A DNA stretch of 64,000 nt from Nanobdellota archaeon (GTDB lineage Archaea; Nanobdellota; Nanobdellia; Pacearchaeales; GW2011-AR1). The notes below the pieces were generated by a model. That model searched no databases and had not been told where the DNA came from. It worked only from the letters and a program-made list of their open reading frames with translations. The stretch is taken from positions 4,597 to 68,596 of the forward strand of contig JAKLDD010000002.1 in NCBI GenBank assembly GCA_022703705.1, given 5' to 3'. The position numbers were made by a program, and so were the translations under genes. Positions within the stretch are counted from its first letter, which is position 1. The number at the start of each line of letters is the position of its first letter. Of this stretch, positions 1-64,000 are shown piece by piece.

Positions 1-2
1 TA

Positions 3-203
3 AAACTAAATCCAAAAGAAGCAAAGGAACTTAGAAAAACATTGATGGATTTAAATCTTGTAAAAATGAATGAAACAAATATTTGCAAATTAATAGATGT
101 TCTTCCTGAAAGGCCAGAGGAGGTGAATAAAATATTCGTTGATGTAAGCCTGGATGAAAATGAAACAAAACAAATATTGGACGCAATTAAAGAGTTTAAA
201 TAA
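3..203 (+). CDS. rpoF: RNA polymerase subunit F / Rpo4, C-terminal part (5' end outside window)
   Basis: Frame is open from the window edge to TAA at 201-203. Translation ..LNPKEAKELRKTLMDLNL..CKLIDVLPERPEEVNKIF..ILDAIKEFK resembles the archaeal RpoF C-terminal domain. It is followed by a DUF655 gene, as in the conserved archaeal rpoF-DUF655 pair. Confidence 0.75.
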   Translation, partial: KLNPKEAKELRKTLMDLNLVKMNETNICKLIDVLPERPEEVNKIFVDVSLDENETKQILDAIKEFK

Positions 204-208
204 TAAAA

Positions 209-751
209 ATGGAAAAAGAAGAAAATGTAATAATCTTAGAATATCTTCCAAATGGATATCCATTGGAGAAAAAAATGATGCCCATAGCGCAGGCTATTGG
301 TGAAAATAATTTAATTCTACTAGAACTTGTTCCTAGAAGAGGTGTTGAATTAAAAATAGGGGAAAAAGTTTATATTGGAGAAGGTAAAAGAGATAAAATA
401 TATTATATTCTTGGGAGATTACACCGAGAAAAACTTACTGAAAGCGCAAAACGACAATTAGAAGAATTTATAAGCAACCTTGTTAAAGAAAGAGAAAATG
501 AATATGTTGAATTTTTCAACAAATCCGATGCAATAAATAAAAGGGTTCACCAAATAGAACTCCTTCCGGGACTTGGAAAAAAACATATGCAAGAAATACT
601 CAAACAAAGACAAGAAAAACCTTTTGAATCTTTTAAGGATATCAAAAGCAGAATACAAAATCTGCCTGATCCTGAAAAAGCAATTAAAAAAAGAATTTTT
701 CAAGAATTAACAAACATGGAAAGATACAATCTTTTCACAGGAAAAAAATAA
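209..751 (+). CDS. DUF655-family protein (OB-like N-terminus plus HhH; putative nucleic-acid binding)
   Basis: 180 aa. Motifs ILEYLPNGYP, LLELVP, FFNKSDAINKRVHQIELLPGLGKK are typical of archaeal DUF655. Synteny with rpoF. Confidence 0.8.
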   Translation: MEKEENVIILEYLPNGYPLEKKMMPIAQAIGENNLILLELVPRRGVELKIGEKVYIGEGKRDKIYYILGRLHREKLTESAKRQLEEFISNLVKERENEYVEFFNKSDAINKRVHQIELLPGLGKKHMQEILKQRQEKPFESFKDIKSRIQNLPDPEKAIKKRIFQELTNMERYNLFTGKK

Positions 752-752
752 A

Positions 753-1256
753 ATGGTAGAACAGAAAATTCAAGAAAAACGAGAAGAAAGATTAGTGAGA
801 ATCTTATCAAAAGATATTGAAGGAAAAATGAAAGTTTATGTTGGATTAACAAAGATAAAAGGAGTTTCTTGGGCATTTTCAAATGCAGTTTGCAAATCTC
901 TTAAAATAGACAAAAACAAAACAATTGGAAGTTTAACTGAAGACGAAATAAAAAAAATCTCTGAGTTCATAAAAAATCCAAAGCTACCTGCATATCTTTT
1001 GAACAGACAAAAAGATATTGAAAGCGGGGAAGAGAGACATCTAATTGGAACAGATTTAGATTTAAGAAAAGATTTTGATATAAAGAGATTAAAGAAAATA
1101 AAGAGTTACAAAGGATTAAGACACACCTCTAAACTTCCTGTAAGAGGTCAAAGAACAAAGGCACATTTTAGAACAAATAGAAAAAAAGGTTCTGGAATTA
1201 AAAAGAAAGGTGGGGAAAGCGCTTCTAAAAAACCTTATGAAGGAGCAAAAAAATAA
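753..1256 (+). CDS. rps13: 30S ribosomal protein S13 (uS13)
   Basis: RILSKDIEGKMKVYVGLTKIKGV..., YKGLRH..LPVRGQRTK; first gene of the S13-S4-S11-RpoD order. Confidence 0.92.
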   Translation: MVEQKIQEKREERLVRILSKDIEGKMKVYVGLTKIKGVSWAFSNAVCKSLKIDKNKTIGSLTEDEIKKISEFIKNPKLPAYLLNRQKDIESGEERHLIGTDLDLRKDFDIKRLKKIKSYKGLRHTSKLPVRGQRTKAHFRTNRKKGSGIKKKGGESASKKPYEGAKK

Positions 1257-1257
1257 A

Positions 1258-1488
1258 ATGAAAAATAAATATGGTTTAATTTTAGGAATTGGTATTTTAG
1301 CTTCTTTTGGACCAATTACATATACTGCATATAAGGAAAAAGAAAATAATCTAACAAATATAGATAAAGGGCTATTTGGAGTAGGATTGTTAAGTTTAGC
1401 TGCAACATATTCTTATGGAATAGATAAAAACCCTAATTTAAATAGCATAAAAAAAAGAAATAAATTAGAGAAAGGGGTAAAAAAATAA
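1258..1488 (+). CDS. small 2-TM membrane protein (76 aa), hypothetical
   Basis: ATG 2 nt after the S13 stop. Two hydrophobic segments (LILGIGILASFGP, LFGVGLLSLAA). The track ORF 1210..1488 has an overlapping N-terminal extension that is unlikely to be real. Confidence 0.5.
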   Translation: MKNKYGLILGIGILASFGPITYTAYKEKENNLTNIDKGLFGVGLLSLAATYSYGIDKNPNLNSIKKRNKLEKGVKK

Positions 1489-1489
1489 A

Positions 1490-1981
1490 ATGAAAAGAAA
1501 GCATAAAAGATATTCAAGACCAAAAAGACCTTTTGAAAAAATTAGAATAGATGAAGAAAAAGAAATTGCTAAGAATTTCGGTTTAAAAAATAAAAAAGAA
1601 ATATGGAAAGCAGAAGCAAAAATTAAATCTATGAGAGAAAAAGCAAAAAAATTAATTTCTGCTAAACCAGAAGAGCAAAAAGCACTTTTTAATAAATTAA
1701 ATAAAATTGGGATAAAGGTGGATTCTATTTCTTCAGTTTTATCTTTAAATAAAGAAGATTATTTAAAAAGAAGATTGCAAACCGTTTTAGTTTCAAAAAA
1801 AATAGCCTCAACCCCAAGAGAGGCGAGACAATTAATTGTTCATAAAAAGGTTCTTGTGAATGAAGAAGTAGTAAACATCCCATCTTATATTGTTCCATTG
1901 GAATTAGAAGATAAAATAAAATTAAAGAGTAAAAAAATTAAAAGTAAAAAAGAAATAGGAGAAGAAAAAAATGGAGAATAA
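1490..1981 (+). CDS. rps4: 30S ribosomal protein S4 (uS4)
   Basis: KRYSRPKRPFEKIRIDEE..., S4 domain RRLQTVLVSKKIASTPREARQLIVHKKVLVN. Confidence 0.92.
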   Translation: MKRKHKRYSRPKRPFEKIRIDEEKEIAKNFGLKNKKEIWKAEAKIKSMREKAKKLISAKPEEQKALFNKLNKIGIKVDSISSVLSLNKEDYLKRRLQTVLVSKKIASTPREARQLIVHKKVLVNEEVVNIPSYIVPLELEDKIKLKSKKIKSKKEIGEEKNGE

Positions 1982-2474
1982 AGAAAAATTAGAAAAAGAA
2001 ATCTCTGAAGATGAAGAAATTGCATCTGAGGAAAATGAAGAAGAAAAATCAGAAGATAAATCTGAAAAAGAAGAAGAGAAAAAAGCCAAAAAAAAGGAAA
2101 AAGAAATAGAGGCTGTCCTTAATATTTATGCTTCATTTAATAACACAATTGCACATGTTACTGATGCTTCGGGAAGAACAATCGCAAAGGTATCTGGAGG
2201 GATGGTGACTAAACACAGTAGGCTTAAAGCAAACCCTACAATTGCGATGTTTATTGCAAAAAGAATTTCAGAAACAATGAAAGATAGGGGAATAAAGTCC
2301 TTATATGTTAAAATCAGAGCACAAACAGGCAACACGAGTCCAGGTTCTGGAGCAAATGCAATAATAAAAAGTTTATCCAGAGACGGGTTCAAAATATTAA
2401 ATATTTTAGACAACACCAGAATTCCTAGAGGAGGTCCAAAAAAGAAAGGGGGACGTAGAGGAAGAAGAGTTTAA
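1971..2474 (+). CDS. rps11: 30S ribosomal protein S11 (uS11) with ~45-aa E/K-rich N-terminal extension
   Basis: Core NIYASFNNTIAHVTDASGRTIAKVSGG..., C-terminus IPRGGPKKKGGRRGRRV. There is no internal start codon, so the acidic extension appears to be translated. Confidence 0.9.
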   Translation: MENKEKLEKEISEDEEIASEENEEEKSEDKSEKEEEKKAKKKEKEIEAVLNIYASFNNTIAHVTDASGRTIAKVSGGMVTKHSRLKANPTIAMFIAKRISETMKDRGIKSLYVKIRAQTGNTSPGSGANAIIKSLSRDGFKILNILDNTRIPRGGPKKKGGRRGRRV

Positions 2475-2498
2475 ATATGGAAAATAAATAATTAAAAA

Positions 2499-3206
2499 AT
2501 GGAAACAATAACAAAAAAAGATAACAAATTTGTATTTAAAGCAAATATAGATGAAAGTCTAGCAAATGCAATAAGAAGATATGTAAATCAAATACAAATT
2601 GTAGCAATTGATGAAATTGAAATAATAAAAAATGATTCTCCATTGTATGATGAAACCATTGCACATAGACTAGGATTAATTCCTCTTAAGCAAAATACAA
2701 AAAAAGAAGGAAAATTAAAATTAGAAACTCAAAAAGAAGGATTTGTTTATTCTGAATCTTTAATGGGAGATTTTGAAGTAGTTTATGGAAAAATACCAAT
2801 TACACTCTTAAATAAAGGGCAAGAAATAGAAATTATTGCATATGCAAAAAGTGGAAAGGGAAAAGACCATGCAAAATTTTCTCCAGGTATAATGAGCTAT
2901 AGAAAAGCATTTGAAATTAGCATTGATAAAGAACTAGCAGAAAAAGTAAGAGCAAGAATCTTAGATATTCACTTAGATATTAAAGGTGAAAAAGCAATAA
3001 TAATAGATAATAAGGAAAATGAAGTTTGTGATATTTGTGAGGGTCTTGCTGAAAAATATGAGAAAAAAATTGATATAAAACCTCTGAAAGAAATTGTTAT
3101 CTCCTTAGAATCTTTTGGACAAATCGATGCAAAAAGCATATTTACTAAATCCATTGAAACCTTAAAAAAAGACTTGGGTGAACTAGATAAGAAAGTAGGC
3201 AAGTAA
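2499..3206 (+). CDS. rpoD: RNA polymerase subunit D / Rpo3
   Basis: LANAIRRYV..VAIDEIEIIKNDSPLYDETIAHRLGLIPLK; position after S11. Confidence 0.9.
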   Translation: METITKKDNKFVFKANIDESLANAIRRYVNQIQIVAIDEIEIIKNDSPLYDETIAHRLGLIPLKQNTKKEGKLKLETQKEGFVYSESLMGDFEVVYGKIPITLLNKGQEIEIIAYAKSGKGKDHAKFSPGIMSYRKAFEISIDKELAEKVRARILDIHLDIKGEKAIIIDNKENEVCDICEGLAEKYEKKIDIKPLKEIVISLESFGQIDAKSIFTKSIETLKKDLGELDKKVGK

Positions 3207-3273
3207 AATTTTTTATTATTTCTATAGGATTAACGGATTATATATGAAATTATTTTCATGTATTATGACAAAA

Positions 3274-3310
3274 AAAAGGACAAAGCTTAATTGATAAGAA
3301 ATGTCCTTTT
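3274..3310. terminator. hairpin (9-bp stem aaaaggaca/tgtcctttt), T8 run on minus strand; likely bidirectional terminator
   Basis: Inverted repeat read directly from the sequence. It lies between convergent rpoD and 3323..3580(-). Confidence 0.5.
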
Positions 3311-3322
3311 GAATATGAATAT

Positions 3323-3580
3323 TTATTTGGGCTTATTTGCAGAATCCTCTTTTGAAAAAATATCCAGTAGATCTTCTTTATACAAATTATATACTATGGA
3401 AATTATGCCCATAATAAATCCGGCAGAAAAGAGAATTCCCAGCAATACGTCATCAAAAACATCTTCAGGGGATTTTTTAGACAAAGAGTAGAGTATCTCA
3501 AAAATAATGGCGATTAGAAAAATTAATGCGGTAGAAACTGTCAAAATTTTCCCAATAATAAGAATGACTTCTTTTTTCAT
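3323..3580 (-). CDS. small membrane protein (85 aa, 2 TM)
   Basis: ORF with two hydrophobic helices, preceded by the conserved AGAGGACAAAAAAATGAAA cassette. Confidence 0.6.
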   Translation of the reverse strand: MKKEVILIIGKILTVSTALIFLIAIIFEILYSLSKKSPEDVFDDVLLGILFSAGFIMGIISIVYNLYKEDLLDIFSKEDSANKPK

Positions 3581-3626
3581 TTTTTTGTCCTCTAAAATTT
3601 AGTTAAAAAGTATTACAATAGAATCA

Positions 3627-4144
3627 TCAATAATTATCATCTAACTCATATAAAATCCACCCCCCTACAATAAGAATAATTCCGAGGATTACCAACCCAA
3701 AGCAATACAAAAGCCAAACAATAGGAAAATTAACCTTAAACCAAATCCCTCTTAGAGTCTTAAGCATTTCATCTGCTCCTCCTTGCTCTTGTTCGGTAAT
3801 TTGCTGTATTGCAGTTTGATATCCAAAAGAAGAGATGTCCATATCTTTTATCTCGTACAACCTTTTTTGAAGAGATTTCAATGCATCAAAGTTTTTATCA
3901 AAACTATTATTAGGAGTTTTGAAGATTAATGCATTGTATTCTCCATAAAGGTTCTCTTTTGAAAGTGCTTCCACAAAGCAATCAATATGAATTGCCTTAC
4001 CTGAAATAGTCGAGGATTTATCTGCTAAATCCCAATAAGAAGAAACATTCTTCTTGTAAGTGTAATCTCCATAGATACCTACGCCAATCAAGGTAAGTAT
4101 TAAAAGTGCTCCGATAACAATTAAAAAAAACTAAATGCTTTCAT
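3627..4144 (-). pseudogene. membrane-anchored protein, frameshifted (or mis-assembled) in an A8/T8 homopolymer
   Basis: ATG at 4144 follows GGAGGACAAAAAAATG and encodes MKAFSFF, then hits TAA. Adding one T in the T8 run (4123-4130) gives MKAFSFFLIVIGALLILTLIGVGIYGDY..., in frame with track ORF 3627..4091. Confidence 0.55.
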
Positions 4145-4174
4145 TTTTTTGTCCTCCTAAATTTAAAGTTAATA

Positions 4175-4345
4175 TTAACGACACAACATACTTTCTCCAA
4201 ATTCAATTTTGGTTATAACTGATTCATACGTAATCCAATTACTAAGAATTGCGCAACAGAGAAACACAAGACCCAAGAAGATTATAATTATCTCCCCATA
4301 ATTCTTTTTAAGGAAAGAACCAATTTTTAACAAAAGTGTTTTCAT
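4175..4345 (-). CDS. small membrane protein (56 aa), below the ORF-track cutoff
   Basis: Hand translation: MKTLLLKIGSFLKKNYGEIIIIFLGLVFLCCAILSNWITYESVITKIEFGESMLCR*. Confidence 0.4.
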   Translation of the reverse strand: MKTLLLKIGSFLKKNYGEIIIIFLGLVFLCCAILSNWITYESVITKIEFGESMLCR

Positions 4346-4451
4346 AATTTAATTTTTAAAAAGTTAATATTATTTGAATGTTTTTTAGTTTTTATATAAA
4401 GAGGAAATATGCTGTTCTGCCTAAATGCAGACTATTGTTTTCAAAAGAAAT

Positions 4452-4512
4452 GAAGGCTCCTGCAAAAGATAAAAAGATTAAGCTACGAAAAAAAGAACGC
4501 ACAGGAGCCTTC
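4452..4512. terminator. 11-bp GC-rich stem (gaaggctcctg/caggagccttc) with 39-nt loop
   Basis: Perfect inverted repeat just downstream (minus sense) of the stop of gene 4544..4819. Confidence 0.4.
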
Positions 4513-4543
4513 AAACAAACATCTTCGGGTGAAGTTTTTTTAA

Positions 4544-4819
4544 TCAAACAGAATTGCCATCTCTTTTATTCTTCTTGTGTTCTTTTCTACAAGAAGATAT
4601 CCATTCCCGGATAGATGTTGCGAGCCAAGATAAACCGGCAAGAGCGCATAATATACTGATTATCAAAAAGAGATACCATCCTGAAGAGGGGGGGCCATTA
4701 CGTGTTTCTCCAAATATTTTGTAAAAGATAAAATCCAAGGAGAGTAAACCCAAGAATAATGCCCGGAAGATTCTGTTCGGGGTCCATTCACTTTTCTTAA
4801 TTTGTGATTCGTCTTTCAT
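4544..4819 (-). CDS. membrane protein (91 aa, 2 TM)
   Basis: ATG at 4819 is preceded by GGAGGACAAAAAA. The track start at 4834 is the TTG inside the SD cassette. Hydrophobic segments LFLGLLSLDFIF and WYLFLIISILCALAGL. Confidence 0.6.
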   Translation of the reverse strand: MKDESQIKKSEWTPNRIFRALFLGLLSLDFIFYKIFGETRNGPPSSGWYLFLIISILCALAGLSWLATSIREWISSCRKEHKKNKRDGNSV

Positions 4820-4842
4820 TTTTTTGTCCTCCAAAATTTAAT

Positions 4843-5271
4843 TTATTTTTTATTACCAAAGTAAATTTCAACTGAAAATTTATCGTACACTTCATAGAAA
4901 AGTTTAGACTCTATGCTGTGAGAGCACATGTGTTCTGCCTTAAACAGAAAACAATTAATTTTGTAATTTAACCCGACAGTATACTCTATTTGGAGAGGAT
5001 CATAAACATCAATCTTCTCGCATTGAAAGTAACTTTTAATCCCTGTATAAAGGGAGAATTTTTTATAATCTGCATTAAGATTAATCTTTGCAAATTCGCT
5101 CTTATTTAACAAGTTCGACTGGATTTCCATTCCTGTAGTTGTACCCTCATTAAGGCGAACTATTCTACTCTCATACCCTAACTCAAGAGAACCCCCTGTT
5201 TCTATCTGAGAAAAAACTAGGCAAATAGGGTAAAGAAGAAAAAGCAAAGAGAAGAAAATTAACTTTTTCAT
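4843..5271 (-). CDS. secreted beta-rich protein with Sec signal peptide (142 aa)
   Basis: MKKLIFFSLLFLLYPICLVFSQ signal. The mature part shows alternating hydrophobic/polar beta-strand periodicity (LELGYESRIV, FSLYTGIKSYF, EYTVGLNYKI, FSVEIYFG). Confidence 0.6.
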   Translation of the reverse strand: MKKLIFFSLLFLLYPICLVFSQIETGGSLELGYESRIVRLNEGTTTGMEIQSNLLNKSEFAKINLNADYKKFSLYTGIKSYFQCEKIDVYDPLQIEYTVGLNYKINCFLFKAEHMCSHSIESKLFYEVYDKFSVEIYFGNKK

Positions 5272-5309
5272 TTCCTTAATATTAAGATTTAATTTTAATG
5301 ATTTGAGGA

Positions 5310-5648
5310 TTACTTTCTCTTGTAAGCAAATATACCCCAGGACAGAGTAGTTATAATATAGTTTGGAAAAAGATACAGGCCCAAGAGAATAAGAACAAAA
5401 AAAACATCAACACTATGGAAGTATCTTGCAAGAGATACAATCTCTAGAGAGTACAAGCCTAAAAACAAAAAGAAATACGGGTAAAAATTATTGAAGTATT
5501 TTTCACCTTTAACTTCCTTATCTATATATGCCACGGTGTGAGCAGCAAAGAACGGAACAAATGTTCCAAGGAAAATCGTGGGGGGTTTAGATTTCAAATG
5601 AAGAACATCTGAAATCGATTGTTTAAATTTTAGAATAAATTTTTTCAT
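5310..5648 (-). CDS. membrane protein (112 aa, ~4 TM)
   Basis: ORF with several hydrophobic helices. Confidence 0.55.
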   Translation of the reverse strand: MKKFILKFKQSISDVLHLKSKPPTIFLGTFVPFFAAHTVAYIDKEVKGEKYFNNFYPYFFLFLGLYSLEIVSLARYFHSVDVFFVLILLGLYLFPNYIITTLSWGIFAYKRK

Positions 5649-5726
5649 TGCTTTAAAATTTAAAGAATTAATATTAATTGATTATATTTTGTTCTGTATA
5701 AAAACAGAGTATTATTTTAAAAATAA

Positions 5727-5761
5727 AAAGGGCAAATCAGCTGAATTCAGAAATGCCCTTT
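5727..5761. terminator. hairpin aaagggca/tgcccttt with inner palindrome ctgaattcag; T-run on minus strand
   Basis: Inverted repeat followed on the minus strand by tttttattttt. It lies just after the stop of gene 5770..5973. Confidence 0.5.
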
Positions 5762-5769
5762 CGTTAGAA

Positions 5770-5973
5770 TTACTTTATTAACTCAATTAATTCTGGTGGT
5801 AAACCTGCAACTTCCCAGATGATAGAAACAATTGAGAAAGTAATTAGGATAAATATAATCAACGCTATGATTATATTCTTACTCCCTCTCTGATAATCAG
5901 AGTTTTTTAATACTCTTCTTATCCAAAATATGGAAAAGATAAGCATAACCAAAATAACAACAATTGCTTTCAT
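5770..5973 (-). CDS. small membrane protein (67 aa, 2 TM)
   Basis: Internal Met MKAIVVILVMLIF.. avoids overlap with the upstream lipoprotein gene. The track ORF extends to 6039. Confidence 0.45.
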   Translation of the reverse strand: MKAIVVILVMLIFSIFWIRRVLKNSDYQRGSKNIIIALIIFILITFSIVSIIWEVAGLPPELIELIK

Positions 5974-5981
5974 AAATAGAA

Positions 5982-6629
5982 TTATTTGGTCTGTCTTGCC
6001 ATAACATATAAACATGAACCGGTGGCTGCCATCCAACAAGATATCCCCTCAAAATCACAAAGGAATTTAATTACATCTATTGACTCGTAATGGTTTCTTA
6101 TAATTCTATAGCATTTAAAGAAACCTATTCTCTTGGCTTGATCTTCAAGATATTTATCTGGCATTGGATAAAAATCATTGGTTTGAATTATATTATCAAC
6201 AACCAAATATTCATCATGTAAGAAGTTTTGATAATTCACCCCGTACATAAGAACATTCCCGGTTCGTGATTCAAAATCAAACCTTGTAAAGTCCACCAAA
6301 TTAATAAAATAAAGATCTCCCTCTGGAAGCATGCCCGGTTCCATTTTGATAATTTGCAACTCTGCCACTTTTACATTTTCATTATCTACATATTTGTAAT
6401 ATGGCAAAAACATCTGCACTGTTTCATTATTTTCACTTATCTGAACAGTTCCGGTGTTGTACGCTCCATAAGAAGCAAATAAGCATTCATACTTTGTCCA
6501 TTCTGGAGAAGTAAGAAATTCCCGAATCTCTTTTGGTTGAAAAATAGGAGATTCTTCTTTTTCTTTCTCACAATTATTTAATAAAAGAGTGAGAGAAAAA
6601 ACTATTAGAATAACAAAAAACTTTTTCAT
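5982..6629 (-). CDS. putative lipoprotein (215 aa)
   Basis: MKKFFVILIVFSLTLLLNNC: signal peptide ending in Cys (lipobox-like), followed by the acidic linker EKEKEES. Confidence 0.6.
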   Translation of the reverse strand: MKKFFVILIVFSLTLLLNNCEKEKEESPIFQPKEIREFLTSPEWTKYECLFASYGAYNTGTVQISENNETVQMFLPYYKYVDNENVKVAELQIIKMEPGMLPEGDLYFINLVDFTRFDFESRTGNVLMYGVNYQNFLHDEYLVVDNIIQTNDFYPMPDKYLEDQAKRIGFFKCYRIIRNHYESIDVIKFLCDFEGISCWMAATGSCLYVMARQTK

Positions 6630-6798
6630 TGATTTAATTTTCTAAAGATTAATTATTTCTATAACTCGCCAGCCAGGAATAGAATTGTTTGACTTTTACC
6701 TCCTTTTTTAAATTGTTAATATTATGTGAATTATTTTTTAAGTTCCTGTGTTATGAATTTGGAAATATGATTGTGAAAGATTATTTTCAAAAGAAAAA

Positions 6799-6849
6799 GG
6801 AAGCCCTCGAGGAAAAATATATTTTAAAGATTATACAGCGAAGGCTTCC
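6799..6849. terminator. 7-bp stem ggaagcc/ggcttcc with 37-nt loop
   Basis: Inverted repeat in the 290-bp gap after the stop of gene 6921..7532. Confidence 0.3.
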
Positions 6850-6920
6850 AAGAAATACAAAAATAACAAGCGCCTCATCTCAACAACCTTGTTCTACTCC
6901 AAGAATAATTTAACTAAGAA

Positions 6921-7532
6921 TTATTTCCTCCAATCTGCTCGCAAAGGCATTTCATTTCCGTTTTTATCAAGAACCCAGACTTCCCAATGTTTAATCTTCT
7001 CGAGAAGCGTCGGCTCATTATCTTCTTCCCCGAAATTCAAAAGAGGCATTTCTTCACTTGTTCGAACCAGGAACGTTGGAGAATATTTGTAAGGCTTGGA
7101 AGGGTCCGGAGAAGTTTTAGAAAATACAAACAAATCGCCTTTTTGCACAATAGTCAGATAATCCTGTAAATCCGCGATAGGCATACCCCAGTCCAATTTA
7201 ACAGATGGAAAAAGATACTTCGTTACGAAAAAGGACGATTCCGGATAGCTCAAAGTGTCCTGGAACAAAGAAAAATAAAACTTCTTTTCCGAGGGATAAA
7301 GATTTCCCTTAAGATCAATAACTCTTTTTTCTCCAGCAGTTATCCCAATAACTTTCCCGGGCTCAATCAAGGGGAAATTTGATACACTCTCTTTCATAAA
7401 ACCATAAACAGTTTGCACCTTTGGAGGGGGCGGGGGTGGCGGAGGGGGTTCTGGAAGTGTAACTTCTTTTTTCTTGCATCCTGCTTCTAAAGCAAGAACA
7501 AAAATCACAATTAAAAATAAAAACTTTTTCAT
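6921..7532 (-). CDS. putative lipoprotein with poly-proline linker (203 aa)
   Basis: MKKFLFLIVIFVLALEAGC lipobox-like signal, then KKKEVTLPE-P9-K. Confidence 0.65.
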   Translation of the reverse strand: MKKFLFLIVIFVLALEAGCKKKEVTLPEPPPPPPPPPKVQTVYGFMKESVSNFPLIEPGKVIGITAGEKRVIDLKGNLYPSEKKFYFSLFQDTLSYPESSFFVTKYLFPSVKLDWGMPIADLQDYLTIVQKGDLFVFSKTSPDPSKPYKYSPTFLVRTSEEMPLLNFGEEDNEPTLLEKIKHWEVWVLDKNGNEMPLRADWRK

Positions 7533-7670
7533 TTTTGTAAAATTTAAAGATTAGACAATAAAGTTTTGGGGGTTCGGCCCAATTTGAACTTAGTTTAGAT
7601 TTACCTCCTTTTTAATTTTTTAATGTGGTTAATAATTAAGAAATTTAAGTTAATATTAAAAATAATTATA

Positions 7671-7716
7671 ATTTCGTGATATTTCGCGCGTATTTTATGA
7701 TATTTCAGGGTATTTC
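7671..7716. repeat. five phased copies of ATTTC/ATTTT at 10-11 bp spacing
   Basis: atttc at 7671, 7681, 7702 and 7712, and atttt at 7692, with an embedded cgcgcg. Located 140-185 bp upstream of the lipoprotein gene start (7532). Confidence 0.55.
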
Positions 7717-8030
7717 AGCGCTGTTCAAGAATGCTTTCTATAAAGAATTTTTGCTATTTTTAATATCGTGTCTAAATCGACGTCGGTATTTTAAAGATTC
7801 ACTTTGTTTGTTTTGTTTTTATTCAACAGAGTGATTTATTTCAGATCAATTAAAAATCTTGCAAGATTAACGAATTGTTATGGGTATAATTTCTATTTAT
7901 TGAAATTATTTGTGTTTGTTTTGTATCTTGTATGTCGATTTTTTGTGATGTTTGAAATTTTTGTGTTTGTTGTTTGTTTTATTGGGTGAATATGATTTGA
8001 TTGTGTGAATATGAATGTGAATTTTAAGTT

Positions 8031-10016
8031 TTAATGTGCATGAACATTTTCTGTTAATCTAATAAATTTTTTCCAGCCTCTTGCATTCTTCTCTTCCTGT
8101 ATTCTAATTAAATCTTTATCCAATAATTTATTTTTTATTATGTTTCCTTTTCTTGTGGATAATTTCATTTTATTATATAGTTCGACTGTGCTATCTTCAT
8201 GAAGAGAATTTTCTATTAAATAAACAATAAAGTCCATTTCTTCTTTATCCAGGGTTTTAAGTATAGGATATTTTTCCATTTTATCTTTTTTTAGATTTAA
8301 CTCAAATTCTTCTTTATTTAATCTTAAATTTATTAAAGAGTTTATTGCTTCCAAAATATCCCTTGAAGTATAACATTTTTCAAATAGCCTTCTCTCAAGA
8401 AGTTCTTCTATTTCCCTTAAACTCCTTCCTTTTTGCAGTTGTTCAGATATAAAAGAACGCAAGATTTCTTGTGTTGGAGTTAAGGTTGATTCAAGTTTAA
8501 CCTCTTCTATTTTCTCTTGCGGTTCCAAGGTTTTTATCTCTAATTTAATTTCTGTAACGGGCACAACTTCTAAGCTTTTTGGATTTGATGGATTAATTAA
8601 AGCTTCTTTGAATTCCGGGTCGTCTTTTTCAACTTCAATACCCTGAACAATACATTCCATTCTCTTTGCAATTATTTTATCATCAATTATTTCATTTCTT
8701 AATTCAGTAAATGGGACCTTTATTGAAAAAGGAAAAGTATACCTTTCTGAAAGTTTAACGACTGCAACCCCCACCGGAAGTTGGGTAAAGAGTTCTTTCT
8801 TTTCAGGAATTTGCATTATTGAACTAATATCATAAACATCTTGAGGTAATTGCTGCTGAAATGCTATATGGCATGCACTGTTTCCTTTTACTGTGTCGCT
8901 CAATTTGGATATATGTTGATCCAAACAGATTAATCCTGTACCATATTCTCTCATTTCTCTATAAACCATGTCTGTCACTGACTCGGATACAAAATAAGTT
9001 TTATTTTTCAAAAATATATTATGTGCTTCATCCACAATAATTGCGTGATTAAAACCTTCTGAGATTTTTAATTGATTTGCTTTTTTTAATTTATACAAAT
9101 AGGTAAGAATAAATTCACAGAAAAATTTCTTTTCAACATTTCCTAAGGAATTTAATTCAAGAATTACTTTTTTGTCGTATAAATCCTCAATTGAAAGACT
9201 TTTCTTACCATCATAATTAATTACTTTCCCAAAATCTCCAAATGTAAGCACTGTTGCTATTCTAAGAGCACTCTCATACCATGTTGCTTCTCTCCCCCTT
9301 GCTTCTCTTGCTTTTATTTCAAGCATTTTTTTTATATGTTGCCAATTAGGGTAATGAGGGGAACCCTTGTAAATGCCCCACCCTTCAAAAACTTCATCTA
9401 ATGTTTCCATTAAAACTTTATGAACTCCAAATGACACGCAAAAACTTTCTGTTAATAAATCGCATAGAACGTTAATCCATTCTCTTGGAGAAATTCCTTT
9501 TGGAGGACGATTGATGTTTGTCCTAAATAGGTTGCTTACTGAATCATTCCCTATTGTAAAACACATTACAGAAGAATCTGCTTTTAAAAGTGGACGGAAA
9601 CTTTTTTTCCAGTCAAATACTAAAAAAGGTTTGTCTTTTTCAACAAATCTTTGAAGAATATTTAAAGCAAGAGTAGTTTTTCCACTTCCACTCATCCCGC
9701 TTATACAAACATGTCTTGGCCAATCATTTTCTCTTAAACAAAAATTATGGAGCTCTTTTCCAGCATAGATCACTCTAGCCAAGTCGTATTCTCCAAGAAC
9801 AAATTTTTCTTCAGGAGGTTCTAACAACAGCTTTTTGTCTAAAAATTTTCCAAGATGTTTTTGATAAAGTGCCCCTAGAACACATAAAATCTGGTTTTTT
9901 TCTTCAAGCGAATCAGAAACAGTATATCTAAAATAAAGTTCATCTATTTTATTTCCTAAAATTGGCTTTAATCTTGAGCTTATTTCCTCTATTGAAAGGG
10001 TTTTTTGAATGGACAT
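8031..10016 (-). CDS. HerA/FtsK/VirB4-superfamily P-loop ATPase (DUF87/AAA_10-like) with C-terminal winged-helix domain (661 aa)
   Basis: Walker A VCISGMSGSGKTTLALN; FLVFDWKKSF; Walker B HAIIVDEAHNIF; GTGLICLDQHISKL. The C-terminal ~90 aa is wHTH-like (EMDFIVYLIEN..STVELYNKMKLSTRKGNIIKNKLLDKDLI). No TM segments. Confidence 0.7.
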   Translation of the reverse strand: MSIQKTLSIEEISSRLKPILGNKIDELYFRYTVSDSLEEKNQILCVLGALYQKHLGKFLDKKLLLEPPEEKFVLGEYDLARVIYAGKELHNFCLRENDWPRHVCISGMSGSGKTTLALNILQRFVEKDKPFLVFDWKKSFRPLLKADSSVMCFTIGNDSVSNLFRTNINRPPKGISPREWINVLCDLLTESFCVSFGVHKVLMETLDEVFEGWGIYKGSPHYPNWQHIKKMLEIKAREARGREATWYESALRIATVLTFGDFGKVINYDGKKSLSIEDLYDKKVILELNSLGNVEKKFFCEFILTYLYKLKKANQLKISEGFNHAIIVDEAHNIFLKNKTYFVSESVTDMVYREMREYGTGLICLDQHISKLSDTVKGNSACHIAFQQQLPQDVYDISSIMQIPEKKELFTQLPVGVAVVKLSERYTFPFSIKVPFTELRNEIIDDKIIAKRMECIVQGIEVEKDDPEFKEALINPSNPKSLEVVPVTEIKLEIKTLEPQEKIEEVKLESTLTPTQEILRSFISEQLQKGRSLREIEELLERRLFEKCYTSRDILEAINSLINLRLNKEEFELNLKKDKMEKYPILKTLDKEEMDFIVYLIENSLHEDSTVELYNKMKLSTRKGNIIKNKLLDKDLIRIQEEKNARGWKKFIRLTENVHAH

Positions 10017-10018
10017 TT

Positions 10019-10513
10019 TTACTTTGTTAAATCCTCCAGATTTTTTGGGTATTCAGAAATATTTGCTCCTAAAATATTTAAAATTCTTAATTGAAAAAAA
10101 TAATATCTTTCTATTTTGGATAGAATTTTTTCTTTAGTTGAATTAAATTTTGAACAAATATACCCTAATTCTCTTTCTTTTTCATCAAGTAAGCAAATTG
10201 CATCATGAAAATTTATACAATCTTGCAAAATTTCTTCGTGCTCCCAAATTTTCTCTTTTTTAAGATTTAACTTTTCTGTATAATCAAAAGGAGCATTCAT
10301 ATCAACAAAACTAAATTTATCCTGAATTTCGGAATTTTTAAGCAAGCTTTTCAATAACTGATGTTTTGACTTATTGTTTGGAGAATCTTCGTAAAAAATT
10401 AAATCATTTACAAAATATTTACAAAAATCCCCTCCAAAAAGAAAATCCTGAGTAGATTCATTATTTAAAAATTTTTCAATTAATATCTCGTGGGGATTTT
10501 TTCCATATTTCAT
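10019..10513 (-). CDS. hypothetical protein (164 aa), operon partner of the ATPase
   Basis: 2-nt gap to the ATPase start and 1-nt gap to the upstream gene. No motif recognised. Confidence 0.6.
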   Translation of the reverse strand: MKYGKNPHEILIEKFLNNESTQDFLFGGDFCKYFVNDLIFYEDSPNNKSKHQLLKSLLKNSEIQDKFSFVDMNAPFDYTEKLNLKKEKIWEHEEILQDCINFHDAICLLDEKERELGYICSKFNSTKEKILSKIERYYFFQLRILNILGANISEYPKNLEDLTK

Positions 10514-10514
10514 T

Positions 10515-10982
10515 TTATTTTCCTTCGTTTAAAATATCATTTAATTCTTTCATCCTGTTTTCTTTTTCACTCAGCTCCTTTTCATATATTCTGAGTTCTT
10601 TTTTCAAGAGCGAAATATCTTTCCAACAATCTATTTTTTCTTTTAATTGTAATTCGGCAATTTCAACCTTTTTATTTCTAAGGGCATTTTTTTCACTTAA
10701 GGCTTCACTCTGTCCGATAGAGGTATTTCTTAAGGTATTTTCATTTGAAAGTATTAAATTTTCAATCTCTAATTTTATTGAATCTCCTTCTTCTATAAAT
10801 TTTTTACTCAATGTTTTTCTATCTTCAATCAGCCTTTTTATCTCAGATATTGCATTTTTCAAAGAACTTATTTTTTCTTGCCCAAGGCTGTTGATTGAAC
10901 TCTCGCTTGAAAAATCGGTTATTTCAGGTTTTTCAAATCCTCTGAGCAATTTTTTGTTGTCCAAAAATCCACTAATTTCCAT
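10515..10982 (-). CDS. coiled-coil protein (155 aa), first gene of the ATPase operon
   Basis: Heptad-rich E/K/L sequence. TATA-like ctttataaag lies ~25-30 nt upstream of the ATG on the minus strand. Confidence 0.6.
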   Translation of the reverse strand: MEISGFLDNKKLLRGFEKPEITDFSSESSINSLGQEKISSLKNAISEIKRLIEDRKTLSKKFIEEGDSIKLEIENLILSNENTLRNTSIGQSEALSEKNALRNKKVEIAELQLKEKIDCWKDISLLKKELRIYEKELSEKENRMKELNDILNEGK

Positions 10983-11073
10983 AATTATTTAGTAGTAACA
11001 TACTTTATAAAGATTACCATTTTATAGCTATTAAATAGTTACATTAGATTAACAATAGAGAAGGTACAAAAGT

Positions 11074-11083
11074 TTTTATAAGA
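11074..11083 (+). promoter_or_regulatory. TATA-like box for tRNA-Leu
   Basis: tttttataag, 27-36 nt upstream of tRNA position 1. Confidence 0.45.
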
Positions 11084-11109
11084 GACTATCAATAAGAATA
11101 ATGGAACAG

Positions 11110-11193
11110 GCGGATGTGCCGGAGTGGTCAAACGGGACAGACTCAAAATCTGTTGGCTTAGTGCCTACGAAGGTTCGAACCCTTTCATCCGCA
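11110..11193 (+). tRNA. tRNA-Leu (anticodon CAA at 11144-11146), long variable arm, no encoded CCA
   Basis: Hand-folded: acceptor GCGGATG/CATCCGC, anticodon stem ACAGA/TCTGT, loop CTCAAAA, variable arm TGGCTTAGTGCCTACG, T-arm GAAGG TTCGAAC CCTTT, discriminator A. Confidence 0.9.
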
Positions 11194-11236
11194 TAGAGAT
11201 GAATTAGAAATTTACAAAATCAAGGGAAAATTTCTT

Positions 11237-11248
11237 TTTCATCCGCAT
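11237..11248 (+). repeat. 12-nt duplicate of the tRNA-Leu 3' end (tttcatccgcat)
   Basis: Identical to 11183-11194, which is the T-stem/acceptor 3' strand plus 1 nt. Confidence 0.7.
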
Positions 11249-11280
11249 CAAAAGGTTTATAAAAGAAATAATTTTTAGCA

Positions 11281-11292
11281 TTTCATCTGCGA
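11281..11292 (+). repeat. degenerate third copy of the tRNA-Leu 3' end (tttcatctgcga)
   Basis: 10/12 match to 11183-11194. Confidence 0.45.
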
Positions 11293-11331
11293 GCGAAAGC
11301 GATAGTAGAGTTAGATTATTCTAAACTTTGC

Positions 11332-11340
11332 TATTTAAAT
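11332..11340 (+). promoter_or_regulatory. TATA-like box for L18e operon (leaderless spacing)
   Basis: tatttaaat, 19-27 nt upstream of the ATG at 11359. Confidence 0.45.
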
Positions 11341-11358
11341 TTCACTTACTTAAATACA

Positions 11359-11727
11359 ATGAAATCAAAAACAAAAATTTCAAAACAATTGGAACGAAAA
11401 GGAAATTCAGAATTAACTAATAGTATACTTGCTGCAAAAAAAAATAATTCTTGGGTGGAGGTAGCAGGATTGCTTTCTAGACCAAGAAGAAAAAGAATAA
11501 ACTTCAACTTGGATGAAATAAATCAAAAATGCAATGAAGGAGAGAGTATAATCATCCCCGGAAAAGTTCTTTCTCAAGGAAAAATAGAAAAAAAAATAAA
11601 AATAATTGCATTTAATTTCTCCGAAAAAGCAAAAGAAAAATTATTAAGTTCAAAATGCCAAATTACATACATCTCAGATGAAATTAAATCAAACCCTTCT
11701 GCAAAAGGATTGAAAATATTAAAATGA
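11359..11727 (+). CDS. rpl18e: 50S ribosomal protein L18e
   Basis: LLSRPRRKRINFNLDEIN..IIIPGKVLSQG; starts the conserved L18e-L13-S9 order. Confidence 0.88.
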   Translation: MKSKTKISKQLERKGNSELTNSILAAKKNNSWVEVAGLLSRPRRKRINFNLDEINQKCNEGESIIIPGKVLSQGKIEKKIKIIAFNFSEKAKEKLLSSKCQITYISDEIKSNPSAKGLKILK

Positions 11728-12113
11728 TAATCGATGGAAAAAACACTGTTCTTGGAAGATTAGCTAGCTATGCAGCTAAAGAAGCTCTTAAAGGAGAAGA
11801 GATAATTATTGTAAATTGCAATCACGTTATAATTAGCGGGAATAGAAAAAATATTATCAATGAGTTTCAACAAAAAAGAAAGAGGGTCGGTTTTTCACAA
11901 AAAGGCCCAAAATATTCTAAGGACAACGAAAAAATAGTTAAAAAAACAATACGAGGAATGCTTCCAGACCATCGAGAAGGTAGAGGAAGAATTGCTTTTA
12001 AAAAAATAAAATGTTATCAAGAAACTCCAGAAAAGTATTTAGATTCAAAAAAAGTTTCTTTAAATACAGGGGATAAAAATAAATTTATTGAAGTTCAGGA
12101 AGTTTTCAAATGA
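11724..12113 (+). CDS. rpl13: 50S ribosomal protein L13 (uL13)
   Basis: IIDGKNTVLGRLASYAAKEALKGEEIIIVNCNHVIISG..; ATGA overlap with L18e. Confidence 0.9.
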   Translation: MIIDGKNTVLGRLASYAAKEALKGEEIIIVNCNHVIISGNRKNIINEFQQKRKRVGFSQKGPKYSKDNEKIVKKTIRGMLPDHREGRGRIAFKKIKCYQETPEKYLDSKKVSLNTGDKNKFIEVQEVFK

Positions 12114-12511
12114 ATAAAATTGTTACATCTGGAAAAAGAAAAACTGCAATTGCGCGAGCAATTTTAACAGAAGGGGATGGAAAAATAAGTATAAATCATA
12201 GAAATTATGAGCATCTTCACGAATTTGATATTTTAAGAATGAAAGAACCTTTGAAAATAGCCGAAAATGTCCTTGGAAAAATGAATTTTAATGTGGATAT
12301 TCTTGTTCATGGGGGCGGTGAAAAAAGCCAGATAGAAGCTGCAAGACTTGCTTTAGCAAGAGCAATTGTAAAATTTACAAATTCAGAAAAACTAGAAAAA
12401 GAATATTTAGATTATGATAGGAACCTTCTTGTTGCGGACGTTAGAAGAAAAGAACCAAATAAGCCCGGAGATTCAAAAGCACGTGCTAAGCGTCAAACTT
12501 CTTTCAGATAA
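12110..12511 (+). CDS. rps9: 30S ribosomal protein S9 (uS9)
   Basis: GKRKTAIARA.., GGGEKSQIEAARLALARA.., C-terminus KARAKRQTSFR; ATGA overlap with L13. Confidence 0.92.
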   Translation: MNKIVTSGKRKTAIARAILTEGDGKISINHRNYEHLHEFDILRMKEPLKIAENVLGKMNFNVDILVHGGGEKSQIEAARLALARAIVKFTNSEKLEKEYLDYDRNLLVADVRRKEPNKPGDSKARAKRQTSFR

Positions 12512-12553
12512 GCAAAAAGCAAGATTTATTAATGGTATTTTCTTAATATTAAA

Positions 12554-12853
12554 ATGGAAAAGAGGCGTAAAAAAAAGAGAAAAATAAAAGCAGAAGAAGT
12601 TTGGATGAGAATTCCTGTTTTTATTATTGCAGGTATAATGTTATATGTTTGGGGATTCTTTGTACTTTGCTTTTCGCTTGCACAATTCATAATTATTTTA
12701 ATCGACGATAAAAAAAATAAAGAATTGGTCCGTTTATGTCGTTTATTTAATATCCAAGCATATGATTTTATGAATTATATCACCTTTGTATCTGAAAGAA
12801 GACCTTTTCCATTTGGACATTTTCAAAAAAGTGTTCCTGATTTAATAGAATAA
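12554..12853 (+). CDS. small membrane protein (99 aa)
   Basis: Basic N-terminus, then IPVFIIAGIMLYVWGFFVLCFSLAQFIIIL. It occupies the position where rpoN/rpoK normally follow S9. Confidence 0.5.
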   Translation: MEKRRKKKRKIKAEEVWMRIPVFIIAGIMLYVWGFFVLCFSLAQFIIILIDDKKNKELVRLCRLFNIQAYDFMNYITFVSERRPFPFGHFQKSVPDLIE

Positions 12854-13279
12854 TTAAAAATTATTTTTCTTTTCTAGTTTATCTAATTTATCTTGAACAT
12901 GATTAAAAAGAGTTGTTGAAATAATTGGGGGGTGTTTTCCTTCAGAAATTTGCCCATCAAACCTAACTTTACCAACATAAACAAAATTTCTTAAAATTTT
13001 TTTTAATCCATTAACTGAAAAATTATGCTTTTCTGCAATTTTAGACAAGTTCATTTCTGGATTCAAAAACTCTTCAAAAATTTCTTCTACTTCTCTGTAG
13101 TTTTGCGCTAAAATCAATGTTTTTTCTTTAAAATCCCATTCATATCCGAAAGGGGATCTCGACATATGTTTTCCTTCAGAAAATTTTTTTAGCATTCCCT
13201 TTTTTTGAGATTTTCCTCGATCTTCCAATTCAGGTTTTAATTCTATTTCAAATTCGTGTCCACATTTAGGGCATTTCAT
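12854..13279 (-). CDS. Zn-ribbon plus serine-recombinase 'Recombinase' (DNA-binding) domain protein, lacking the catalytic resolvase domain
   Basis: N-terminal CPKCGHEF. SPFGYEW..LILAQNYREVEEIFEEFLNPEMNLSKIAEKHNFSVNGLKKILRNFVYVGKV matches the PFGY..EA..V..IF..SL..IA..LN...I..IL.N..Y.G pattern of PF07508. ATGA overlap with the xerA stop. Confidence 0.65.
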   Translation of the reverse strand: MKCPKCGHEFEIELKPELEDRGKSQKKGMLKKFSEGKHMSRSPFGYEWDFKEKTLILAQNYREVEEIFEEFLNPEMNLSKIAEKHNFSVNGLKKILRNFVYVGKVRFDGQISEGKHPPIISTTLFNHVQDKLDKLEKKNNF

Positions 13280-14109
13280 TTCATTAATTCATCTATAGGG
13301 GATTTTATCTTCTTTAATTCTTCTGTTGATATATGAGTATAAATTTGTGTTGTTGAAAGATCTGCATGCCCAAGCAATTCTTGTATTTTTCTTATATCCG
13401 TCCCGTTTTCTAAAAGATGGGTGGCAAAACTATGCCTCAAAGTATGGCAATGAATTTCCTTGTTTATTCCTGCTCTTTTTGCTGCTTTTGAAACAATTTT
13501 TTGCAAATTTCTCTCTGAAAGTTTTCCTTTTATTCCAGTAAATAAATATATTTCTTTTTTTTCTTTCTGCTTTTCTACTTGTTTTTTTAAATCTTCTAAT
13601 AAAAAATCTGGAATGTTAAAAATTCTATCTTTTTTTCCTTTTCCTTGAAGAATTTTTCCTGTTTTTTCATTAAAGTCCAAGTCCCCAATTTTTAAATTGA
13701 TTAATTCGGATACCCTAAACCCACAGGCATACATTAAAGAAACCATAATTTTTGATTTTTTCGTGTCCAATACTTCAAATAATTTTTTTGCTTCTTCTTT
13801 TGTTAAAACCGTGGGCAATCTCTTTTCTCTTTTTGGACGTTTAATTCCCAGGGTAATGTCTTTTTTTAATATACCTAAAAAAGAATATTTTAAAGCTGAA
13901 AGAAAAATAATTATGGATGAGGAAGCTTTATCAGAAAGATTCTCTGAAATATATAATTTTACATCATCTGATTCTATTTTCTCTGGATTTTTTTTTATAA
14001 ATTCAAGAAATTTTTTATTTGAATCCAAATAATTTCTCAGTGTATATAATGAATTTTTTGAAATTTTCAGTTCAACCTCTAATTTTTTTAAAAAATCTTC
14101 TGGAGTCAT
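13276..14109 (-). CDS. xerA: tyrosine recombinase XerA/XerC/XerD family
   Basis: 277 aa. ACGFRVSEL (Arg I), HTLRHSFATHLL (H-x-x-R), LGHADLSTTQIYTH (catalytic Tyr), N-terminal SAM-like core-binding domain. Confidence 0.9.
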   Translation of the reverse strand: MTPEDFLKKLEVELKISKNSLYTLRNYLDSNKKFLEFIKKNPEKIESDDVKLYISENLSDKASSSIIIFLSALKYSFLGILKKDITLGIKRPKREKRLPTVLTKEEAKKLFEVLDTKKSKIMVSLMYACGFRVSELINLKIGDLDFNEKTGKILQGKGKKDRIFNIPDFLLEDLKKQVEKQKEKKEIYLFTGIKGKLSERNLQKIVSKAAKRAGINKEIHCHTLRHSFATHLLENGTDIRKIQELLGHADLSTTQIYTHISTEELKKIKSPIDELMK

Positions 14110-14124
14110 TTTTATCTTAAAAGA

Positions 14125-14135
14125 ATTGTACGAAC
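14125..14135 (-). promoter_or_regulatory. Xer half-site (GTTCGTACAAT) between the xerA TATA-like box and start codon
   Basis: The 11-mer is identical to 17685-17695 and nearly identical to both arms of the dif-like site. A TATA-like tatttaaa (minus strand, 14139-14146) lies upstream, and the ATG is at 14109. Confidence 0.55.
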
Positions 14136-14156
14136 TTCTTTAAATAGTTTTAGACT

Positions 14157-14303
14157 CTATTTTTTAAGGAGTTCTTTTTGATTAATCAAAACCAAAATAA
14201 CTGCTCCAATTAAAAAAAGCCAATTAACTAAGATAGCTAAAACAATAAACCCTATTGCAAGTAAAGAAAACCAAAATACTTTGGGATATTTTAGAAATTT
14301 CAT
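14157..14303 (-). CDS. small membrane protein (48 aa), below the ORF-track cutoff
   Basis: Hand translation: MKFLKYPKVFWFSLLAIGFIVLAILVNWLFLIGAVILVLINQKELLKK*. Confidence 0.35.
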   Translation of the reverse strand: MKFLKYPKVFWFSLLAIGFIVLAILVNWLFLIGAVILVLINQKELLKK

Positions 14304-14383
14304 AGGGAGGAGAGTTCATAGAGATATTTAAACTATCTTCTTGGAACAATAATTTTTAAAAAATAGAAAAAATTGGGATTAAA

Positions 14384-14911
14384 ATGAGAGACTCAAATAA
14401 AAAAATTCTTGTAATTGCTTTAGCTTTACTCTTTATAGCAATTGTTTTAATTTTACTCATTTCAAGTTTAGTCAAACAAAAAGAGAAAGAGGAGAGAGTT
14501 GGGGTGCCAACATCTTTTGCTGTTTCAGAAAATCAAGATTATTCTAGCCACATTCAAGGAAAGAATTATTACTATTATGATTATAATCATCGGCATGAGA
14601 TAAATTATTATAACCTTGATCAACAAAAAACTGAAAAAAGAACTGATTTTTCTTATTATGGGAGAAAAGAACAACAAAAAGACATTTTTGGGAGTTATAT
14701 TACTAAGTATGTTGTTTCTGTCCAAAACAAGGAAAATGTTGGAGATTATTTTACAGTTACATTTAATTTTAAAAATCAAAGGGGATTTGAATATTCTGAA
14801 GCAGTAACTCAGTATTTAAAAGCAGGAGAGAAAAAAGAATTTGTTTATAAAGATGTTCAATTTGAAAGGACAGAAATCTTAAGCTGGAGCTATAGAGTTA
14901 AACAGGTATAA
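14384..14911 (+). CDS. N-terminally anchored extracellular protein (175 aa)
   Basis: Signal-anchor ILVIALALLFIAIVLILLISSL, a Tyr/Asn-rich segment, and a beta-rich C-terminus. Confidence 0.6.
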   Translation: MRDSNKKILVIALALLFIAIVLILLISSLVKQKEKEERVGVPTSFAVSENQDYSSHIQGKNYYYYDYNHRHEINYYNLDQQKTEKRTDFSYYGRKEQQKDIFGSYITKYVVSVQNKENVGDYFTVTFNFKNQRGFEYSEAVTQYLKAGEKKEFVYKDVQFERTEILSWSYRVKQV

Positions 14912-14927
14912 ATAAGCTATTTTTAGT

Positions 14928-14955
14928 GGTTCGTATAATGTATATTGTACGAAGC
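14928..14955. other. dif: dif-like Xer recombination site GGTTCGTATAA-TGTATA-TTGTACGAAGC
   Basis: 11-6-11 architecture with near-palindromic arms. It shares 20/28 identity with E. coli dif (GGTGCGCATAATGTATATTATGTTAAAT, from memory), including the identical TGTATA spacer and 17 of the first 19 nt. Located 0.8 kb from xerA. Confidence 0.75.
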
Positions 14956-14965
14956 TTTACCTATT

Positions 14966-15460
14966 TTAGAAGGATTTTGGAGGTTTTGATAGTATTTCCT
15001 TAGTAATCTTAACAATTTGTTTTAATATTTTCGGATTTGTGGCCTTTTTTAAAAACTGTTCATCTTCTGTTGAAAATTGTCTTGCACTTAGGTTAGCTTT
15101 GTTATTTTTTGTTTGATATTCTTTGAAAGCCGGTGAATCTTTATGAACTAAAAGATACTCAAAAACATCCCCGAGGTTTTTCTGGTAGTCTTTAAACTGT
15201 TCTTCACTAATAAGAGCATATTCATGAAATTCATTTAAAGAGAGATTTCCATGTCTTTTTAAAAGAGGGAACCATACAGAAAGTTTCCCATCTTCTACAT
15301 AGTGAATTCCTAATGAATTTTCTTCAGGAATCTGAAATAATAAATGTGGGGCCATCATGTTTTGAAAATACTTTCCCTTGAAATTTTCAATTAATAAATC
15401 ATAAAGAGTGTGCTCATACGGGATTAGTTTTGGTTCTAAACCTTTTTTCATTTTATTCAT
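14966..15460 (-). CDS. hypothetical protein (164 aa)
   Basis: ORF with no recognised motif. Repeat R1 lies ~100 nt upstream. Confidence 0.55.
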   Translation of the reverse strand: MNKMKKGLEPKLIPYEHTLYDLLIENFKGKYFQNMMAPHLLFQIPEENSLGIHYVEDGKLSVWFPLLKRHGNLSLNEFHEYALISEEQFKDYQKNLGDVFEYLLVHKDSPAFKEYQTKNNKANLSARQFSTEDEQFLKKATNPKILKQIVKITKEILSKPPKSF

Positions 15461-15559
15461 AAGAAAAGATTCCTTTTAACTATTTATATTAAGCAAGATA
15501 TATTTTTTAAAATTTTTACTCTTACACTTTTTACACCTGCAAAAATCTTTTAACTAAGT

Positions 15560-15594
15560 TTCACCTGCCTTTTTGCACTTAGGTTAGGTAAGTT
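15560..15594. repeat. repeat R1 copy a (ttcacctgcc-ttttgcacttaggttaggtaagtt)
   Basis: The 24-nt core is identical to 16074-16097. It lies ~100 nt upstream of the start of gene 14966..15460. Confidence 0.8.
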
Positions 15595-15638
15595 CACTTA
15601 ATTAAATTTATTAAAATAATTTTAAAATTATTTAAAAC

Positions 15639-15959
15639 TTAATAAAAAGGACATCTAATCCCATTTAATTTATGAAGATGCTCTTCTGGAGTATTAACAA
15701 ATCCCCTTTTAAAAAAAGGGGCATAAGGTAGTCCTCTGCTGGAAGTATTTTCAAGGGTGAGGGTTGAACCAAAATAGTACCATTTCTTTTCCAAATCTTT
15801 CTTACTCTTTCCGAATCTTCTAAATTTAATATGATATAGTTCATCAAATTCATTACCTAGTTCTCCGGATGGATTATATATGGCAAGCTCATTTGCATTA
15901 AATAATGGCTTAGGTTTTGATCTATTTTTGGGCATTAAAATTTTAGTAAGCTTAATCAT
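15639..15959 (-). CDS. hypothetical protein (106 aa)
   Basis: ORF with no recognised motif. Repeat R1 lies ~105 nt upstream. Confidence 0.5.
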   Translation of the reverse strand: MIKLTKILMPKNRSKPKPLFNANELAIYNPSGELGNEFDELYHIKFRRFGKSKKDLEKKWYYFGSTLTLENTSSRGLPYAPFFKRGFVNTPEEHLHKLNGIRCPFY

Positions 15960-16063
15960 TCTTCTTAAAGCAATTAATTATTTTTAAAAATTTGGATTAA
16001 GAAGGGTATATGAAGTTTATTTTTTACAACAAATTTTTCAGTAAAATTTTCTTGCTATTTATT

Positions 16064-16097
16064 TTCACCAGCATTTTGCACTTAGGTTAGGTAAGTT
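16064..16097. repeat. repeat R1 copy b
   Basis: ttcaccagca-ttttgcacttaggttaggtaagtt, at the same offset from the start of gene 15639..15959. Confidence 0.8.
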
Positions 16098-16122
16098 ATT
16101 TGTAATTAGTTTAATTTTAATG

Positions 16123-16150
16123 CGTTGGATGTGTTGGATGTGTTGGAATG
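16123..16150. repeat. repeat R2: three tandem 9-mers (gttggatgt gttggatgt gttggaatg)
   Basis: The 20-mer tgtgttggatgtgttggaat (16130-16149) recurs exactly at 17800-17819, inside a CDS. Confidence 0.8.
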
Positions 16151-16179
16151 CCAGTTAAAAATGTATAATTTACCTGTTT

Positions 16180-16311
16180 AAACAGCTGTTTGTTATATTT
16201 TATCGACGGAATAATAAAAATTAAAAAAACAAAAATTAATTAAAATTTAAGGTGTTTAAATGGCTGTTTAAATTTTAAACAGCTGTTTGCCACTGTTTAA
16301 ACAGGCTGTTT
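16180..16311. repeat. iteron cluster: 12-bp palindrome AAACAGCTGTTT (2 perfect + 2 degenerate copies)
   Basis: Perfect copies at 16180-16191 and 16277-16288. Variants aaatggctgttt at 16258-16269 and aaacaggctgttt at 16299-16311. Confidence 0.8.
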
Positions 16312-16470
16312 GTAGTTATTTTTTTACTATAAACATGGTTTTTTAACAATTTTTTAGCTTATTTTTTATTTATTTTTGTACCCTTTTTTTGTTTTTAAAT
16401 CAAAGAAAAATTTCGTTTTTCCCGATGAAAAAAACAAAACATTTTTAAACCGGTTTTTCTAATAGATATT

Positions 16471-17103
16471 ATGTTTAGATGGTTTTCTAAAAAAAAGGAT
16501 AAAAAAGAGCTTGAAGATATAAAAGAAGAAACAAAAAAAGGTTTTGATTTTGTAAAAAAAGATATTGCAACAGTAAGTGGATGGATTAAACACCTAGATT
16601 CTGAAAAAAAAATACAAGAAAAAGATATATTATCCATTAAAGAAGATTTGACGACGGTTAAAGAAGAATTAGAAGGATTAAAAAATGTTTTATCTATTAT
16701 GAATGATCTTAAACCCAAACAGCTGTTTAAAACAAACAAACAGCTGTTTAATAAACAAACAGCTGTTTATGCTGTCCAAACAGGTGTCCAAACAGGTGTC
16801 CAAACACCAAATTTAGGACAATTTTCTGTAACAGAAAGAGCGATTCTATGGGTGTTATTAAACACAGATATGAAACTAGGTTATGATGATCTTTCTACTA
16901 TGCTAGGAAAAGAAAAGAGCACAATAAGAGGTCAAATAAACTCCATAAAAGCAAAAAGTGAGGGTATAATAGAGGAAATTATTGAGACAAATGGCAAAAA
17001 AAGAGTGTTTATACCTGAAGAAATTAAAGAAAAACTACTAAAAAAGTCAAAAGTAAGGGTTGGACAGTCAAAAAACACCAAAAAAGTCAAAAGTGAGGAT
17101 TAG
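16471..17103 (+). CDS. coiled-coil / low-complexity linker / C-terminal wHTH DNA-binding protein (210 aa)
   Basis: N-terminal KKGFDFVKKDI..coiled coil, linker KQLFKTNKQLFNKQTAVYAVQTGVQTGVQT, and wHTH SVTERAILWVLLNTDMKLGYDDLSTMLGKEKSTIRGQINSIK. Paralog of 17328..18032. Confidence 0.65.
   Translation: MFRWFSKKKDKKELEDIKEETKKGFDFVKKDIATVSGWIKHLDSEKKIQEKDILSIKEDLTTVKEELEGLKNVLSIMNDLKPKQLFKTNKQLFNKQTAVYAVQTGVQTGVQTPNLGQFSVTERAILWVLLNTDMKLGYDDLSTMLGKEKSTIRGQINSIKAKSEGIIEEIIETNGKKRVFIPEEIKEKLLKKSKVRVGQSKNTKKVKSED
16717..16806. repeat. three more perfect AAACAGCTGTTT palindromes plus AAACAGGTGTCC x2, inside the CDS
   Basis: Perfect copies at 16717-16728, 16738-16749 and 16757-16768; ccaaacaggtgt x2 at 16776-16800. 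Confidence 0.8.
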
Positions 17104-17166
17104 TAACCCTTAAAATATTAAAAAAATAAGAAAAAATTAGATAAAAAAGTCAAAAGTGAGAGTTAA
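17041..17166. repeat. three copies of aaaaagtcaaaagt[ag]ag[ga]g spanning the CDS 3' end and downstream
   Basis: Copies start at 17041, 17081 and 17144. The second contains the stop codon, and the third repeats the C-terminal coding module after the stop. Confidence 0.7.
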
Positions 17167-17210
17167 TAGATTCAAAAAATAAGAAAATAAAAAGAAAAAA
17201 TCGGGGGGAA

Positions 17211-17246
17211 AGAAAAAAGGGAGATAAAAGAAAAAAGGGAGATAAA
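17211..17246. repeat. 18-bp tandem duplication (gaaaaaagggagataaaa x2) in a ~220-bp almost pure-purine tract
   Basis: Read directly. The tract 17104-17327 is A/G on the plus strand and T/C on the minus strand. Confidence 0.75.
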
Positions 17247-17327
17247 AGAAAAAAATAAAGAGAAAAAAACACATAAGAAACCCAAAAGGGAGGGAAAAAA
17301 GTTATTCGGTAAGCAAGATAACTATAA

Positions 17328-18032
17328 TTAAAGCTCCCTTAACTGTAAAATTGTGCTTAAAGAAGCAATTTTCTTAAAGTTTGATGAAATAATCAATTGA
17401 ATATTTTTATTATTGATTTTAATTTTCTCGACGGGAATTCCTTTTTTAATTAACCTTCCAACATAATCCCTAATAGAGCTTTCAGTTAATTTTAGCTTTT
17501 GAGATAAATTCCTATAATCTGCATATCCTTCTTCTTCACAAGATTGATACAGTGCAGAAAAAACAGTCATTTCTTGATCTGTAAGTCGTTTAAATTTTAA
17601 ACGTATCTCTTTTTTTAGATTATCGAGAGAATCTAAAATTTTTACAGCATCTATTATGGGGCTTTCTTTTTCTTTATTATTGGTATTGTACGAACCTTTA
17701 TCTGTCTGTTGGTTTGTCTGTTGGTTTGTCTGTTTGTCTGTTGGAACCCCTACATTTCCAGTGGAAATACCTAAATTTTCATCCCTAAGGAGCCCAAAAT
17801 GTGTTGGATGTGTTGGAATTTGTGGTGAGGATGTTGAATTTTCTGATTTATGTGTTGGATCTTCTTTAAAATTTTCTTCTTTCTGCTTTATTGAAATTTT
17901 CTTTATTAATTCACATAATTCAATTAAACTTTGCCTATTTTCTTTTAATCCTTCTTTTAAAGAATCAACCTCTTTTCTCAAAATATCCATATCTTGTTTT
18001 ACCTTTGAAAATGCCTCTTTTATTTGTTCCAT
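17328..18032 (-). CDS. coiled-coil / low-complexity linker / C-terminal wHTH DNA-binding protein (234 aa), paralog of 16471..17103
   Basis: IKEAFSKVKQDMDILRKEVDSLKEGLKEN aligns with KKGFDFVKKDI..VKEELEGLKN. wHTH LTDQEMTVFSALYQSCEEEGYADYRNLSQKLKLTESSIRDYVGRLIKKG. The linker carries PTHPTH and TDKQTNQQTNQQTD repeats. Confidence 0.65.
   Translation of the reverse strand: MEQIKEAFSKVKQDMDILRKEVDSLKEGLKENRQSLIELCELIKKISIKQKEENFKEDPTHKSENSTSSPQIPTHPTHFGLLRDENLGISTGNVGVPTDKQTNQQTNQQTDKGSYNTNNKEKESPIIDAVKILDSLDNLKKEIRLKFKRLTDQEMTVFSALYQSCEEEGYADYRNLSQKLKLTESSIRDYVGRLIKKGIPVEKIKINNKNIQLIISSNFKKIASLSTILQLREL
17685..17695 (-). other. isolated Xer half-site GTTCGTACAAT inside the CDS linker
   Basis: 11-mer identical to 14125-14135, in the same orientation as the right arm of the dif-like site. 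The flanking would-be left arm is degenerate (5/11). Confidence 0.5.
17704..17744. repeat. tandem gtctgttggttt repeats (minus strand AAACCAACAGAC), related to the AAACAG half-iteron
   Basis: Two 12-mers plus two shorter units, encoding the QTNQQTNQQTD linker. Confidence 0.7.
17800..17819. repeat. repeat R2 second locus (exact 20-mer)
   Basis: tgtgttggatgtgttggaat is identical to 16130-16149 and encodes PTHPTH on the minus strand. Confidence 0.8.
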
Positions 18033-18096
18033 CTTTTTTTAAATAATATCTCCTATAAAAAGATTGAGATATTTTAAAATAATATTTGAGAAATAT

Positions 18097-18372
18097 TCAG
18101 TTTAAGCTTTGCCTGTTTTTGTACACCTTATAAACTTCATCTGAAAGCCTCCATCGACTTCTTTTAAGGTAGTCTACTCCCTTGGAATTCTTTTTTATTT
18201 CAACAACCAACTTTTCCTTTTTTAGTATTAATAATAAATTTTTTATAAATTCTTCATCTCGAGCGATTTCTTTTGCAATATTTGATGTAAAAACCGATTT
18301 TGGGTTAACAGAATAGAGGTAAGCAAGAATTTGTTCAGAGATTTTCTCTTTTTTTTCTTTTGAAATAAACAT
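18097..18372 (-). CDS. small winged-helix DNA-binding protein (91 aa)
   Basis: ISEQILAYLYSVNPKSVFTSNIAKEIARDEEFIKNLLLILKKEKLVVE has a wHTH pattern. Confidence 0.6.
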   Translation of the reverse strand: MFISKEKKEKISEQILAYLYSVNPKSVFTSNIAKEIARDEEFIKNLLLILKKEKLVVEIKKNSKGVDYLKRSRWRLSDEVYKVYKNRQSLN

Positions 18373-18502
18373 AATTAGATTAAGAAGAAAGTTCTTTTAA
18401 AGTTAATTATCTATTATGTTTTAAAATTACTTCTTAAATTCTAAAAATTATTTGTTTAGTTTTAAAAAAATGTAATTTAAAAAAGCTTCTTTAGGTACTT
18501 CT

Positions 18503-18916
18503 TTAATTTTTTTCTTGAGATTTTATAGAAGGAAGGGGGATATGCAATGGAAGATTAAATTCTTCTTCAAAAGGAATTGCTTTTAGACTTGCCTTTTTTA
18601 AGATTATGTTGAAAATATTTAATTTAAATTCTTCCGGCATTTTTTTATCTTGCCATTGTCTTAAAACTTCTTTAGCTTCTTTAGATTCTACTGAAACAAG
18701 CATATTTCCAGTAAAGTCTAATTTAGCTATTTTTTCCTCATAAGAAATATTGTAATTGAATTTAACTGCAATTAAATCTCCATTTAACTTTAAAAAATCA
18801 GATTTTACTGTTTTTATATCAGAAATATCTACTCCTGTATTAATTTTTAAGTCTTTTAGATTATCTGAAAGCTTTTCTACATTTATTTTTGTAAAATTGA
18901 AACTAACTAACTTCAT
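18503..18916 (-). CDS. hypothetical protein (137 aa)
   Basis: Clean ORF with no confident motif. Confidence 0.55.
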   Translation of the reverse strand: MKLVSFNFTKINVEKLSDNLKDLKINTGVDISDIKTVKSDFLKLNGDLIAVKFNYNISYEEKIAKLDFTGNMLVSVESKEAKEVLRQWQDKKMPEEFKLNIFNIILKKASLKAIPFEEEFNLPLHIPLPSIKSQEKN

Positions 18917-18969
18917 ATTATGATATTAAATTTTATATTTTTAAATATTTAGGTTAAAAAATAATACTT

Positions 18970-19230
18970 TTAAATTAAATCTTCTTCAGAAACAATAACA
19001 AAATCACCTATAGCAATAATTGAACTATACGGTACCAAAAATTCTCCAGAAGAGGTTTTTTCAAGATTTAAATTTCTAGAATAAGGTGTGGGATCTTTTA
19101 AAACAACTCCAATTAACTCTCCGGATTTTGTTTCAAAAGTAATATCTTTAACATAACCTAATCTTTTTCCTTCTTTTGTTACTACCATTTTTCCAATAAT
19201 AACATTAAAGGGAGTCTTTTCTATTTGCAT
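18970..19230 (-). CDS. PRC-barrel domain protein (86 aa)
   Basis: Start at the internal Met MQIEKTPFNVIIGKMVVTKEGKRLGYVKDITFETKSGELIGVVL..IIAIGDFVIVSEEDL. The track N-terminal extension runs into the origin AT tract. Confidence 0.65.
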   Translation of the reverse strand: MQIEKTPFNVIIGKMVVTKEGKRLGYVKDITFETKSGELIGVVLKDPTPYSRNLNLEKTSSGEFLVPYSSIIAIGDFVIVSEEDLI

Positions 19231-19316
19231 ATTGAAAATAAAAGTAATCAATTTATAAACTTTTCTGTAAAAATATATAGAGATTTGAATGTATAAAACA
19301 ATCAAAATTTAAATCC

Positions 19317-19341
19317 CACACCCTTTTGTTTCTTATGGAAA
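19317..19341 (-). promoter_or_regulatory. ORB-like box 1 (inverted): TTCCATAAGAAACAAAAGGGTGTG
   Basis: Dyad TTCCAnnnGAAAC plus a G/T-rich tail, comparable to archaeal ORB/mini-ORB elements (TTCCAGTGGAAAC type). Confidence 0.6.
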
Positions 19342-19394
19342 TATTTATAAATCAAAATGAAAAATTTTATTTTATTTATTTATTTATAAAAATT

Positions 19395-19426
19395 TATATT
19401 ATATATTATATATTATATATTATATT
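19395..19426. repeat. (TATATTA)n heptamer repeat, ~4.5 copies
   Basis: tt doublets recur every 7 nt at 19399, 19406, 19413 and 19420. Confidence 0.8.
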
Positions 19427-19437
19427 TTACTATTTTT

Positions 19438-19461
19438 AATAATAATAATAATAATAATAAT
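19438..19461. repeat. (AAT)8 microsatellite
   Basis: Read directly from the sequence. Confidence 0.9.
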
Positions 19462-19667
19462 AAAAGAATTAAAAGAATCAAAAACACTATAAAAGTAATA
19501 TAACAATAACATAACAAGAAGACATAATTAATAACATTCTATCAAAAACATAAAAATTATAATAATTATAATAAAAGAAATAATTAAAATTTTGGTAATA
19601 AATTAAAAATAACAGCTAAAATCTCAAAAACTTAAAAATAGCACTTAAAATTCAAAAAAACTAATCA

Positions 19668-19690
19668 TTCCATTAGAAACGTAGGTGTTT
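19668..19690 (+). promoter_or_regulatory. ORB-like box 2: TTCCATTAGAAACGTAGGTGTTT
   Basis: Same dyad and G/T tail, in the opposite orientation to box 1 across the AT-rich region. Confidence 0.6.
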
Positions 19691-19764
19691 CTCTTAATTA
19701 GTGGTTATAATTCTTTATATAAGAAATACATTTTTTTCATCGATAATTTAATTAATTTTAAATT

Positions 19765-19788
19765 TTCCACAGGAAATAAACGTGTGAG
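19765..19788 (+). promoter_or_regulatory. ORB-like box 3: TTCCACAGGAAATAAACGTGTGAG
   Basis: Same dyad, 30 nt upstream of the cdc6 ATG. GAGGT SD-like element at 19806-19810. Confidence 0.55.
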
Positions 19789-19817
19789 ATAATGAAATTA
19801 AAACGCGAGGTTAAAAG

Positions 19818-21029
19818 ATGAAAATAGATATTGAAAAAATTTTTGATACTTTTGATAAAAATGGAATTTTTAAAAACAAATCTTTATTACAATCAAATTA
19901 TACTCCAAATGAAATTCCCCATAGAGAAGAAGAAATAAAGCAGATTGCTTCTATCTTGGCTCCAGTATTGAGGGGAGAAAAAACAAGTAATTTATTTCTT
20001 TACGGGAAAACAGGAACAGGAAAAACCCTTTCTGTCCAATTTGTTCAAGAAGAATTAAATAAGCGAGTAAAAAAAGATTCAAATTTTAAATTAAAAATAG
20101 AATATTTAAATTGTAAATTAAAAAAGGTGTCTGATACAGAATATAGAATTTTAGCAGAATTAATTAAAAAAATGGGGGGGGAAGTTCCTCAAACAGGGCT
20201 TCCAACTCAAGCAGTATATAACAAATTTATAGAAACAATTGATTCTGAAAGGCAAGTAATAGTACTTATTTTAGATGAAATTGATCAAACAGTAAGGAAA
20301 ATTTCAAGCGATTTTTTGTATAATTTAATAAGATTAAATTCAGAACTTTCAAAATCCAAGCTTTGTATAGTTGGAATTAGCAATAATTTAACCTTTTTAG
20401 ATGAAATAGACCCCCGAGTAAGAAGTTCCCTTTCAGAAGAGGAAATTGTTTTTCACCCGTATGATGCTCTTCAATTGCAGGATATCTTAAATAAAAGGGC
20501 AAGAATGGCATTTAAAGAGGGAGTTATTCAGGAAGGGGTTGTTTCTAAATGTGCCGCATTTGCTGCAAGAGAGCACGGAGATGCAAGAAGAGCCCTAGAT
20601 TTACTTAGAATAGCTGGAGAGTTAGCAGAAAGAGACAATTCAGGTAAAATTTTAATAAAACATATAGATGAAGCAAATAATAAAATAGAAAAAGATAAGA
20701 TTTTAGATGTAATTCAATCAGAACCCAAACAATTTCAGTTAGTTTTAAAGGCAATTATTTATTTATCTGAAACTCAAAAAAACGAACCCATTTTTACAGG
20801 AGATGTTTATAATGTATATCAGGATTTTTGTTTAAGGCATAAACTAGAAGTATTAACCCAAAGGAGAGTGGGGGATATAATTCAAGAGTTTGATATGCAT
20901 GGAATAATTAATATAAAAGTTATTTCTAAGGGCCGGGGAGGGAGAATGAGAGAAATTAAATTAGCAATTCCAAAAGAGATTACAAAAAAAGCAAATGAAA
21001 TTGTTGAACACTCCTTAAATTATTTATAA
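19818..21029 (+). CDS. cdc6: Orc1/Cdc6 replication initiator
   Basis: IPHREEEIKQI.., Walker A YGKTGTGKT, Walker B LILDEID, sensor GISNN, GDARRALDLLR, and a C-terminal winged helix. Confidence 0.93.
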   Translation: MKIDIEKIFDTFDKNGIFKNKSLLQSNYTPNEIPHREEEIKQIASILAPVLRGEKTSNLFLYGKTGTGKTLSVQFVQEELNKRVKKDSNFKLKIEYLNCKLKKVSDTEYRILAELIKKMGGEVPQTGLPTQAVYNKFIETIDSERQVIVLILDEIDQTVRKISSDFLYNLIRLNSELSKSKLCIVGISNNLTFLDEIDPRVRSSLSEEEIVFHPYDALQLQDILNKRARMAFKEGVIQEGVVSKCAAFAAREHGDARRALDLLRIAGELAERDNSGKILIKHIDEANNKIEKDKILDVIQSEPKQFQLVLKAIIYLSETQKNEPIFTGDVYNVYQDFCLRHKLEVLTQRRVGDIIQEFDMHGIINIKVISKGRGGRMREIKLAIPKEITKKANEIVEHSLNYL

Positions 21030-21041
21030 TCTTTATTTAAA

Positions 21042-22664
21042 ATGGACACCAAAAAAATTTTGAAGTTTTGTTTAGAGAACGGATTATTGCTGGACAAAGA
21101 TGCTCTTGAATTATTTAGTGAAACTTGTAATACAGAATCCGTAAAACTAATCATTGAAAAAATAAAATCTTCAACAAAGCAAAAAATTATAACAAAAAAT
21201 ATTTTTTATGAAAATAAAGGGGAAATAATCAAATTTTTTTCAGATTTGCCAAAAGAAACCCAAAAAGAATTAGAAAGTTTAAAAATAAATCTGGGGCTAA
21301 GCATTGAAATTTCAAAGGAAAAAATCTCTTTAAATGAAAAAAAGCAAAATTACTCAGAGACAAAAAGCGATATAAAAATTCTTTCTCCTTTTCCCCCTGT
21401 TTCTTCTCAGGGGCATAAAATAGATGTGCAAGATTTTGTTAAATTTTTTAGAAATCGTTTTTTTGAAATGAAAAAAATTCTTCAGGGGCATTCTGAATTG
21501 GATAATCTCGTTTCTATAAATAAAATATTTGGAAATAGGCACGGAATTTCTATTATAGGGATGATTTGTAGTAAAAGTATTACAAAAAATAAAAATATGA
21601 TTTTTGAAGTTGAAGATTTTACCGGTAAAATAAAAATAATTGTGAGCAAAGAAAAGAAAGAATTGTATGAAAAGGCAGAAGAAATTTGTTTAGATTCTGT
21701 TTTGGGTTTTAAGGGTGCTGGAAATGGGGAGATTTTTTTTGCAAATGATATAATTTTTCCTGATGCAAACCTTGCAGAAAAGAAAAAGTCCCCGGAAGAA
21801 GAATATGCTTTATTTTTAGGGGATTTACATCTTGGAAGCAAGAGATTTTTCAAGCAGAGCTTTCTAAAATTTATAGATTATTTAAATGGCAATTTTCCAA
21901 ACACCCCCGAAGTTTACAAAATAAAGTACCTTTTTATAGTGGGCGATTTAGTTACTGGAATTGGAAATTATCCGAATCAAGAAGAAGATTTAGAGGTTGT
22001 AAATTTGGAAGAACAGTTTTCCTTGCTTGCCAATTTGCTTGGAAAAATAAGAAAAGATGTTAAAATAATTCTTTCGCCAGGAAATCACGATGGGGTACGA
22101 TTAATGGAACCGCAACCTCTTTTTGATGAAAAATATGCTTGGCCAATTTATAATCTGGAAAATGTAACAATAACTTCAAATCCTTGTTTTCTTAATTTTG
22201 GTTCTAAGGAAAATTTTGATGGGTTTAATGTCTTAACTTATCATGGATTTTCTTTTCAATACTATGCAAATTCTGTTCAAAAATTAATTCAAAAAAAAGC
22301 AATGAATTGTCCTGAAGAAATAATGAAATATGTTTTAAAACATAGGCATCTAGCCCCAACGCATGCCTCAACACAATACTTTCCTACTGAGGAAGATAAT
22401 TTATTAATAAAAGAAGTTCCAGATATTTTTGTATCTGCACACACTCACAAAAGCGGAGTTTCTGTTTATAATAATATTTTAATTATTTCAACTTCTTGCT
22501 GGGAAGCAATGACTCCTTACCAAGAAAAATTTGGAAATGAACCAGATCATTGCAAGGTTCCTATGCTTAATTTAAAAACTCGCGCTATCAAAATCTTAGA
22601 TTTTGAAGAAAATGAAAGAGGAGTAGATAAAAATTTGGAGATAAATTTAAATGAAAATAAATGA
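21042..22664 (+). CDS. DNA polymerase II (PolD) small subunit DP1
   Basis: OB-fold plus calcineurin-like phosphoesterase motifs: LFLGDLHLGS, FIVGDLV, SPGNHD, SAHTH. Confidence 0.9.
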   Translation: MDTKKILKFCLENGLLLDKDALELFSETCNTESVKLIIEKIKSSTKQKIITKNIFYENKGEIIKFFSDLPKETQKELESLKINLGLSIEISKEKISLNEKKQNYSETKSDIKILSPFPPVSSQGHKIDVQDFVKFFRNRFFEMKKILQGHSELDNLVSINKIFGNRHGISIIGMICSKSITKNKNMIFEVEDFTGKIKIIVSKEKKELYEKAEEICLDSVLGFKGAGNGEIFFANDIIFPDANLAEKKKSPEEEYALFLGDLHLGSKRFFKQSFLKFIDYLNGNFPNTPEVYKIKYLFIVGDLVTGIGNYPNQEEDLEVVNLEEQFSLLANLLGKIRKDVKIILSPGNHDGVRLMEPQPLFDEKYAWPIYNLENVTITSNPCFLNFGSKENFDGFNVLTYHGFSFQYYANSVQKLIQKKAMNCPEEIMKYVLKHRHLAPTHASTQYFPTEEDNLLIKEVPDIFVSAHTHKSGVSVYNNILIISTSCWEAMTPYQEKFGNEPDHCKVPMLNLKTRAIKILDFEENERGVDKNLEINLNENK

Positions 22665-23619
22665 TAGAGTTTATGGAAATCAAGAGATAAATGAAGCAAT
22701 TCTTTTGGATTTAATTAATTCTAATTCAATTAAGAGATTAAAAGACATTTCTCAAATAGGGATGCCAGATGAATATCTTTCTTTCTCAGGATTTTCTAGA
22801 TATGAACATTCTTTGGGGGTTATGATTCTTTTAAAAAGATTGAGGGCTAATTTAGAAGAACAAGTTGCCGGGTTATTACATGATATTTCTCATACCCCCT
22901 TTTCCCATGTTATAGATTGGGTTATTGGGGATCCAACTAAAGAAGATTATCAAGATAGTATTTTTAGGGAATTTTTAGAAAAATCAGATTCATTTGATAT
23001 TCTTAAAAAGCATAAATTAAACACAGAACTTATTTCAGATTTAAATAATTTTAAACTTTTGGAAAGAGAATCTCCGAAGTTGTGCGCGGATAGACTTGAC
23101 TATTCTTTGAGGCAAATTAGAATGGAAAAAGGCAAAGAATTGGCTAACAAAATTTTTGGAGATTTATGTGTTTATGAGAATCAAATTGCATTTAATAGTT
23201 TAGAAGTTGCAAGATTGTTCGGAAAAGAGTATATGAATCTTCAAACTCTTAGGTGGGCGGGAGATGAAATGAGAAGTAAATATTATATTTTATCTGAAAC
23301 ATTGAAAGAAGCATTGAATAAAAGTTTAATCGAATTTAATCAATTTTATGGGACAGAAAAACCCATTTTGAAAATTTTAAATAATTCAAACAATGAACTT
23401 ATTTTATCTAACTTAAACTTACTGAAAAAAGGTTTCTCTGTCATCGAAGATGAAAATGGAATAGAATTAAAAAAGAAGTTTAGATATGTTGATCCAGAAA
23501 TTAGAATGAATGGGGGGATTGTTTGTTTAAGCGATATTTGTGAGGATTATAAAAAACTTATTAATTATGAAAAAGAAAAAAATTTGGAGGTTAAGAAAAT
23601 AAAGATAATTCCTAATTAA
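22651..23619 (+). CDS. HD-domain phosphohydrolase (COG1078/SAMHD1-like family, short form)
   Basis: INDRVYGNQEI...IKRLKDISQIG, SRYEHSLGVMIL, LLHDISHTPFSH, CADRLDYSLR. 14-nt overlap with DP1 and a 1-nt gap to DP2. Confidence 0.75.
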   Translation: MKINDRVYGNQEINEAILLDLINSNSIKRLKDISQIGMPDEYLSFSGFSRYEHSLGVMILLKRLRANLEEQVAGLLHDISHTPFSHVIDWVIGDPTKEDYQDSIFREFLEKSDSFDILKKHKLNTELISDLNNFKLLERESPKLCADRLDYSLRQIRMEKGKELANKIFGDLCVYENQIAFNSLEVARLFGKEYMNLQTLRWAGDEMRSKYYILSETLKEALNKSLIEFNQFYGTEKPILKILNNSNNELILSNLNLLKKGFSVIEDENGIELKKKFRYVDPEIRMNGGIVCLSDICEDYKKLINYEKEKNLEVKKIKIIPN

Positions 23620-23620
23620 A

Positions 23621-26600
23621 ATGAACACCCAAGAATATTTTGAAAATCTTAAGAAGGAAATCGATAAAATATATTTAATTGCAGAAAAAGCTAGAGCAAA
23701 AGGATATGACCCTGCAAATGAGGTGGAAATTCCCTTAGCAATGAGTATGGCAGAAAAGGTTGTTGGTTTAATTTCTACAATATATCCTCAAATGAAAAAT
23801 TCTGGAATTGCAGAAAGGATTCTTGAGCTTGAAAAAGAATATGGGAAATTGGATACAACAATTGTATTTAAGATTGCAGAAGAAGTTGCAAAACAAAAAT
23901 TTTGCAAATTTAAGGATCTTCTCGAATCAATGGATGCTGGAATAAGAGTTGGCTTTGCTTATGCTACCTTGGGGGTAGTTTCAAGCCCAATAGAAGGATT
24001 CACTGGATTAAAAATAAGAAAAACGAGAAACAATCAAGAATATATTGAAGCAAGTTTTTCAGGCCCAATTAGAAGTGCAGGAACAACTGCAAGTTGTATT
24101 GTTTTAATTTTAATTGACTATCTAAGGGAGATATTTGGATTTGCTAAATATGATCCCACAGAAGAAGAAATCAAAAGAATGTATTCTGAAATGGAACATT
24201 TTCATGAAAGGGTTGCAAATTTGCAGTATATGCCTACAGAAAAAGAGGCAAATTTTTTAGCAAAAAATCTTCCAATTCAAATTGCAGGAGATGCTTCTGA
24301 AAAAATTGAAGTTCCAAATTATAAAAATTTGGAAAGAGTGGATACAAATTATTTGAGGAGTGGTTTTTGTTTAATTATCGGGGAAGGGCTTGCCCAAAAA
24401 GCAGCAAAAGGATTTAGGTTGTTAAATATTTCAAAGAAAAATGGGATAAAATCAACGGGGTTTGATTTTTTAGAAGAATATATAAAAATTCATGAAAAAA
24501 GGGCAAAAGGAAAAAAAGATGAAACTCCTGTTTATATGAAAGATTTGGTTGCCGGAAGACCTGTTTTTGGGCATCCTGCAAAATCTGGGGGTTTTAGGTT
24601 TAGATATGGAAGAGGAAGGGTTTCAGGATTTAGTGCAACTTCTTTGCATCCTGCAACAATGGCTATAACTGACGACTTTATTGCAATTGGAACACAATTA
24701 AAACTTGAAAAACCAACTAAAGGTTGTGTAGCTACTGTTTGTGATTCAATAGAAGGACCGATAGTCAAATTGTTTAATGGGAGTGTAAAAAAGTTAAATT
24801 CTTTAGAAGAAGCTAAATTAATTTATCCAGATGTAGATGAAATTATTTATTTAGGAGACATTTTGTTTCCATTTAGTGATGTTTTAAACAGAAATGCGCA
24901 GCTTATAAAACCGGGGTATGTTGAAGAGTGGTGGAAATTGGATTTGATGGAAAAAAACAATCTGGAAAAAATAGATTGTTTTAATATTTCTCTAGACAAA
25001 GCAATTGAATTAAGTGAGAATTATTCTATTCCATTACACCCAAAATATATTTTTTATTGGACAGAATTATCTAAAGAATATTTCTTGGATTTAATTGATT
25101 GGTTAATTGTTTCAAAATATGACAAAAAAATAATTTTTCCATATAATAAAACTGAAAGAGAAAAATTTAAGCTGGGAAAACGTGCCTTGGAGTTGCTGGG
25201 CATAGAACATCAAGTAACTTTAGAAAATGTTGTTTTGAACGAAATTACCAGCAAGGCTCTTCTTCTTAATCTTGGTATTAATATTCCCCATGAAGAATTT
25301 TTATTTAAAGAGCTAATTTTTAAGGAAAAGTATTTGTTAGACAAAAATGTTTTAGAAATTATTAATTCTGTTTCTAATTTTAAAATAAAAGATAAGGCGG
25401 GAGAGTTTATTGGAGCTAGAATGGGCAGGCCAGAAAAAGCAAAATTAAGAAAATTAATTGGGGGTCCAAATGTTTTATTTCCTGTTGGAAAAGAGGGGGG
25501 AAGATTGAGGAGTTTTCAAGCAGCTTGTGGAGAAGGAGAAGTTTTTGGAAGCTTTCCTATTTATTATTGTGAAAAGTGCAACCAGGAAACAATCTATCCT
25601 ATTTGTGAATCTTGTGAAAATAAATGTAAAAAAATGTATTATTTTCCTGAATTAAAAGAAAAAGCATTTGTTAAAATAAAAGAGGGGATTGAGAAAGGAG
25701 GAGTTCCTTACATGAATAAGAGGATAAATATTCAGCATTATTTTGAAAGTGCAATAAAAAAATTAGGTTATTCTAAAGAGCAAATACCCCCATTAATTAA
25801 AGGAGTTAGAGGAACTTCTTCAGAAAATCATTCCATAGAAAATTTTGCAAAAGGGATGATAAGAGCAAAATATAATTTACAAGTAAATAAAGATGGAACA
25901 ATAAGATTTGATGCAACAGAACTTCCCATAACATCTTTTAAGCCAAAAGAAATTTTTGTGGGTGTTGAAAAATTGAGGGAATTGGGTTACGATAAAGATA
26001 TTTTTGGTAATGAATTAATAAATGAAGACCAAATCCTAGAGCTTTTACCCCATGATGTTTTGCTTCCAATTTCTTCAGACTCTCTTGATGAAAAAGCAGA
26101 TGATATCTTTTTTAAGGTTTCAAAATTTGTTGATGAAGAATTAGAAAAATTTTATGGATTAGGAAAGTTTTATGATTTAAAAGAAAAACAAGATTTGGTT
26201 GGGCAAATTGGGGTTTGCATGGCCCCCCATAATTGTGCAGGGGTAGTTTGTAGATTTATTGGATTCTCAAACACTCAAGGCCTTTTTGCAAGTCCGTATA
26301 TGCACGCAGCAATAAGGAGGGATTGTGATGGGGATGAAGCAGCAGTTATGTTGCTGGGTGATGTATTAATTAATTTTTCAAGAGAATTTTTACCAAGTCA
26401 CCGGGGGGGAACCCAAGATGCCCCGCTTGTTTTAAATGCAAAAATAGATGCTGGTGAAGTTGATGATCAAATTTTAGATTTTGAATTTTTAAACGAATAC
26501 CCTATTGAATTGTACAGGTTTTCAGAGGAAAAAAGGCATTCCTCAGAAGTAAAATTAAATACTGTAAAAGAAATTCTAAAAAAAGGGGAAGATCCTTTTA

Positions 26601-27073
26601 AAGGAGTTGGATTTACTCACTCTACTAACAATTTTAATGAGGGGGTTTTGTGTTCTTCATATAAAAGACTTTTAACTATGCAAGATAAAGTAGGGCATCA
26701 AATGGAATTAGTAGAAAAACTTCGTTCTGTTGACACTGCAGATACTGCACGCCTTATTATTGATAGACATTTTATCAGGGATATTAGAGGTAATCTTAGA
26801 AAATTTTCAATGCAAGAATTTAGGTGTGTTGCTTGTAATGAAATTGTAAGAAGGCCCCCTCTTGAAGGGGTTTGCCCGAAGTGTCGCGGAAAATTAATTT
26901 TTACAATTCATGAAGGGGGAATAAAAAAATATCTTGATTCGGCATTGGACTTGGCAAAAAAATATAATCTTTCTTCTTATTTGCAGCAAAATCTTGAACT
27001 TGTTAAAAGATACATAGATGCTGTTTTTGGTAAAGAATTGGAAAAGCAAAAAGCTTTAGCAGATTATTTTTAA
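23621..27073 (+). CDS. DNA polymerase II (PolD) large subunit DP2
   Basis: 1150 aa. Motifs GRPVFGHPAKSGGFRFRYGR, ARMGRPEKA, IRRDCDGDEAA, and Zn fingers CEKCN..CESC and CVACN..CPKC. Confidence 0.93.
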   Translation: MNTQEYFENLKKEIDKIYLIAEKARAKGYDPANEVEIPLAMSMAEKVVGLISTIYPQMKNSGIAERILELEKEYGKLDTTIVFKIAEEVAKQKFCKFKDLLESMDAGIRVGFAYATLGVVSSPIEGFTGLKIRKTRNNQEYIEASFSGPIRSAGTTASCIVLILIDYLREIFGFAKYDPTEEEIKRMYSEMEHFHERVANLQYMPTEKEANFLAKNLPIQIAGDASEKIEVPNYKNLERVDTNYLRSGFCLIIGEGLAQKAAKGFRLLNISKKNGIKSTGFDFLEEYIKIHEKRAKGKKDETPVYMKDLVAGRPVFGHPAKSGGFRFRYGRGRVSGFSATSLHPATMAITDDFIAIGTQLKLEKPTKGCVATVCDSIEGPIVKLFNGSVKKLNSLEEAKLIYPDVDEIIYLGDILFPFSDVLNRNAQLIKPGYVEEWWKLDLMEKNNLEKIDCFNISLDKAIELSENYSIPLHPKYIFYWTELSKEYFLDLIDWLIVSKYDKKIIFPYNKTEREKFKLGKRALELLGIEHQVTLENVVLNEITSKALLLNLGINIPHEEFLFKELIFKEKYLLDKNVLEIINSVSNFKIKDKAGEFIGARMGRPEKAKLRKLIGGPNVLFPVGKEGGRLRSFQAACGEGEVFGSFPIYYCEKCNQETIYPICESCENKCKKMYYFPELKEKAFVKIKEGIEKGGVPYMNKRINIQHYFESAIKKLGYSKEQIPPLIKGVRGTSSENHSIENFAKGMIRAKYNLQVNKDGTIRFDATELPITSFKPKEIFVGVEKLRELGYDKDIFGNELINEDQILELLPHDVLLPISSDSLDEKADDIFFKVSKFVDEELEKFYGLGKFYDLKEKQDLVGQIGVCMAPHNCAGVVCRFIGFSNTQGLFASPYMHAAIRRDCDGDEAAVMLLGDVLINFSREFLPSHRGGTQDAPLVLNAKIDAGEVDDQILDFEFLNEYPIELYRFSEEKRHSSEVKLNTVKEILKKGEDPFKGVGFTHSTNNFNEGVLCSSYKRLLTMQDKVGHQMELVEKLRSVDTADTARLIIDRHFIRDIRGNLRKFSMQEFRCVACNEIVRRPPLEGVCPKCRGKLIFTIHEGGIKKYLDSALDLAKKYNLSSYLQQNLELVKRYIDAVFGKELEKQKALADYF

Positions 27074-28269
27074 AACAAATATAATATTATTGTTGGGATT
27101 AACAAACATCCCATCATTTGGGTTCTTTTTACATTTAGTGAAATGCAATAAATTCCTGTTGCTGTTGAAACAATAAAAACAAAAAAACCCAAAATCCCGG
27201 AAATCATGCAAATAATTATTGATAAAAAGATTAAAATTCCTATTGAAAGCTTTTTGTAATTCACTTTTTCTATTATTTTTAAAAATTTTAAAGATAAAAA
27301 TTTGGTTAGAAAAAAAGAGAGTACTCCTGAAAATAAGCAGATGATAATTATAAGTATTAATAAGTTTAAATTTAGAGTTCCAATTAAAGATTGGATTGCC
27401 GCAGAAGCACCTGTTCTTGTTTTTGAAATAGAATATAATGAGATGAATGAAATTCCCATTACTAAAATATTTACTGCTCCAAGAAGGATAAGGAAATCTT
27501 TTTTGTCAGATCTTGAAATCTGGTTTCCTATTACTGCTGCTTGTCCTCCTCCAAGCCCGGGAAGAAAACCACAAAGGGGGGAAGCAATTAATGCTGCTAA
27601 AATGGGTTTGTAAACTTTTTTTAGATTTAATTTTTCAGAGAGGGTTTTTTGTTTTGGTATTTTGGTATTTTGATTTATGCTCATTAACATCATGGAACTT
27701 CCAAATAAACCAGAAAGAAGAGGTAGAAGGGGTTCCTTCAAATTTAAATTTAAGACACAGACTCCAAAAAAACCAGTTAAAATAAGGACGACTGCGGCTG
27801 AAAATTTTTTCTTTTCAGAAAAAATCATTAAAAAGCATACAAAAATTAAAATAAACGGAATTAATTTTCTTATGATTGGATAAATCCAAGAAATTAAATG
27901 AACAAGAGGTAATGTCAAGAGCACTAAAATAAAAATAGAAATCAATCCTCCATAAGCGGTTCGCATTATTGCAGAATGCCCTTCTCCTTGTTTTAATAAT
28001 TCATGCCCTGGTAAAACAGATAATTCTGTATCTGAATCCGGACACCCCAAAAAAATGCTCGGTATAAAATCAATAAACGTATGTGCAATTGCAAGAGATG
28101 CAATAAATACAATTAAATAAATGGGGGAAATTCCAGCTAAAAAAGTTGAAGAAAGAGTAACCAAAAAAGCCCCAACAAGATTTATATGTATTCCAGGAAA
28201 TAAGCCTGTGAATACCCCAACTAAAATGCCCAACAACAAAGCAACTATTATTTGTATAAGCATACTCAA
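27070..28269 (-). CDS. polytopic membrane protein, TctA/DUF112-like
   Basis: ~10 TM. GLFPGIHINL and GFLPGLGGGQAA motifs resemble the two PG-loop repeats of the DUF112/TctA family. Confidence 0.55.
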   Translation of the reverse strand: MSMLIQIIVALLLGILVGVFTGLFPGIHINLVGAFLVTLSSTFLAGISPIYLIVFIASLAIAHTFIDFIPSIFLGCPDSDTELSVLPGHELLKQGEGHSAIMRTAYGGLISIFILVLLTLPLVHLISWIYPIIRKLIPFILIFVCFLMIFSEKKKFSAAVVLILTGFFGVCVLNLNLKEPLLPLLSGLFGSSMMLMSINQNTKIPKQKTLSEKLNLKKVYKPILAALIASPLCGFLPGLGGGQAAVIGNQISRSDKKDFLILLGAVNILVMGISFISLYSISKTRTGASAAIQSLIGTLNLNLLILIIIICLFSGVLSFFLTKFLSLKFLKIIEKVNYKKLSIGILIFLSIIICMISGILGFFVFIVSTATGIYCISLNVKRTQMMGCLLIPTIILYLF

Positions 28270-28304
28270 AAAAAGTATTTAAATTAGTATTTATATACAG
28301 ATGT

Positions 28305-29090
28305 ATGAAAAAGAGAAACCCCATTATTGCTCTTGCTCAAATAAGGTATTTTGATAGTTATGAAAAGAATAATGTAGAAAAAATAAAAAAATATATCAGA
28401 CTAGCCAAGAAAAAAAATGCAGATATAATTTGTTTTCCAGAATCATGCATCCATAAGTTAGATTTTTTACCATTTGACCATAAATTAATAGAAGAAATTA
28501 AAAAGGAATGTAAAAAAAATTCAATTTGGTGTATAATTTCAGATGATATGGCCATTGGAAGGAAAATTTACAATGCTGCAATTCTAATAAATCGAGAAGG
28601 AAAAATTGAGGGGTCTTACAAAAAAATTCACCTTTATGGGGACAACAAGGGGGTTCGAGCAGGAAGAAAAATTAAAGTTTTTAAAACAGATTTCGCAAAA
28701 ATAGGGATTGCAATTTGCTGGGATTTAGCATATCCAAAATTATTCAAAAAAATGAAATTAAAAGGTGCTGAAATTGTTTTTTGTCCTACTTATTGGAAAT
28801 ATGAGCTTCAAGCACACCATGCTAGAAAATATGAAGAAAAACATAAGAACCGGGAAAAAGGAACTCTAAAATCTTTATTAATGGCAAGAGCATTTGAAAA
28901 TCTTTTTTTTGTTGCATTGTGCAATCCTGCTAATGGTGAAAAAGATTTGATTTCTTATTCTGCAATATGTTCCCCACATAAAATTTTATCTGATATAAAT
29001 AGTAAAGAAGGATTAATTTATTCTCATGTTGATTTATCTGAAATAGAAAAATTGCAAAAACTTTATGACCCCTCAAGAATAATCAATTAA
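28305..29090 (+). CDS. carbon-nitrogen hydrolase (nitrilase superfamily)
   Basis: E-K-C triad context: ICFPES, YKKIHLY, IGIAICWDLAYP. Confidence 0.8.
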   Translation: MKKRNPIIALAQIRYFDSYEKNNVEKIKKYIRLAKKKNADIICFPESCIHKLDFLPFDHKLIEEIKKECKKNSIWCIISDDMAIGRKIYNAAILINREGKIEGSYKKIHLYGDNKGVRAGRKIKVFKTDFAKIGIAICWDLAYPKLFKKMKLKGAEIVFCPTYWKYELQAHHARKYEEKHKNREKGTLKSLLMARAFENLFFVALCNPANGEKDLISYSAICSPHKILSDINSKEGLIYSHVDLSEIEKLQKLYDPSRIIN

Positions 29091-29091
29091 A

Positions 29092-29952
29092 TTAATTTTT
29101 ATATTTAATTAAATAATCTAAAACACATTCAAGAAGTTTTTTTCTTTCATTTAAAAAGAAATCAAATCCTGGAGCTGCATTTATTTCCAAAACAAACCAG
29201 GAATCCCCTTTCTTTAATAAATCAATCCCGCATATTCCTATTCCCGAAAATTTTACAACTTTTTTAATTATCCTTTCTAATTTTGAATTTACCTCAAATT
29301 TTTTAAATCTTTTAAATTTCCCCTTATGTAATCCTGTTGCTTTCCATCCAATATTTTCTTTTATTGCAGTTTGAACTATCTTGTTATCTATAACTGTTAT
29401 TCTATAACTAGGAGACCGTATAAATTCTTGTGCTATTATTGGATGTCTTTCTAAACTTTTTTTCCAAAATTTTTTTATTATTTTCTCTGCCTCTTCCAAA
29501 TTATTTGCTTTTTCAACAAATTCTCCCCAAGTTCCATGAATTCTTTTTAAAATTACTGGCCATCTTTTAAATTTTTTTAATTCAGATTTTGCGAGAATTA
29601 TATTATCAGATAAAAGAATTGTTTCCGGTGTGGGTACCCCGTTTTCCTTGCACTTTAAAAAAAACATCCATTTATCTTCTATAAAATAATATGTTTCTGG
29701 GGGTTCTATAATTGTTTTTCCCAGGGCTTCTACTGTTTTTGCTATTTCAATTCCAGCACCCTCCCCAATATTATTATACACTATATCACATTTTTTTATT
29801 TTATCTTCAATTTTTTTATCGTCTGTTTCCTTTGAAGTATTTATTAGAACTAAGTCTATCTTCTTTCTTTTTGCAAGGCGAACAAAAATTTTTTCTTCCC
29901 TCCCTAATTCTTTTTGTTCTCCATAAAGAATTCCTATGGTTTTATTTGGCAT
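29092..29952 (-). CDS. ATP-grasp ligase (RimK/LysX-like)
   Basis: WPVILKRIHGTWGEFV, IAQEFI, FVLEINAAPGF. Confidence 0.75.
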   Translation of the reverse strand: MPNKTIGILYGEQKELGREEKIFVRLAKRKKIDLVLINTSKETDDKKIEDKIKKCDIVYNNIGEGAGIEIAKTVEALGKTIIEPPETYYFIEDKWMFFLKCKENGVPTPETILLSDNIILAKSELKKFKRWPVILKRIHGTWGEFVEKANNLEEAEKIIKKFWKKSLERHPIIAQEFIRSPSYRITVIDNKIVQTAIKENIGWKATGLHKGKFKRFKKFEVNSKLERIIKKVVKFSGIGICGIDLLKKGDSWFVLEINAAPGFDFFLNERKKLLECVLDYLIKYKN

Positions 29953-30073
29953 TCTCTTTTAATCACCTTTTACTTTTATACTATTTAGCAAAAAACATAT
30001 TTAAATTCTATGTTTTGGGGTAAATATGAAAAGAACATATTAAATTTATAAATGTCTATTGCTTTATTTTTCA

Positions 30074-31045
30074 ATGCCAAAAAAAATGGATGCTGATAAA
30101 AAATTAAAATTAATTAAAGAAAATTTAGTTGAGGTCGTTACCGAACAAGAAATATTAGAATTATTAAAGAAAAAAAATAATCCAGTGGTATATTGTGGTT
30201 ATGAGCCTAATGGTCCGCTTCATTTAGGGCACTTTGTTACAGTCACCAAATTAATGGAATTATCCAAGTTAGGTTTCAAGGTAATTATTCTTCTTGCAGA
30301 TATTCATGCTCTTCTTAATAGGAAAGGTTCAATTGATGAAATAAAAAAAGAAGTTCAAAACTGGAGAAAAACAATACGGGCAATGGGCCTTGAAGCAGAA
30401 ATTATTCTAGGAAGCGATTTTCAGTTTAAAAAAGATTATCAAATTGATATTATGAACCTTGCGCAAAATTCAACAATTTCAAGAGGATTAAGGAGCATGC
30501 AGGAAATTGCAAGAGATATTGAAAACGCAACAATCTCTCAATTATGGTACCCATTAATGCAAATTGCGGATATAAAGCATTTAAATGTTGATGTTGCTTT
30601 AGGAGGATTAGAACAGAGAAAAGTGCATATGTTTGGAAGAGATATGTCTGGAATTTTAAAGTATAATTTTATTGCTTTGCACACTCCTTTGATAACTTCT
30701 TTAAAGGGGCCCGGACAAAAAATGTCTAAATCAATTCCCGGTTCAGGAATAAGTGTTATAGATAGCAAAGAGGAGATTAAAAAAACTTTAAAGGGAGCAT
30801 ATTGCCCAGAAGGAATTGTTCAAGATAACCCCATTCTTCAAATAATGCAATTAATAATCTTTCCAAGATACAAAAAAATTGAAATAAAACGTCCAGAAAA
30901 ATATGGGGGTAATTTGTTTTTTAATGATTATAAAGAATTAGAAAAAGTATATATTGAAAAAAAGTTACATCCTTCTGATTTGAAATCTGCAACAGAAGAA
31001 TATCTAGAAAAAATAATTGACCCAATAAGAAAAAATTACAAATAA
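30074..31045 (+). CDS. tyrS: tyrosyl-tRNA synthetase (archaeal type)
   Basis: YCGYEPNGPLHLGH (HIGH) and KMSKS. TATA tttataaa at 30045-30052 fits a leaderless start at 30074. The track start at 30059 is TTG. Confidence 0.9.
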   Translation: MPKKMDADKKLKLIKENLVEVVTEQEILELLKKKNNPVVYCGYEPNGPLHLGHFVTVTKLMELSKLGFKVIILLADIHALLNRKGSIDEIKKEVQNWRKTIRAMGLEAEIILGSDFQFKKDYQIDIMNLAQNSTISRGLRSMQEIARDIENATISQLWYPLMQIADIKHLNVDVALGGLEQRKVHMFGRDMSGILKYNFIALHTPLITSLKGPGQKMSKSIPGSGISVIDSKEEIKKTLKGAYCPEGIVQDNPILQIMQLIIFPRYKKIEIKRPEKYGGNLFFNDYKELEKVYIEKKLHPSDLKSATEEYLEKIIDPIRKNYK

Positions 31046-31047
31046 AA

Positions 31048-31953
31048 TTAACTTGTTTTAAATTCAACAATGTCTAAATCTTTTAGTTTATGAGAAAGTC
31101 CAACTTTTTGCCCCGAAAATTTGCTTGAAGGACCCCAAATTTTTGTTTCTTTAACTTTTTTTGAAAAACCTTTTAAAATTTTTTCAGCAACATCTTTTGT
31201 AGTCGAATCTGGTTCCATAATAATTGGGCGGGAACTTTTTTCTTTTCCTGGTTCTTTAGTATAAATTCTTATTTTTTTAAAACTTTGAAATAACCCTTCT
31301 TTTAACTCTTCAATCCCTTCAAGAGTTTTTGCGGAAATCATTACAAAATCATATTTTTTTGATTGAAGGGTTGCCTTTATTTTTCTTTTTTCATTTTCAT
31401 TAAGCAAATCAATTTTATTAAACACAATTATTTTCTTTCCCTCTGTTTTTAATTCATTCAATATATATTCTATATCTTTTAATGAATCAATTATTATTAA
31501 TACAGTGTCTGCTGTATGGACAATTCCTCTAGTATAAAATTCAGAACCAATTGCAGGGATTTCTATTAACTGGATATTCGTATTTTCATAATGCACTGTC
31601 CCTAATATTGGCTTTTTTGTAGTAAATTCATAATCTGCTATTTGGGGTTCGGAATTAGTTAAAATCTTTAATAAAGAAGATTTCCCAGAATTTGTTTTCC
31701 CAATTATAACCGCTTGCATATCTTCTTTTTTTATTCCAGCTATGGAAGATTTTCCGGAATGTTTAGATTTTATTAATTGTTCTTGTAGTTTTTTTAATCG
31801 CGTTTTTAATTGAGCCCTTAAATTCTCTCCCCCCTTGTGTGCTGGAGCATAAGAAATCATTTTTTTTAATTTTTCAATTTTTTCTTCCAAAGTTTTTGCT
31901 TTTAGGTATTCTCCTTCTGCCGCAATATATTCTGGATGCGCATTAATTGGCAT
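31048..31953 (-). CDS. OBG/DRG-family GTP-binding protein with C-terminal TGS domain
   Basis: G1 IIGKTNSGKSSL, G3 IEIPA, G4 FNKIDL, and a TGS-like C-terminus. Confidence 0.8.
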   Translation of the reverse strand: MPINAHPEYIAAEGEYLKAKTLEEKIEKLKKMISYAPAHKGGENLRAQLKTRLKKLQEQLIKSKHSGKSSIAGIKKEDMQAVIIGKTNSGKSSLLKILTNSEPQIADYEFTTKKPILGTVHYENTNIQLIEIPAIGSEFYTRGIVHTADTVLIIIDSLKDIEYILNELKTEGKKIIVFNKIDLLNENEKRKIKATLQSKKYDFVMISAKTLEGIEELKEGLFQSFKKIRIYTKEPGKEKSSRPIIMEPDSTTKDVAEKILKGFSKKVKETKIWGPSSKFSGQKVGLSHKLKDLDIVEFKTS

Positions 31954-31986
31954 AATTTATTAAGTTCATCTATATTTAATAAAATT

Positions 31987-32766
31987 ATGGATAAAACAGA
32001 GATTATGCGTAAAATTATTAGTAAAAGAGATTTTTCTCAGCTTCCTGCAAAAGATGTTGGGCTCGCATTCGGGAAATTTGAAAAACGACAATGTTCAGAA
32101 GAAGAAAAAATAGATTTAACTAGAGATTTGCTGAGAAAAGTTTTTTCTGCATTTACGAGCCATAAAATACTTTCACTTAAAAATAAAGATGAAGAATGGA
32201 TTTTAAGAAAACATTTATCTACAAGAGAAAGATTGCCTTATTATAATCAAATTTATCATAGAATTTTGAAAGATATTAAAGATAAAATAACTATTTTGGA
32301 TTTAGGTGCAGGAATTAATGGATTTAGTTACAAATATTTTTCAAAAAATATTAATTATGTTGGAATTGAATCTATGGGCCAGTTAGTCGATTTAATGAAT
32401 TTTTATTTCAAAAATAAAAATATCAATGCAAAGGCAAAAGCAATACATGAAAGTTTGTTTAATATAGATAAAATAAAAAAAACAATTTTGGAAAACAAAG
32501 GAAAAAAAATTTTGTTTTTATTCAAAGTGATTGATTCTCTAGAAATGCTTCAAAGAGATTATTCAAAGAAATTATTATTTGAAATTAGCCCTATTGCAGA
32601 TAAAGTTGTGGTGAGTTTTGCAACACAAAGTATGATTAAACGAGAAAAATTTAAGGTTAATAGGGGTTGGATAATTGAATTCATCAAACAAAATTTTAAT
32701 GTTTTGGATGAATTTGAATTTGGAGGAGAGAGATATCTGGTTTTTAGAAGCAAACAATTTAAATAA
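31987..32766 (+). CDS. FmrO/ArmA/RmtB-family 16S rRNA (guanine-N7) methyltransferase homolog
   Basis: IISKRDFSQL, KHLSTRERL (cf. HASTKERL/HSSTNERV), ILDLGAGINGFSY (cf. VLDIACGLNPLAL), ILFLFKVIDSLE, VVVSFATQS (cf. MAVSFPTRS). The ArmA/RmtB comparison sequences are from memory. Start moved to the ATG at 31987 to avoid overlapping the GTPase gene. Confidence 0.6.
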   Translation: MDKTEIMRKIISKRDFSQLPAKDVGLAFGKFEKRQCSEEEKIDLTRDLLRKVFSAFTSHKILSLKNKDEEWILRKHLSTRERLPYYNQIYHRILKDIKDKITILDLGAGINGFSYKYFSKNINYVGIESMGQLVDLMNFYFKNKNINAKAKAIHESLFNIDKIKKTILENKGKKILFLFKVIDSLEMLQRDYSKKLLFEISPIADKVVVSFATQSMIKREKFKVNRGWIIEFIKQNFNVLDEFEFGGERYLVFRSKQFK

Positions 32767-32786
32767 CTAATTTTCTTTTTTATCTT

Positions 32787-33992
32787 ATGAAAAGTAATTT
32801 TTACAGGAAAGTTTTGAAAAATGGAATGACTATTATTCTTGAAAAGAGAAATTTGCCTGTTGTAAGCATAGCATTCGCAGTCAGAAACGGGGGGGTAAAT
32901 GAAAAAGAGGAAGAGAAAGGGATATCTCATTTTATTGAGCATTTACTTTACAAAGGAACCCCTACAAGAAATCCAAAGAAAATTGCAGATGAAATTGAAA
33001 AACGGGGGGGAGAATTAAATGGTTTCACTTCAGAAGAAATTACTGCTTATTGGTGTAAAATTCCTTCTAAGCATATAAAATCTGCATTAGATGTTTTAAG
33101 TGATATGATTAAAAATCCTCTTTTTGATGAAAAAGAAATAGAAAAAGAAAGATTAGTTATTTTTGAAGAAATTAAAATGTATCATGACACCCCAAGATTG
33201 CATGTTTTTGACGAAATACAAAAGTCTCTTTATGATAAAACCATGTCAATTAATCTCGCTGGGACTTTTGAAACAATGAATTCTATCAACCGAGAAAAGA
33301 TAATTAAGAAATTTAAACAAGTTTACACCCCGAACAATCTCATTCTTTGTGTTGTGGGAGATGCTGATTTTAATTCTTTAGTTGATTTTGCAGAAAAAAA
33401 TTTTGATAATAAAAAAGGAAATGTTCCATTTAATAAATTTAACATGAAAAATGATTCTAAAATAGAATTTCGTTCGGGAATAGACCAAGCAAATTTGGTT
33501 TTCGCATATCACTCTCCTCTTGCTGGAAATGATAAATCTTATGCTTCTTTGGTTTTGAATACTCTAATGGCAGGAGGGATGTCTTCAAGATTATTTTCAG
33601 AGATAAGGGAAAAAAGAAATTTGGCTTATGCTGTAAAGGGAGAGCGTTCAATAAATAAAACTTTTTCTTATAGTTTAATTTATGTTGGGACAATGAAAGA
33701 GAATATTAACAAGGTTAAAGAATTAATTTTACAAGAATTTGAAAAGGTTTCAACGACTCTTAATGAAAAAGAATTAGATGAAATTAAAGAACAATTGATT
33801 GGAAATCATTACATTTCAATGGAAGATTCTCAAACTCAAATGGTCAGCTTATTAATAGATGAAATACATGGGAATGCAAAAAGTTTTTATGATTTTGAAA
33901 AAAAGATTTCGGGGGTTACATTAAATGATGTTAAAAAATTGGCTTCCAATGTAAAAAATGATTATAGTTTTTTTGCTTTGGTTCCAAAATAA
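32787..33992 (+). CDS. M16-family zinc peptidase (pitrilysin/insulinase-like)
   Basis: Inverted zinc motif HFIEHLLYKGT and a downstream E-rich segment. Confidence 0.85.
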   Translation: MKSNFYRKVLKNGMTIILEKRNLPVVSIAFAVRNGGVNEKEEEKGISHFIEHLLYKGTPTRNPKKIADEIEKRGGELNGFTSEEITAYWCKIPSKHIKSALDVLSDMIKNPLFDEKEIEKERLVIFEEIKMYHDTPRLHVFDEIQKSLYDKTMSINLAGTFETMNSINREKIIKKFKQVYTPNNLILCVVGDADFNSLVDFAEKNFDNKKGNVPFNKFNMKNDSKIEFRSGIDQANLVFAYHSPLAGNDKSYASLVLNTLMAGGMSSRLFSEIREKRNLAYAVKGERSINKTFSYSLIYVGTMKENINKVKELILQEFEKVSTTLNEKELDEIKEQLIGNHYISMEDSQTQMVSLLIDEIHGNAKSFYDFEKKISGVTLNDVKKLASNVKNDYSFFALVPK

Positions 33993-34067
33993 ATTTTTTA
34001 AGAGTTTTTTAGAATATATAATTTAATTAAAGAATAATATTAAAAAGCCAATTTATTGTGTAAAAGT

Positions 34068-34871
34068 ATGTTTGTAGTAAAGATACCTGGGATAAATGGG
34101 CTTGGTAAAACAGCAGGATGTGAGAAAGCAGGAAATGCAATTATAAATTCTTTAAGAGAGATATATTCAAGCGAGGTTGGAAATCCTATTAATGTGGACA
34201 ATCTGGATTTTGAAGAAATTCATCTTGATAATAAAAATTTAAAACTTACTAATAAATTAATTTATAAAAATTCTTTTGAAATTTATGAAACAAAACCAAA
34301 AGTCGTTTTTCTTGGGGGAGATCATTCAGTTAGCTATTCCACTACGCGTGCATTTTTAGATTATTGTGATAATTTTGGAAAAAAACCTTGCTTAATTGTA
34401 TTTGATATGCATCCAAATTGTATGAAATCTCCTGAAGAACCAAATAATATCACCTGGCTCAGAAAATTAATTGAAGATGGATTTCCTTCAGAAAATATTC
34501 TTTTAGTCGGAATTAGAAATTCTCATGAATCAGAACTGGAATTTTTAAAAGTAAAAAAAATAAAGACTATCTCTCTTAACTCAATATTACTGGATATAGA
34601 GGGAAACTGTGATTCAATTATGGAATTTTCAAATGGAAAAGAACTTTATGTTTCAATTGACATGGGGGTAATTGATCCTGTTTTTGCTCCTGCAGCAGGA
34701 TATGAAAGCGAAGTGGGGGGATTAACTTCCCGTGAATTTATTTATTTGATTCAAAGAATAAATAAAATAAAAAATTTAAGAGCAGTAGATATTGTAGAAA
34801 TAAATCCAAATAAAGATAAAGATAGTCAGACAATTAAACTTGGTGCTAAAATCTTAGGAGAGATTGTATAA
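34068..34871 (+). CDS. arginase/agmatinase-family (ureohydrolase) protein
   Basis: GGDHSVSY and SIDMGVIDPVFAPAAG. The second metal motif reads FDMHPN instead of the usual DAHxD. The track start at 34056 is TTG. Confidence 0.7.
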   Translation: MFVVKIPGINGLGKTAGCEKAGNAIINSLREIYSSEVGNPINVDNLDFEEIHLDNKNLKLTNKLIYKNSFEIYETKPKVVFLGGDHSVSYSTTRAFLDYCDNFGKKPCLIVFDMHPNCMKSPEEPNNITWLRKLIEDGFPSENILLVGIRNSHESELEFLKVKKIKTISLNSILLDIEGNCDSIMEFSNGKELYVSIDMGVIDPVFAPAAGYESEVGGLTSREFIYLIQRINKIKNLRAVDIVEINPNKDKDSQTIKLGAKILGEIV

Positions 34872-34873
34872 AA

Positions 34874-35395
34874 ATGAGGGTTTTTATTTCAATAAAACTT
34901 CCAACAAAAATTTTAATGAAAGTCAAAGAAATTCAGGAAAAGCTCCCGGAATTTACTGGAAAGAAAACAGAAATTAAAAATTTACATTTAACATTAAAAT
35001 TTTTCGGGGAAATTTCTTTTGAAAAAATGGAAGAAATAAAAGAAAAATTAAAGGAGATTAATTTTGAAAAGTTTGAGGCAAGAATTGGAAAGATAGGCTT
35101 TTTTGATAAACCTAAATCAGGGATTGTTTGGTTGGAAATAAACAATTGCACGCTTTTGCAAAAGGAAGTAGACAAAATCTTAAAAGATACTTTTGATGAA
35201 GAAAAAAGGTTTATGGGACATTTGACAATTGCAAGAGTTAAAAAAATCAAGGATAAAAAAATATTTTTTGATAAACTTAACCAAATTAATAGCCCCCATA
35301 TATTTTTTATTGTTGATAGATTTTATTTAATGCAATCTAAACTTAAAAAAGAAGGTCCAGAATACCTTGCTTTAAACGAATATATTCTGAAATAA
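34874..35395 (+). CDS. 2'-5' RNA ligase / 2H phosphoesterase (LigT/ThpR)
   Basis: Two H-x-T-x motifs: HLTLKF and HLTIAR. Confidence 0.85.
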   Translation: MRVFISIKLPTKILMKVKEIQEKLPEFTGKKTEIKNLHLTLKFFGEISFEKMEEIKEKLKEINFEKFEARIGKIGFFDKPKSGIVWLEINNCTLLQKEVDKILKDTFDEEKRFMGHLTIARVKKIKDKKIFFDKLNQINSPHIFFIVDRFYLMQSKLKKEGPEYLALNEYILK

Positions 35396-35396
35396 G

Positions 35397-36110
35397 TTAA
35401 TATTTTTCTTCAATTATTTTTCTTATTTGTTTTGCTTTTTCCCCAAGTATTTTTTTTAATTCTTCTGTAGGTGCAAGAATAATATTCTGTATCGATCCGA
35501 ATTTTTCCAGAAGTTTTTTAGATTTTTTTGGGCCAATTCCTGGAAAACTTTCTATTATAAATTGCAATTGTTCTTTTTTACTGAGAGTTTTCTTTTTTGC
35601 GTTAAGATTAATTTCTTTTTCCTTTTTTTTAAAAAGAATATTCATAAATTTTGCAGTGTCTTCTGAATTTTTTGTAAATAAAACCGGAATTTTATGTTTA
35701 AGAAGAATTGAAAGCAAAAACCCCCTTATTGCATTTGGATTCATCCCCCCTTCTTTCTCTGAACTACTGTAAAGTTCTTTTTCTGAAATTCCTTCAACAA
35801 TTAATAATTTATTAGGATATTGTTTTAATTCTTCAATTTGTTTTAATAATCTTTTATTTATCATTGAAGAAATAAAATCCGAAACTGTTTTTCTTTCAAT
35901 AACGATGTTTCTCACAATGTAATCCCCAATTTTTAATTCTTTAAATTCTACTTCTATCCCTAATTTTATTAAATGAGAAGCAATCAAAGAATTTTTTTCC
36001 CTATAATCAATTATAATTTTTTCTATTGTTTCTGTTTTTTTAACTTCCTTATCCTTTTTTTTATTTTGGGAAAAGATGTCTAATAATTTTGGAGAGTTTA
36101 TTGTTTTCAT
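35397..36110 (-). CDS. XPF/ERCC4-type nuclease with C-terminal (HhH)2 (short form; nuclease half of Hef)
   Basis: IIDYREK.., GDYIV..VIERKTVSDF (GDxnERKxxxD), C-terminal FPGIGPKKSKKLLEKFGS. Confidence 0.85.
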   Translation of the reverse strand: MKTINSPKLLDIFSQNKKKDKEVKKTETIEKIIIDYREKNSLIASHLIKLGIEVEFKELKIGDYIVRNIVIERKTVSDFISSMINKRLLKQIEELKQYPNKLLIVEGISEKELYSSSEKEGGMNPNAIRGFLLSILLKHKIPVLFTKNSEDTAKFMNILFKKKEKEINLNAKKKTLSKKEQLQFIIESFPGIGPKKSKKLLEKFGSIQNIILAPTEELKKILGEKAKQIRKIIEEKY

Positions 36111-36163
36111 TTTAGCATAAGAGAAATAGTTATATTTATAAATTTGTTTTTATTTACCCTAAT

Positions 36164-36679
36164 ATGCATCATTTACATAAAGGAGCAAAGTGGCTTTTTA
36201 GAGTTCAAATTTATTCTGTATTAATTTTTTTATTTGTTTTTTTTGGAATTTTTTTAATGCCCCTTTGGTTAGAGGGTGTCTTTACAATTTCGCCTACATT
36301 CATAATTTTACCAATTGCCGGTTTATTTTTATTCATTTTATTGGGAGAATTATTTGTTAATTGGGCCTATAAGAATTGGAAATATGAATTTACAGAAGAT
36401 TCTCTTAAGATAGAAAAGGGAATTATAGTAAAAAGATATAAATCAATACCCTATCAAAGAATTCAAAATGTGGATATTACTAGGGGAATTTTAGCAAGGA
36501 TTATTGGATTTTCTACAATAGATATTCAAACAGCAGGATATTCTATGTATGCAGGTTCTGGAAGAGGGGGGATGTTTTCAGAAGGACATATACCTGCCAT
36601 TTCAATTCAACACGCAGAGGAGATTCGTGATTTTTTAATAGAAAAAATTTCTCACAGAAACAACAATCAAGGATTATAA
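36164..36679 (+). CDS. membrane protein with bacterial-type PH (bPH_2/YdbS-like) domain
   Basis: 2 TM, then YEFTEDSLKIEKGIIVKRYKSIPYQRIQNVDITRGILARIIGFSTIDIQTAG. Confidence 0.75.
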   Translation: MHHLHKGAKWLFRVQIYSVLIFLFVFFGIFLMPLWLEGVFTISPTFIILPIAGLFLFILLGELFVNWAYKNWKYEFTEDSLKIEKGIIVKRYKSIPYQRIQNVDITRGILARIIGFSTIDIQTAGYSMYAGSGRGGMFSEGHIPAISIQHAEEIRDFLIEKISHRNNNQGL

Positions 36680-36696
36680 TACTTTTAAAAATACAG

Positions 36697-36927
36697 ATGA
36701 TTGACGAATTAAAAAAAATACAATTAGAACAAAAGAAATTTAAAAATACTTTCTGGTTTGTAGTTGGAATTTTAATTCTTCTTGCAGGCACGTTTTTATT
36801 ATTTAGGGGTTTTATTAGCTCTAATGAGAATTTTATTTTATTTGGGATAATTGCATTTGTTTTTGGAAGTCTCTTAGCTGTTTTGAATAAAATTGGATTA
36901 AATAAACTTAAAGAGCAGGCAATATAA
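36697..36927 (+). CDS. small 2-TM membrane protein
   Basis: Hydrophobic segments FWFVVGILILLAGTFLLF and ILFGIIAFVFGSLLAVL. Confidence 0.5.
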   Translation: MIDELKKIQLEQKKFKNTFWFVVGILILLAGTFLLFRGFISSNENFILFGIIAFVFGSLLAVLNKIGLNKLKEQAI

Positions 36928-36930
36928 TTT

Positions 36931-38487
36931 TTATTCTAATTTTTTTTGAATTTCTATTTTATTTTTGTTTCCATTTTCAAAATCGCTTTTTATGCTCTCA
37001 ATTGCAATTTTCATTTTTTTCTCACGGGATTTAGAAACATAGAAAAATGCTTCATCACGGGTTTTTTTTGTTATGAGCATTATTATTTTCCCTTTCTTTA
37101 ATCGGGCAGTTCTTCCTGAACGCTGTATTGTTCTTATTGCAGAAGGAATTGGTTCATAAAAAATTACAATATTTACTTCCGGGATATCCAAGCCCTCTTC
37201 TGCTATGCAAGTTGCGCACAAAACATTTATCTTTCCTTCTGAAAATTCTTCAATTATTTTTTTTTGTTGTTTTTGATTTAATCCGCCCGTAGAATCTTTC
37301 TTGGCTTGTCCTATAAAGAGTTTGGATTTTATATCCTTAAGTTCATTTATCCTTTTTGAAATATTAGAAGCAGTTTCCCTAAATTGAGTAAATATAATTA
37401 TTTTTATATTTGGATTTTCAATTTTTTCTTTTTCAATTAATTTTATCAATTCATGCAATTTTGGGTGCTCTCTTTTTTTAGAAAGTAATTCACTAGAACG
37501 TGTAAAAACAAAATTAAATTCTGGTTTTGCAACAAGTTTAACAACTCCCTTGCTCTGTTTTTTTGAAGCTTGTTCAAATAATCCTTTTAAATATTTATTA
37601 AATCCTTCTAATGTTTGAGTTTCAAGCAATTCAAGTGCATGCTGAATTTTAACTGCTTGAGCGCAAGCACTTGCCCCCATCATATAATTAAAATTTCCGG
37701 GGTTTCTCATCAATAAGCCGGAGATTTTCCCTTGGAGAGCAATTAGTTCTGTTTTTGAAGCAGAACCAAATAAGATTTTTCTACTTCTTAATTCTTCTAC
37801 ATATTCTCCAAAAATTTTTAATAGAACTTGCCTTATTTCTTCAAATTCCTGGGGAAAATCTACGAGTATTTTTTCAAATTTTAATTCTTGTAAGTATTCT
37901 TTTACATCTGAGCTTTCTCTTGTACGCAATTCAACTTCTTCAATAAAAAGGTTTTTACATATTTCTTTTATTTTTGATTTTTCACTTCCGGGAGAGGCAG
38001 TTAAACCGAGTATTCTTGGGCAGGAAGATTGTGCAATATATTCTTGAGCTATGTAATTATAATCATAATTTTTTATACATCTGTGAGCTTCATCTTCTAT
38101 AAGAAGGCAAACATCTTTCAGATTATACATTCTATTTTTTAAATCGTTTGCAATACATTGGGGGGTAGAAAATATTATGTCTCCTGTTTGCCAAATTTTT
38201 TTTCTATTTTGTGCGTTTATACTTCCTGTAAAAAGCTGCATTTCTCCAAATAATTCTGGAAGATTTTTTTTAAAATAATTTAAATGTTGCTCTGCAAGAG
38301 GTTTGGTTGGAGCAAGAAAGAGCACTTTTTTTCCAGGAAAATTTTTCATTCTGTCAATTGTGAGCATTAATGCAATAAGAGTCTTTCCTAAACCAGTAGG
38401 AAGAACAACCAAACAGTTTTTCTCTTTGCATGTTTCAAATATTTTTTTTTGATATTCTCTCGGAGAAATATTTTTTAAAAATTCCAT
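36931..38487 (-). CDS. Hef/FANCM-type SF2 helicase (helicase half only)
   Basis: PREYQ, LPTGLGKT, IEDEAHR, LGLTASPG, TCIAEEGLDIP, QRSGRTAR. It ends without a nuclease domain. Start moved to Met33 (MEFLKNISPREYQ) to avoid overlap with the upstream gene. Confidence 0.85.
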   Translation of the reverse strand: MEFLKNISPREYQKKIFETCKEKNCLVVLPTGLGKTLIALMLTIDRMKNFPGKKVLFLAPTKPLAEQHLNYFKKNLPELFGEMQLFTGSINAQNRKKIWQTGDIIFSTPQCIANDLKNRMYNLKDVCLLIEDEAHRCIKNYDYNYIAQEYIAQSSCPRILGLTASPGSEKSKIKEICKNLFIEEVELRTRESSDVKEYLQELKFEKILVDFPQEFEEIRQVLLKIFGEYVEELRSRKILFGSASKTELIALQGKISGLLMRNPGNFNYMMGASACAQAVKIQHALELLETQTLEGFNKYLKGLFEQASKKQSKGVVKLVAKPEFNFVFTRSSELLSKKREHPKLHELIKLIEKEKIENPNIKIIIFTQFRETASNISKRINELKDIKSKLFIGQAKKDSTGGLNQKQQKKIIEEFSEGKINVLCATCIAEEGLDIPEVNIVIFYEPIPSAIRTIQRSGRTARLKKGKIIMLITKKTRDEAFFYVSKSREKKMKIAIESIKSDFENGNKNKIEIQKKLE

Positions 38488-38522
38488 GAGTCCTTTAAAT
38501 TCTATTAATTTTATAAACTCTT

Positions 38523-39170
38523 TTAAACCAAGAAAAAAGTATATGCTAATCCAATCAAGGTTATTATTGCCAAGAAGCTCCAAAGCACGTAATTTCCGAA
38601 AAATACCTTATTTCCATCTAAATTGGATATTGGAATCATATTAAAGAATGCAAACCAAATATTAAATTTTGCAAAAATCATCCCAAATTCTCCCCCTACA
38701 AAATAGAATATTACAGCAAGAACTAAATTTACAAAAATTCCTGAAGCAGCTATAATTCCTACTTGCCATTCTGTCATCTCTGAAAAAGAATACATCCCAT
38801 GCCTTTTAGCTGCATGATAAACTTTTGCTTTAACCTCAAACACAAGAGAAGCCATCCAAACAAAACCTGCCAGTGGAAAAAGTATTATTTTAGACAATAA
38901 TGGAAAAAATGCTCCTGCAGGAAATCCTTTTTTAAAAGATTGCCCTCTTTTATATCCCCATTTTTTAAAAGACCAAATATCTATTTCAATTTCAGATTCA
39001 AAAAAATACGCAACAATTTTTTTAACTAATGAATTGATTAAGATTATTATGAAGATTGCTAAAAGGGCATACAAAAAAAGATTTATCTCAAAAGATTTTG
39101 AAAGCACACTTGAAAAAGCTATTATTATTGAACAAATCGTGATAATAATTATTTCTTTTAAGTTTATCAT
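38523..39170 (-). CDS. M50 (site-2 protease)-like membrane protein with degenerate active site
   Basis: The C-terminal FNMIPISNLDGNKVF matches the M50 NxxPxxPLDG motif. INSLVKKIVA sits where HExxH is expected. Confidence 0.5.
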   Translation of the reverse strand: MINLKEIIIITICSIIIAFSSVLSKSFEINLFLYALLAIFIIILINSLVKKIVAYFFESEIEIDIWSFKKWGYKRGQSFKKGFPAGAFFPLLSKIILFPLAGFVWMASLVFEVKAKVYHAAKRHGMYSFSEMTEWQVGIIAASGIFVNLVLAVIFYFVGGEFGMIFAKFNIWFAFFNMIPISNLDGNKVFFGNYVLWSFLAIITLIGLAYTFFLV

Positions 39171-39277
39171 GCTTTTTTTAGGAAATATTTTTTTATAAAC
39201 CTTATTATATTCTGACTTATATAAAATATCTTATACATTATGGAAAAGTATTTAAATGGAATATTATAAAAGTTAAT

Positions 39278-39550
39278 ATGCAAATAAAAAGAATCTCAGA
39301 GGTTTTAGGAAAAAGAGTCTTTACTGATTTAGGAGATTTTTTTGGAGAGGTTGAAGAAGCAAATCTTAGAGAAAATAAGGTGGATGGTTGGAGGATTAGG
39401 GTAGGTGGAAGTGTTCTTTCTTTGGTTGGGGGTGCTCGAGGCGTTATAATCCCACATCAGTTTGTTAAATCAATAAGCGATGTATTCATAATATCTAAAT
39501 CCGCTTTGCCAAGCCAAGAATCTGGTTTTGAAGAAGTGCCTATAGATTAA
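39278..39550 (+). CDS. PRC-barrel domain protein (90 aa)
   Basis: ISEVLGKRVFTDLGDFFGEVEEANL..VDGWRIRVGG..IIPHQFVKSISDVFIISK. Confidence 0.7.
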   Translation: MQIKRISEVLGKRVFTDLGDFFGEVEEANLRENKVDGWRIRVGGSVLSLVGGARGVIIPHQFVKSISDVFIISKSALPSQESGFEEVPID

Positions 39551-39576
39551 ATAAAAAAGGAGAAAAAAGAGGATAG

Positions 39577-40086
39577 ATGGGAATGTTTATTTTTGAAAGT
39601 CCGATTTTAGTAAATTTTGTATATCCTTTTTTCTTGATTTTTTTTGTTTTGTTTGCTGTTCTTGATAGGACTAAAATTTTTGGGGAGGAAAAAAAGCAAA
39701 TTAATGCTCTTGTGGCATTTATTGTAGCATTTATTTTTGTAAGTGCTGTTTTTCCGAAAGTAATTGTCAGTAATTTAATTTTATTTTTGGCAATCGCTTT
39801 AATTGTGGTTTTTATTGTTCTTTTACTTTGGGGATTTGTTATGGGGGGAACTAGTCTTAATATATTTGAAAATTCTAAACCGGGATTTAAAATTTTTGTA
39901 GGGGTTTTAATTTTGGTGGGAGTCACAATTGCTGTTCTTTGGGCAGCGGGAGTTGATACTGGTGGACTTCTAGGAAAATTATTCAATTCTGATTGGAGTG
40001 AATCATTTTGGACAAATGTTTTATTTTTTGTTTTAGTTGCAATTGCTTTGGCAGTTATGTTAAGAACAAGTGGAACTAAGAAATAA
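39577..40086 (+). CDS. polytopic membrane protein, family member 1 of 4
   Basis: 5 TM. Motif FFVLFAVLDRTKIFGEEKKQINALVAFIVAFIF is shared with 40169.., 50459.. and 51103... Confidence 0.6.
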   Translation: MGMFIFESPILVNFVYPFFLIFFVLFAVLDRTKIFGEEKKQINALVAFIVAFIFVSAVFPKVIVSNLILFLAIALIVVFIVLLLWGFVMGGTSLNIFENSKPGFKIFVGVLILVGVTIAVLWAAGVDTGGLLGKLFNSDWSESFWTNVLFFVLVAIALAVMLRTSGTKK

Positions 40087-40168
40087 TTTGATTATCCTAA
40101 TTTAAATCGCTTTATGCCCCAATTAAATAATACGAAACATATTTAAATAATATTTAATAAAATATAAT

Positions 40169-40789
40169 ATGATAGAGGGGTTGATTACACTTGCATCTTT
40201 TGGTTCTTTTGGGGGGGGTGCAATTGGAGAATTATTTGCTCAGTGGGAGGCACAAGGAATTTTTGAATATCTGCTTCCATTTCTTCTTATATTTGCATTA
40301 GTGTTTGGGCTTTTAATGAGGTTAAATATTTTTGCAACTAGTCATGGAAATGAAGTTAATCAAAATAAAGGTATAAATGCAATAATAGCCTTGGCTGTTT
40401 CTTTACTGGCTTTACAGTTCAATGTTGTTTCTTTATTTTTTGCAGAGATTTTTCCAAGAATGGGTATTGCTTTAGCAATAATTTTAATTCTTTTAATTTT
40501 AGGTGGCTTATTCATACCAACGAATAAAAAAAATAACTGGTTTATGGTTGTTCTTGTAATTCTTGTTTTTGGAATTGTAATAACAGTAGTATATTCTTCT
40601 ATGAATGCAATGGGCTGGGGATTTTTTAGTAGCGGAGGATTTTCTTTCTTTTGGAGACAATATGGAGCTCTAATAATCTTCCTTGCAATTGTCATTGCAG
40701 TTGTGGCAACAACAAGCATTAAACCAAATAAGGATAGGCCAGAAGTGGAAAATGTTCTTTCAAGAATTCTCGGCGGGTCTTCTTCTTAA
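40169..40789 (+). CDS. polytopic membrane protein, family member 2 of 4
   Basis: LIFALVFGLLMRLNIF...INAIIALAVSLLAL; ~6 TM. Confidence 0.6.
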   Translation: MIEGLITLASFGSFGGGAIGELFAQWEAQGIFEYLLPFLLIFALVFGLLMRLNIFATSHGNEVNQNKGINAIIALAVSLLALQFNVVSLFFAEIFPRMGIALAIILILLILGGLFIPTNKKNNWFMVVLVILVFGIVITVVYSSMNAMGWGFFSSGGFSFFWRQYGALIIFLAIVIAVVATTSIKPNKDRPEVENVLSRILGGSSS

Positions 40790-40812
40790 TTACTTTTTTA
40801 ATTTTTAAAAAA

Positions 40813-41514
40813 TTATTTTGAAGCACGTCTTTTCTTTGAATTTGCTTCGTGCAATCTTGGAACTATTTTTTCAAAAGAATCTTGCATCATTTCCATTTCA
40901 CTTTTTATTGATTCCAAATTTTTTCCATATGAACCTATTTTTTCAAGAATAGCTATCTGTAATTTGTCAATTATTATCTCTATTCTTTTTATTCTTTCAT
41001 GATTATTGCTTATTTTTGTTTCAGCAAGAGTTGCAAATTCATTTAAAGCTTCAATTTGCTTTTGCTCTTTTTTAATTTTCTCAGAAAAAACTTGCTCTGC
41101 AATTTCTATAAATGTGTCAGAATTATATCCTGTTTCTTGAGATTCTACATATCCTTCTTGGGGGTAATATTCTTCGCTAGAATTCTGTGGAGAATATTCC
41201 TCGCTAGGGTATTCCTCGTATGCGGGTGGATTTTCTATTATTGGGGCAGAATATACTTCTTCTGGAGAATTTACCATCTCTTTACTTTTTGGAGTATAAA
41301 AACTTTGGAAGGTTTCTTCATTTTTTTTATTTGGCAATGGTGAAGGAACGTCCATCTCTTCATTTTCAGGGACAATAGCATTTTTTATACTTAGTCTATT
41401 AAAAGCATCATCAATTGTTTTTGGAGTAAGTCCTTTTTCTTGCAGAACTCCCGAAATTTCCCTGTCTCCCATTCCCTGATTACGCATATTTATTATCTCC
41501 TCTAAAATCCTCAT
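40813..41514 (-). CDS. HTH-like N-domain / acidic Tyr-Pro-Glu linker / coiled-coil protein (233 aa)
   Basis: N-terminus MRNQGMGDREISGVLQEKGLTPKTIDDAFNRL, linker EEYPSEEYSPQNSSEEYYPQEGY, C-terminal coiled coil. Confidence 0.6.
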   Translation of the reverse strand: MRILEEIINMRNQGMGDREISGVLQEKGLTPKTIDDAFNRLSIKNAIVPENEEMDVPSPLPNKKNEETFQSFYTPKSKEMVNSPEEVYSAPIIENPPAYEEYPSEEYSPQNSSEEYYPQEGYVESQETGYNSDTFIEIAEQVFSEKIKKEQKQIEALNEFATLAETKISNNHERIKRIEIIIDKLQIAILEKIGSYGKNLESIKSEMEMMQDSFEKIVPRLHEANSKKRRASK

Positions 41515-41540
41515 GGTTATTATATGTTTTTATTTGTTTT

Positions 41541-41900
41541 TTAATTTTTCTGCCCCTTTGAAAATCTTATATTTTCTAAATCTTTTCTTGTTAAGAAGTC
41601 CAATGGTTGGAACATTTTTGCTTGCTTTGAAAGAATTTCCAAATCTTCTTTTCTGGCAAATTTTGAAACTTCCCCAGAAATACTTTCCAGAAAGCTTTTC
41701 ATTCTTTCCAAATCCCTTTTTATTATTTCTATTTCTTTTTTTATTTCCAAAAATGATTGGGAGAATTCTTCTTTAAACTCAATCATATTCTGCCCAATTA
41801 AAAGAACTCTATCTTTGAGGATTCTTTGTTTTTCTTCTAAATCCCTAACCTTTGTGCTTGTTTCAGTAAAAAAAGAATTTTCATACTCTTGCCCTTCCAT
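41541..41900 (-). CDS. coiled-coil protein (119 aa)
   Basis: Start at MEGQEYE (ATG 41900), ~25 nt downstream of a TATA-like ttttatattt on the minus strand. Divergent from the pilus ATPase gene. Confidence 0.55.
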   Translation of the reverse strand: MEGQEYENSFFTETSTKVRDLEEKQRILKDRVLLIGQNMIEFKEEFSQSFLEIKKEIEIIKRDLERMKSFLESISGEVSKFARKEDLEILSKQAKMFQPLDFLTRKDLENIRFSKGQKN

Positions 41901-41977
41901 AATATATAAATATAAAAAGAGTTTAAATTTGTTTGGATTATACAAAATAATTTAAAGTCCAAATGGTTTTTTTCTGA

Positions 41978-44266
41978 ATGGAATTTGAAAGTGAAGAGGG
42001 GATTTATTCTTATGAAATAAAAAGAGAAGGTGGAGAAGATATAATCTACATTAATTATATTGGGGCGCCTTATGTTCCAAGCATTTCAGAGTATCCAGAA
42101 GTTATGGAAAGAACAATTGACGTTTTAATAGAAAATCCAAATGTTTCTAGAATTGTTTTTGTTCAGCAAAAAAATTACAATTATGATTTTAATGAAACAA
42201 GTTATCTTTTAGAAATTGCCCAGTTGTATGTTTCTTTATTAAAGCAGGAAAAAATTCTTTCCCAAGAAAAACTTGTAACAATAAAACCCGAGTTTTTTTC
42301 TAAAAGATATAATCAAATATTTTCTTTTTTATATCTCCTTAAAAAAGATCCTCTTGCAGCATATTCTCAACTCAAAAAAATAATTATTGAAGAAAAAATC
42401 CTTTTAGAAAAAATTGAAGATTCTATTAAACCAGATCAAAAAAACTATCTTTCTCTTCTTGAAAAAATTTCTAATCTTGTTGTTAAAACAAAAATTTTCC
42501 AAGAGGCAGCACCATATCTTGAGAATTATCATAAGGGGGAGAGAGAAATTTATTTTAAAATTTTTAAACCAGATGTTATTGCAAATTTTACTTTTACTAG
42601 AATGGTTTCTGATTTGCCTTCAGATGCAGAGATTATAGATCAGTATGAAATTTCAAATGGGGAATATGACAAATCCCTAGTAACTATTTTGAAGAGAAAA
42701 GATGAATCAAAACTTCTGTATCACTTGGTTCCTCCAGAAAATGTTTTAAGTGAAGACCATAATATTTTGCTTAATTTAGCAAGAAGTGTTTTAATTGAAC
42801 ATCAGCCAAAAGCAGAAGAGTTTACAGACACAGAGAGAATTAGGCAAGTTTTTTTGAATATCTCTAAAGATTTACTTAGGGATTTAGCTCAAAGCAAGGG
42901 AATTAAATTGGATTATTCTTCATTAAATATGCTTTCTTCCATATTAGTTCGACATACAATTGGTTTTGGAATTATAGAAATTCTCCTACAAGATAAAAAG
43001 CTTCAAGATATTTTTTTAAACTCCCCTATTCCCCAGACGAATATATTTGTTATTCACCAAGAATATGATGAATGTTTTACAAATATTCTTCCAAGCCAGG
43101 AAGATGCAGATTCTTGGGCTGCAAAATTTAGGATGCTTTCGGGAAGGCCCCTGGATGAATCCAATCCCATTTTAGATACTCAACTTGAAGTCGGAAATCT
43201 TCGTTCAAGAATTTCAGTAATTCAGCAACCCCTTTCTTCTGATGGATTAGCATATGCTATTAGAAGACATAGAGAAAATCCATGGACTCTTCCACTTTTT
43301 ATTCAAAATAAGATGATAAATCCCTTTGCAGCAGGATTAATGAGTTTTTTAATTGATGGTTCAAGAACTCTTTTAGTTGCAGGAACAAGAAGCTCAGGTA
43401 AAACTTCTTTACTTGGAAGTTTAATGCTAGAAATTGTTCCCAAGCATAGGATTATAATAATAGAAGATTCTCTTGAACTCCCTGCCGAATCTCTTAGAAA
43501 ATTAAATTATAATGTGCTCAGAATGAAAGTTCGTTCTGCATTGCTTAAAACAACCACAGAAGTTTCTGCTGATGATGGTATAAGAACAAGTTTAAGATTA
43601 GGGGATAGTTGTTTAATTATTGGAGAAGTTAGAAGTGTTGAGGCAAAAGCTCTTTATGAAGCAATGAGAGTTGGGGCTTTAGCTAATGTTGTTGCAGGAA
43701 CAATACATGGGGCTTCTCCTTATGGGGTTTTTGACAGAGTTGTAAATGATTTAGAAGTTCCAGCGACCAGTTTTAAGGCAACAGATTCTATTATAATCTG
43801 CAATCCAATAAAATCTCCGGATGGATTACATTCTTGGAAAAGAATGCTTCAGCTTACAGAAATTAGAAAACATTGGAAAAAAGATCCTATGCTTGAAAAT
43901 GGATTTGTAGATTTGCTTAAGTATAATGTAGAAAAAGATGAACTTGAACCAACAGAAGATTTAATCAATGGAGATAGTGAAATAATCAAGGATGTGGCTG
44001 CAAATGTAAGGGGGTGGGCAGGAAATTGGGATGCAGTTTATGATAATATTTTGCTTAGAGCCAAAATAAAAAAAGAACTTTTTGAAACAGCTAAAAAAAT
44101 AGGAGATTTTAATATTTTGGAATCAAAATTTAATACGCTTTCTAATCATACTTTTCATAGAATCTCTGATGAAATAACCCAAGAAGTGGGATTGCCTTCT
44201 AGTGAAAGAGTATTTCCAGTTTGGCAGGAATGGTTAAATAAAGAGATTAAAAAAAGAAAAATTTAG
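41978..44266 (+). CDS. type II/IV secretion-family ATPase (FlaI/PilB/GspE-like) with ~400-aa N-terminal extension (762 aa)
   Basis: Walker A LVAGTRSSGKTSLLGS, Walker B/Asp box RIIIIEDSLELP, IIGEVRSVEAKALYEAM, His box AGTIHGAS. Confidence 0.88.
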   Translation: MEFESEEGIYSYEIKREGGEDIIYINYIGAPYVPSISEYPEVMERTIDVLIENPNVSRIVFVQQKNYNYDFNETSYLLEIAQLYVSLLKQEKILSQEKLVTIKPEFFSKRYNQIFSFLYLLKKDPLAAYSQLKKIIIEEKILLEKIEDSIKPDQKNYLSLLEKISNLVVKTKIFQEAAPYLENYHKGEREIYFKIFKPDVIANFTFTRMVSDLPSDAEIIDQYEISNGEYDKSLVTILKRKDESKLLYHLVPPENVLSEDHNILLNLARSVLIEHQPKAEEFTDTERIRQVFLNISKDLLRDLAQSKGIKLDYSSLNMLSSILVRHTIGFGIIEILLQDKKLQDIFLNSPIPQTNIFVIHQEYDECFTNILPSQEDADSWAAKFRMLSGRPLDESNPILDTQLEVGNLRSRISVIQQPLSSDGLAYAIRRHRENPWTLPLFIQNKMINPFAAGLMSFLIDGSRTLLVAGTRSSGKTSLLGSLMLEIVPKHRIIIIEDSLELPAESLRKLNYNVLRMKVRSALLKTTTEVSADDGIRTSLRLGDSCLIIGEVRSVEAKALYEAMRVGALANVVAGTIHGASPYGVFDRVVNDLEVPATSFKATDSIIICNPIKSPDGLHSWKRMLQLTEIRKHWKKDPMLENGFVDLLKYNVEKDELEPTEDLINGDSEIIKDVAANVRGWAGNWDAVYDNILLRAKIKKELFETAKKIGDFNILESKFNTLSNHTFHRISDEITQEVGLPSSERVFPVWQEWLNKEIKKRKI

Positions 44267-44280
44267 ATTTTTTGAAATTT

Positions 44281-44540
44281 ATAATTCTCCAAAGATTTAT
44301 TAATTATGGGGTTCTTTTAAGAAAAGAACCTACAATGGTAGAAAATGGGTTTCTTTTTAGAAAAAAGAAACTACAATAGTAGAAAAACTAAAATAGAAAA
44401 GAACTTACAATGATAGAAAACGGGGATTTAGAAAATCCTACGATGGCAAAAGAAAAAAACTACAAAACTAAAAATCTACAAGGGTAGAAAAAACTAAAAT
44501 AGAAAAGAACTTACAATGATAGAAAATAAAGAGGAGAAAA
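44281..44540. repeat. intergenic repeat/hairpin array: six CTACAATGGTAG-like motif sites (four as full ~24-nt units AAAAGAAMYTACAATRRTAGAAAA, two divergent) and three short perfect hairpins
   Basis: Hairpins at 44310-44330, 44349-44371 and 44424-44438, each with a 3-nt loop. A ~42-nt direct repeat occurs at 44379-44420 and 44484-44525. Read directly from the sequence. Confidence 0.8.
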
Positions 44541-46745
44541 ATGTCTGATTATACAAAACCCAGTGTTGATGAAATTCTTAGAAAATATGGAAAAAAGATA
44601 GAAGGTCAAATTAAAACTACTGAATTTGGAAAAATTAATGACAGCAAATCTTATTTGAAGTTTAAAGAAGAACGTTCTAGAAATTTAATAAATTATGAAC
44701 GATGGTGCAAAACCCTCGGCAACATAATAAAACTTAAGGCTTCTAAAAAAGATGAAGAAAATATAAACAAATACATAAAAATTGCTCATTTGGATATTGA
44801 ACCCGGTCAAGCAATAACTTTAAGTGTTATGTCTTTTATTTCAGTTTTCTTTTTAGGGCTGATAATTTCAATAGCAATTTCTCTTATAAATTCTGGCGAG
44901 ACAGGAGGATTTGGCTCTTTTCCAGTTTTATTTTTCTTTTTAACAACAATTCTTTCTTTTTTTCTTTTTTATTATATTAATGGTTATCCTGAAAGATTAG
45001 CAAACAAATGGAGATTGAAAGCTTCAAGTCAGATGGTGCCTGCAATTTTGTATGTTGTTATTTACATGAGGCATACTTCTAATCTTGAAAAGGCAATTGA
45101 ATTTGCTTCTGAACATTTGCAATATCCTCTTGCATTGGATTTTAAAAAAATATTTTATGATGTTGCAATTGGAAAATTTTCAACAATTAAAGAAAGCTTA
45201 GACAATTATCTTGAAAATTGGAAAGATTATTCAATTGAATTTATAGAATCCTTTCATCTTATTGAAAGCAGTTTATTTGAGCCAAGTAAATCCAGAAGAA
45301 TTGCAAGTCTGGAAAAATCTTTACAAATTATTCTTGATGGAGTTTATGAAAAAATGCTTAAATTTACCCACGATGTTAAAGCTCCACTTACAAATATTTA
45401 CATGCTTGTAATTATGCTCCCAATACTGGGAATTGCATTAATCCCTCTTGCATCTGCTATGCTTCAAGGAATGATAAAATGGACACATATTTTTATTCTT
45501 TATAATTTGATTCTTCCTTTTCTTGCATTTTTTATGATGGACAAAATTCTTCTTTTAAGACCAGGAGGATATGGGGAAACATCTTTCCTTGAAAAAAATC
45601 CGCTTTATCCTCAGTATAAATCCAAAAAACCCTATCTTTGGGCATTTTTTATTTGCTTTCCTTTATTAATAATTGGATTAATTCCTTTAATCTTTCAATT
45701 TACTCCTATTCCTGGAATTTTAGGTGTTCCTTCTGATCCCACTTTTGGAGATTTAGGATTATCAAATCTTGGAATAGATTTTTTGGATGCACTTTCAAAT
45801 ATTAAAATTTTTGATTTTACAAAAATAGATTCTAAAATTGTTGGACCATTTGGACCTATGGCATTATTTTTAAGTTTATTTTTTCCTCTGGGAATTGCAT
45901 TGTTTTTTTCTATTGGAGCAAAAGATAGAACAATTAATTTAATAGAAGAGAGAAAAAAAACAAAACAATTGGAATTGGAATTTAACAGTTCCTTATTTCA
46001 ATTAGGAAATCGTTTGGGCAACAATGTTCCTTCTGAACTTGTTTTTGGTAAAATTGCAGAATCTTCAAAGGGATTAGCATCTGGAGATTTTTTTAAGAGA
46101 GTAAATTATAATATTCAACAGATGGGTATGAGTGTTGAAAAAGCAATTTTTGATTCAAGACGAGGAATTCTTCTTTATTATCCTTCAGATTTGATTTCAA
46201 CAAGCATGAGGGTTTTAATTGAATCTTCTAAAAAAGGATTAAAAATTGCAGCAGTTAGTTTAATGAGCATTTCAGAATATGTCAAGAATATTGAAAAAAT
46301 AACTTCAAGATTAAAAGATATGTTAGCAGAAGTAATTTCTGAAATGAAAAGCAATATGACTTTTCTTGCACCATTGCTTTCCGGAATTGTTGTTTCTCTT
46401 GCATTAATGATTACTTCTATTTTAAGTTATTTAAGTTTTGAAGGAATCGGTGGAATTGATTTTGGTGGAATTGATGCAGATATGATAAATGGGTTATTTG
46501 ATAAACTTTCTATGATTCCCCCATATTATCTTCAGATTATAATTGGAGTATATTTAATACAAATTATTTTTATTTTAACAGGAACTTTGGTTACAATAGA
46601 TTCTGGAGAAGATGGGCTGGAAAAAACAAGTAGAATCGGGCAAAATCTTAAGAAAGGAATCACATTTTATTTTATAACTGCACTTATTGCTTCTTTAGCT
46701 TTGTTTGTATTAACAACAGTAGTTTTAGGAAGCTTGGGCACTTAA
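44541..46745 (+). CDS. PilC/FlaJ/TadC-like polytopic platform protein (734 aa)
   Basis: Position after the ATPase. Two cytoplasmic helical modules resemble T2SSF repeats (AIEFASEHLQYPLALDFKKIFYDVAIGKFSTIKESL and LGNNVPSELVFGKIAESSKGLASGDFFKRVNYNIQQMGMSVEKAI), each followed by TM clusters. Confidence 0.6.
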   Translation: MSDYTKPSVDEILRKYGKKIEGQIKTTEFGKINDSKSYLKFKEERSRNLINYERWCKTLGNIIKLKASKKDEENINKYIKIAHLDIEPGQAITLSVMSFISVFFLGLIISIAISLINSGETGGFGSFPVLFFFLTTILSFFLFYYINGYPERLANKWRLKASSQMVPAILYVVIYMRHTSNLEKAIEFASEHLQYPLALDFKKIFYDVAIGKFSTIKESLDNYLENWKDYSIEFIESFHLIESSLFEPSKSRRIASLEKSLQIILDGVYEKMLKFTHDVKAPLTNIYMLVIMLPILGIALIPLASAMLQGMIKWTHIFILYNLILPFLAFFMMDKILLLRPGGYGETSFLEKNPLYPQYKSKKPYLWAFFICFPLLIIGLIPLIFQFTPIPGILGVPSDPTFGDLGLSNLGIDFLDALSNIKIFDFTKIDSKIVGPFGPMALFLSLFFPLGIALFFSIGAKDRTINLIEERKKTKQLELEFNSSLFQLGNRLGNNVPSELVFGKIAESSKGLASGDFFKRVNYNIQQMGMSVEKAIFDSRRGILLYYPSDLISTSMRVLIESSKKGLKIAAVSLMSISEYVKNIEKITSRLKDMLAEVISEMKSNMTFLAPLLSGIVVSLALMITSILSYLSFEGIGGIDFGGIDADMINGLFDKLSMIPPYYLQIIIGVYLIQIIFILTGTLVTIDSGEDGLEKTSRIGQNLKKGITFYFITALIASLALFVLTTVVLGSLGT

Positions 46746-46784
46746 TTTAGTAAATTTTATTAAGGGAGATTTATATATTAAAAT

Positions 46785-46943
46785 ATGAAAAATATGAGAA
46801 AAAAAGGGGTTATAATGGATTATCTTCCTTGGATAATTCTTGCTGTTTTGGTTTTAGTAATTTTATTCATATCAATTTTTGTAATTAAAGATACTGGGAT
46901 AGGTTTTTTGGATAAAATAAAATCTCTATTTAGGGAGAATTAA
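46785..46943 (+). CDS. micro-protein (52 aa) with possible class III signal peptide (RKKG|VIMDYLPWIILAVLVLVILFI)
   Basis: Hand-translated. The stop overlaps the next ATG (TAATG). Confidence 0.4.
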   Translation: MKNMRKKGVIMDYLPWIILAVLVLVILFISIFVIKDTGIGFLDKIKSLFREN

Positions 46944-47107
46944 TGGAAATAACAATTGGAAATATAATAAAGATAATTTTAGCAGTTTTAGTTGTAGTGG
47001 CTGTCGCATATGGATTGTATCGTTTTTTTAGTAATTCAGTTATAAGTCATTTTAAAAATATTGGAATTGGAAATACTTCCATTGAACTCTGGATGAGTTT
47101 GTTATAA
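46943..47107 (+). CDS. micro-protein (54 aa), single TM
   Basis: MEITIGNIIKIILAVLVVVAVAYGLYRFF..; tightly packed between neighbouring genes. Confidence 0.35.
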   Translation: MEITIGNIIKIILAVLVVVAVAYGLYRFFSNSVISHFKNIGIGNTSIELWMSLL

Positions 47108-47108
47108 G

Positions 47109-47567
47109 ATGAATAAAAAAGGTTTTTTGCTTGCAGAAGAAACTTTGAAAGTTTTAATTGCTGCAATTTGCATTGTTTTTTTGATTTTCTTGATAATTAC
47201 AGTTTATAATTTTATTACTGGGGAAAAGAAAACTAAACAAGCAGAAGAAAATCTGAATAGAATCGATGAGATTATTGCTTCTCTTGAAAATGAAGAAAGT
47301 GAAAATCAAGATGTTTCAAATCCAGAAGGGTGGCACTTAATGAGTTTTGTTAATGAAGAAACTCCAAAATCATGTGCAGGCATTAATTGTTTATGCATTT
47401 GTAGTAAAGCAGTTATTAAATCGCAGGTTGAAAAATGTGATAAAAAAGGAAGTTGCATAATTTTCCCAAATTTGGCGGGTGGAAAAGTTAACATAAAAAT
47501 TAAACAGCCTACAGTTTTGACTATTCTGAAGCATGAAGGAAATATTTTCATAGGAGAAGCTTTCTAA
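47109..47567 (+). CDS. pilin-like protein with class III signal peptide (MNKKG|FLLAEETLKVLIAAICIVFL), Cys-rich
   Basis: K/R-G cleavage motif, Glu at +5, hydrophobic helix, and 7 Cys in the C-terminal domain. Confidence 0.7.
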   Translation: MNKKGFLLAEETLKVLIAAICIVFLIFLIITVYNFITGEKKTKQAEENLNRIDEIIASLENEESENQDVSNPEGWHLMSFVNEETPKSCAGINCLCICSKAVIKSQVEKCDKKGSCIIFPNLAGGKVNIKIKQPTVLTILKHEGNIFIGEAF

Positions 47568-47568
47568 A

Positions 47569-47670
47569 ATGAATTTAGATGAATTTTTAAAATACGCTGT
47601 TTGGATTGTTTTTTTTGGAATTGCTTTAGTTGGAATTTATTTTTTATTGAGGAGGTTGGGAATTGTTTAA
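47569..47670 (+). CDS. micro-protein (33 aa), single TM
   Basis: MNLDEFLKYAVWIVFFGIALVGIYFLLRRLGIV*. It contains the GGAGG SD for the next gene. Confidence 0.3.
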   Translation: MNLDEFLKYAVWIVFFGIALVGIYFLLRRLGIV

Positions 47671-47671
47671 T

Positions 47672-48682
47672 ATGAGAAAATTATTTAATAGAAAAAAAAA
47701 TAAAAAAGGAGAACTGACAACAGAACAGATTGTTGGTTTAACAATCCTTATAGCTAGTTTTGTTATTTTAATTATATACATAGCATACATGCAGTTTAAT
47801 AAACAAACGAATGATGAAGCTTGCCGTGCTTCTGTTGTTTTAAGGGGGGGAATTGGAGAAACAACTCCTTTAAGTTGTCAGAGAGAGTTTGTTTGTATTA
47901 CTCAAGATGGAAGCTGTGAGGGAATGTCTAAACCTGAGATAAAAAAAGTTAAAACAGAGTATGAAGTTTATGATGTTTTGGCTGAAGAAATGAGAGATTG
48001 CTGGTTGATGTTTGGAGAAGGAAATATTAATTATGTTAAAGATAGATTGACAAGACAAAATTTATGCTCAATTTGCGACCAGATTTTTTTTGATAATAGT
48101 GTTAAAAATGTTAAAGGTTTTTCCGGAACATCTGAAATTTATCCTTTTGCTAATGGAAAAATAAACAAAGATGAATTTTATAAATATCTTTCAGCAAATA
48201 AAATGCCTGATAGTGATAAAGATTTGACTTATTCCCAATATATTTTTAATGTAGATAATTTTGATGATTTAAAAAGCGGGCTTTCAAGTAATGCAGGAAA
48301 ACAAGTTACATTTGGAACAATTGAAATTGAAAAAAATTATCTTATTGTTATGGGTATTACAACTGAAGTTAATGATATCACTTGGGCATTGGGGGGAGCA
48401 GTTATTGTTGGAGCAGGAGTGCTTACAGCAGGATTTATTTATGTTCCTCTTTCAGTTTTAGCTATCCCTGGCGTGGTTTTTTCAGGAGTTCTTGTGGGAG
48501 AAGCTGCAGGGGGTGCAATTGGGTTGGGGGCAAAAGAGATTTCTGAATTATTTTCCCCCGAGATAAATGCAATATTAGTGGAAGGTGGTGAAGTTGAAAA
48601 TAAATTCATGGCCCCTACAATAGTAGAAGCAGATTCAAATAAATTTAAGTTTCTTGAATGCAAAGAAATTATTTCTGGTTAA
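47672..48682 (+). CDS. pilin-like N-terminus (KKNKKG|ELTTEQIVGLTILIASFVILII) + Cys-rich domain + C-terminal Gly-rich TM pair (336 aa)
   Basis: ATG at 47672 follows a GGAGG; the track start at 47663 is TTG. C-terminus WALGGAVIVGAGVLTAGFIYVPLSVLAIPGVVFSGVLVGEAAGGAIGLGA. Confidence 0.65.
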   Translation: MRKLFNRKKNKKGELTTEQIVGLTILIASFVILIIYIAYMQFNKQTNDEACRASVVLRGGIGETTPLSCQREFVCITQDGSCEGMSKPEIKKVKTEYEVYDVLAEEMRDCWLMFGEGNINYVKDRLTRQNLCSICDQIFFDNSVKNVKGFSGTSEIYPFANGKINKDEFYKYLSANKMPDSDKDLTYSQYIFNVDNFDDLKSGLSSNAGKQVTFGTIEIEKNYLIVMGITTEVNDITWALGGAVIVGAGVLTAGFIYVPLSVLAIPGVVFSGVLVGEAAGGAIGLGAKEISELFSPEINAILVEGGEVENKFMAPTIVEADSNKFKFLECKEIISG

Positions 48683-48731
48683 ATTATTCTTTAAAAGATA
48701 ATTTTATTAACAATCTTTCTTTCTTGTTATT

Positions 48732-49181
48732 ATGAAAAAAAAACAAAAAAAGAGGAATTTTTTTAATTTCAATTTTTTTAAAAAAAATAGAAAGGGGACA
48801 TTATTGATTGAGAATGTTATTTATATTATTTTAAATGGGGTGTTTCTTTTTGCTCTTGCTTTATTTTTAATTAAGCAAGGTTCTGGCGCAATTGTTTTAG
48901 AGCAAGCATATTCAAAAGAAATTGCTTTAATTGTTGATTCTGCACAACCATTAATGTTAATAAAAATAGATCTGGATAAAGGAAAAAAAATTGCAGAAGA
49001 AAATGGGATTAATTTTAAAGAAATTGTAAAAATAGATGAAAATATTGTTAGTGTAAAATTAAGTAACAATGGCGGATATAGTTATTCTTTTTTTAATGAC
49101 ATGGATGTTAAGGCATATCCTGAAGTAAATGAACAAAATGAATATACTGGAATGTATATTATTACTATAAACGAAAAATAA
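48732..49181 (+). CDS. pilin-like protein (NRKG|TLLIENVIYIILNGVFLFALALFLI)
   Basis: Class III signal pattern with Glu at +5. Confidence 0.65.
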   Translation: MKKKQKKRNFFNFNFFKKNRKGTLLIENVIYIILNGVFLFALALFLIKQGSGAIVLEQAYSKEIALIVDSAQPLMLIKIDLDKGKKIAEENGINFKEIVKIDENIVSVKLSNNGGYSYSFFNDMDVKAYPEVNEQNEYTGMYIITINEK

Positions 49182-49189
49182 TAATTAAA

Positions 49190-49756
49190 ATGAGAAATAA
49201 AATAAAACACATAATAAAAGAAAAAAGAGGGGCAGAAAAATATTTGTCTCTTTACTGGTTTTTTATTTTAATGTTAATTGCTTTGGGGGTTTTTATAATG
49301 ACTTATAATTATTATGGTGCCCCTTATGATATAAGAAAAGTAGAATCAGAAATATTGGCAAATAAAATTGCAGATTGCATTTCAAATCAAGGAAGAATAA
49401 ATCCTGATTTTTTTATTGAAAAAAATTTGAATTCGGCAATTTCAGATACTTTTCTTGAAAAGTGTAAAATTAATTTAGATGTTGAAGAAGGATACCCCGA
49501 GGATTCTCTTCCCCCTTACTTTTTTGAAGTTGAATTTTATAGAATAGAGGATGTATCTAAGTCTGCTCTTACAATATTTGAAGGTAATTTAAATTTGAAA
49601 GCAGATTGTCTTATTAATGAAGAAAATAATAAAAATTTTAGAGTGCTTTCAAAATGCACAGAGAGAAGGTTTTATGCTGTGGATGATTCTTCAAATCAAT
49701 ATTTAATTAAAATATTATCATCTGTAAAGAAAAATGAAAAAAATATTAAGATATAA
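49190..49756 (+). CDS. pilin-like protein (KEKRG|AEKYLSLYWFFILMLIALGVFIM)
   Basis: Class III-like signal; 5 Cys. Confidence 0.6.
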   Translation: MRNKIKHIIKEKRGAEKYLSLYWFFILMLIALGVFIMTYNYYGAPYDIRKVESEILANKIADCISNQGRINPDFFIEKNLNSAISDTFLEKCKINLDVEEGYPEDSLPPYFFEVEFYRIEDVSKSALTIFEGNLNLKADCLINEENNKNFRVLSKCTERRFYAVDDSSNQYLIKILSSVKKNEKNIKI

Positions 49757-50087
49757 TAAAAATTGTAAGGCTCAAATAGGAGAAACTTTAACTTGGGTAA
49801 TTGCAACCTTAATTATTGCTTTGATTTTGGTTGCATTCATTATTGCTTCTGCTACTTTGGGCAAAGCCAAGAATTTGACATCAAGCAGGAAAGTGGAAAT
49901 TGGAGATTCAAAAATAGATTTAATAAAAACAAAAACAGAAATTGCGTATACTATTAATAATGAAAATAAAAGTAAAATTGAGGGGTGGATTGCTTTGGAA
50001 AATTTCTTTGAGAAGGAAAATTCGGTTGATTTTGAAGGTTATGGAGGAGGAGATGCTGGCGGTGGAGGAGCAGGAAATGAATGGTAA
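49734..50087 (+). CDS. pilin-like protein (NCKAQ|IGETLTWVIATLIIALILVAFII) with Gly-rich C-terminus
   Basis: KAQ-type cleavage motif. C-terminus GYGGGDAGGGGAGNEW. Overlaps both neighbouring genes. Confidence 0.55.
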   Translation: MKKILRYNKNCKAQIGETLTWVIATLIIALILVAFIIASATLGKAKNLTSSRKVEIGDSKIDLIKTKTEIAYTINNENKSKIEGWIALENFFEKENSVDFEGYGGGDAGGGGAGNEW

Positions 50088-50382
50088 AATAATAAACAAA
50101 AGAATGAATAAAAGAGGAGATTTGCCTGTAACTATACTTGTTATTGGTGTTCTTGTTGTTTGCACACTTGCATTTGTTAGTTTTTTGCATTCTTCTTCCA
50201 AAGTTGGAAAAGTTTTTCAGGGAATTGATTTAATAGAAGAAGCAAATGCAAAAATAGAAGCAGGAAATTTAGACACTTTTTATATTGAAAAAAAAGTAAA
50301 TAAATTTTCCCCCAGTTTTGAAGGGGAAGATTTTTCTTGGAAAAAAGAAAAAATTATTCTTTCAGTAGAATATAACCCTTAA
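50077..50382 (+). CDS. pilin-like protein (MNKRG|DLPVTILVIGVLVVCTLAFVSFL)
   Basis: Start at MNGK (50077) or MNKRG (50101). The track ORF 49942.. has a spurious N-terminal extension. Confidence 0.6.
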   Translation: MNGKIINKRMNKRGDLPVTILVIGVLVVCTLAFVSFLHSSSKVGKVFQGIDLIEEANAKIEAGNLDTFYIEKKVNKFSPSFEGEDFSWKKEKIILSVEYNP

Positions 50383-50458
50383 TTTATTTTTTGGATTTAA
50401 TTTTAATGGAATATTAAAAACCAATAAAGTTTATAAATGCTTTAATCTTTTTGAATAA

Positions 50459-51061
50459 ATGAAGTTTGAAGTAAAGAGGTTTATGCTTGCATTGTTTTTT
50501 GCATTGTTCATATTTAGTTTATTTGGAAGTTTAAATTTGATTTCTGCTGCAGAACCATCTAATTCTGGAGGAGATACAACATATAATTTTTATAATGATA
50601 GAATTGTTAATACAGACGAAGGGGCAGGGAAAATTCTTGGGTTTTTGAATTTAACAGGAACTTGGAGAGAAATACTTTTAGGATTTCTTATTTTATTAAT
50701 AATATTTGCAGCAATGTATGATATTTTGCAACTTATTTCTATTTTTCAAAGTAAGTGGGTTATTCTATTAATTGCTTTTGCAATTGCTCTTGCAGCAGCT
50801 TTGACTAATTTTGTTCATAAAATGGCAGTATTGCTTACACAGATTTTAGCTGGATTAGGAGCAGCAGCAATCTTTGTTGAAATCGCAATATGCATAGTTA
50901 TTTTTGTTGGATTATCCTTTGGAAGTACCTGGATTGGAAAATGGGCTGCAAAAAGAAAAGGGAATGTAGAAGAGATTAAAGCAATAAAGAGTGCTGGACA
51001 AGCTAAAGCAGCTATAAGAGGAATGAGAGAGATACAGGAAGAATTTAGAAGAAAAAGTTAA
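50459..51061 (+). CDS. Sec-signal polytopic membrane protein, family member 3 of 4
   Basis: Signal ..SLNLISA|AEP. Motif FAAMYDILQLISIFQSKWVILLIAFAIALAAAL. Basic cytoplasmic tail. Confidence 0.65.
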   Translation: MKFEVKRFMLALFFALFIFSLFGSLNLISAAEPSNSGGDTTYNFYNDRIVNTDEGAGKILGFLNLTGTWREILLGFLILLIIFAAMYDILQLISIFQSKWVILLIAFAIALAAALTNFVHKMAVLLTQILAGLGAAAIFVEIAICIVIFVGLSFGSTWIGKWAAKRKGNVEEIKAIKSAGQAKAAIRGMREIQEEFRRKS

Positions 51062-51102
51062 ATCTCTATAAAATTTAAAAAGTCTTTTTAATTGTTTATT
51101 GC

Positions 51103-51762
51103 ATGGTGTTAAAAAAGAGAAATTTTTTTAAATTATTTTTTGTAGTATTTTTTATCTGGATTTTTTTAGCGCAGATTTCAATTTTATCTGCAGATTTAAC
51201 AACAGATATTGCAAATGGAGATGCTGATTATCTTACAGATTCAAGCAAATGGAGTAATTTAACTCAGAATTGGAAGCAGGGTATTCTAAGCACAGGAGTT
51301 TTTTCTGGAATTGATTCTTTTTTTAAAAAATTAAATCCTTTTTTTTCAGTTATTTTTGGAGACCCTTATAGTTTATCGTTTTTTTTCTTTTTTGTGCTTG
51401 TGCTTTGGTTTTGGTTTTTTGCTCAATTTAGAAAATTATTAGGAATGACTCTTTTTTCAAAATGGGTTGTATTGCTTATTGGATTTGCTCTTACAATTAT
51501 GGTTGCCCAACTGGGATTATTTAGGGGGCTTTCAAGTCTTTTTGTTAGAATAATATTTATTCCAAATAAGCCTTGGTTAGGAATTGTATTTTTCTTTTTG
51601 ATAATTTTTATTTTATCATTTATATCAAGATTAGGTAAAATGATTGAAAAAAAGTTGAAAAAGAGCAGGGAAGATTTGGAAAAAGAAAAAGAGAAAATAA
51701 ACAGAAAAACGTTGAGCACAATTACAGACTCTGCCAGCAAGATGTTTTTGAGAGATAAATAA
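51103..51762 (+). CDS. Sec-signal polytopic membrane protein, family member 4 of 4
   Basis: Signal ..ISILSA|DLT. Motif FFAQFRKLLGMTLFSKWVVLLIGFALTIMVAQL. Charged coiled tail. Confidence 0.65.
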   Translation: MVLKKRNFFKLFFVVFFIWIFLAQISILSADLTTDIANGDADYLTDSSKWSNLTQNWKQGILSTGVFSGIDSFFKKLNPFFSVIFGDPYSLSFFFFFVLVLWFWFFAQFRKLLGMTLFSKWVVLLIGFALTIMVAQLGLFRGLSSLFVRIIFIPNKPWLGIVFFFLIIFILSFISRLGKMIEKKLKKSREDLEKEKEKINRKTLSTITDSASKMFLRDK

Positions 51763-51821
51763 GAAATATTTATAAACGCAACTTTGCTTTATAATTTATA
51801 AATAGCAGAAAAATAAAAGAG

Positions 51822-52154
51822 ATGACAATGAAAAACAAAAAAGCACAGGAGATGAGCACAGGGGCAATTGCATTAATAATTCTTGCAGTAATAGTATTGG
51901 TTGTTTTAGTTTTGGGATTTAGCATGGGGTGGGATAAAATTATTCCTTGGTTAAAATCAAATAATATAGAATCAGTAAGAACTGCTTGTTCTATTGCATG
52001 CACTACTGGGGGAACTTATGATTTTTGCAGTGCTCAAAGAGATATTAAAGACGGGACTCTTGATAAATATAAATCAACTTGCAATCAATTAGTCACAAGT
52101 CATCCTGAATATGGAATAGAGCTTTGCCCTTCTATAACTTGTCCTTCTTCTTAA
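51822..52154 (+). CDS. candidate major pilin (KNKKAQ|EMSTGAIALIILAVIVLVVLVLGF), 6 Cys, own promoter
   Basis: TATA-like tttataaa at 51795-51802 fits a leaderless start at the second ATG (51828). Small (108-110 aa), with a Cys-rich globular part. Confidence 0.65.
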   Translation: MTMKNKKAQEMSTGAIALIILAVIVLVVLVLGFSMGWDKIIPWLKSNNIESVRTACSIACTTGGTYDFCSAQRDIKDGTLDKYKSTCNQLVTSHPEYGIELCPSITCPSS

Positions 52155-52163
52155 TAATTTAAA

Positions 52164-52286
52164 ATGTCCTCTGATTATTCTTCTGGTTGCGAAAAGAGAA
52201 ATAAAGGCAAGAGCAAACGCAAGGAAAAGAAAAAACACCCGTATTCTAAGGGTGGAAAGCATAGAAGTGCTAATATAAAGAAGTGA
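52164..52286 (+). CDS. highly basic 40-aa peptide (hypothetical)
   Basis: Hand translation: MSSDYSSGCEKRNKGKSKRKEKKKHPYSKGGKHRSANIKK*. Locally less AT-rich than the flanks. Confidence 0.3.
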   Translation: MSSDYSSGCEKRNKGKSKRKEKKKHPYSKGGKHRSANIKK

Positions 52287-52320
52287 TTAGTTTTATAAAA
52301 TATCTTTTCTTTTTATTTGA

Positions 52321-53148
52321 ATGATAGAGGTGATTTTTTTAATTGCTCTTGGATTAATATGGATTATTTTTGCAGTTTTGCAAGACTTAAAAAAAAGGGA
52401 GATTGCTAATTGGCTTAATTTTTCACTTATAATTTTTGCGCTTGGATTTCGTTTTTTTTATTGTTTATTTTCTGGAACTGATTTTAATTTTTTCTATTAT
52501 GGATTAATGGGATTTGCAATTTTTTTTATTTTAGGGAATGTATTTTATTATAGTAAAATCTTTGCAGGGGGAGATGCAAAATTAATGATTGCTCTTGGGG
52601 GGGTTCTTCCTTTAACCGGAACTATTAATGGAAATCTTAATCTATTTCTTATCTTTATACTTCTTTTTTTAATTGTGGGAGCAATTTATGGATTTTTATT
52701 TAGTGTTATTCTTGTAATAAAGAATTTTAAAAAGTTTAAAAAAGAATTTTTAAAGAATTTTTCAAAAAATAAAAAACTCTTTTATTTGGCACTTGTAATA
52801 TGTGCGATATTAATTTTTGTTTCTTTTTTCTTAGAATTAGTAATTTATCTTGCAGTTATTGCTTTTATTTTCCCTTATCTTTATTTTTCAGCAAAATCCT
52901 TAGATGAGACGTGTATGATTAAAGAAATTTCTACTAAAAAACTAACCGAAGGGGATTGGCTTTATCGCGGAGTAAGAGTAAAAAATAGGTTCATAAAATA
53001 TACATGGGATGGATTGACTAAAGAAGAAATACAAATCCTAAAAAAAACAGACAAAAAAGTTTTGATAAGGCAAGGAATTCCATTCAGTCCAGTATTCCTT
53101 ATAGCATACCTTGTTTGGTTTTATTTTTTTATTAGAACTTTTTATTAA
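52321..53148 (+). CDS. prepilin/preflagellin peptidase (A24 family, PibD/FlaK-like)
   Basis: First Asp context AVLQDLKKREI, second Asp motif FAGGDAKLMIALGG; polytopic. Confidence 0.85.
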   Translation: MIEVIFLIALGLIWIIFAVLQDLKKREIANWLNFSLIIFALGFRFFYCLFSGTDFNFFYYGLMGFAIFFILGNVFYYSKIFAGGDAKLMIALGGVLPLTGTINGNLNLFLIFILLFLIVGAIYGFLFSVILVIKNFKKFKKEFLKNFSKNKKLFYLALVICAILIFVSFFLELVIYLAVIAFIFPYLYFSAKSLDETCMIKEISTKKLTEGDWLYRGVRVKNRFIKYTWDGLTKEEIQILKKTDKKVLIRQGIPFSPVFLIAYLVWFYFFIRTFY

Positions 53149-53151
53149 AAA

Positions 53152-53799
53152 TTAAGGAATTCTTTTTGGAATCAAAATTTTTTGTTCTTTTATTTTGCTT
53201 ATTTTCGCTTTTTTTATTTTTTTTGGTTTTGATTTCTTCTCAATAATTTTCTGCAATTCTTCAAGCTCTTCTTTTGAAGCAGGATTTCTTTTTGAAGTTA
53301 AAGATTCTTTATCATAAACAGGCAAAACTTGAACTATTGTTTCTCCTAAGATAACTGAAGAAGAAATGATTGTTTCTTTTGGCTTGAAATAAGAAGTTAT
53401 TCTCTTAGATACTTTTTTTGCAAGAGTAAATAAAGAAGAGGGTATTTTTTCTGAATCTTTTATTGGTTTTTTTGGAATTATTATTGTGTGAGCCTTGGAT
53501 ATTGGATTTATTTCAAGGACTGCAATAGAATCCTTGTTTTCTTCTATGAGGTAGGACGGAATTTTTTTTTCAATAATTAGCCTGAAAGGATTTTCATTTT
53601 GAATATTTGGTTGGGATTCATTTGTTTCATCTGAAGAATCTATCAATTTATTCTTTTTTAAAAATTCAAGAAATTGCTCATCATTCATTTCTTCAACTTG
53701 CTTTATTGCAGAAATTTTTTTGTCTTCAGGAAAAGTAGATTCAATTTGTGAAATTATCTGTTTTTTTAGACTTTTAATTTGTTCATTATTTATGTCCAT
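53152..53799 (-). CDS. HIT-fold protein lacking the histidine triad, with N- and C-terminal extensions
   Basis: FRLIIEKKIPSYLIEENKDSIAVLEINPISKAHTIIIPKKP matches the HIT N-terminal half. GETIVQVLPVY sits where HxHxHxx is expected. Confidence 0.5.
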   Translation of the reverse strand: MDINNEQIKSLKKQIISQIESTFPEDKKISAIKQVEEMNDEQFLEFLKKNKLIDSSDETNESQPNIQNENPFRLIIEKKIPSYLIEENKDSIAVLEINPISKAHTIIIPKKPIKDSEKIPSSLFTLAKKVSKRITSYFKPKETIISSSVILGETIVQVLPVYDKESLTSKRNPASKEELEELQKIIEKKSKPKKIKKAKISKIKEQKILIPKRIP

Positions 53800-53830
53800 T
53801 CTATCAATAAAGAAAAAGGATTAATAAGTT

Positions 53831-54103
53831 TTATGCAATTTTACGCATATCAATTGTTTGAACTGACTGAACATTTTCAATATTTCCCAATTTTTCTTCT
53901 AAATATTCTATTTCTTTTTCTTCTGGCCATTCAAAAAAAGCAATAATTGCTTTAAGCCCAAATGCTATTGGTTCTATTTCATATTGTCTGTTAAATCCCC
54001 CTTCACCGCCCACAATTTCTTTTGCTTTATCTTCTATTTCTTTTAAATTTACTTCTGGTGAAGTTGGCATAATTTTTATTTTTATCCCGGCAATTCCAGT
54101 CAT
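53831..54103 (-). CDS. translation elongation factor aEF-1 beta
   Basis: IKIKIMPTSPEVNL..IEPIAFGLKAI..VQSVQTIDMRKI. Confidence 0.88.
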   Translation of the reverse strand: MTGIAGIKIKIMPTSPEVNLKEIEDKAKEIVGGEGGFNRQYEIEPIAFGLKAIIAFFEWPEEKEIEYLEEKLGNIENVQSVQTIDMRKIA

Positions 54104-54210
54104 AAGTTAAAATAATTTAAGGGGTTTATAAAGTTTGAGATTTTAACCTGCTTTTTTGTATTGATTTTTAGTATCACAATACTTATAAAATAGGGTTATT
54201 TTTTTTGGTA

Positions 54211-55137
54211 ATGGTGATTGGAAATTATGAAAAATTGGTGGAGAAAATTGCAAAATCTTCGGGGTTAAGTAAAGAGGAGATAAATAGAAAAATTGAGGCT
54301 AAAAGGGCAAAACTTTCTGGTTTAATTAGTTCTGATGGTGCTGCACAAATAGTTGCTGCAGAGTTGGGGGTAAATTTTGAGAATGAAAAATTAAAGATTG
54401 ATGAATTGCTGCCTGGGATGAGAAAGATTAACACTTGTGGAAAAATAATAACTCTTTCTCCTATAAGAACATTTAAAACACAAAAAGGAGATGAGGGGAG
54501 AGTTTTGAATTGCATTATTGCTGATGATACTTCTAATATAAAAGTTGTTTTTTGGGATACAAATCATATTTCTTTAATTGAAAATGGGGAAATCAAACAA
54601 AATGATGTAATTGAAATCACTAATGCCTCTATGAGAGATAGCGAGTTACATCTTGGAAGTTTTTCAGAAGTAAAAAAAAGCAATAAAGATATTGAAAATG
54701 TAAAATCAGAAAAAGTTGTTAAAGAAAAGAAAATAAAAAACTTTAAGGTTGGAGATTCGGTGCTTTTAAGAGCATTTATTGTTCAGGTTTTTCAACCCAA
54801 ATTTTTTGAGGTTAGCAAAGAGACAGGAAAAAAATTAACTGAAGAAGAAAAAGCGCAGGGAATTTCTGCAGATAAACGCGCTTTAATCAATCTTGTTTTA
54901 GATGATGGGACAGAAACTATTAGGGCTGTTTTATTTAATGAAAATATTTCTGCATTGGGATTGAGTAACTTAGAAGATAAAGAAAAATTATCCTTTCAGA
55001 TTGAAGATTTATTAGGCAAAGAGTTATTATTTTCAGGAAATGTAAGAAAAAATAATTTCTTCAATAATGAGGAATTTATAGTTGATTCTGTAAAAGAAGT
55101 TAATTTAGATGAATTAGTTGCCCAATTGGAAGCTTAA
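54211..55137 (+). CDS. RPA/SSB-like OB-fold single-stranded DNA-binding protein
   Basis: N-terminal helical domain (KIAKSSGLSKEEINRKIEAKRAKLSGLISSDGAAQIVAAELGV), then two OB-like modules (INTCGKIITLSPIRTF..VLNCIIADDTSNIKVVFWD). TATA at 54183-54190 fits a leaderless ATG at 54211. Confidence 0.7.
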   Translation: MVIGNYEKLVEKIAKSSGLSKEEINRKIEAKRAKLSGLISSDGAAQIVAAELGVNFENEKLKIDELLPGMRKINTCGKIITLSPIRTFKTQKGDEGRVLNCIIADDTSNIKVVFWDTNHISLIENGEIKQNDVIEITNASMRDSELHLGSFSEVKKSNKDIENVKSEKVVKEKKIKNFKVGDSVLLRAFIVQVFQPKFFEVSKETGKKLTEEEKAQGISADKRALINLVLDDGTETIRAVLFNENISALGLSNLEDKEKLSFQIEDLLGKELLFSGNVRKNNFFNNEEFIVDSVKEVNLDELVAQLEA

Positions 55138-55191
55138 TATATCTTTTAAAGAACAGATTTCTTTTTAAAAGAAGAGTAGTTGCTGTTTATT

Positions 55192-55533
55192 ATGAGAAAA
55201 GAGCATTATAAAGAATTTAATAAGGAAGTCGATTTTGATACCCCTCAAGTTAATTCCCAGTATGGTAAAATTTTAAGACTTATGCAAAGATATTCTGGAG
55301 ACAATTCTTCTGTGGATTCAGGACTAATGTTAACTGGAGCATTTTATATACCAAAAAAAGAAGAAATTATTCCTTGCCTATTTGGGACACTATATAATGG
55401 AAAAATATTTAGCGAAATAGAATACTCTAAATCACAGATTCAAGAAAATGCAAATTTGAGAGTTAAATCTTGGTGTAAAAATAAGAGAACTCTTGATAAA
55501 TTTGTTTTAGATTTAGGAAAAGCATTTTCTTGA
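55192..55533 (+). CDS. hypothetical protein (113 aa)
   Basis: ORF with no recognised motif. The track start at 55180 is TTG. Confidence 0.5.
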   Translation: MRKEHYKEFNKEVDFDTPQVNSQYGKILRLMQRYSGDNSSVDSGLMLTGAFYIPKKEEIIPCLFGTLYNGKIFSEIEYSKSQIQENANLRVKSWCKNKRTLDKFVLDLGKAFS

Positions 55534-55570
55534 GCAGTTTTTTTAATATATATTTATTACACAAATAATC

Positions 55571-55578
55571 TTTATAAA
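55571..55578 (+). promoter_or_regulatory. TATA box (tttataaa) for radA, leaderless spacing
   Basis: 22-29 nt upstream of the ATG at 55600. Confidence 0.5.
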
Positions 55579-55599
55579 GAGGGGGTATTTTGGAGAGAG

Positions 55600-56631
55600 A
55601 TGGTAGTTAAAAAAGAAGATATAGAAGAAGAAAAAGAGGTTGAAGGAAAAGAAGAAAAGAAATCCAAAAAGAAAGGGGACAAAGAATTAACTTTGATTGA
55701 TTTGCCTGGAATAGGGCCAGCTGTTGCTGCTAAGCTTGAAGGAGCAGGAATTTTTGATTTAATGTCTTTAGCTGTTGCAAGTCCTGCTGTAATATCTGAT
55801 ATTTCTGGTGTAAGCCCTGCTGTTGCACGAAAGGCTATACAGGCTGCACGTGAGATGCTTGATTTAGGATTTCAGGATGGGGTGGAATATGCTCAAAGAA
55901 GATCTAATGTTTCATACATAACTACAGGAAGTAAAAATTTTGATGAACTTTTGGGTGGGAGAGGAATTGAAAGCAGAGCTATTACAGAAGCTTTTGGGGC
56001 ATATGGTTCTGGTAAGACTCAGCTGGGGTTGACCTTAAGTGTAAGAGTTCAGTTACCAGTTGAGCAGGGAGGTGCAAATGGGAAAGCAGTGTTTATAGAT
56101 ACAGAAGGAACATTTAGACCTGCTAGAATAAAACAAATTTCAGATGCATTAGGAGCAAATTCTGAAAAGGTTCTTAAAAATATTTTTGTTGCAAGAGCCT
56201 TTAACTCAGATCATCAAATGTTGCTTTTGGAGAAAGTTACTGAGATGGTTAAATCTGGAGAACCAATTAAACTTCTTATTGTAGATTCTTTAACAGCTCA
56301 TTTTAGGGCAGAATTTGCAGGAAGAGGGCAGTTAGCAGACAGGCAACAGAAATTGAATAGATATATGCACGATTTAATGAAATTAGCTGAAACTTATAAT
56401 TTAGCAGTTTATGTTACAAATCAAGTTATGGCAAATCCTGCACAGATGTTTGGAGATCCAACAACCGCTATTGGAGGAAATATTGTTGGACACGCATCTA
56501 CTTACAGATTATATTTGAGAAGAGGAAAACAAGGTTCTAGGGTTGCTAAATTAATTGACTCGCCAAATCTACCCGATAATGAGACAGTGTATTATGTTAC
56601 CGCTGGTGGTGTTAGTGATAAGGAGGAGTGA
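55600..56631 (+). CDS. radA: DNA repair and recombination protein RadA
   Basis: N-terminal HhH LPGIGPAVAAKLEGAG, Walker A GAYGSGKTQ, Walker B LLIVDS; typical length. Confidence 0.95.
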   Translation: MVVKKEDIEEEKEVEGKEEKKSKKKGDKELTLIDLPGIGPAVAAKLEGAGIFDLMSLAVASPAVISDISGVSPAVARKAIQAAREMLDLGFQDGVEYAQRRSNVSYITTGSKNFDELLGGRGIESRAITEAFGAYGSGKTQLGLTLSVRVQLPVEQGGANGKAVFIDTEGTFRPARIKQISDALGANSEKVLKNIFVARAFNSDHQMLLLEKVTEMVKSGEPIKLLIVDSLTAHFRAEFAGRGQLADRQQKLNRYMHDLMKLAETYNLAVYVTNQVMANPAQMFGDPTTAIGGNIVGHASTYRLYLRRGKQGSRVAKLIDSPNLPDNETVYYVTAGGVSDKEE

Positions 56632-56639
56632 AAAATAAA

Positions 56640-56933
56640 ATGGGAAGACTTGAAATACCATTAATTAATACTTATCTTAGAATAGATTTAAGCATTAAAC
56701 AAGTTCCTAAAGGAAAAAGCTTGGTCAAAGAATTAACTGATTTTTTTGATAAGCATAAAATTGCTGGAATAAAAATTAAATCATTTGAAATTGATGATCA
56801 TTGCAACGTTCATCCAGATTTGCAAGGAAGAAAATTGTCTGCAGAAGATAATTATGAAGAAGAAATAAGATCGATCGGAAGAAAATACTGTATTGATAAT
56901 TTACAATTTTATATTGGATGTTATGGGAAATAA
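56640..56933 (+). CDS. hypothetical protein (97 aa)
   Basis: ORF. The ATG at 56640 is preferred over the GTG at 56628. Confidence 0.5.
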   Translation: MGRLEIPLINTYLRIDLSIKQVPKGKSLVKELTDFFDKHKIAGIKIKSFEIDDHCNVHPDLQGRKLSAEDNYEEEIRSIGRKYCIDNLQFYIGCYGK

Positions 56934-56946
56934 TCTTTTTAGTATT

Positions 56947-57399
56947 TTATTCAACCAATTCGTCCTTGTCAAACCAGATAGATATTTCTTTTTCTCCGTT
57001 TTCAGGTGAGTCTGATGCATGAATTACATTATCAATGTTCTTTGTCTTTGAGTTTACTTTACCATATCTTCCCCTTAAGCTTATTGGATCTGCTTCATCA
57101 GGATACTTAAGACCTATGTACTCTCTTAGTTTTTGTACTGCGTTTTCCCCGTTATAAGCAATCGCAATAATTGAATGAACATTATGATATTCTCCCATAA
57201 TATATTTTAATAAATCAGGATAAAATGGTTTTTCTTTATGCACTTCATAATGTTTTTCTGCCAAATGTTTTTGAACACTAACTAACTTTAATCCAATCAT
57301 TTTAAGTTTTAGTTGGGATAAATCATGAATAATTATTCCTGAAAGGTTCCTTGCCATAGCGTCGGGTTTTATTAAAACCAAAACTTTTTCTTCTGTCAT
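56947..57399 (-). CDS. ndk: nucleoside diphosphate kinase
   Basis: LVLIKPDAMARNL.., NVIHASDSPENGEKEI. Confidence 0.9.
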   Translation of the reverse strand: MTEEKVLVLIKPDAMARNLSGIIIHDLSQLKLKMIGLKLVSVQKHLAEKHYEVHKEKPFYPDLLKYIMGEYHNVHSIIAIAYNGENAVQKLREYIGLKYPDEADPISLRGRYGKVNSKTKNIDNVIHASDSPENGEKEISIWFDKDELVE

Positions 57400-57452
57400 T
57401 GTAAGTATATTTTTATAATATAGTTTAAAAAGTTTTGTTTATACTCTTGAAG

Positions 57453-58676
57453 ATGGTAGAAATAATCAAAGGGGTGTTTGCAGATCTACATATTCATTCG
57501 AGATTTTCAAGAGCGTGTAGCAAAGATATTACAATAGAAAATCTAGAAAAATGGGGTAAAATAAAAGGATTAGGGTTAATTGGAACAGGAGATTTTACTC
57601 ATCCCTTATGGCTTAAGGAATTAAAAGAAAATTTAGAAGAAAAAAATGGGATTTTATATTCAAAAAATGGATTTAAATTTATCTTAACAGGTGAAATAAG
57701 CTTAATGTATACTCAAGGAAGAGGAAGAAGAGTGCATTTGGTATTATTAGTTCCTAATTTTGAAATTGCAGATAAAATAAATTCATATTTGGATACAAAA
57801 GGAAGAAGAGATTATGATGGGAGACCAATATTCAAAATTTCATGTGAACAATTTGCAAGGGATTTAAGGGAAATTTCAGATAAAATAGAGATAATTCCCG
57901 CACATGTTTGGACTCCATGGTTTGGAATTTTTGGAAGTTCAACAGGTTTTGATAGTTTAAAAGAAGCATTTGGAAATGAGGAAAAAAATATACATGCAAT
58001 TGAGACTGGAATGTCCAGTAATCCAGAAATGAATTGGCATCTTTCTGAATTAAATAATAAAGCAATTGTTTCTTTTTCAGATTCTCATAGCTTTTGGCCC
58101 TGGAGAATGGGGAGAGAGGCAACTATTTTTGAAAAAATTGAAAGTTTTCAAGATATAATTAATGCAATAAGAGAAAATAAAATTCTTGGAACAATTGAAA
58201 CAGAGCCGGCATATGGAAAATATCATTGGGATGGGCATATTGATTGTAATTTTTCAAGCCCCCCAGAAGAAACAAAAAAAATAAATGGGATTTGCCCTAT
58301 TTGTGGAAAACCACTTGTTATAGGTGTTGCAAACAGAGTTAATGAAATTGGTAATCAGGATATAACTAAAAATATTAATAAAAAAAAATATTACACTTTG
58401 CTGCCTTTACATGAGCTGATTGCATTTGCTATTTCTTCAAAATTAGAAAATAAAAAGACTTGGGAGATTTACAATAATCTTATTGAAAAATTTGAAAATG
58501 AATTTAATATTTTGCTTAATGTCTCTAAAGAAAATTTAATCAATGAATTAAAAGATAACGAAAAGCTGGTTAAGCTTATTCTAGAGAATAGGGAAGGGAA
58601 GATTAAAGTTAAGCCAGGGTATGATGGAAAATATGGGGAGATGATTGGGGGTGAAAAACAAGTGAAGTTGTTTTAG
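57453..58676 (+). CDS. endonuclease Q-like PHP-domain nuclease (TIGR00375 family)
   Basis: FADLHIHSRFSRA, LIGTGDFTHPLW, IPAHVWTPWF, FSDSHS, GKYHWDGH, Zn motif CPICGKPL, C-terminal PGYDGKYGE. Confidence 0.8.
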   Translation: MVEIIKGVFADLHIHSRFSRACSKDITIENLEKWGKIKGLGLIGTGDFTHPLWLKELKENLEEKNGILYSKNGFKFILTGEISLMYTQGRGRRVHLVLLVPNFEIADKINSYLDTKGRRDYDGRPIFKISCEQFARDLREISDKIEIIPAHVWTPWFGIFGSSTGFDSLKEAFGNEEKNIHAIETGMSSNPEMNWHLSELNNKAIVSFSDSHSFWPWRMGREATIFEKIESFQDIINAIRENKILGTIETEPAYGKYHWDGHIDCNFSSPPEETKKINGICPICGKPLVIGVANRVNEIGNQDITKNINKKKYYTLLPLHELIAFAISSKLENKKTWEIYNNLIEKFENEFNILLNVSKENLINELKDNEKLVKLILENREGKIKVKPGYDGKYGEMIGGEKQVKLF

Positions 58677-58718
58677 AGTATAATAATCCTTAAAAGTAGA
58701 TTCTTATTTTGTTTTTTT

Positions 58719-59066
58719 ATGAAAACATTCAAACCATTTGAAGATTTACATTTTGCAAAGATGAAAGTTAATGATAAATATGTTTTAATTCATACTGCTT
58801 TTAGTGATAAATTATTATCTCCTTCAACATCACAATTTTTTTTCAATTTAGATTATAATAGTTTTAGCAAGTATTTGCAAGGAGCATGTTTTGGAAAAGA
58901 TGATAAAAAAATTCATTTATATAATGGGATACCAGAAAACATTAAACAAAGTGATTTTTTTCCAGATAAAAGATTTTCTTGTTTAGAAAAAGGAAATTTA
59001 ATAAAACTTCTTTTAGATACCGGATTAAATGAAGATTTTGGCAATTCTATAAAAACAATAAAATAA
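58719..59066 (+). CDS. hypothetical protein (115 aa)
   Basis: ORF with no recognised motif. Confidence 0.5.
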   Translation: MKTFKPFEDLHFAKMKVNDKYVLIHTAFSDKLLSPSTSQFFFNLDYNSFSKYLQGACFGKDDKKIHLYNGIPENIKQSDFFPDKRFSCLEKGNLIKLLLDTGLNEDFGNSIKTIK

Positions 59067-59219
59067 TTATCTTCTTCTTACAATATTTGAATTGCTAGGA
59101 GGAGCATCTCTGATTTTTATAAATTTATAATGGGCATCTTTTGTTTTTATCCTATTTATTTCTTCTTTTAATGTGTAAATTTTTTTTCCTTCAGAATCAA
59201 TGTAGAATTTAAGTTTCAT
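59067..59219 (-). CDS. nop10: Nop10-like H/ACA RNP protein (50 aa), Cys-less; not in the ORF track
   Basis: Hand translation: MKLKFYIDSEGKKIYTLKEEINRIKTKDAHYKFIKIRDAPPSNSNIVRRR*. LKFYIDSEGKKIYTLK resembles eukaryotic Nop10 LQYYLNEQGDRVYTLK (from memory). ATGA overlap with the upstream gene. Conserved aIF2alpha-Nop10 neighbourhood. Confidence 0.6.
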   Translation of the reverse strand: MKLKFYIDSEGKKIYTLKEEINRIKTKDAHYKFIKIRDAPPSNSNIVRRR

Positions 59220-59605
59220 CCTAGTCCAAAGATATATCCTTTTAATCTTGGTGGGAGTTTCTTTCTTAAATGTTTTTCAATTTCTTTTGGATTTATCCAC
59301 CTTAATTCTGTAACATTTTTACCTGGTTTTTCTTCTCCTTCTGTAGCTTCACATAAAAAATAAATACGAAGGGCTTGCTTATCTTTTAATCTATTTTCTG
59401 CATAAACTGCTCCAAGATTATGGACAATGTATCCTGTTTTTTCTTTTGCAACCCTTTTTAGTCCAATATCCAGCTCCTCATCATATTTTAAATCCCCTTC
59501 CAAGAAACTTAAATATCTGTCTCCCTGATTTTTTCCAACTAAAATCTTTCTTGCTGCTGGATTGAACATTATTCCAATGATTTTTACTCTAAATTTGTCT
59601 TCCAT
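59216..59605 (-). CDS. Nudix-fold protein with degenerate Nudix box
   Basis: GDLKYDEELDIGLKRVAKEKTGY versus the consensus Gx5Ex7REUxEExGU. Two of the three box Glu residues are replaced (REU to RVA, EE to EK). Confidence 0.55.
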   Translation of the reverse strand: MEDKFRVKIIGIMFNPAARKILVGKNQGDRYLSFLEGDLKYDEELDIGLKRVAKEKTGYIVHNLGAVYAENRLKDKQALRIYFLCEATEGEEKPGKNVTELRWINPKEIEKHLRKKLPPRLKGYIFGLG

Positions 59606-59619
59606 TTTTATATTTTTAC

Positions 59620-60327
59620 TTATTTTTCCTTTAATTCAAAATATGCCCCTAATTCTTTTGTTTTTTGCTCTATTTTTTCAATAAAGTTTTTTAGTTCTTG
59701 GTCTCCTTTTTTAGCATCTTCACTTTCTATCTTAAGGGAGTATTTTCCTGCTGCTAAGTACTTAATTTCAATGTTCTCTGGTTTTTTAAGTATTTCCTTT
59801 ATCAATTCAACCCCCCTTGGTTCTGTTGTTCTTAGCAATATTATTTTCTTTATTATTGTCTTTTTTTTCTTTTGTTCTTTAAGAATATTTAATATTTTTT
59901 TAGAATCTTCTTTTCCAACAAGATTTTCCAGTTCTTTTGGATTTTCTTTTGCCTCTTGTAGAAAAGTGGATAATCTCTCTTTTTTTAAAATTTCTTCAAG
60001 CACCTTATCAGTTTTTTCTTTTAAAATACTTTTTAAAATACTATTGTAACTTTTTTCTTGATTATGAATTTCCAATACTTCTTTTTTTTCTTTCTGAGTT
60101 ACTCTTCTTAATGAAAGAGAAATTGTTTCTCCACTTGTTCTTAATACTTTGCAAACTATTCTTTTTTTTGGTATTACATACTCCCTTAAATTTCTTATTC
60201 TACCAGGAGCAATTTCACTCAAAATTATGCTCCCCCTTTTTTCTTCATTGTCTATTACTACAAAAACAACTGTTCCAACTATTTTTTCTACAGTGCACAA
60301 TACTATTTCTCCTTCTTCTAATGCCAT
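59620..60327 (-). CDS. translation initiation factor aIF-2 alpha
   Basis: S1 domain EEGEIVLCTVEKIVGTVVFV..GSIILSEIAPGRIRNLREYV..IVCKVLR..ISLSLRRV. Confidence 0.75.
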   Translation of the reverse strand: MALEEGEIVLCTVEKIVGTVVFVVIDNEEKRGSIILSEIAPGRIRNLREYVIPKKRIVCKVLRTSGETISLSLRRVTQKEKKEVLEIHNQEKSYNSILKSILKEKTDKVLEEILKKERLSTFLQEAKENPKELENLVGKEDSKKILNILKEQKKKKTIIKKIILLRTTEPRGVELIKEILKKPENIEIKYLAAGKYSLKIESEDAKKGDQELKNFIEKIEQKTKELGAYFELKEK

Positions 60328-60367
60328 AATTTAACAAGAAATAATCTGGTTTTAAAGGTTATCTTTT

Positions 60368-61708
60368 TTAAATTTTCACCAATTCAACTTCTAAATTTTT
60401 TTTAAGCAAATCAATAAATTCATTTTCTTTTTCTTGGTCAATTATACACCCTGCAGCATGTTCATGCCCCCCAATTTCTCCCCCAATAACATCGATGGTT
60501 TTGCTAAGAAGTTCTCGGATATTTCTTCCTTCTTTTCCAGCTGTTCTTGCAGAGACTTTTATTTTATTTTCAAAATATGCCATTGTTGTTATAATTGTGC
60601 CTTCTTCATATATTGCAGAATTTGAGATTATGCTGGCAATTGTGCCTATCATAGTATCTTTTACCCTATCTCTAGCATTTATTATTACAAATCCTTTTCC
60701 GGATATTTTTTCTGTTTCTGTTATATAATTTAATCCTGTTATAAGATTTTGTTTGTATTTTATATGGGTAAGTTCAGCATTCTTTTTTGCAGCAGATATC
60801 TCCAAGCAGTATTGGACTGCAAGTTCTGGTTTTCCAGAACGGGAGCAAGCATTTATTACTGCACTTAAATCTCTTGCATCTTCCAATTTATTAAACATTT
60901 TTATAAGAAAAATATCCCCCACCAACTCCTTGCTCTTTATTTTTGCATTCCTAAGAAGAATAGCAGTGGTTAGTTTTTCCATTTCTTTTTCATTGAGTTC
61001 AATTAGACTCTTATATTTTCCATTTTCAGGAGTTATTCCCACTTCCCTAAGCAATTCAAGCACTCCTTTAATATTTCCTGTTACTTCTGGAATATAGGGG
61101 TTTGAAGAATATTCAAGAACACGATTTATCGGACGAGTTGAAGGATAGATTAAAAGTCCTCTTTTTCTCTGAACTCCGCTTTCTTCAAGAATTCCATGGT
61201 TTAAGAAATCTATTTCTTTTTCCAAGCAATCTCCAATCATTCCTAAAACAGCAAGTTTTGCAAGTTCTTTATATTCCTTATTTTTTTCTTTGCAAAACAA
61301 GTATGCAAGTCCAGAGGCGCTTATTTTTTGTTTACCCTCCAAGTGAGGATTTATTATTTTTACATTTTCAGGAAGGATTTTTGAAGTTAATTCATGATGG
61401 TCAATTATAAAAACTTCTTTTAATTTTGCTTTTTCAATATGTCTAAGACTCCCAGAAGCTAAATCTAAAAACAGAATTATTTTGTCTTTAGGAAGTTCTT
61501 CTATAAATTGCTCATTTAAACTTTTTACAATTTTAAGAGAAAATCTTTTATCTAATTTTTTTAATGTAGAGACAACTATGCTGGCAGAGGTAATACCATC
61601 TGTATCAAAATGGCTCACTATGCAAACTTCTTGATTATTTATCTTTTCGAAGAATTCTTCTGAAATCGCGTTAATTTCTTTTTCAAATTTCTCTTCTCCT
61701 CTTTTCAT
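60368..61708 (-). CDS. DHH-family phosphoesterase (archaeal RecJ/GAN/Cdc45-like)
   Basis: VSHFDTDGITSA, LDLASG, FIIDHH, GGHEHAAG (DHHA1). Confidence 0.8.
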   Translation of the reverse strand: MKRGEEKFEKEINAISEEFFEKINNQEVCIVSHFDTDGITSASIVVSTLKKLDKRFSLKIVKSLNEQFIEELPKDKIILFLDLASGSLRHIEKAKLKEVFIIDHHELTSKILPENVKIINPHLEGKQKISASGLAYLFCKEKNKEYKELAKLAVLGMIGDCLEKEIDFLNHGILEESGVQRKRGLLIYPSTRPINRVLEYSSNPYIPEVTGNIKGVLELLREVGITPENGKYKSLIELNEKEMEKLTTAILLRNAKIKSKELVGDIFLIKMFNKLEDARDLSAVINACSRSGKPELAVQYCLEISAAKKNAELTHIKYKQNLITGLNYITETEKISGKGFVIINARDRVKDTMIGTIASIISNSAIYEEGTIITTMAYFENKIKVSARTAGKEGRNIRELLSKTIDVIGGEIGGHEHAAGCIIDQEKENEFIDLLKKNLEVELVKI

Positions 61709-61727
61709 TTTTAGTTTAAGAATTTAT

Positions 61728-62075
61728 TTACTCTTTTTTTAGATATTTTTTTATTTTTCTAATCTGAGAGAATACTCTACTTCTTTCCCTCATAGCTCTT
61801 TTATCTTGTTTATTCTTTTTAGAATGTTGTTCTATTCTGGTTAATTTTCTTTCAGTATTTTTTAATTCAGGATCAACATATTTTTTGCCCAAAATTTTAG
61901 ATATTTTTTTATTATATTCTTTTGGATGAATTCCCTGCTTTTTTAGTTCTTCCCCTATTTTTTCAGCAGTTAATCCTTTATCAGACAATTCTATTATTTT
62001 TTTTTCATATTCTTCTAGGCTTAATTTTTTCTGTTTTTCTTCTGATTCTTCATTTTTTTCCATTTTTTTTGGCAT
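61728..62075 (-). CDS. rps15: 30S ribosomal protein S15 (uS15/S13e type)
   Basis: LTRIEQHSKKNKQDKRAMRERSRVFSQIRKIKKYL. The S15/RecJ-like gene pair is conserved in archaea. Confidence 0.75.
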   Translation of the reverse strand: MPKKMEKNEESEEKQKKLSLEEYEKKIIELSDKGLTAEKIGEELKKQGIHPKEYNKKISKILGKKYVDPELKNTERKLTRIEQHSKKNKQDKRAMRERSRVFSQIRKIKKYLKKE

Positions 62076-62209
62076 CTTAGTATTTCGTAAAGGGGTTTTT
62101 TAAAGCTTGTTGTTTTCTTTGGAGTGATTATATAATCTATTATTTTTAATCATCATTTTTAATTTCAAAAGCCTTTTAAATTCCTTAAAGTTGCTTTTAT
62201 AGTGCAAAA

Positions 62210-62302
62210 AGCCCCATAGTACAGTGGTCAAGTATACGGCCCTTTGGTGTTATTAAGTAATGGAGAAAGGCCGGGACCTCGGTTCGAATCCGAGTGGGGC
62301 TA
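62210..62302 (+). tRNA. tRNA-Gln (anticodon TTG at 62244-62246) with a 20-nt intron at the canonical 37/38 position (62248-62267)
   Basis: Hand-folded: acceptor AGCCCCA/TGGGGCT (A1-U72, typical of archaeal tRNA-Gln), D-arm GTAC AGTGGTCAA GTAT, anticodon stem CGGCC/GGCCG interrupted by tgttattaagtaatggagaa, T-arm CTCGG TTCGAAT CCGAG. Confidence 0.85.
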
Positions 62303-62312
62303 TTTGAAATAA

Positions 62313-63269
62313 TCAATCCTTTAATTTTATGTTCAATTTTCTAAATAAAAAGAACATAAACATGGAGATCACAATCATAAAAACAATCGCCCAAACCCAG
62401 ATATTCATATCATTTTGAAAAGGCAATTTTATGTTCATTCCATAAAAACCGGTTATAAGGGTAAGCGGCATCATAATCGCCATGATTACAGTTAAATTTC
62501 TCATTGTTTCATTTAATCTATTTGATGTTATTGATTGATATGCATTCCTCATACCATTTATTCTTCCAAGCATGCTTTTTAGTGATTCTGTTGTTTTAAA
62601 AGAGTGGTCATATACATCGCGAAAATATGGAAGTAGATTTTCTGAAATGTAATTGTCAGTAGGTTTTGTTAAGTATAAACAAAGGTCAGTAACAGATTCC
62701 ATTAATTGCCTTGTTTCTAAAATCATCAATTCTTTTTTAAACAATTCTTTTAAACTTTCTTTTTCAGAATTATTTATAAAATTTCTTTCTAATTGTTTAA
62801 ATCCTTCAAAAATCTCAGATTTTATTCTTACAGCTTTATCAACTTCTTTATCTAAAATATAGTGGAGAACATAATCTTTCCCTTTTTTTATAAGATGCTC
62901 TAACTTTTTTGGATTATTTATTAAATAGTCTATATTTCCATTTTTCTCAAAATGAGAGGTTATTAAATAATTTTCCCCGAATATAAAAGAAAGATTATAG
63001 GTTATTATGTTTAAAGCTTCAAATTTATCTATTCCCTGAAATATTATCGCAGTATTCTCTTCGAATTCTTCATATTTTATTCTTGTTTGATTTGACAAAA
63101 TATCCTCTTCTGCTGTTGGATGAATATCAAAAAAATCTTTTATCACATCAACCTCTTTTGAATTGGAGCAGTCTAAATCCACCCAATAAGTTATTTTTTG
63201 GCTTTTTTTTAATTTATCTGGCTGGATTTCTTCTAATTTATTTTTTTGAAATGAAAAAATTCTAATCAT
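62313..63269 (-). CDS. corA: CorA-family magnesium/cobalt transporter
   Basis: C-terminal two TM with GFYGMNIKLPF (GMN motif). Confidence 0.9.
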   Translation of the reverse strand: MIRIFSFQKNKLEEIQPDKLKKSQKITYWVDLDCSNSKEVDVIKDFFDIHPTAEEDILSNQTRIKYEEFEENTAIIFQGIDKFEALNIITYNLSFIFGENYLITSHFEKNGNIDYLINNPKKLEHLIKKGKDYVLHYILDKEVDKAVRIKSEIFEGFKQLERNFINNSEKESLKELFKKELMILETRQLMESVTDLCLYLTKPTDNYISENLLPYFRDVYDHSFKTTESLKSMLGRINGMRNAYQSITSNRLNETMRNLTVIMAIMMPLTLITGFYGMNIKLPFQNDMNIWVWAIVFMIVISMFMFFLFRKLNIKLKD

Positions 63270-63313
63270 CTTAAAATCATTTAAAAGGGGTATTTAAATT
63301 TTTTTGAGAAAAA

Positions 63314-64000
63314 TTATTCTAAATTTAATGAATCATAGATGTAATTTCCCAAATCAATTGTTATTGCTTTTTTACTTTTAGAAATATCAACCCCAATATA
63401 ATCCATATTAAATTCTCCTTTTTTTAAAGAGGTAATTATAAACTCATTTATTAAATTTGAAATTTTTAAACTTTCTTCTATAACATACTCATCTGTGGAG
63501 CTGGGTCCTGCAAATTTACTTTCATTATACTTGCTAGAATGCAAATGGAAATATCCAATTTTCTTTGAGCAATATGCTTCCAGAGAAACAGAATACCCTT
63601 CATTATTGGAAGTGTCCTTAGCTGCTTTTTTTTCTTCATTACCTGCACTTTCTATGCTCCTTAAATTTATTTTGTTATTTTCTTTAAATTCCACTATTCC
63701 CCCTTTTTCTGAATAATTGTCTATTAAATCTTCCTGGATTATATTTCTAATATTATTTACAAAAGAAGAATCTTTAAGCGCATCTAACATTAGATAAATT
63801 GCCTTTTTTTGTTTTAAGGAGAGATTATTTATTTGATTATAATGCTCATTAACTGGATTATCTTTTCTATAGGTATGATCTCTTTTTTTTAAAGTAGATA
63901 TTATGGAATCTTCCAAATTTTTTTCATTATTAAATATTTTAATAGATTTAGTGTGCTCATAGAGATATTCTTCCTCTTTTTTATTTATATCTGCTATTAC
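63314..64000 (-). CDS. hypothetical protein with JAB/MPN-like metalloprotease motif (5' end outside window)
   Basis: The frame stays open upstream of the track TTG start to the window edge (..VIADINKKEEEYLYEHTKSIKIFNNEKNLEDSII..). Motif FHLHSSKYNESKFAGPSSTD resembles JAMM HxH..S-x2-D. Confidence 0.4.
   Translation of the reverse strand, partial: VIADINKKEEEYLYEHTKSIKIFNNEKNLEDSIISTLKKRDHTYRKDNPVNEHYNQINNLSLKQKKAIYLMLDALKDSSFVNNIRNIIQEDLIDNYSEKGGIVEFKENNKINLRSIESAGNEEKKAAKDTSNNEGYSVSLEAYCSKKIGYFHLHSSKYNESKFAGPSSTDEYVIEESLKISNLINEFIITSLKKGEFNMDYIGVDISKSKKAITIDLGNYIYDSLNLE

What the first reader, a model, noticed from the sequence alone, without database searches (positions are those of the whole stretch)
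19306..19817. Predicted oriC: three ORB-like boxes in inverted arrangement around an AT-rich DUE upstream of cdc6-PolD
**ORB-like boxes**
- TTCCATAAGAAACAAAAGGGTGTG (minus strand, 19317-19341).
- TTCCATTAGAAACGTAGGTGTTT (plus strand, 19668-19690).
- TTCCACAGGAAATAAACGTGTGAG (plus strand, 19765-19788).

All three share the dyad TTCCA-N3-GAAA(C/T) and a G/T-rich tail. They resemble archaeal origin recognition boxes of the TTCCAGTGGAAAC type.

**Context**
- They flank about 325 bp of nearly pure A/T that includes (TATATTA)4.5 and (AAT)8.
- The adjacent operon is orc1/cdc6-DP1-DP2, the arrangement known from Pyrococcus oriC.
- Genes to the left (12.8-19.3 kb) are mostly on the minus strand. Genes to the right (19.8-27 kb) are on the plus strand, consistent with divergent replication.
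Basis: partly seen in the sequence, partly recalled or inferred. Interest (0 to 1): 0.6.

Follow-up and report, generated by a model that had tools for sequence, protein, structure and literature searches.

The report
Predicted replication origin of a Pacearchaeota archaeon
The stretch upstream of the orc1/cdc6 gene of this tiny DPANN archaeon has the parts of a classical archaeal chromosome replication origin, laid out the same way in about 80 related species; this is a well-supported but ordinary example, with one oddity: a fourth initiator-type box written inside a nearby gene.

Summary
Three TTCCA-N3-GAAA boxes lie at 19317-19340(-), 19668-19690(+) and 19765-19788(+). Boxes 1 and 2 are inverted around a 327-bp, 90% A+T spacer, the least stable duplex in the 64 kb.

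The interpretation (oriC) is supported by comparison, not by experiment.
- 79 of 81 loci (80 relatives plus the window) keep boxes 2 and 3, spaced 96-100 bp.
- The inverted box 1 lies across an 88% A+T spacer of 81-670 bp in nearly all loci with enough upstream sequence.
- The adjacent gene is an Orc1-1-class initiator with its DNA-contact residues conserved.
- Third-codon A/T skew switches polarity inside the window, best fitted about 7 kb to the left, so it supports the region, not the exact site.
- Read-depth evidence was uninformative.

New here:
- An archaeal TATA box sits at a fixed position between boxes 2 and 3, so the orc1 promoter is probably embedded in the origin.
- A fourth, most canonical box (17743-17769, minus strand) lies inside the disordered linker of a coiled-coil/winged-helix gene. 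Its synonymous sites are frozen across 48 species. It is followed by (ACAG)n and is not always next to orc1.

Verdict: a new member of a known kind.

The parts
19317..19340 (-). ORB1: TTCCATAAGAAACAAAAGGGTGTG. It is inverted relative to ORB2 and ORB3. The dyad faces the DUE and the G-rich tail points away from it.
   Evidence: 36.9 bits with the box-1 matrix. It was found in nearly every relative with enough upstream sequence. Consensus: TTAAATaTTTC(C/T)AtAnGAAAynAaGGGGTGaG.
19341..19667 (.). A+T-rich spacer, the predicted duplex-unwinding element. It contains (TTTA)5, (TATATTA)5 and (TAA)9.
   Evidence: It is 89.6% A+T and the least stable duplex in the 64 kb at all three window sizes. In 60 relatives the equivalent spacer is 81-670 bp (median 230) and 88% A+T, against 70% for the loci as a whole.
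19668..19690 (+). ORB2: TTCCATTAGAAACGTAGGTGTTT. The dyad faces the DUE. A conserved tail extends to about 19706.
   Evidence: It is conserved in 79 of 81 loci, with the box-specific tail AGGTGTTyTTCTTT.
19700..19722 (+). Highly conserved block AGTGGTTATAATTCTTTATATAA, holding a canonical archaeal TATA box (TTTATATA, 19714-19721). Reading it as the orc1 promoter is my inference.
   Evidence: Near-invariant columns in the 79-sequence alignment. It sits at a fixed distance from ORB2 (46 nt) and ORB3 (about 51 nt). That it is a promoter rests on general knowledge of archaeal BRE/TATA promoters; no RNA data could be obtained.
19736..19746 (+). Predicted transcription start region (conserved TTTTTnTCG), about 24-27 nt after the TATA box.
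   Evidence: Conserved in the alignment. The position is inferred from the usual TATA-to-start distance in archaea and was not tested.
19765..19788 (+). ORB3: TTCCACAGGAAATAAACGTGTGAG. It has the same orientation as ORB2 and starts 97 bp downstream of the ORB2 start. It would lie in the predicted 5' leader of orc1.
   Evidence: 41.6 bits. ORB2-ORB3 spacing is 96-100 bp in 79 of 81 loci. Its distance to the orc1 ATG varies from 24 to 135 nt among relatives.
19818..21029 (+). orc1/cdc6, the cognate initiator (403 aa). A GAGGT Shine-Dalgarno motif lies at 19807-19811.
   Evidence: Pfam Cdc6_lid and Cdc6_C. NCBIfam TIGR02928, 417 bits. Best solved relatives are S. solfataricus Orc1-1 (2QBY_A, 1.6e-106) and A. 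pernix ORC1 (2V1U, 1.5e-87). The ISM 'TGL', helix 'QRR' and wing 'GR' contact residues are conserved (against PMC3089459).
21042..27073 (+). Downstream genes in the same direction: PolD small subunit DP1 (21042-22664), an HD-domain protein (22651-23619) and PolD large subunit DP2 (23621-27073).
   Evidence: Pfam hits.
17743..17769 (-). ORB4: TATTTCCACTGGAAATGTAGGGGTTCC. This fourth box is the most canonical of the four and has the same orientation as ORB1. It lies inside the coding sequence of gene 17328-18032(-), where it encodes I-S-T-G-N-V-G-V-P.
   Evidence: It is the only other site of 12 bits or more in the window, scoring 28.6 bits with a matrix built from the relatives' intergenic boxes alone. 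It is present at -1.7 to -3.5 kb from orc1 in 52 relatives, always on the minus strand. Synonymous sites are frozen: top-codon fraction 0.98 against 0.62 in the rest of the gene, Mann-Whitney p = 4e-8. There is no third-position relaxation. It shares 16 consecutive bases (TTCCA-S-TGGAAATGAA) with P. furiosus ORB1 as printed in PMC1904270.
17702..17744 (-). Degenerate (ACAG)n / ACAAAC tract directly after ORB4, encoding T-D-K/R-Q repeats. Relatives have a purer (ACAG)5-9.
   Evidence: The codons GAC, CAG and ACA are fixed although GAT and CAA are the preferred codons elsewhere in the gene.
17799..17859 (-). Three copies of T(C/T)C(A/G)ACA(C/G)A(T/C) (here TCCAACACAT) upstream of ORB4 in the same reading frame, encoding P-T-H repeats.
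   Evidence: In relatives, 109 of 132 motif occurrences in 44 loci fall within this gene. In the loci listed, copies recur at offsets of 72 and 12 nt from the copy in the ORB4 tail.
17328..18032 (-). Host gene of ORB4: a 234-aa protein with an N-terminal long helix (2-54), a disordered linker (55-120, which encodes ORB4 and the repeats) and a C-terminal MarR-like winged helix (125-233).
   Evidence: 2391 homologues; the origin-linked and pattern-matched genomic copies are all from DPANN archaea. AlphaFold2 model with mean pLDDT 76.6 and a linker below 50. Foldseek hits are MarR-family proteins. Pfam HTH_36 and DnaD_N reach threshold in some homologues.

Best explanation
This is the chromosomal replication origin (an oriC1-type, Orc1-dependent origin) of a Pacearchaeota/Nanoarchaeota (DPANN) archaeon.

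Proposed mechanism, inferred by analogy with Sulfolobus, Aeropyrum and Pyrococcus:
1. Monomers of the Orc1-1-class initiator encoded at 19818-21029 bind ORB1 (minus strand) and ORB2 (plus strand) with defined polarity.
2. The two boxes are inverted, so both initiators face the 327-bp A+T-rich spacer.
3. ATP-bound Orc1 recruits MCM onto that spacer, which melts.
4. Forks leave in both directions.

ORB3 lies a fixed 96-100 bp from ORB2. Together they bracket a canonical TATA box. The orc1-polD promoter is therefore probably embedded in the origin, with its activity coupled to Orc1 occupancy (inferred).

A fourth box, ORB4, lies 1.55 kb to the left inside a gene. It belongs to the same motif family and is under nucleotide-level selection. 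It is most likely an additional Orc1 site, comparable to the intragenic dp1 ORB cluster of Thermococcales, but its role is open.

Shown here: the motifs, their arrangement, their conservation, the instability of the spacer, the class of the initiator, and a composition switch within the window. Inferred: binding, unwinding, MCM loading and autoregulation.
For: - **Clustering:** three core motifs fall in 512 bp, against 3.2 expected in the whole window. Only four weight-matrix hits occur in 64 kb.
- **Conservation:** 79 of 81 loci keep ORB2 and ORB3 at 96-100 bp spacing. The inverted ORB1 is present in nearly all loci with enough upstream sequence. Each box has its own conserved tail.
- **Spacer:** it is the least stable duplex in the window. 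The equivalent spacers in 60 relatives are 88% A+T against 70% for the loci overall.
- **Initiator:** it is closest to Sso Orc1-1 and Ape ORC1 rather than Orc1-2 or Orc1-3. The residues shown to matter for ORB binding are conserved (PMC3089459).
- **Motif identity:** ORB4 and ORB1 match the Pyrococcus ORB (TTCCAGTGGAAATGAA...GGGG) printed in PMC1904270.
- **Architecture:** it matches Sulfolobus oriC1, which has three ORBs, two of them inverted around the DUE, with orc1-1 adjacent (PMC12141716).
- **Composition:** strand-corrected third-position A/T skew changes polarity inside the window. Delta logL is 51.6 against no switch, or 21 after scaling for overdispersion. The plus strand is T- and G-enriched to the right, as expected for a leading strand.
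- **Gene orientation:** co-orientation of genes is maximal for a split at 19-20 kb.
- **Chromosomal context:** core genes surround the site, including ribosomal proteins, XerA, RadA and PolD.
Against: - The best-fitting skew switch is at 12.0 kb (support region 7.25-13.5 kb). A switch at 19.5 kb is disfavoured by a scaled delta logL of -4.3. The cumulative GC-skew minimum is at 10-11 kb.
- The 11 genes between 12 and 19.3 kb show no net skew.
- There is no experimental evidence of any kind. The public runs are held only as low-depth contigs, whose depth dips at the site instead of peaking. No RNA runs were available.
- Possession of an ORB/orc1 locus does not prove use. In Thermococcus kodakarensis, Cdc6 and the presumed origin were studied for genome replication independent of them (PMC5663688, title and abstract only).
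- ORB4 is not always near orc1. In 60 further genomes with at least 3 kb of room, only 30 have orc1 in the same stretch. About 6 more have an origin-like A+T-rich region or ORB 3-5.4 kb away.
Confidence: 0.8

Rival explanations
1. The boxes are operator sites only. Orc1, or another factor, binds them to control the divergent promoters of the orc1-polD operon and the PRC-barrel gene, and replication does not start here.
For: ORB2 and ORB3 bracket a canonical TATA box at fixed spacing. Orc1-family proteins can act as transcription regulators, as Orc1-2 does (PMC9738581). The skew switch fits better about 7 kb away. ORB4 occurs in a gene that is not always origin-linked.
Against: This does not explain a conserved, variable-length, 88% A+T spacer flanked by inverted boxes with their dyads facing inward. 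The initiator is of the Orc1-1 class, not the Orc1-2 regulator class. In every archaeon studied, regulation and origin function coexist at this type of locus (PMC4010727).
Confidence: 0.1
2. The true initiation zone lies near 8-13 kb, where the composition switch fits best. The ORB cluster at 19.3-19.8 kb would be a secondary initiator-binding or titration site.
For: The AT3 change-point is at 12.0 kb with support 7.25-13.5 kb. The cumulative GC-skew minimum is at 10-11 kb.
Against: There is no ORB-like site of 12 bits or more, and no unusually A+T-rich region, between 7 and 17 kb. That zone holds a tRNA, ribosomal-protein genes and xerA. The estimate rests on about 16 short genes with overdispersed composition (dispersion 2.4), including highly expressed ribosomal-protein genes whose codon bias distorts skew. 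The likelihood is nearly flat between 7 and 19.5 kb compared with the gain over no switch.
Confidence: 0.05
3. This is a chance cluster of short A/T-biased motifs in an A+T-rich intergenic region.
For: The core is only 9 specified bases, and the whole-window count (6 against 3.2 expected) is not significant on its own.
Against: Three cores in 512 bp has P of about 3e-6. The same three boxes, with box-specific tails, orientation and 96-100 bp spacing, recur in 79 of 81 loci.
Confidence: 0.01

Closest known systems
Sulfolobus (Saccharolobus) oriC1 with Orc1-1
   Same: Both have three ORB elements next to the initiator gene. Two of them are inverted around an A+T-rich DUE, and each is thought to bind one Orc1-1 monomer with defined polarity (PMC12141716). 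The window's Orc1 is most similar to Sso Orc1-1, with the same DNA-contact residues.
   Different: - The spacer here is 327 bp (81-670 bp in relatives), against about 130 bp for the whole ORB3-DUE-ORB2 unit.
- I did not look for a ucm/UBP equivalent.
- The third ORB is on the gene-proximal side at a fixed 96-100 bp, with a TATA box between the two.
- A fourth box lies inside a gene 1.55 kb away.
Pyrococcus/Thermococcales oriC-cdc6-dp1-dp2 locus
   Same: The gene order is oriC, cdc6, PolD DP1, DP2. The ORB core is nearly identical: 16 consecutive bases are shared between ORB4's consensus and P. furiosus ORB1. Both have an ORB inside a coding sequence near the origin that is conserved across an order (PMC1904270).
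   Different: - There is no ORB cluster in dp1 here or in the relatives: no hit of 12 bits or more in the window's dp1, and none of 18 bits or more downstream of the orc1 start in the relatives.
- The intragenic box is on the other side of the origin, in a winged-helix gene.
- No swarm of 13-bp mini-ORBs is present.
- An HD-domain gene separates DP1 from DP2.
- The G-string follows the dyad after 3 nt instead of 8.
Aeropyrum pernix oriC1 (from my own knowledge: two ORBs on each side of the DUE)
   Same: Counting ORB4, the layout is two boxes per side with opposite polarity: ORB4 and ORB1 on the minus strand, ORB2 and ORB3 on the plus strand.
   Different: The left pair is 1.55 kb apart and separated by three genes. 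ORB4 is not always linked to the origin in related genomes.
Haloarchaeal downstream ORB cluster that negatively regulates oriC2 (Haloarcula hispanica)
   Same: It is precedent for ORB elements outside the core origin that modulate initiation (PMC4010727).
   Different: That cluster is intergenic and multi-copy. ORB4 is a single box, occasionally duplicated in relatives, and lies in a coding sequence.

Membership tests
Archaeal Orc1/Cdc6-dependent replication origin (oriC1 type) | Repeated ORB or mini-ORB elements matching the TTCCA...GAAA(C/T) core, with or without a G-rich extension | tested here: met
   Three boxes in 512 bp plus a fourth 1.55 kb away. The core is identical to the published Pyrococcus ORB over 16 nt (PMC1904270).
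Archaeal Orc1/Cdc6-dependent replication origin (oriC1 type) | At least two ORBs in inverted orientation flanking an A+T-rich unwinding element | tested here: met
   ORB1(-) and ORB2(+) flank 327 bp of 89.6% A+T, the least stable duplex in 64 kb. The same arrangement holds in the relatives.
Archaeal Orc1/Cdc6-dependent replication origin (oriC1 type) | Immediately adjacent orc1/cdc6 gene of the initiator (Orc1-1) class | tested here: met
   Pfam and NCBIfam hits. Best solved relatives are 2QBY_A and 2V1U. The ISM, HTH and wing contact residues are conserved.
Archaeal Orc1/Cdc6-dependent replication origin (oriC1 type) | Conservation of the element in related genomes | tested here: met
   79 of 81 loci keep ORB2 and ORB3. 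ORB1 is present in nearly all loci with enough upstream sequence.
Archaeal Orc1/Cdc6-dependent replication origin (oriC1 type) | Strand-composition (skew) polarity switch at the site | tested here: inconclusive
   A strong origin-type switch lies inside the window, but its best fit is at 12 kb (support 7.25-13.5 kb). A switch at 19.5 kb has a scaled delta logL of -4.3. Complete contigs could not be fetched.
Archaeal Orc1/Cdc6-dependent replication origin (oriC1 type) | Read-depth (marker-frequency) maximum at the site | tested here: inconclusive
   Only Logan contigs at 4-12x depth are held. Depth falls near the A+T-rich region in all four runs, which is probably sequencing or assembly bias.
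Archaeal Orc1/Cdc6-dependent replication origin (oriC1 type) | Specific Orc1 binding and mapped initiation (EMSA, footprint, ChIP, 2D gel, RIP mapping) | not testable with these tools
   The organism is uncultured and no such data exist.
Thermococcales-type origin locus | Second ORB/mini-ORB cluster inside the dp1 gene | tested here: not met
   No weight-matrix hit of 12 bits or more falls in the window's dp1. No hit of 18 bits or more lies downstream of the orc1 start in the 80 relatives.
Thermococcales-type origin locus | Gene order oriC-cdc6-dp1-dp2 | tested here: met
   with an extra HD-domain gene between dp1 and dp2.

The most novel reading that the evidence does not exclude
ORB4 with its flanking repeats is a dual-use stretch of DNA. 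A protein-binding element is written into the disordered linker of a conserved coiled-coil/winged-helix gene and is held constant at synonymous sites across more than 120 DPANN species. It might be an Orc1 landing site, possibly combined with iteron- or centromere-like TCSACACAT and (ACAG)n repeats bound by the gene's own product. It could act as an initiator-titration or origin-organising locus, comparable to datA or to parS inside parB, and so mark a previously unrecognised origin-associated factor in Nanoarchaeota.
Probability: 0.2. Interest if true: 0.7.

Novelty: new member of a known kind. Interest (0 to 1): 0.42.

Why it matters
DPANN archaea are uncultured or hard to culture, and in the papers I could search their replication origins have not been described. 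A 2026 preprint simply rotates 208 complete Nanobdellota genomes to the orc1 gene and contains no ORB or skew analysis (10.64898/2026.05.13.725050).

A conserved, explicit origin architecture gives:
- a defined coordinate for genome rotation;
- a target for growth-rate (peak-to-trough) estimates from metagenomes;
- a likely explanation for why many MAG contigs break just upstream of orc1.

It also extends the ORB/Orc1-1 system, essentially unchanged, to one of the most reduced archaeal lineages.

The intragenic ORB4 is a clean natural example of a DNA element overriding codon choice. It is a testable lead to an extra origin-associated protein.

Tried and rejected
- **Read depth across the origin.** Laying each side separately showed only short Logan contigs at 4-12x, with a dip near the origin and no usable gradient.
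- **RNA evidence for the predicted promoter.** No RNA run could be listed.
- **Bacterial-type promoter and terminator scan.** No better than shuffles, and not applicable to archaea.
- **Plain cumulative GC skew.** It mostly tracks gene orientation, so I replaced it with strand-corrected third-position skew. The GC3 version was too weak to place a switch.
- **Integrated element as the cause of the flat skew at 12-16 kb.** I suspected this because of the tRNA and the tyrosine recombinase. I rejected it: the recombinase is XerA, the neighbours are ribosomal proteins, and no att-like tRNA repeat was found.
- **A specific replication role for the ORB4 host protein.** Fold search gave only generic MarR/ArsR winged helices. 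The Pfam DnaD_N and HTH_36 hits are marginal.
- **ORB4 as an obligatory part of the origin.** Weakened, because about 24 of 60 further genomes with the exact ORB4+(ACAG)n pattern and at least 3 kb of room show no orc1, ORB or A+T-rich region within the 3-7.8 kb available.
- **Whole-contig skew in relatives with contigs of 350-620 kb.** Not possible, because only up to 10 kb of flank can be fetched.

Full report
**What is in the sequence**

- 19317-19340(-): TTCCATAAGAAACAAAAGGGTGTG
- 19668-19690(+): TTCCATTAGAAACGTAGGTGTTT
- 19765-19788(+): TTCCACAGGAAATAAACGTGTGAG

The 12-nt core TTCCANNNGAAA occurs six times in the window on both strands, against 3.2 expected. Three of these lie in this 512-bp stretch, which by Poisson arithmetic has a probability of about 3e-6.

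The 327 bp between boxes 1 and 2 are 89.6% A+T. They contain (TTTA)5, (TATATTA)5 and (TAA)9. This is the least stable duplex of the whole 64 kb at 100-, 200- and 300-bp scales.

The flanking genes are as follows:
- a PRC-barrel gene on the minus strand;

**Organism and relatives**

The Orc1 protein finds 74-89% identical homologues in 80 species-level genomes. All are DPANN MAGs labelled Pacearchaeota, Woesearchaeota or Nanoarchaeota. Public runs that hold the sequence come from anaerobic digesters, wastewater, landfill and groundwater.

The architecture is repeated in these relatives:
- ORB3(+) lies 24-135 nt before the orc1 ATG.
- ORB2(+) lies 96-100 bp upstream of ORB3 in 79 of 81 loci.
- An inverted ORB1(-) lies across an A+T-rich spacer of 81-670 bp (median 230; 88% A+T against 70% for the loci) in nearly every locus with enough upstream sequence.

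Each box has its own conserved tail:
- ORB1: AaGGGGTGaG
- ORB2: AGGTGTTyTTCTTT
- ORB3: GTGTGnG

Twenty-four of the 80 contigs end within 700 bp upstream of orc1. In several MAGs the ORB4 gene sits on a different contig. The A+T-rich spacer therefore seems to break short-read assemblies.

**The initiator**

By sequence, the protein is closest to S. solfataricus Orc1-1 (2QBY_A, 1.6e-106) and A. pernix ORC1 (2V1U, 1.5e-87). Orc1-3 (2.8e-51) and ORC2 (5.9e-15) are well behind.

The alignment shows conservation of the ISM Gly-Leu, the recognition-helix Arg and the wing Arg. Mutation of these residues reduces ORB binding in Sulfolobus (PMC3089459).

The boxes themselves match published ORBs. P. furiosus ORB1, read from the oligonucleotide printed in PMC1904270, is TTCCAGTGGAAATGAAACTCTGGGGGG.

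**Comparison with known origins**

Sulfolobus oriC1 has three ORBs. Each binds one Orc1-1 with defined polarity. ORB2 and ORB3 are inverted around the DUE, and the orc1-1 gene is adjacent (PMC12141716).

Here ORB1 and ORB2 are the inverted pair. In both, the dyad faces the spacer and the G-rich tail points away.

The gene order oriC-cdc6-dp1-dp2 is that of Pyrococcus. The second ORB cluster that Thermococcales carry inside dp1 (PMC1904270) is absent here and in the relatives.

**New detail 1: a promoter inside the origin**

The 98-bp interval between ORB2 and ORB3 contains the most conserved non-coding block of the locus, AGTrGTyATAAnnnTTTATATAA. A canonical archaeal TATA box lies at 19714-19721, followed by TTTTTnTCG where a start site would be expected.

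I infer that this is the orc1 promoter. ORB2 abuts it and ORB3 lies in the leader. This would explain the fixed spacing and suggests coupling between Orc1 occupancy and orc1-polD transcription.

This is inference only, because no RNA data could be found. In S. islandicus, ORB mutations did not change Orc1-1 levels (PMC12141716).

**New detail 2: a fourth box inside a gene**

A weight matrix built only from the relatives' intergenic boxes finds one further site in the window: 17743-17769(-), TATTTCCACTGGAAATGTAGGGGTTCC. It lies in the middle of a 234-aa ORF (17328-18032, minus strand) and encodes ISTGNVGVP.

It is present in 52 relatives at -1.7 to -3.5 kb from orc1, always in the ORB1 orientation.

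Codon analysis of 48 orthologues shows nucleotide-level selection:
- In the ORB4/(ACAG)n block the commonest codon accounts for 98% of conserved residues, against 62% elsewhere in the gene (Mann-Whitney p = 4e-8).
- The fixed codons (TCC, GGG, GAC, CAG) are the non-preferred ones.
- Information content per codon position is 1.45/1.59/1.55 in the block, against 1.18/1.54/0.60 in the winged-helix domain.

ORB4 is followed by (ACAG)n, read as TDRQ repeats. It is preceded by copies of TCSACACAT; in the loci listed, copies recur at offsets of 72 and 12 nt. A triple TCCAACRCAT also occurs in non-coding DNA at 16120-16148(-).

The AlphaFold2 model places all of this in a disordered linker (residues 55-120, pLDDT below 50). 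The linker joins a long N-terminal helix to a MarR-like winged helix. The least constrained part of the protein is therefore the most constrained part of the DNA.

All but one are labelled as DPANN or unclassified archaea; one short contig is labelled 'bacterium'.

ORB4 is not strictly origin-linked, however. Among 60 such loci with at least 3 kb of room, 30 contain orc1 (median distance 2.1 kb, orientation consistent in 33 of 33). About 6 have an ORB or an A+T-rich region 3-5.4 kb away. About 24 have nothing within the room available.

The closest precedent is the Cdc6-bound intragenic ORB cluster in Thermococcales dp1 (PMC1904270). The function here is unknown.

**Composition and orientation**

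Plain GC skew follows gene direction. After separating coding bias from strand bias, third-position A/T skew differs strongly between the two gene classes (p about 1e-7).

A change-point model finds a polarity switch inside the window. Delta logL is 51.6 against no switch, or 21 after scaling for overdispersion. The plus strand is T-enriched to the right, which is the origin type of switch on the usual assumption that leading strands are G- and T-rich.

The best position is 12.0 kb (support 7.25-13.5 kb). A switch at 19.5 kb is disfavoured by a scaled delta logL of -4.3. Genes between 12 and 19.3 kb show no net skew. They include ribosomal-protein genes and xerA and several very short genes.

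Gene co-orientation is maximal for a split at 19-20 kb, but only weakly.

I read this as support for an origin in this part of the chromosome. I also read it as the main reason not to go above 0.8 confidence.

**What could not be done**

Depth-based marker-frequency analysis was not possible: only low-depth contigs are held, and depth dips at the A+T-rich region. Whole-contig skew in relatives and any binding or initiation assay were also out of reach.

**Verdict**

For the origin itself this is a new member of a known kind. The intragenic, synonymously frozen ORB4 with its repeats is an unexplained and more interesting appendix.

Noticed in passing
It lies inside a coding sequence, in the disordered linker of a coiled-coil/winged-helix protein. 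Its synonymous sites are frozen across 48 species, and it is followed by (ACAG)n, which encodes TDRQ repeats.
   Followed up: yes
window 16120-16148 (-) and 17799-17859 (-): The motif TCCAACRCAT occurs three times in tandem in non-coding DNA at 16120-16148. It also occurs three times inside the ORB4 gene, where it encodes PTH repeats. In relatives it is concentrated in that gene (109 of 132 occurrences in 44 loci).
   Followed up: partly
window 16170-16320: An array of near-palindromic AAACAGCTGTTTAAAC-type sites (perfect copies at 16177-16192 and 16274-16289). It lies in the intergenic region between divergent small genes and looks like an operator array.
   Followed up: no
window 16471-17103 (+): A second gene with the same architecture as the ORB4 host: N-terminal coiled coil, a repeat linker (VQTGVQTGVQT) and a C-terminal winged-helix-like domain. 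It has no ORB. It may be a paralogue.
   Followed up: no
window 15571-15594 and 16074-16097 (83% copy at 15080-15103): A perfect 24-nt direct repeat, TTTTGCACTTAGGTTAGGTAAGTT, lies about 110 nt upstream of each of two consecutive small minus-strand genes.
   Followed up: no
window 13276-14109 (-): An archaeal XerA tyrosine recombinase gene (NF040815, 242 bits) lies about 5-6 kb from the predicted origin. From my own recollection, not checked here, xerA also sits near oriC in Thermococcales.
   Followed up: partly
window about 7-13.5 kb: Strand-corrected third-position A/T skew switches polarity here, about 7 kb left of the ORB/DUE cluster. Genes at 12-19.3 kb have no net skew.
   Followed up: yes
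L001-L080, upstream of orc1: Twenty-four of the 80 relatives' contigs end within 700 bp upstream of orc1, including contigs of 160-350 kb. In several MAGs the ORB4 gene is on another contig. The A+T-rich spacer appears to break short-read assemblies.
   Followed up: partly
window 22651-23619 (+): An HD-domain gene is inserted between the PolD small and large subunit genes and overlaps the end of DP1 by 14 nt.
   Followed up: no
window 62210-62302 (+): A 93-nt tRNA (Rfam, 53 bits) for which ARAGORN reports a four-base anticodon (tttg) and no identity. It is probably an intron-containing archaeal tRNA.
   Followed up: no
L015 (-1867/-1808) and L061 (-2444/-2385); L082, L095, L126, L137, L148: Some relatives carry an extra plus-strand ORB 59 bp from ORB4, forming a convergent pair. 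Others carry a second ORB4-like box 43 or 72 nt away in the same orientation.
   Followed up: no

Follow-up and report, generated by a model that had tools for sequence, protein, structure and literature searches.

A conserved type IV pilus-like gene cluster in a Pacearchaeales archaeon

Does a tiny, probably host-dependent archaeon of the Pacearchaeales (DPANN) possess the genes to build a type IV filament, and if so, to which kind of machine do they belong? The question is raised by a locus within a stretch of 64,000 nucleotides, which we call the window. An initial annotation had described this locus as type IV pilus-like, in a reduced and probably host-dependent archaeon. The pilus-like reading holds and the archaeon belongs to the DPANN, homologues of the locus proteins being named Pacearchaeota, Woesearchaeota or Nanoarchaeota, and the gene cluster is real and strongly conserved. 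Type IV pili (FlaIJK) had previously been mentioned, at the level of annotation, for related DPANN MAGs (PMC8561730). All four core components are present and intact, namely a 762-aa ATPase, a 734-aa predicted platform protein of the GspF/PilC type, an A24 peptidase, and a set of eight prepilin-like proteins accompanied by two leaderless micro-proteins (Table 1). Judging from these sequences, the locus probably encodes a complete machine for assembling a type IV (T4P-like) filament.

Table 1. Genes of the locus in window coordinates; an arrow marks the prepilin cleavage site, and fractions give occurrence among 40 species loci
Gene	Product	Coordinates	Strand	Basis
mem1	polytopic membrane protein, 169 aa, ~5 hydrophobic segments	39577..40086	+	39/40 loci
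mem2	polytopic membrane protein, 206 aa	40169..40789	+	39/40 loci
cc1	cytoplasmic protein, 233 aa	40813..41514	-	39/40 loci
cc2	small cytoplasmic coiled-coil protein, 119 aa	41541..41900	-	39/40 loci, 63% identity
ATPase	GspE/FlaI/CpaF superfamily, 762 aa	41978..44266	+	Pfam T2SSE, PDB matches, conserved motifs
platform	predicted platform protein, 734 aa, ~9 predicted TM helices, 2 cytoplasmic helical domains	44541..46745	+	GspF/PilC/TadC-like by fold
p52	mini prepilin-like, KKG↓VI(S/M)(E/D)YLPW...	46785..46943	+	37/40 loci, N-terminus conserved
p54	leaderless pilin-like micro-protein, MELTIENLIK + TM helix	46943..47107	+	25/40 loci by tblastn
p152	prepilin-like, K[KR]G↓FLLAEE, 7 conserved Cys	47109..47567	+	37/40 loci
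p33	leaderless single-TM micro-protein	47569..47670	+	32/40 loci, always 31-35 aa
p339	largest prepilin-like, KG↓E(L/I)TTQQIV, 8 conserved Cys	47672..48682	+	motif scan, orthologues
p149	prepilin-like, [KR]G↓xILVEN (Glu+5), no Cys	48732..49181	+	motif scan, orthologues
p188	prepilin-like, KRG↓(A/T)(E/D)K.LS.YWF, 4 conserved Cys	49190..49756	+	motif scan, orthologues
p117	prepilin-like, KKA↓Q(V/I)GET.TW	49734..50087	+	22/40 loci
p92	prepilin-like, K[KR]G↓D(L/I)PVT(I/V)LVIGV	50104..50382	+	31/40 loci
mem3	Sec-signal membrane protein, 200 aa	50459..51061	+	0/40 species loci
mem4	Sec-signal membrane protein, 219 aa	51103..51762	+	same insertion as mem3
p110	prepilin-like, KK[AG]↓QG(M/L)S, 6 conserved Cys	51822..52154	+	motif scan, orthologues
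peptidase	A24 prepilin (class III signal) peptidase, 275 aa	52321..53148	+	Pfam Peptidase_A24 43.4 bits

Motor and prepilin peptidase

The ATPase scores 53.6 bits against Pfam T2SSE (cutoff 24.9). The Walker A motif (residues 468-477), Asp box (496-502) and His box (573-580), by which it had been recognised as a FlaI/PilB-type enzyme, are all conserved across 82 homologues, as is a Walker B motif (546-553). Its N-terminal extension had been taken to comprise about 400 unassigned residues but comes to about 200 instead, since the alignment with A. fulgidus GspE (PDB 2OAP) covers residues 214-603 of the ATPase, opposite 25-392 of GspE. The protein is laid out as a lineage-specific extension (approximately residues 1-200), an N-terminal domain (approximately 214-440) and the ATPase domain (approximately 440-700). 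Among the best 120 of 4,324 homologue clusters, identity is 77-100% and nearly all proteins are exactly 762 aa long. Moreover, the ATPase is present in at least 244 GTDB species, the best 80 of which are 73-85% identical. Sequence matches to solved structures are strongest for 2OAP (89.5 bits), followed by CpaF (85 bits) and FlaI (56 bits), while the NCBIfam models FlaI and TadA give 124.6 bits (cutoff 550) and 120.7 bits, respectively. Scores on TadA/CpaF are about equal to those on FlaI, which is a point of likeness to Tad systems.

The 734-aa polytopic protein recognised initially is indeed a gene, although it has no sequence match in Pfam, NCBIfam or the PDB. In Pfam searches with T2SSF, the window protein found no match and nine of 51 family members gave weak ones (best E 0.036), and hhalign comparison with two genuine T2SSF proteins was not significant (prob 0.6-5%). 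However, an AF2 model built from a 51-sequence alignment (A4; pLDDT 79, pTM 0.77) resembles the cytoplasmic domains of EpsF/OutF in Foldseek searches (prob 0.96-0.99, TM 0.62-0.72, rmsd ~3 Å). In addition, some homologues carry the JGI name TadB, and in Thermoplasmatota and Methanolobus zinderi the proteins encoded next to T2SSE ATPases are members of its family. The predicted fold, gene context and JGI COG names together point to a GspF/PilC-type platform. For the A24 prepilin peptidase, whose initial identification stands, the catalytic residues D22 and D85 (GGDAKL) are invariant across 33 orthologues, and the match to NCBIfam FlaK (38 bits) is under the cutoff.

Both motor proteins had been called unusually large. 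Nevertheless, their nearest non-DPANN relatives, from Methanolobus, Methanosarcina, Methanocella, Hadarchaeales and Thermoplasmatota, are equally long (ATPases 695-917 aa, platforms 649-676 aa), and that ATPase range is set by the nearest named relatives, which are proteins of Methanosarcinales, Methanocellales and Hadarchaeales. The ATPase/platform pair shares a module family with Methanosarcinales, Thermoplasmatota and Hadarchaeales. Euryarchaeal System 2 is described as having an extended ATPase N-terminus, a single platform gene and associated membrane proteins, with SPIII pilins encoded beside pilin-like proteins that lack SPIII (preprint 10.64898/2026.04.22.720090), and a few Nanoarchaeal ATPases were placed in clade 2 by Makarova et al. 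2016 (PMC4858521). The locus is like clade 2/System 2 loci (e.g. those encoding Haloferax PilB/PilC or A. fulgidus GspE) in each of the described features, and its best solved-structure sequence match is likewise euryarchaeal. The motor therefore fits the euryarchaeal clade 2/System 2 type, as judged from the description and the nearest relatives.

Other features set the locus apart from these systems. Neither PilA-family proteins nor members of any other known pilin family can be detected in it, the first 200 ATPase residues are common to DPANN relatives only, mem1/mem2 and cc1/cc2 have no described counterpart, and all of the locus pilins are encoded in cis and in a fixed order. The initial view that the accessory gene set matches no described type is upheld insofar as the pilins and accessory proteins match no Pfam or NCBIfam family, but the ATPase/platform core fits a type already described. 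The novelty sits in the pilin set and the mem1/mem2/cc1/cc2 module, and the motor is of a known kind.

Prepilin-like proteins and accessory genes

As first noticed, eight ORFs on the plus strand (46785-52154) carry a [KR]-[GA] motif and, behind it, a hydrophobic helix about 20 residues long, an N-terminus resembling a class III signal peptide. When the window was scanned in all six frames, such motifs clustered at the locus in one operon-like run, whereas those elsewhere are scattered and mostly spurious, and the cleavage-site motifs are conserved among orthologues. The pilin-like proteins have no match to pilin families; Arch_flagellin matches one of 44 pilin-like sequences below threshold, and p117 reaches 18 bits against this model (cutoff 29.5). 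The FlaFind pattern would be expected to admit only p152, p339 and some of the p149 orthologues, since the others are charged or unusual at positions +2 to +4. The observation that several carry Glu at +5 applies to p152 (G↓FLLAE), p149 (G↓TLLIE) and p339 (G↓ELTTE), although p339 orthologues have Gln in its place. Likewise, the Cys-rich character ascribed to several is borne out by conserved Cys counts in p152, p339, p188 and p110. The N-terminus of p152, with Phe+1 and Glu+5, is like those of bacterial type IV pilins. The least conserved member is p339 (38% identity; likely start ATG at 47672), which is a candidate tip or adhesin subunit, and p149 is a candidate structural pilin. Orthologues of p117 are about 90 aa long, and Gln+1 after Ala in p117 and p110 recalls EppA substrates, a point of likeness to the Epd pilus of Methanococcus. 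A 146-aa ORF (49942-50382) proved to be an over-extended call for the 92-aa p92 (MNKRG↓DLPV...).

The micro-ORFs listed initially (52, 54 and 33 aa) are real genes, and all three recur at equal position and length among the 40 species loci. Two of them, p54 and p33, are related to each other (hhalign prob 91.7%). The third, p52, has no Pfam family, and its mature form of about 44 aa would consist of a helix and a short amphipathic tail. Flp pilins carry the motif G↓xxxxEY, compared with which G↓xxxEY of p52 is one residue shorter, and p52 has no Flp_Fap or Class_IIIsignal match. In being very short and without a globular domain, p52 is like the major Epd pilin and Flp (preprint 10.64898/2026.04.22.720090). 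However, Epd (System 1) has two platform genes where this locus has one (same preprint), and unlike Tad/Flp systems the locus has no TadZ, RcpA or secretin-type genes. The pilin set is specific to the locus: it contains no Pfam pilin family, and it includes N-termini of the bacterial-like G↓FxxxE form as well as a mini-pilin of 44 aa.

Four membrane proteins had been regarded as paralogous. This is true of mem1 and mem2 (hhalign prob 99.7%, E 4e-27), but comparisons of mem3 and mem4 with these and with each other do not support a relation (prob 0.1-35%). Homologues of mem1, which has no Pfam family, and of mem2 (E ~2e-7) are found even in a distant DPANN locus, L083, and both are core accessory proteins. 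In contrast, none of the 40 other species loci contains mem3 or mem4, which are shared only with the closest relative; L087, whose ATPase is 91% identical, has a 200-aa gene at the mem3 position. They are a lineage-specific insertion outside the conserved core. The two divergent coiled-coil genes described initially, cc1 and cc2, are confirmed by their recurrence. In the cc1 protein, an acidic linker rich in P/E/Y joins a small N-terminal domain to a C-terminal coiled coil, with no hydrophobic segment and only sub-threshold, coiled-coil-type Pfam matches. The likely start of cc2 is the ATG at 41900, although the ORF runs on to a TTG at 41945. No relation between cc2 and cc1 is detectable (hhalign prob 1.3%), but each has a counterpart in L083, of 282 aa for cc1 (prob 98.3%) and 154 aa for cc2 (prob 92.9%).

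Gene order is strictly conserved in some 40 further Pacearchaeales species for whose loci the flanking DNA sufficed. Median identity among loci is 76% for the ATPase and 65% for the platform, so that both are as conserved as housekeeping genes nearby, or more so (Hef helicase 69%, RPA-like 64.5%, EF-1beta 54%), which implies strong purifying selection. Part of the synteny reflects general genome collinearity, because Hef, M50-like and PRC genes are also syntenic. The module of mem, cc, ATPase and platform genes is nevertheless kept in L083, where the ATPase is 45% identical and the pilin set differs.

Alternative readings of the locus

Instead of a long adhesive pilus, the machine could build a short pseudopilus that serves uptake or secretion, similar to ComG, T2SS or the Sulfolobus bindosome, although we regard this as unlikely. 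In an organism unable to synthesise its own nucleotides, such a structure would draw DNA or nutrients through the S-layer or hold binding proteins in position. Consistent with this are the numerous small "minor-pilin-like" subunits, some of which have Glu+5 like bacterial pseudopilins and ComG proteins, a weak ComGE match of p152 (E 0.011, below threshold), the lack of a large adhesin with recognisable binding domains at the locus, and the extreme conservation of the motor, which points to an essential function, for example in acquiring nutrients or DNA. However, the locus holds no ComEC/ComEA-like DNA channel or DNA-binding gene and no substrate-binding protein, and the BasE model (bindosome ATPase), whose cutoff is 1000 bits, gives just 58.7. 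A pseudopilus needs the same components as a pilus, so sequence cannot separate the two.

It is far less probable that the system consists of ATPase, platform and peptidase only, with the small ORFs, mem and cc genes merely travelling along in collinear genomes. Housekeeping neighbours (Hef, M50-like, PRC, HIT, EF-1beta) are indeed equally syntenic in Pacearchaeales, and the small downstream ORFs, mem and cc proteins all lack a family assignment. Yet eight consecutive [KR][GA]-plus-helix N-termini, rare elsewhere within the window, are kept in orthologues, the prepilin-like genes sit between those for the platform and the prepilin peptidase, and mem/cc homologues still adjoin the ATPase in L083 despite different housekeeping neighbours.

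Least credible of all is a reduced archaellum, a rotary motility filament suggested by FlaI/FlaJ/FlaK-type annotations in Woesearchaeota MAGs, where fla genes have been reported (PMC11606122): the ArlI/ArlJ/PibD-FlaK core has its homologues here in the ATPase, platform and A24 peptidase, some ATPase homologues are JGI-named FlaI, which is also the top NCBIfam match, and p117 has its sub-threshold Arch_flagellin match, but the ATPase falls far short of the FlaI equivalog cutoff, matches FlaI less well than afGspE and CpaF in the PDB and has additional domains said to be missing from archaellum ATPases, flagellin-like sequences are almost absent from the pilin-like set, and no locus ORF belongs to an archaellin (ArlB), ArlF/ArlG stator, ArlH, ArlCDE or ArlX family. 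The locus is not an archaellum, and the initial statement that archaellum and KaiC-like genes are missing agrees with Pfam and NCBIfam searches of every locus ORF.

Proposed assembly and role

If the locus encodes a type IV filament machine, as we favour, the A24 peptidase would cut short basic leaders off after the [KR]-[GA] motif. A hexameric ATPase would dock on the platform protein and, driven by ATP, mature pilins would be lifted out of the membrane to stack via their N-terminal helices into an extracellular filament. Small subunits that lack Cys, one or two of them (p149, or p52 with its 44 aa), probably make up the shaft, and a priming or tip complex probably consists of the Cys-rich, faster-evolving p339, p152, p188 and p110. 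Genes mem1, mem2, cc1 and cc2 co-occur with the extra N-terminal 200 residues of the ATPase, and their products probably form a lineage-specific scaffold surrounding the motor.

Type IV pili are reported to mediate host binding in CPR/Patescibacteria episymbionts such as Saccharibacteria (PMC9894109, PMC11623550). The parallel would be one of function, with a T4P conserved in a lineage of ultrasmall cells that depend on hosts, and some locus pilins have F+1/E+5 N-termini of a bacterial kind. The CPR machinery is bacterial PilB/PilC/PilT/PilD with a retraction ATPase, whereas the Pacearchaeota locus has a single archaeal-type ATPase and no PilT. The role proposed initially, host attachment or DNA/nutrient uptake, would be a reasonable one. 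It is plausible that the filament would serve in adhesion to a host or surface, possibly combined with uptake.

A probably complete set of type IV filament components

The locus at 39577-53148 contains all four parts that define a type IV filament system, intact and strongly constrained, with the platform protein supported by predicted fold and context. It is a genuine, well-delimited system whose kind is known and whose accessory and pilin repertoire is new. The ORFs of the initial annotation were retained, with three starts slightly corrected.

Components of the locus and other features, with counts from 40 related loci (↓, predicted cleavage site; coordinates are those of the window unless a locus of another genome is named)
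Feature	Coordinates	Strand	N-terminal motif in orthologues	Loci with component
mem1, mem2 (polytopic membrane paralogues)				39/40 each
cc1, cc2 (cytoplasmic coiled-coil proteins)		minus		39/40 each
ATPase, 762 aa	41978-44266			
Spacer, 274 bp	44267-44540			
Platform, 734 aa	44541-46745			40/40
Prepilin-like cluster	46785-52154	plus		
p52			KKG↓V(I)S(E/D)YLPW	37/40
p54 (leaderless)				25/40
p152			K[KR]G↓FLLAEE	37/40
p33 (leaderless)				32/40
p339			KG↓E(L/I)TTQQIV	39/40
p149			[KR]G↓xILVEN	38/40
p188			KRG↓TDKILS.YWF	37/40
p117			KKA↓QVGET	22/40
p92			K[KR]G↓D(I/L)PVT	31/40
mem3/mem4	50459-51762			0/40
p110			KK[AG]↓QG(M/L)S	31/40
A24 peptidase, 275 aa	52321-53148			27/40
HerA-like DUF87 ATPase and two small ORFs	8031-10982	minus		
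Candidate replication origin	18001-21029			
orc1/cdc6	19818-21029			
PolD small subunit	21042-22664			
PolD large subunit	23621-27073			
tRNA, 93 nt	62210-62302			
mem3/mem4 in L087	18183-19509			
Three-gene insertion in L001/L002	12329-15912			
Platform in L085	12096-14123			
Platform in L088	11498-13447			
Second T4P locus in L086	412-4420	minus		

The secretion ATPase belongs to the GspE/PilB/FlaI/TadA family. It matches Pfam T2SSE at 53.6 bits (cutoff 24.9) and falls far under the equivalog cutoffs of NCBIfam FlaI (124.6 bits, cutoff 550) and TadA (120.7 bits), while its best match among PDB sequences is A. fulgidus GspE (2OAP, 89.5 bits), followed by CpaF (85 bits) and FlaI (56 bits). Four motifs show no variation across 82 homologues: Walker A (residues 468-477), the Asp box (496-502) and the His box (573-580), all originally recognized by eye, as well as Walker B (546-553). 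The N-terminal extension, initially put at about 400 residues, must be shortened to about 200, because the alignment with 2OAP opens only at query residue 214 (chain residue 25); no relative of the first 282 residues was found among PDB sequences. The prepilin peptidase matches Pfam Peptidase_A24 (43.4 bits), and its two catalytic aspartates, D22 and D85 (GGDAKL), are invariant in 33 orthologues.

Many homologues of the ATPase (P0241-P0245, P0249 and P0253 among others) are 1,264-1,783 aa long, with the match split into two or three stretches. For example, P0241 carries about 515 aa inserted within the Asp box at the equivalent of window residues D497/S498, with junctions ...LED/S... and ...AHN/TLELP that look like those of an intein; the window's own ATPase is without one.

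Candidate substrates with SPIII-like N-termini (SPIII, class III signal peptide) were recognized in a six-frame scan of the window by the motif [KR][GAS] ahead of a strongly hydrophobic 16-mer. Eight to nine consecutive ORFs carry the motif in the proposed cluster, and their predicted cleavage sites are kept in orthologues; elsewhere in the window the matches are scattered and mostly in non-coding frames. Glu at +5, as in bacterial T4 pilins, is present in p149 and, together with Phe at +1, in p152. The description of several candidates as Cys-rich also holds, with 7 conserved cysteines in p152, 8 in p339, 4 in p188 and 6 in p110, and 0 in p149, which suggests disulfide-stabilised extracellular domains in the first four. 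Two micro-proteins, p54 (MELTIENLIK...) and p33, are related to each other (hhalign probability 91.7%) and have a pilin-like hydrophobic N-terminus without a leader.

Among 44 pilin-like sequences there was no match to Pfam Pilin_N, Class_IIIsignal, N_methyl or Flp_Fap, and no pilin family recurs; a single sequence, p117, matches Arch_flagellin below threshold (18 bits, cutoff 29.5). Several candidates would probably fail the FlaFind pattern at +2 to +4, and p92, with G↓DxPVTxLVIGV, resembles the PilA N-terminal motif.

The platform protein and deeper relatives of the motor

The HMM matches that identify the ATPase and the peptidase have no equivalent for the window's platform protein, which gives no Pfam T2SSF match. 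Searches of Pfam, NCBIfam and PDB sequences with the single sequence, its halves and two alignment profiles returned nothing useful, tblastn against plasmids gave no match, and an internal repeat between the two cytoplasmic domains was not significant. Weak Pfam T2SSF matches are seen in 9 of 51 family members. Comparison of the platform profiles with two genuine T2SSF proteins from another archaeal locus, L086, was not significant by hhalign (probability <6%) or hmmsearch, and the weak alignments run collinearly along the two L086 genes when these are taken as fused.

A first AF2 model from Pacearchaeales sequences only had a pLDDT of 56 and gave only a weak Foldseek match to EpsF. Its quality was raised by adding Thermoplasmatota sequences: with the resulting alignment of 51 platforms from both groups, the model reached a pLDDT of 79 and a pTM of 0.77, and Foldseek matched it to the cytoplasmic domains of V. 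cholerae EpsF and D. dadantii OutF (probability 0.96-0.99, TM 0.62-0.72, rmsd ~3 A). In the model, about nine TM helices are combined with two helical domains on the cytoplasmic side, a layout like that of FlaJ/TadC. Moreover, the gene adjoins that of the ATPase, and some homologues have been named TadB by JGI. Because sequence links to T2SSF proteins stayed insignificant, it is the modelled fold and the context that support a platform of the GspF/PilC/TadC/FlaJ type.

Homologues of this protein form 3,887 clusters, the best 120 of which are 65-93% identical and have no Pfam domain. A Thermoplasmatota relative of the ATPase adjoins a 675-aa platform of the same family (hhalign probability 100%, E 4e-41), with 449 members that again lack Pfam domains. 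A platform family of several thousand (3,887 + 449 clusters) thus lies outside Pfam T2SSF (PF00482), which is a coverage gap. The family spans Pacearchaeales, Thermoplasmatota and Methanosarcinales.

The archaeon that carries L086 has a second T4P locus besides its 43%-identical long ATPase. This locus encodes a short T2SSE ATPase (505 aa) and a platform split over two genes (469 and 260 aa, both Pfam T2SSF), an arrangement as in System 1 or 4A. The summed length of 729 aa is close to the 734 aa of the window's single platform, and no similarity between the two is detectable.

ATPase relatives that share the N-terminal extension are 726-785 aa long and 35-66% identical, and the named ones come from uncultured DPANN-like archaea. 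At a distant DPANN locus, L083 (ATPase 45% and platform 34% identical), the two motor genes are accompanied by three mem paralogues and by opposite-strand homologues of cc1 and cc2 (hhalign probability 98.3% and 92.9%), and the SPIII-like proteins downstream are different and much larger. Since L083 keeps the former and differs in the latter, motor and putative scaffold are the stable unit, with an exchangeable pilin set. The upstream M50-like and PRC-barrel genes were rejected as members of the system, because both are missing from L083 and proteins with a PRC barrel are known to serve other functions.

Further relatives align only from ATPase residue ~155-235 onwards and are found, among others, in Methanocella (744 aa), Methanolobus zinderi (839 aa), Methanosarcina (917 aa), Hadarchaeales (695 aa) and Thermoplasmatota (739 aa). 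In Methanolobus the ATPase adjoins a 649-aa member of the platform family (hhalign probability 100%, E 3e-115), with no pilins nearby; pilin-less ATPase/TadC modules have been described for clade 2 by Makarova et al. (PMC4858521).

Conservation and genomic setting

Homologues of the ATPase fall into 4,324 clusters; the best 120 share 77-100% identity with it, and nearly all of these are exactly 762 aa long; an identical sequence is on deposit as a Ca. Pacearchaeota MAG protein. Counting one genome per GTDB species, relatives occur in at least 244 species, and the best 80 of these ATPases are 73-85% identical and labelled Pacearchaeota, Woesearchaeota or Nanoarchaeota. Gene order in the related genomes is invariant, and the lower counts for some components, obtained by tblastn in 40 loci with full flanks, probably reflect flank length and small protein size. 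Median identity in these loci is 76% for the ATPase, 65% for the platform and 38-51% for the pilins; for the neighbouring genes it is 69% (Hef helicase), 64.5% (RPA-like) and 54% (EF-1beta).

Four membrane proteins had been considered paralogous, which is true of mem1 and mem2. The other two, mem3 and mem4, lie between p92 and p110, have Sec-type signal peptides, and are not demonstrably related to the first pair: the BLASTP E-values of 1e-4 to 1e-5 came from comparing hydrophobic proteins with no correction for composition. Found elsewhere only in the closest relative, L087 (ATPase 91% identical), mem3 and mem4 are a lineage-specific insertion.

Another insertion, in L001/L002, places three genes (173 aa, 137 aa and an 870-aa GT4 glycosyltransferase) between ATPase and platform, where the window has a short spacer. 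This GT4-bearing insertion of some Pacearchaeales may be linked to pilin glycosylation. One archaeal ATPase locus, at 75% identity, is on a "Bacillota bacterium" MAG contig (L051, DATKUW010000085.1) that is probably mis-binned.

The window has a G+C content of ~29% and includes archaeal housekeeping genes (orc1/cdc6, both PolD subunits, RadA, an RPA-like gene and EF-1beta). At 18-20 kb G+C dips to 21.8% directly upstream of orc1/cdc6, which is followed by the PolD genes, and this region is a candidate replication origin. The tRNA reported by ARAGORN has a four-base "anticodon" (tttg) and is probably a wrongly parsed intron-containing archaeal tRNA. After the HerA-like DUF87 ATPase (661 aa) come ORFs of 164 and 155 aa; the Thermoplasmatota locus L085 likewise has a DUF87 gene, directly upstream of its ATPase.

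Relation to known systems and possible roles

The initial annotation, judging by eye, matched the accessory gene set to none of the described archaeal T4P types. The accessory and pilin repertoire is indeed new, but the core fits a published description. Makarova et al. 2016 recognized four ATPase clades, with clade 2 euryarchaeal plus a few Nanoarchaea (PMC4858521), and System 2 is characterized by N-terminally extended ATPases, a single platform gene, SPIII and non-SPIII pilin-like proteins, and membrane proteins, the extra ATPase domains being subsystem-specific (10.64898/2026.04.22.720090). Compared by these descriptions, the locus architecture fits clade 2/System 2; the nearest named ATPase relatives are from Methanosarcinales, Methanocellales and Hadarchaeales, and afGspE is the best PDB match. 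A PilA-family major pilin (arCOG02416) or an arCOG02911 minor pilin would be expected of such a system; the pilins here match no Pfam pilin family.

Other systems fit less well. System 1 (Epd) resembles the locus in having a major pilin that, like p52, lacks a globular domain, but is a misfit because it needs two platform genes. Flp pilins of the Tad/Flp pilus have the motif G↓xxxxEY; that of p52 is G↓xxxEY, and neither p52 nor its orthologues match Flp_Fap. An archaellum is excluded by the low FlaI score, an archaellin match that is sub-threshold only, and the lack of ArlH, ArlF and ArlG; no ArlH (KaiC-like) or ArlF/G family is found in the locus ORFs, nor in ten further large window ORFs. 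Makarova et al. 2019 mentioned in general terms that DPANN have T4P islands whose pilins are "dark matter" (PMC6393860), and "Pilus type IV (FlaIJK)" is recorded in related MAGs (PMC8561730). Among the papers returned by full-text searches, none describes this particular set of conserved genes.

In the mechanism that we propose, the A24 peptidase would cleave the prepilin leaders, and the ATPase-platform pair would use ATP to extract and polymerise the pilins. The shaft might consist of p149 and/or p52, while the Cys-rich, faster-evolving p339, p152, p188 and p110 could form a tip or priming complex. The putative mem1/mem2 and cc1/cc2 scaffold would engage the extra N-terminal domain of the ATPase. 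Host or surface adhesion and an uptake pseudopilus are alternative roles, both compatible with the sequences.

It is possible, though as a whole we would bet somewhat against it, that the locus represents a DPANN-specific type IV filament subtype beyond current archaeal TFF classifications. This tentative proposal joins a clade 2-derived motor, a new 200-residue ATPase domain and the mem/cc scaffold with unrecognised pilin families (F1/E5 bacterial-like, 44-aa globular-domain-less, and leaderless micro-pilins) in an organelle for host contact or uptake that would be universal and essential in Pacearchaeales. If it were true, filaments on ultrasmall groundwater cells could not be assigned to CPR bacteria on the grounds that type IV pili are lacking in DPANN. 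For example, a groundwater cryo-TEM study used pili to call cells CPR, with type IV pili components "missing in DPANN genomes" (10.1101/2020.05.14.094862). Most parts of the locus are unseen by standard annotation, as no Pfam family covers the platform, the ten pilin-like or the four accessory proteins, and this may explain the published claim.

Pacearchaeota and Woesearchaeota are abundant, uncultured, ultrasmall archaea. Because hundreds of species carry the locus, and its motor is conserved at least as well as nearby housekeeping genes, it is the obvious candidate for the surface organelle of these archaea, and it offers targets for metaproteomics, antibodies and cryo-ET as well as profile models for TFF classifiers.
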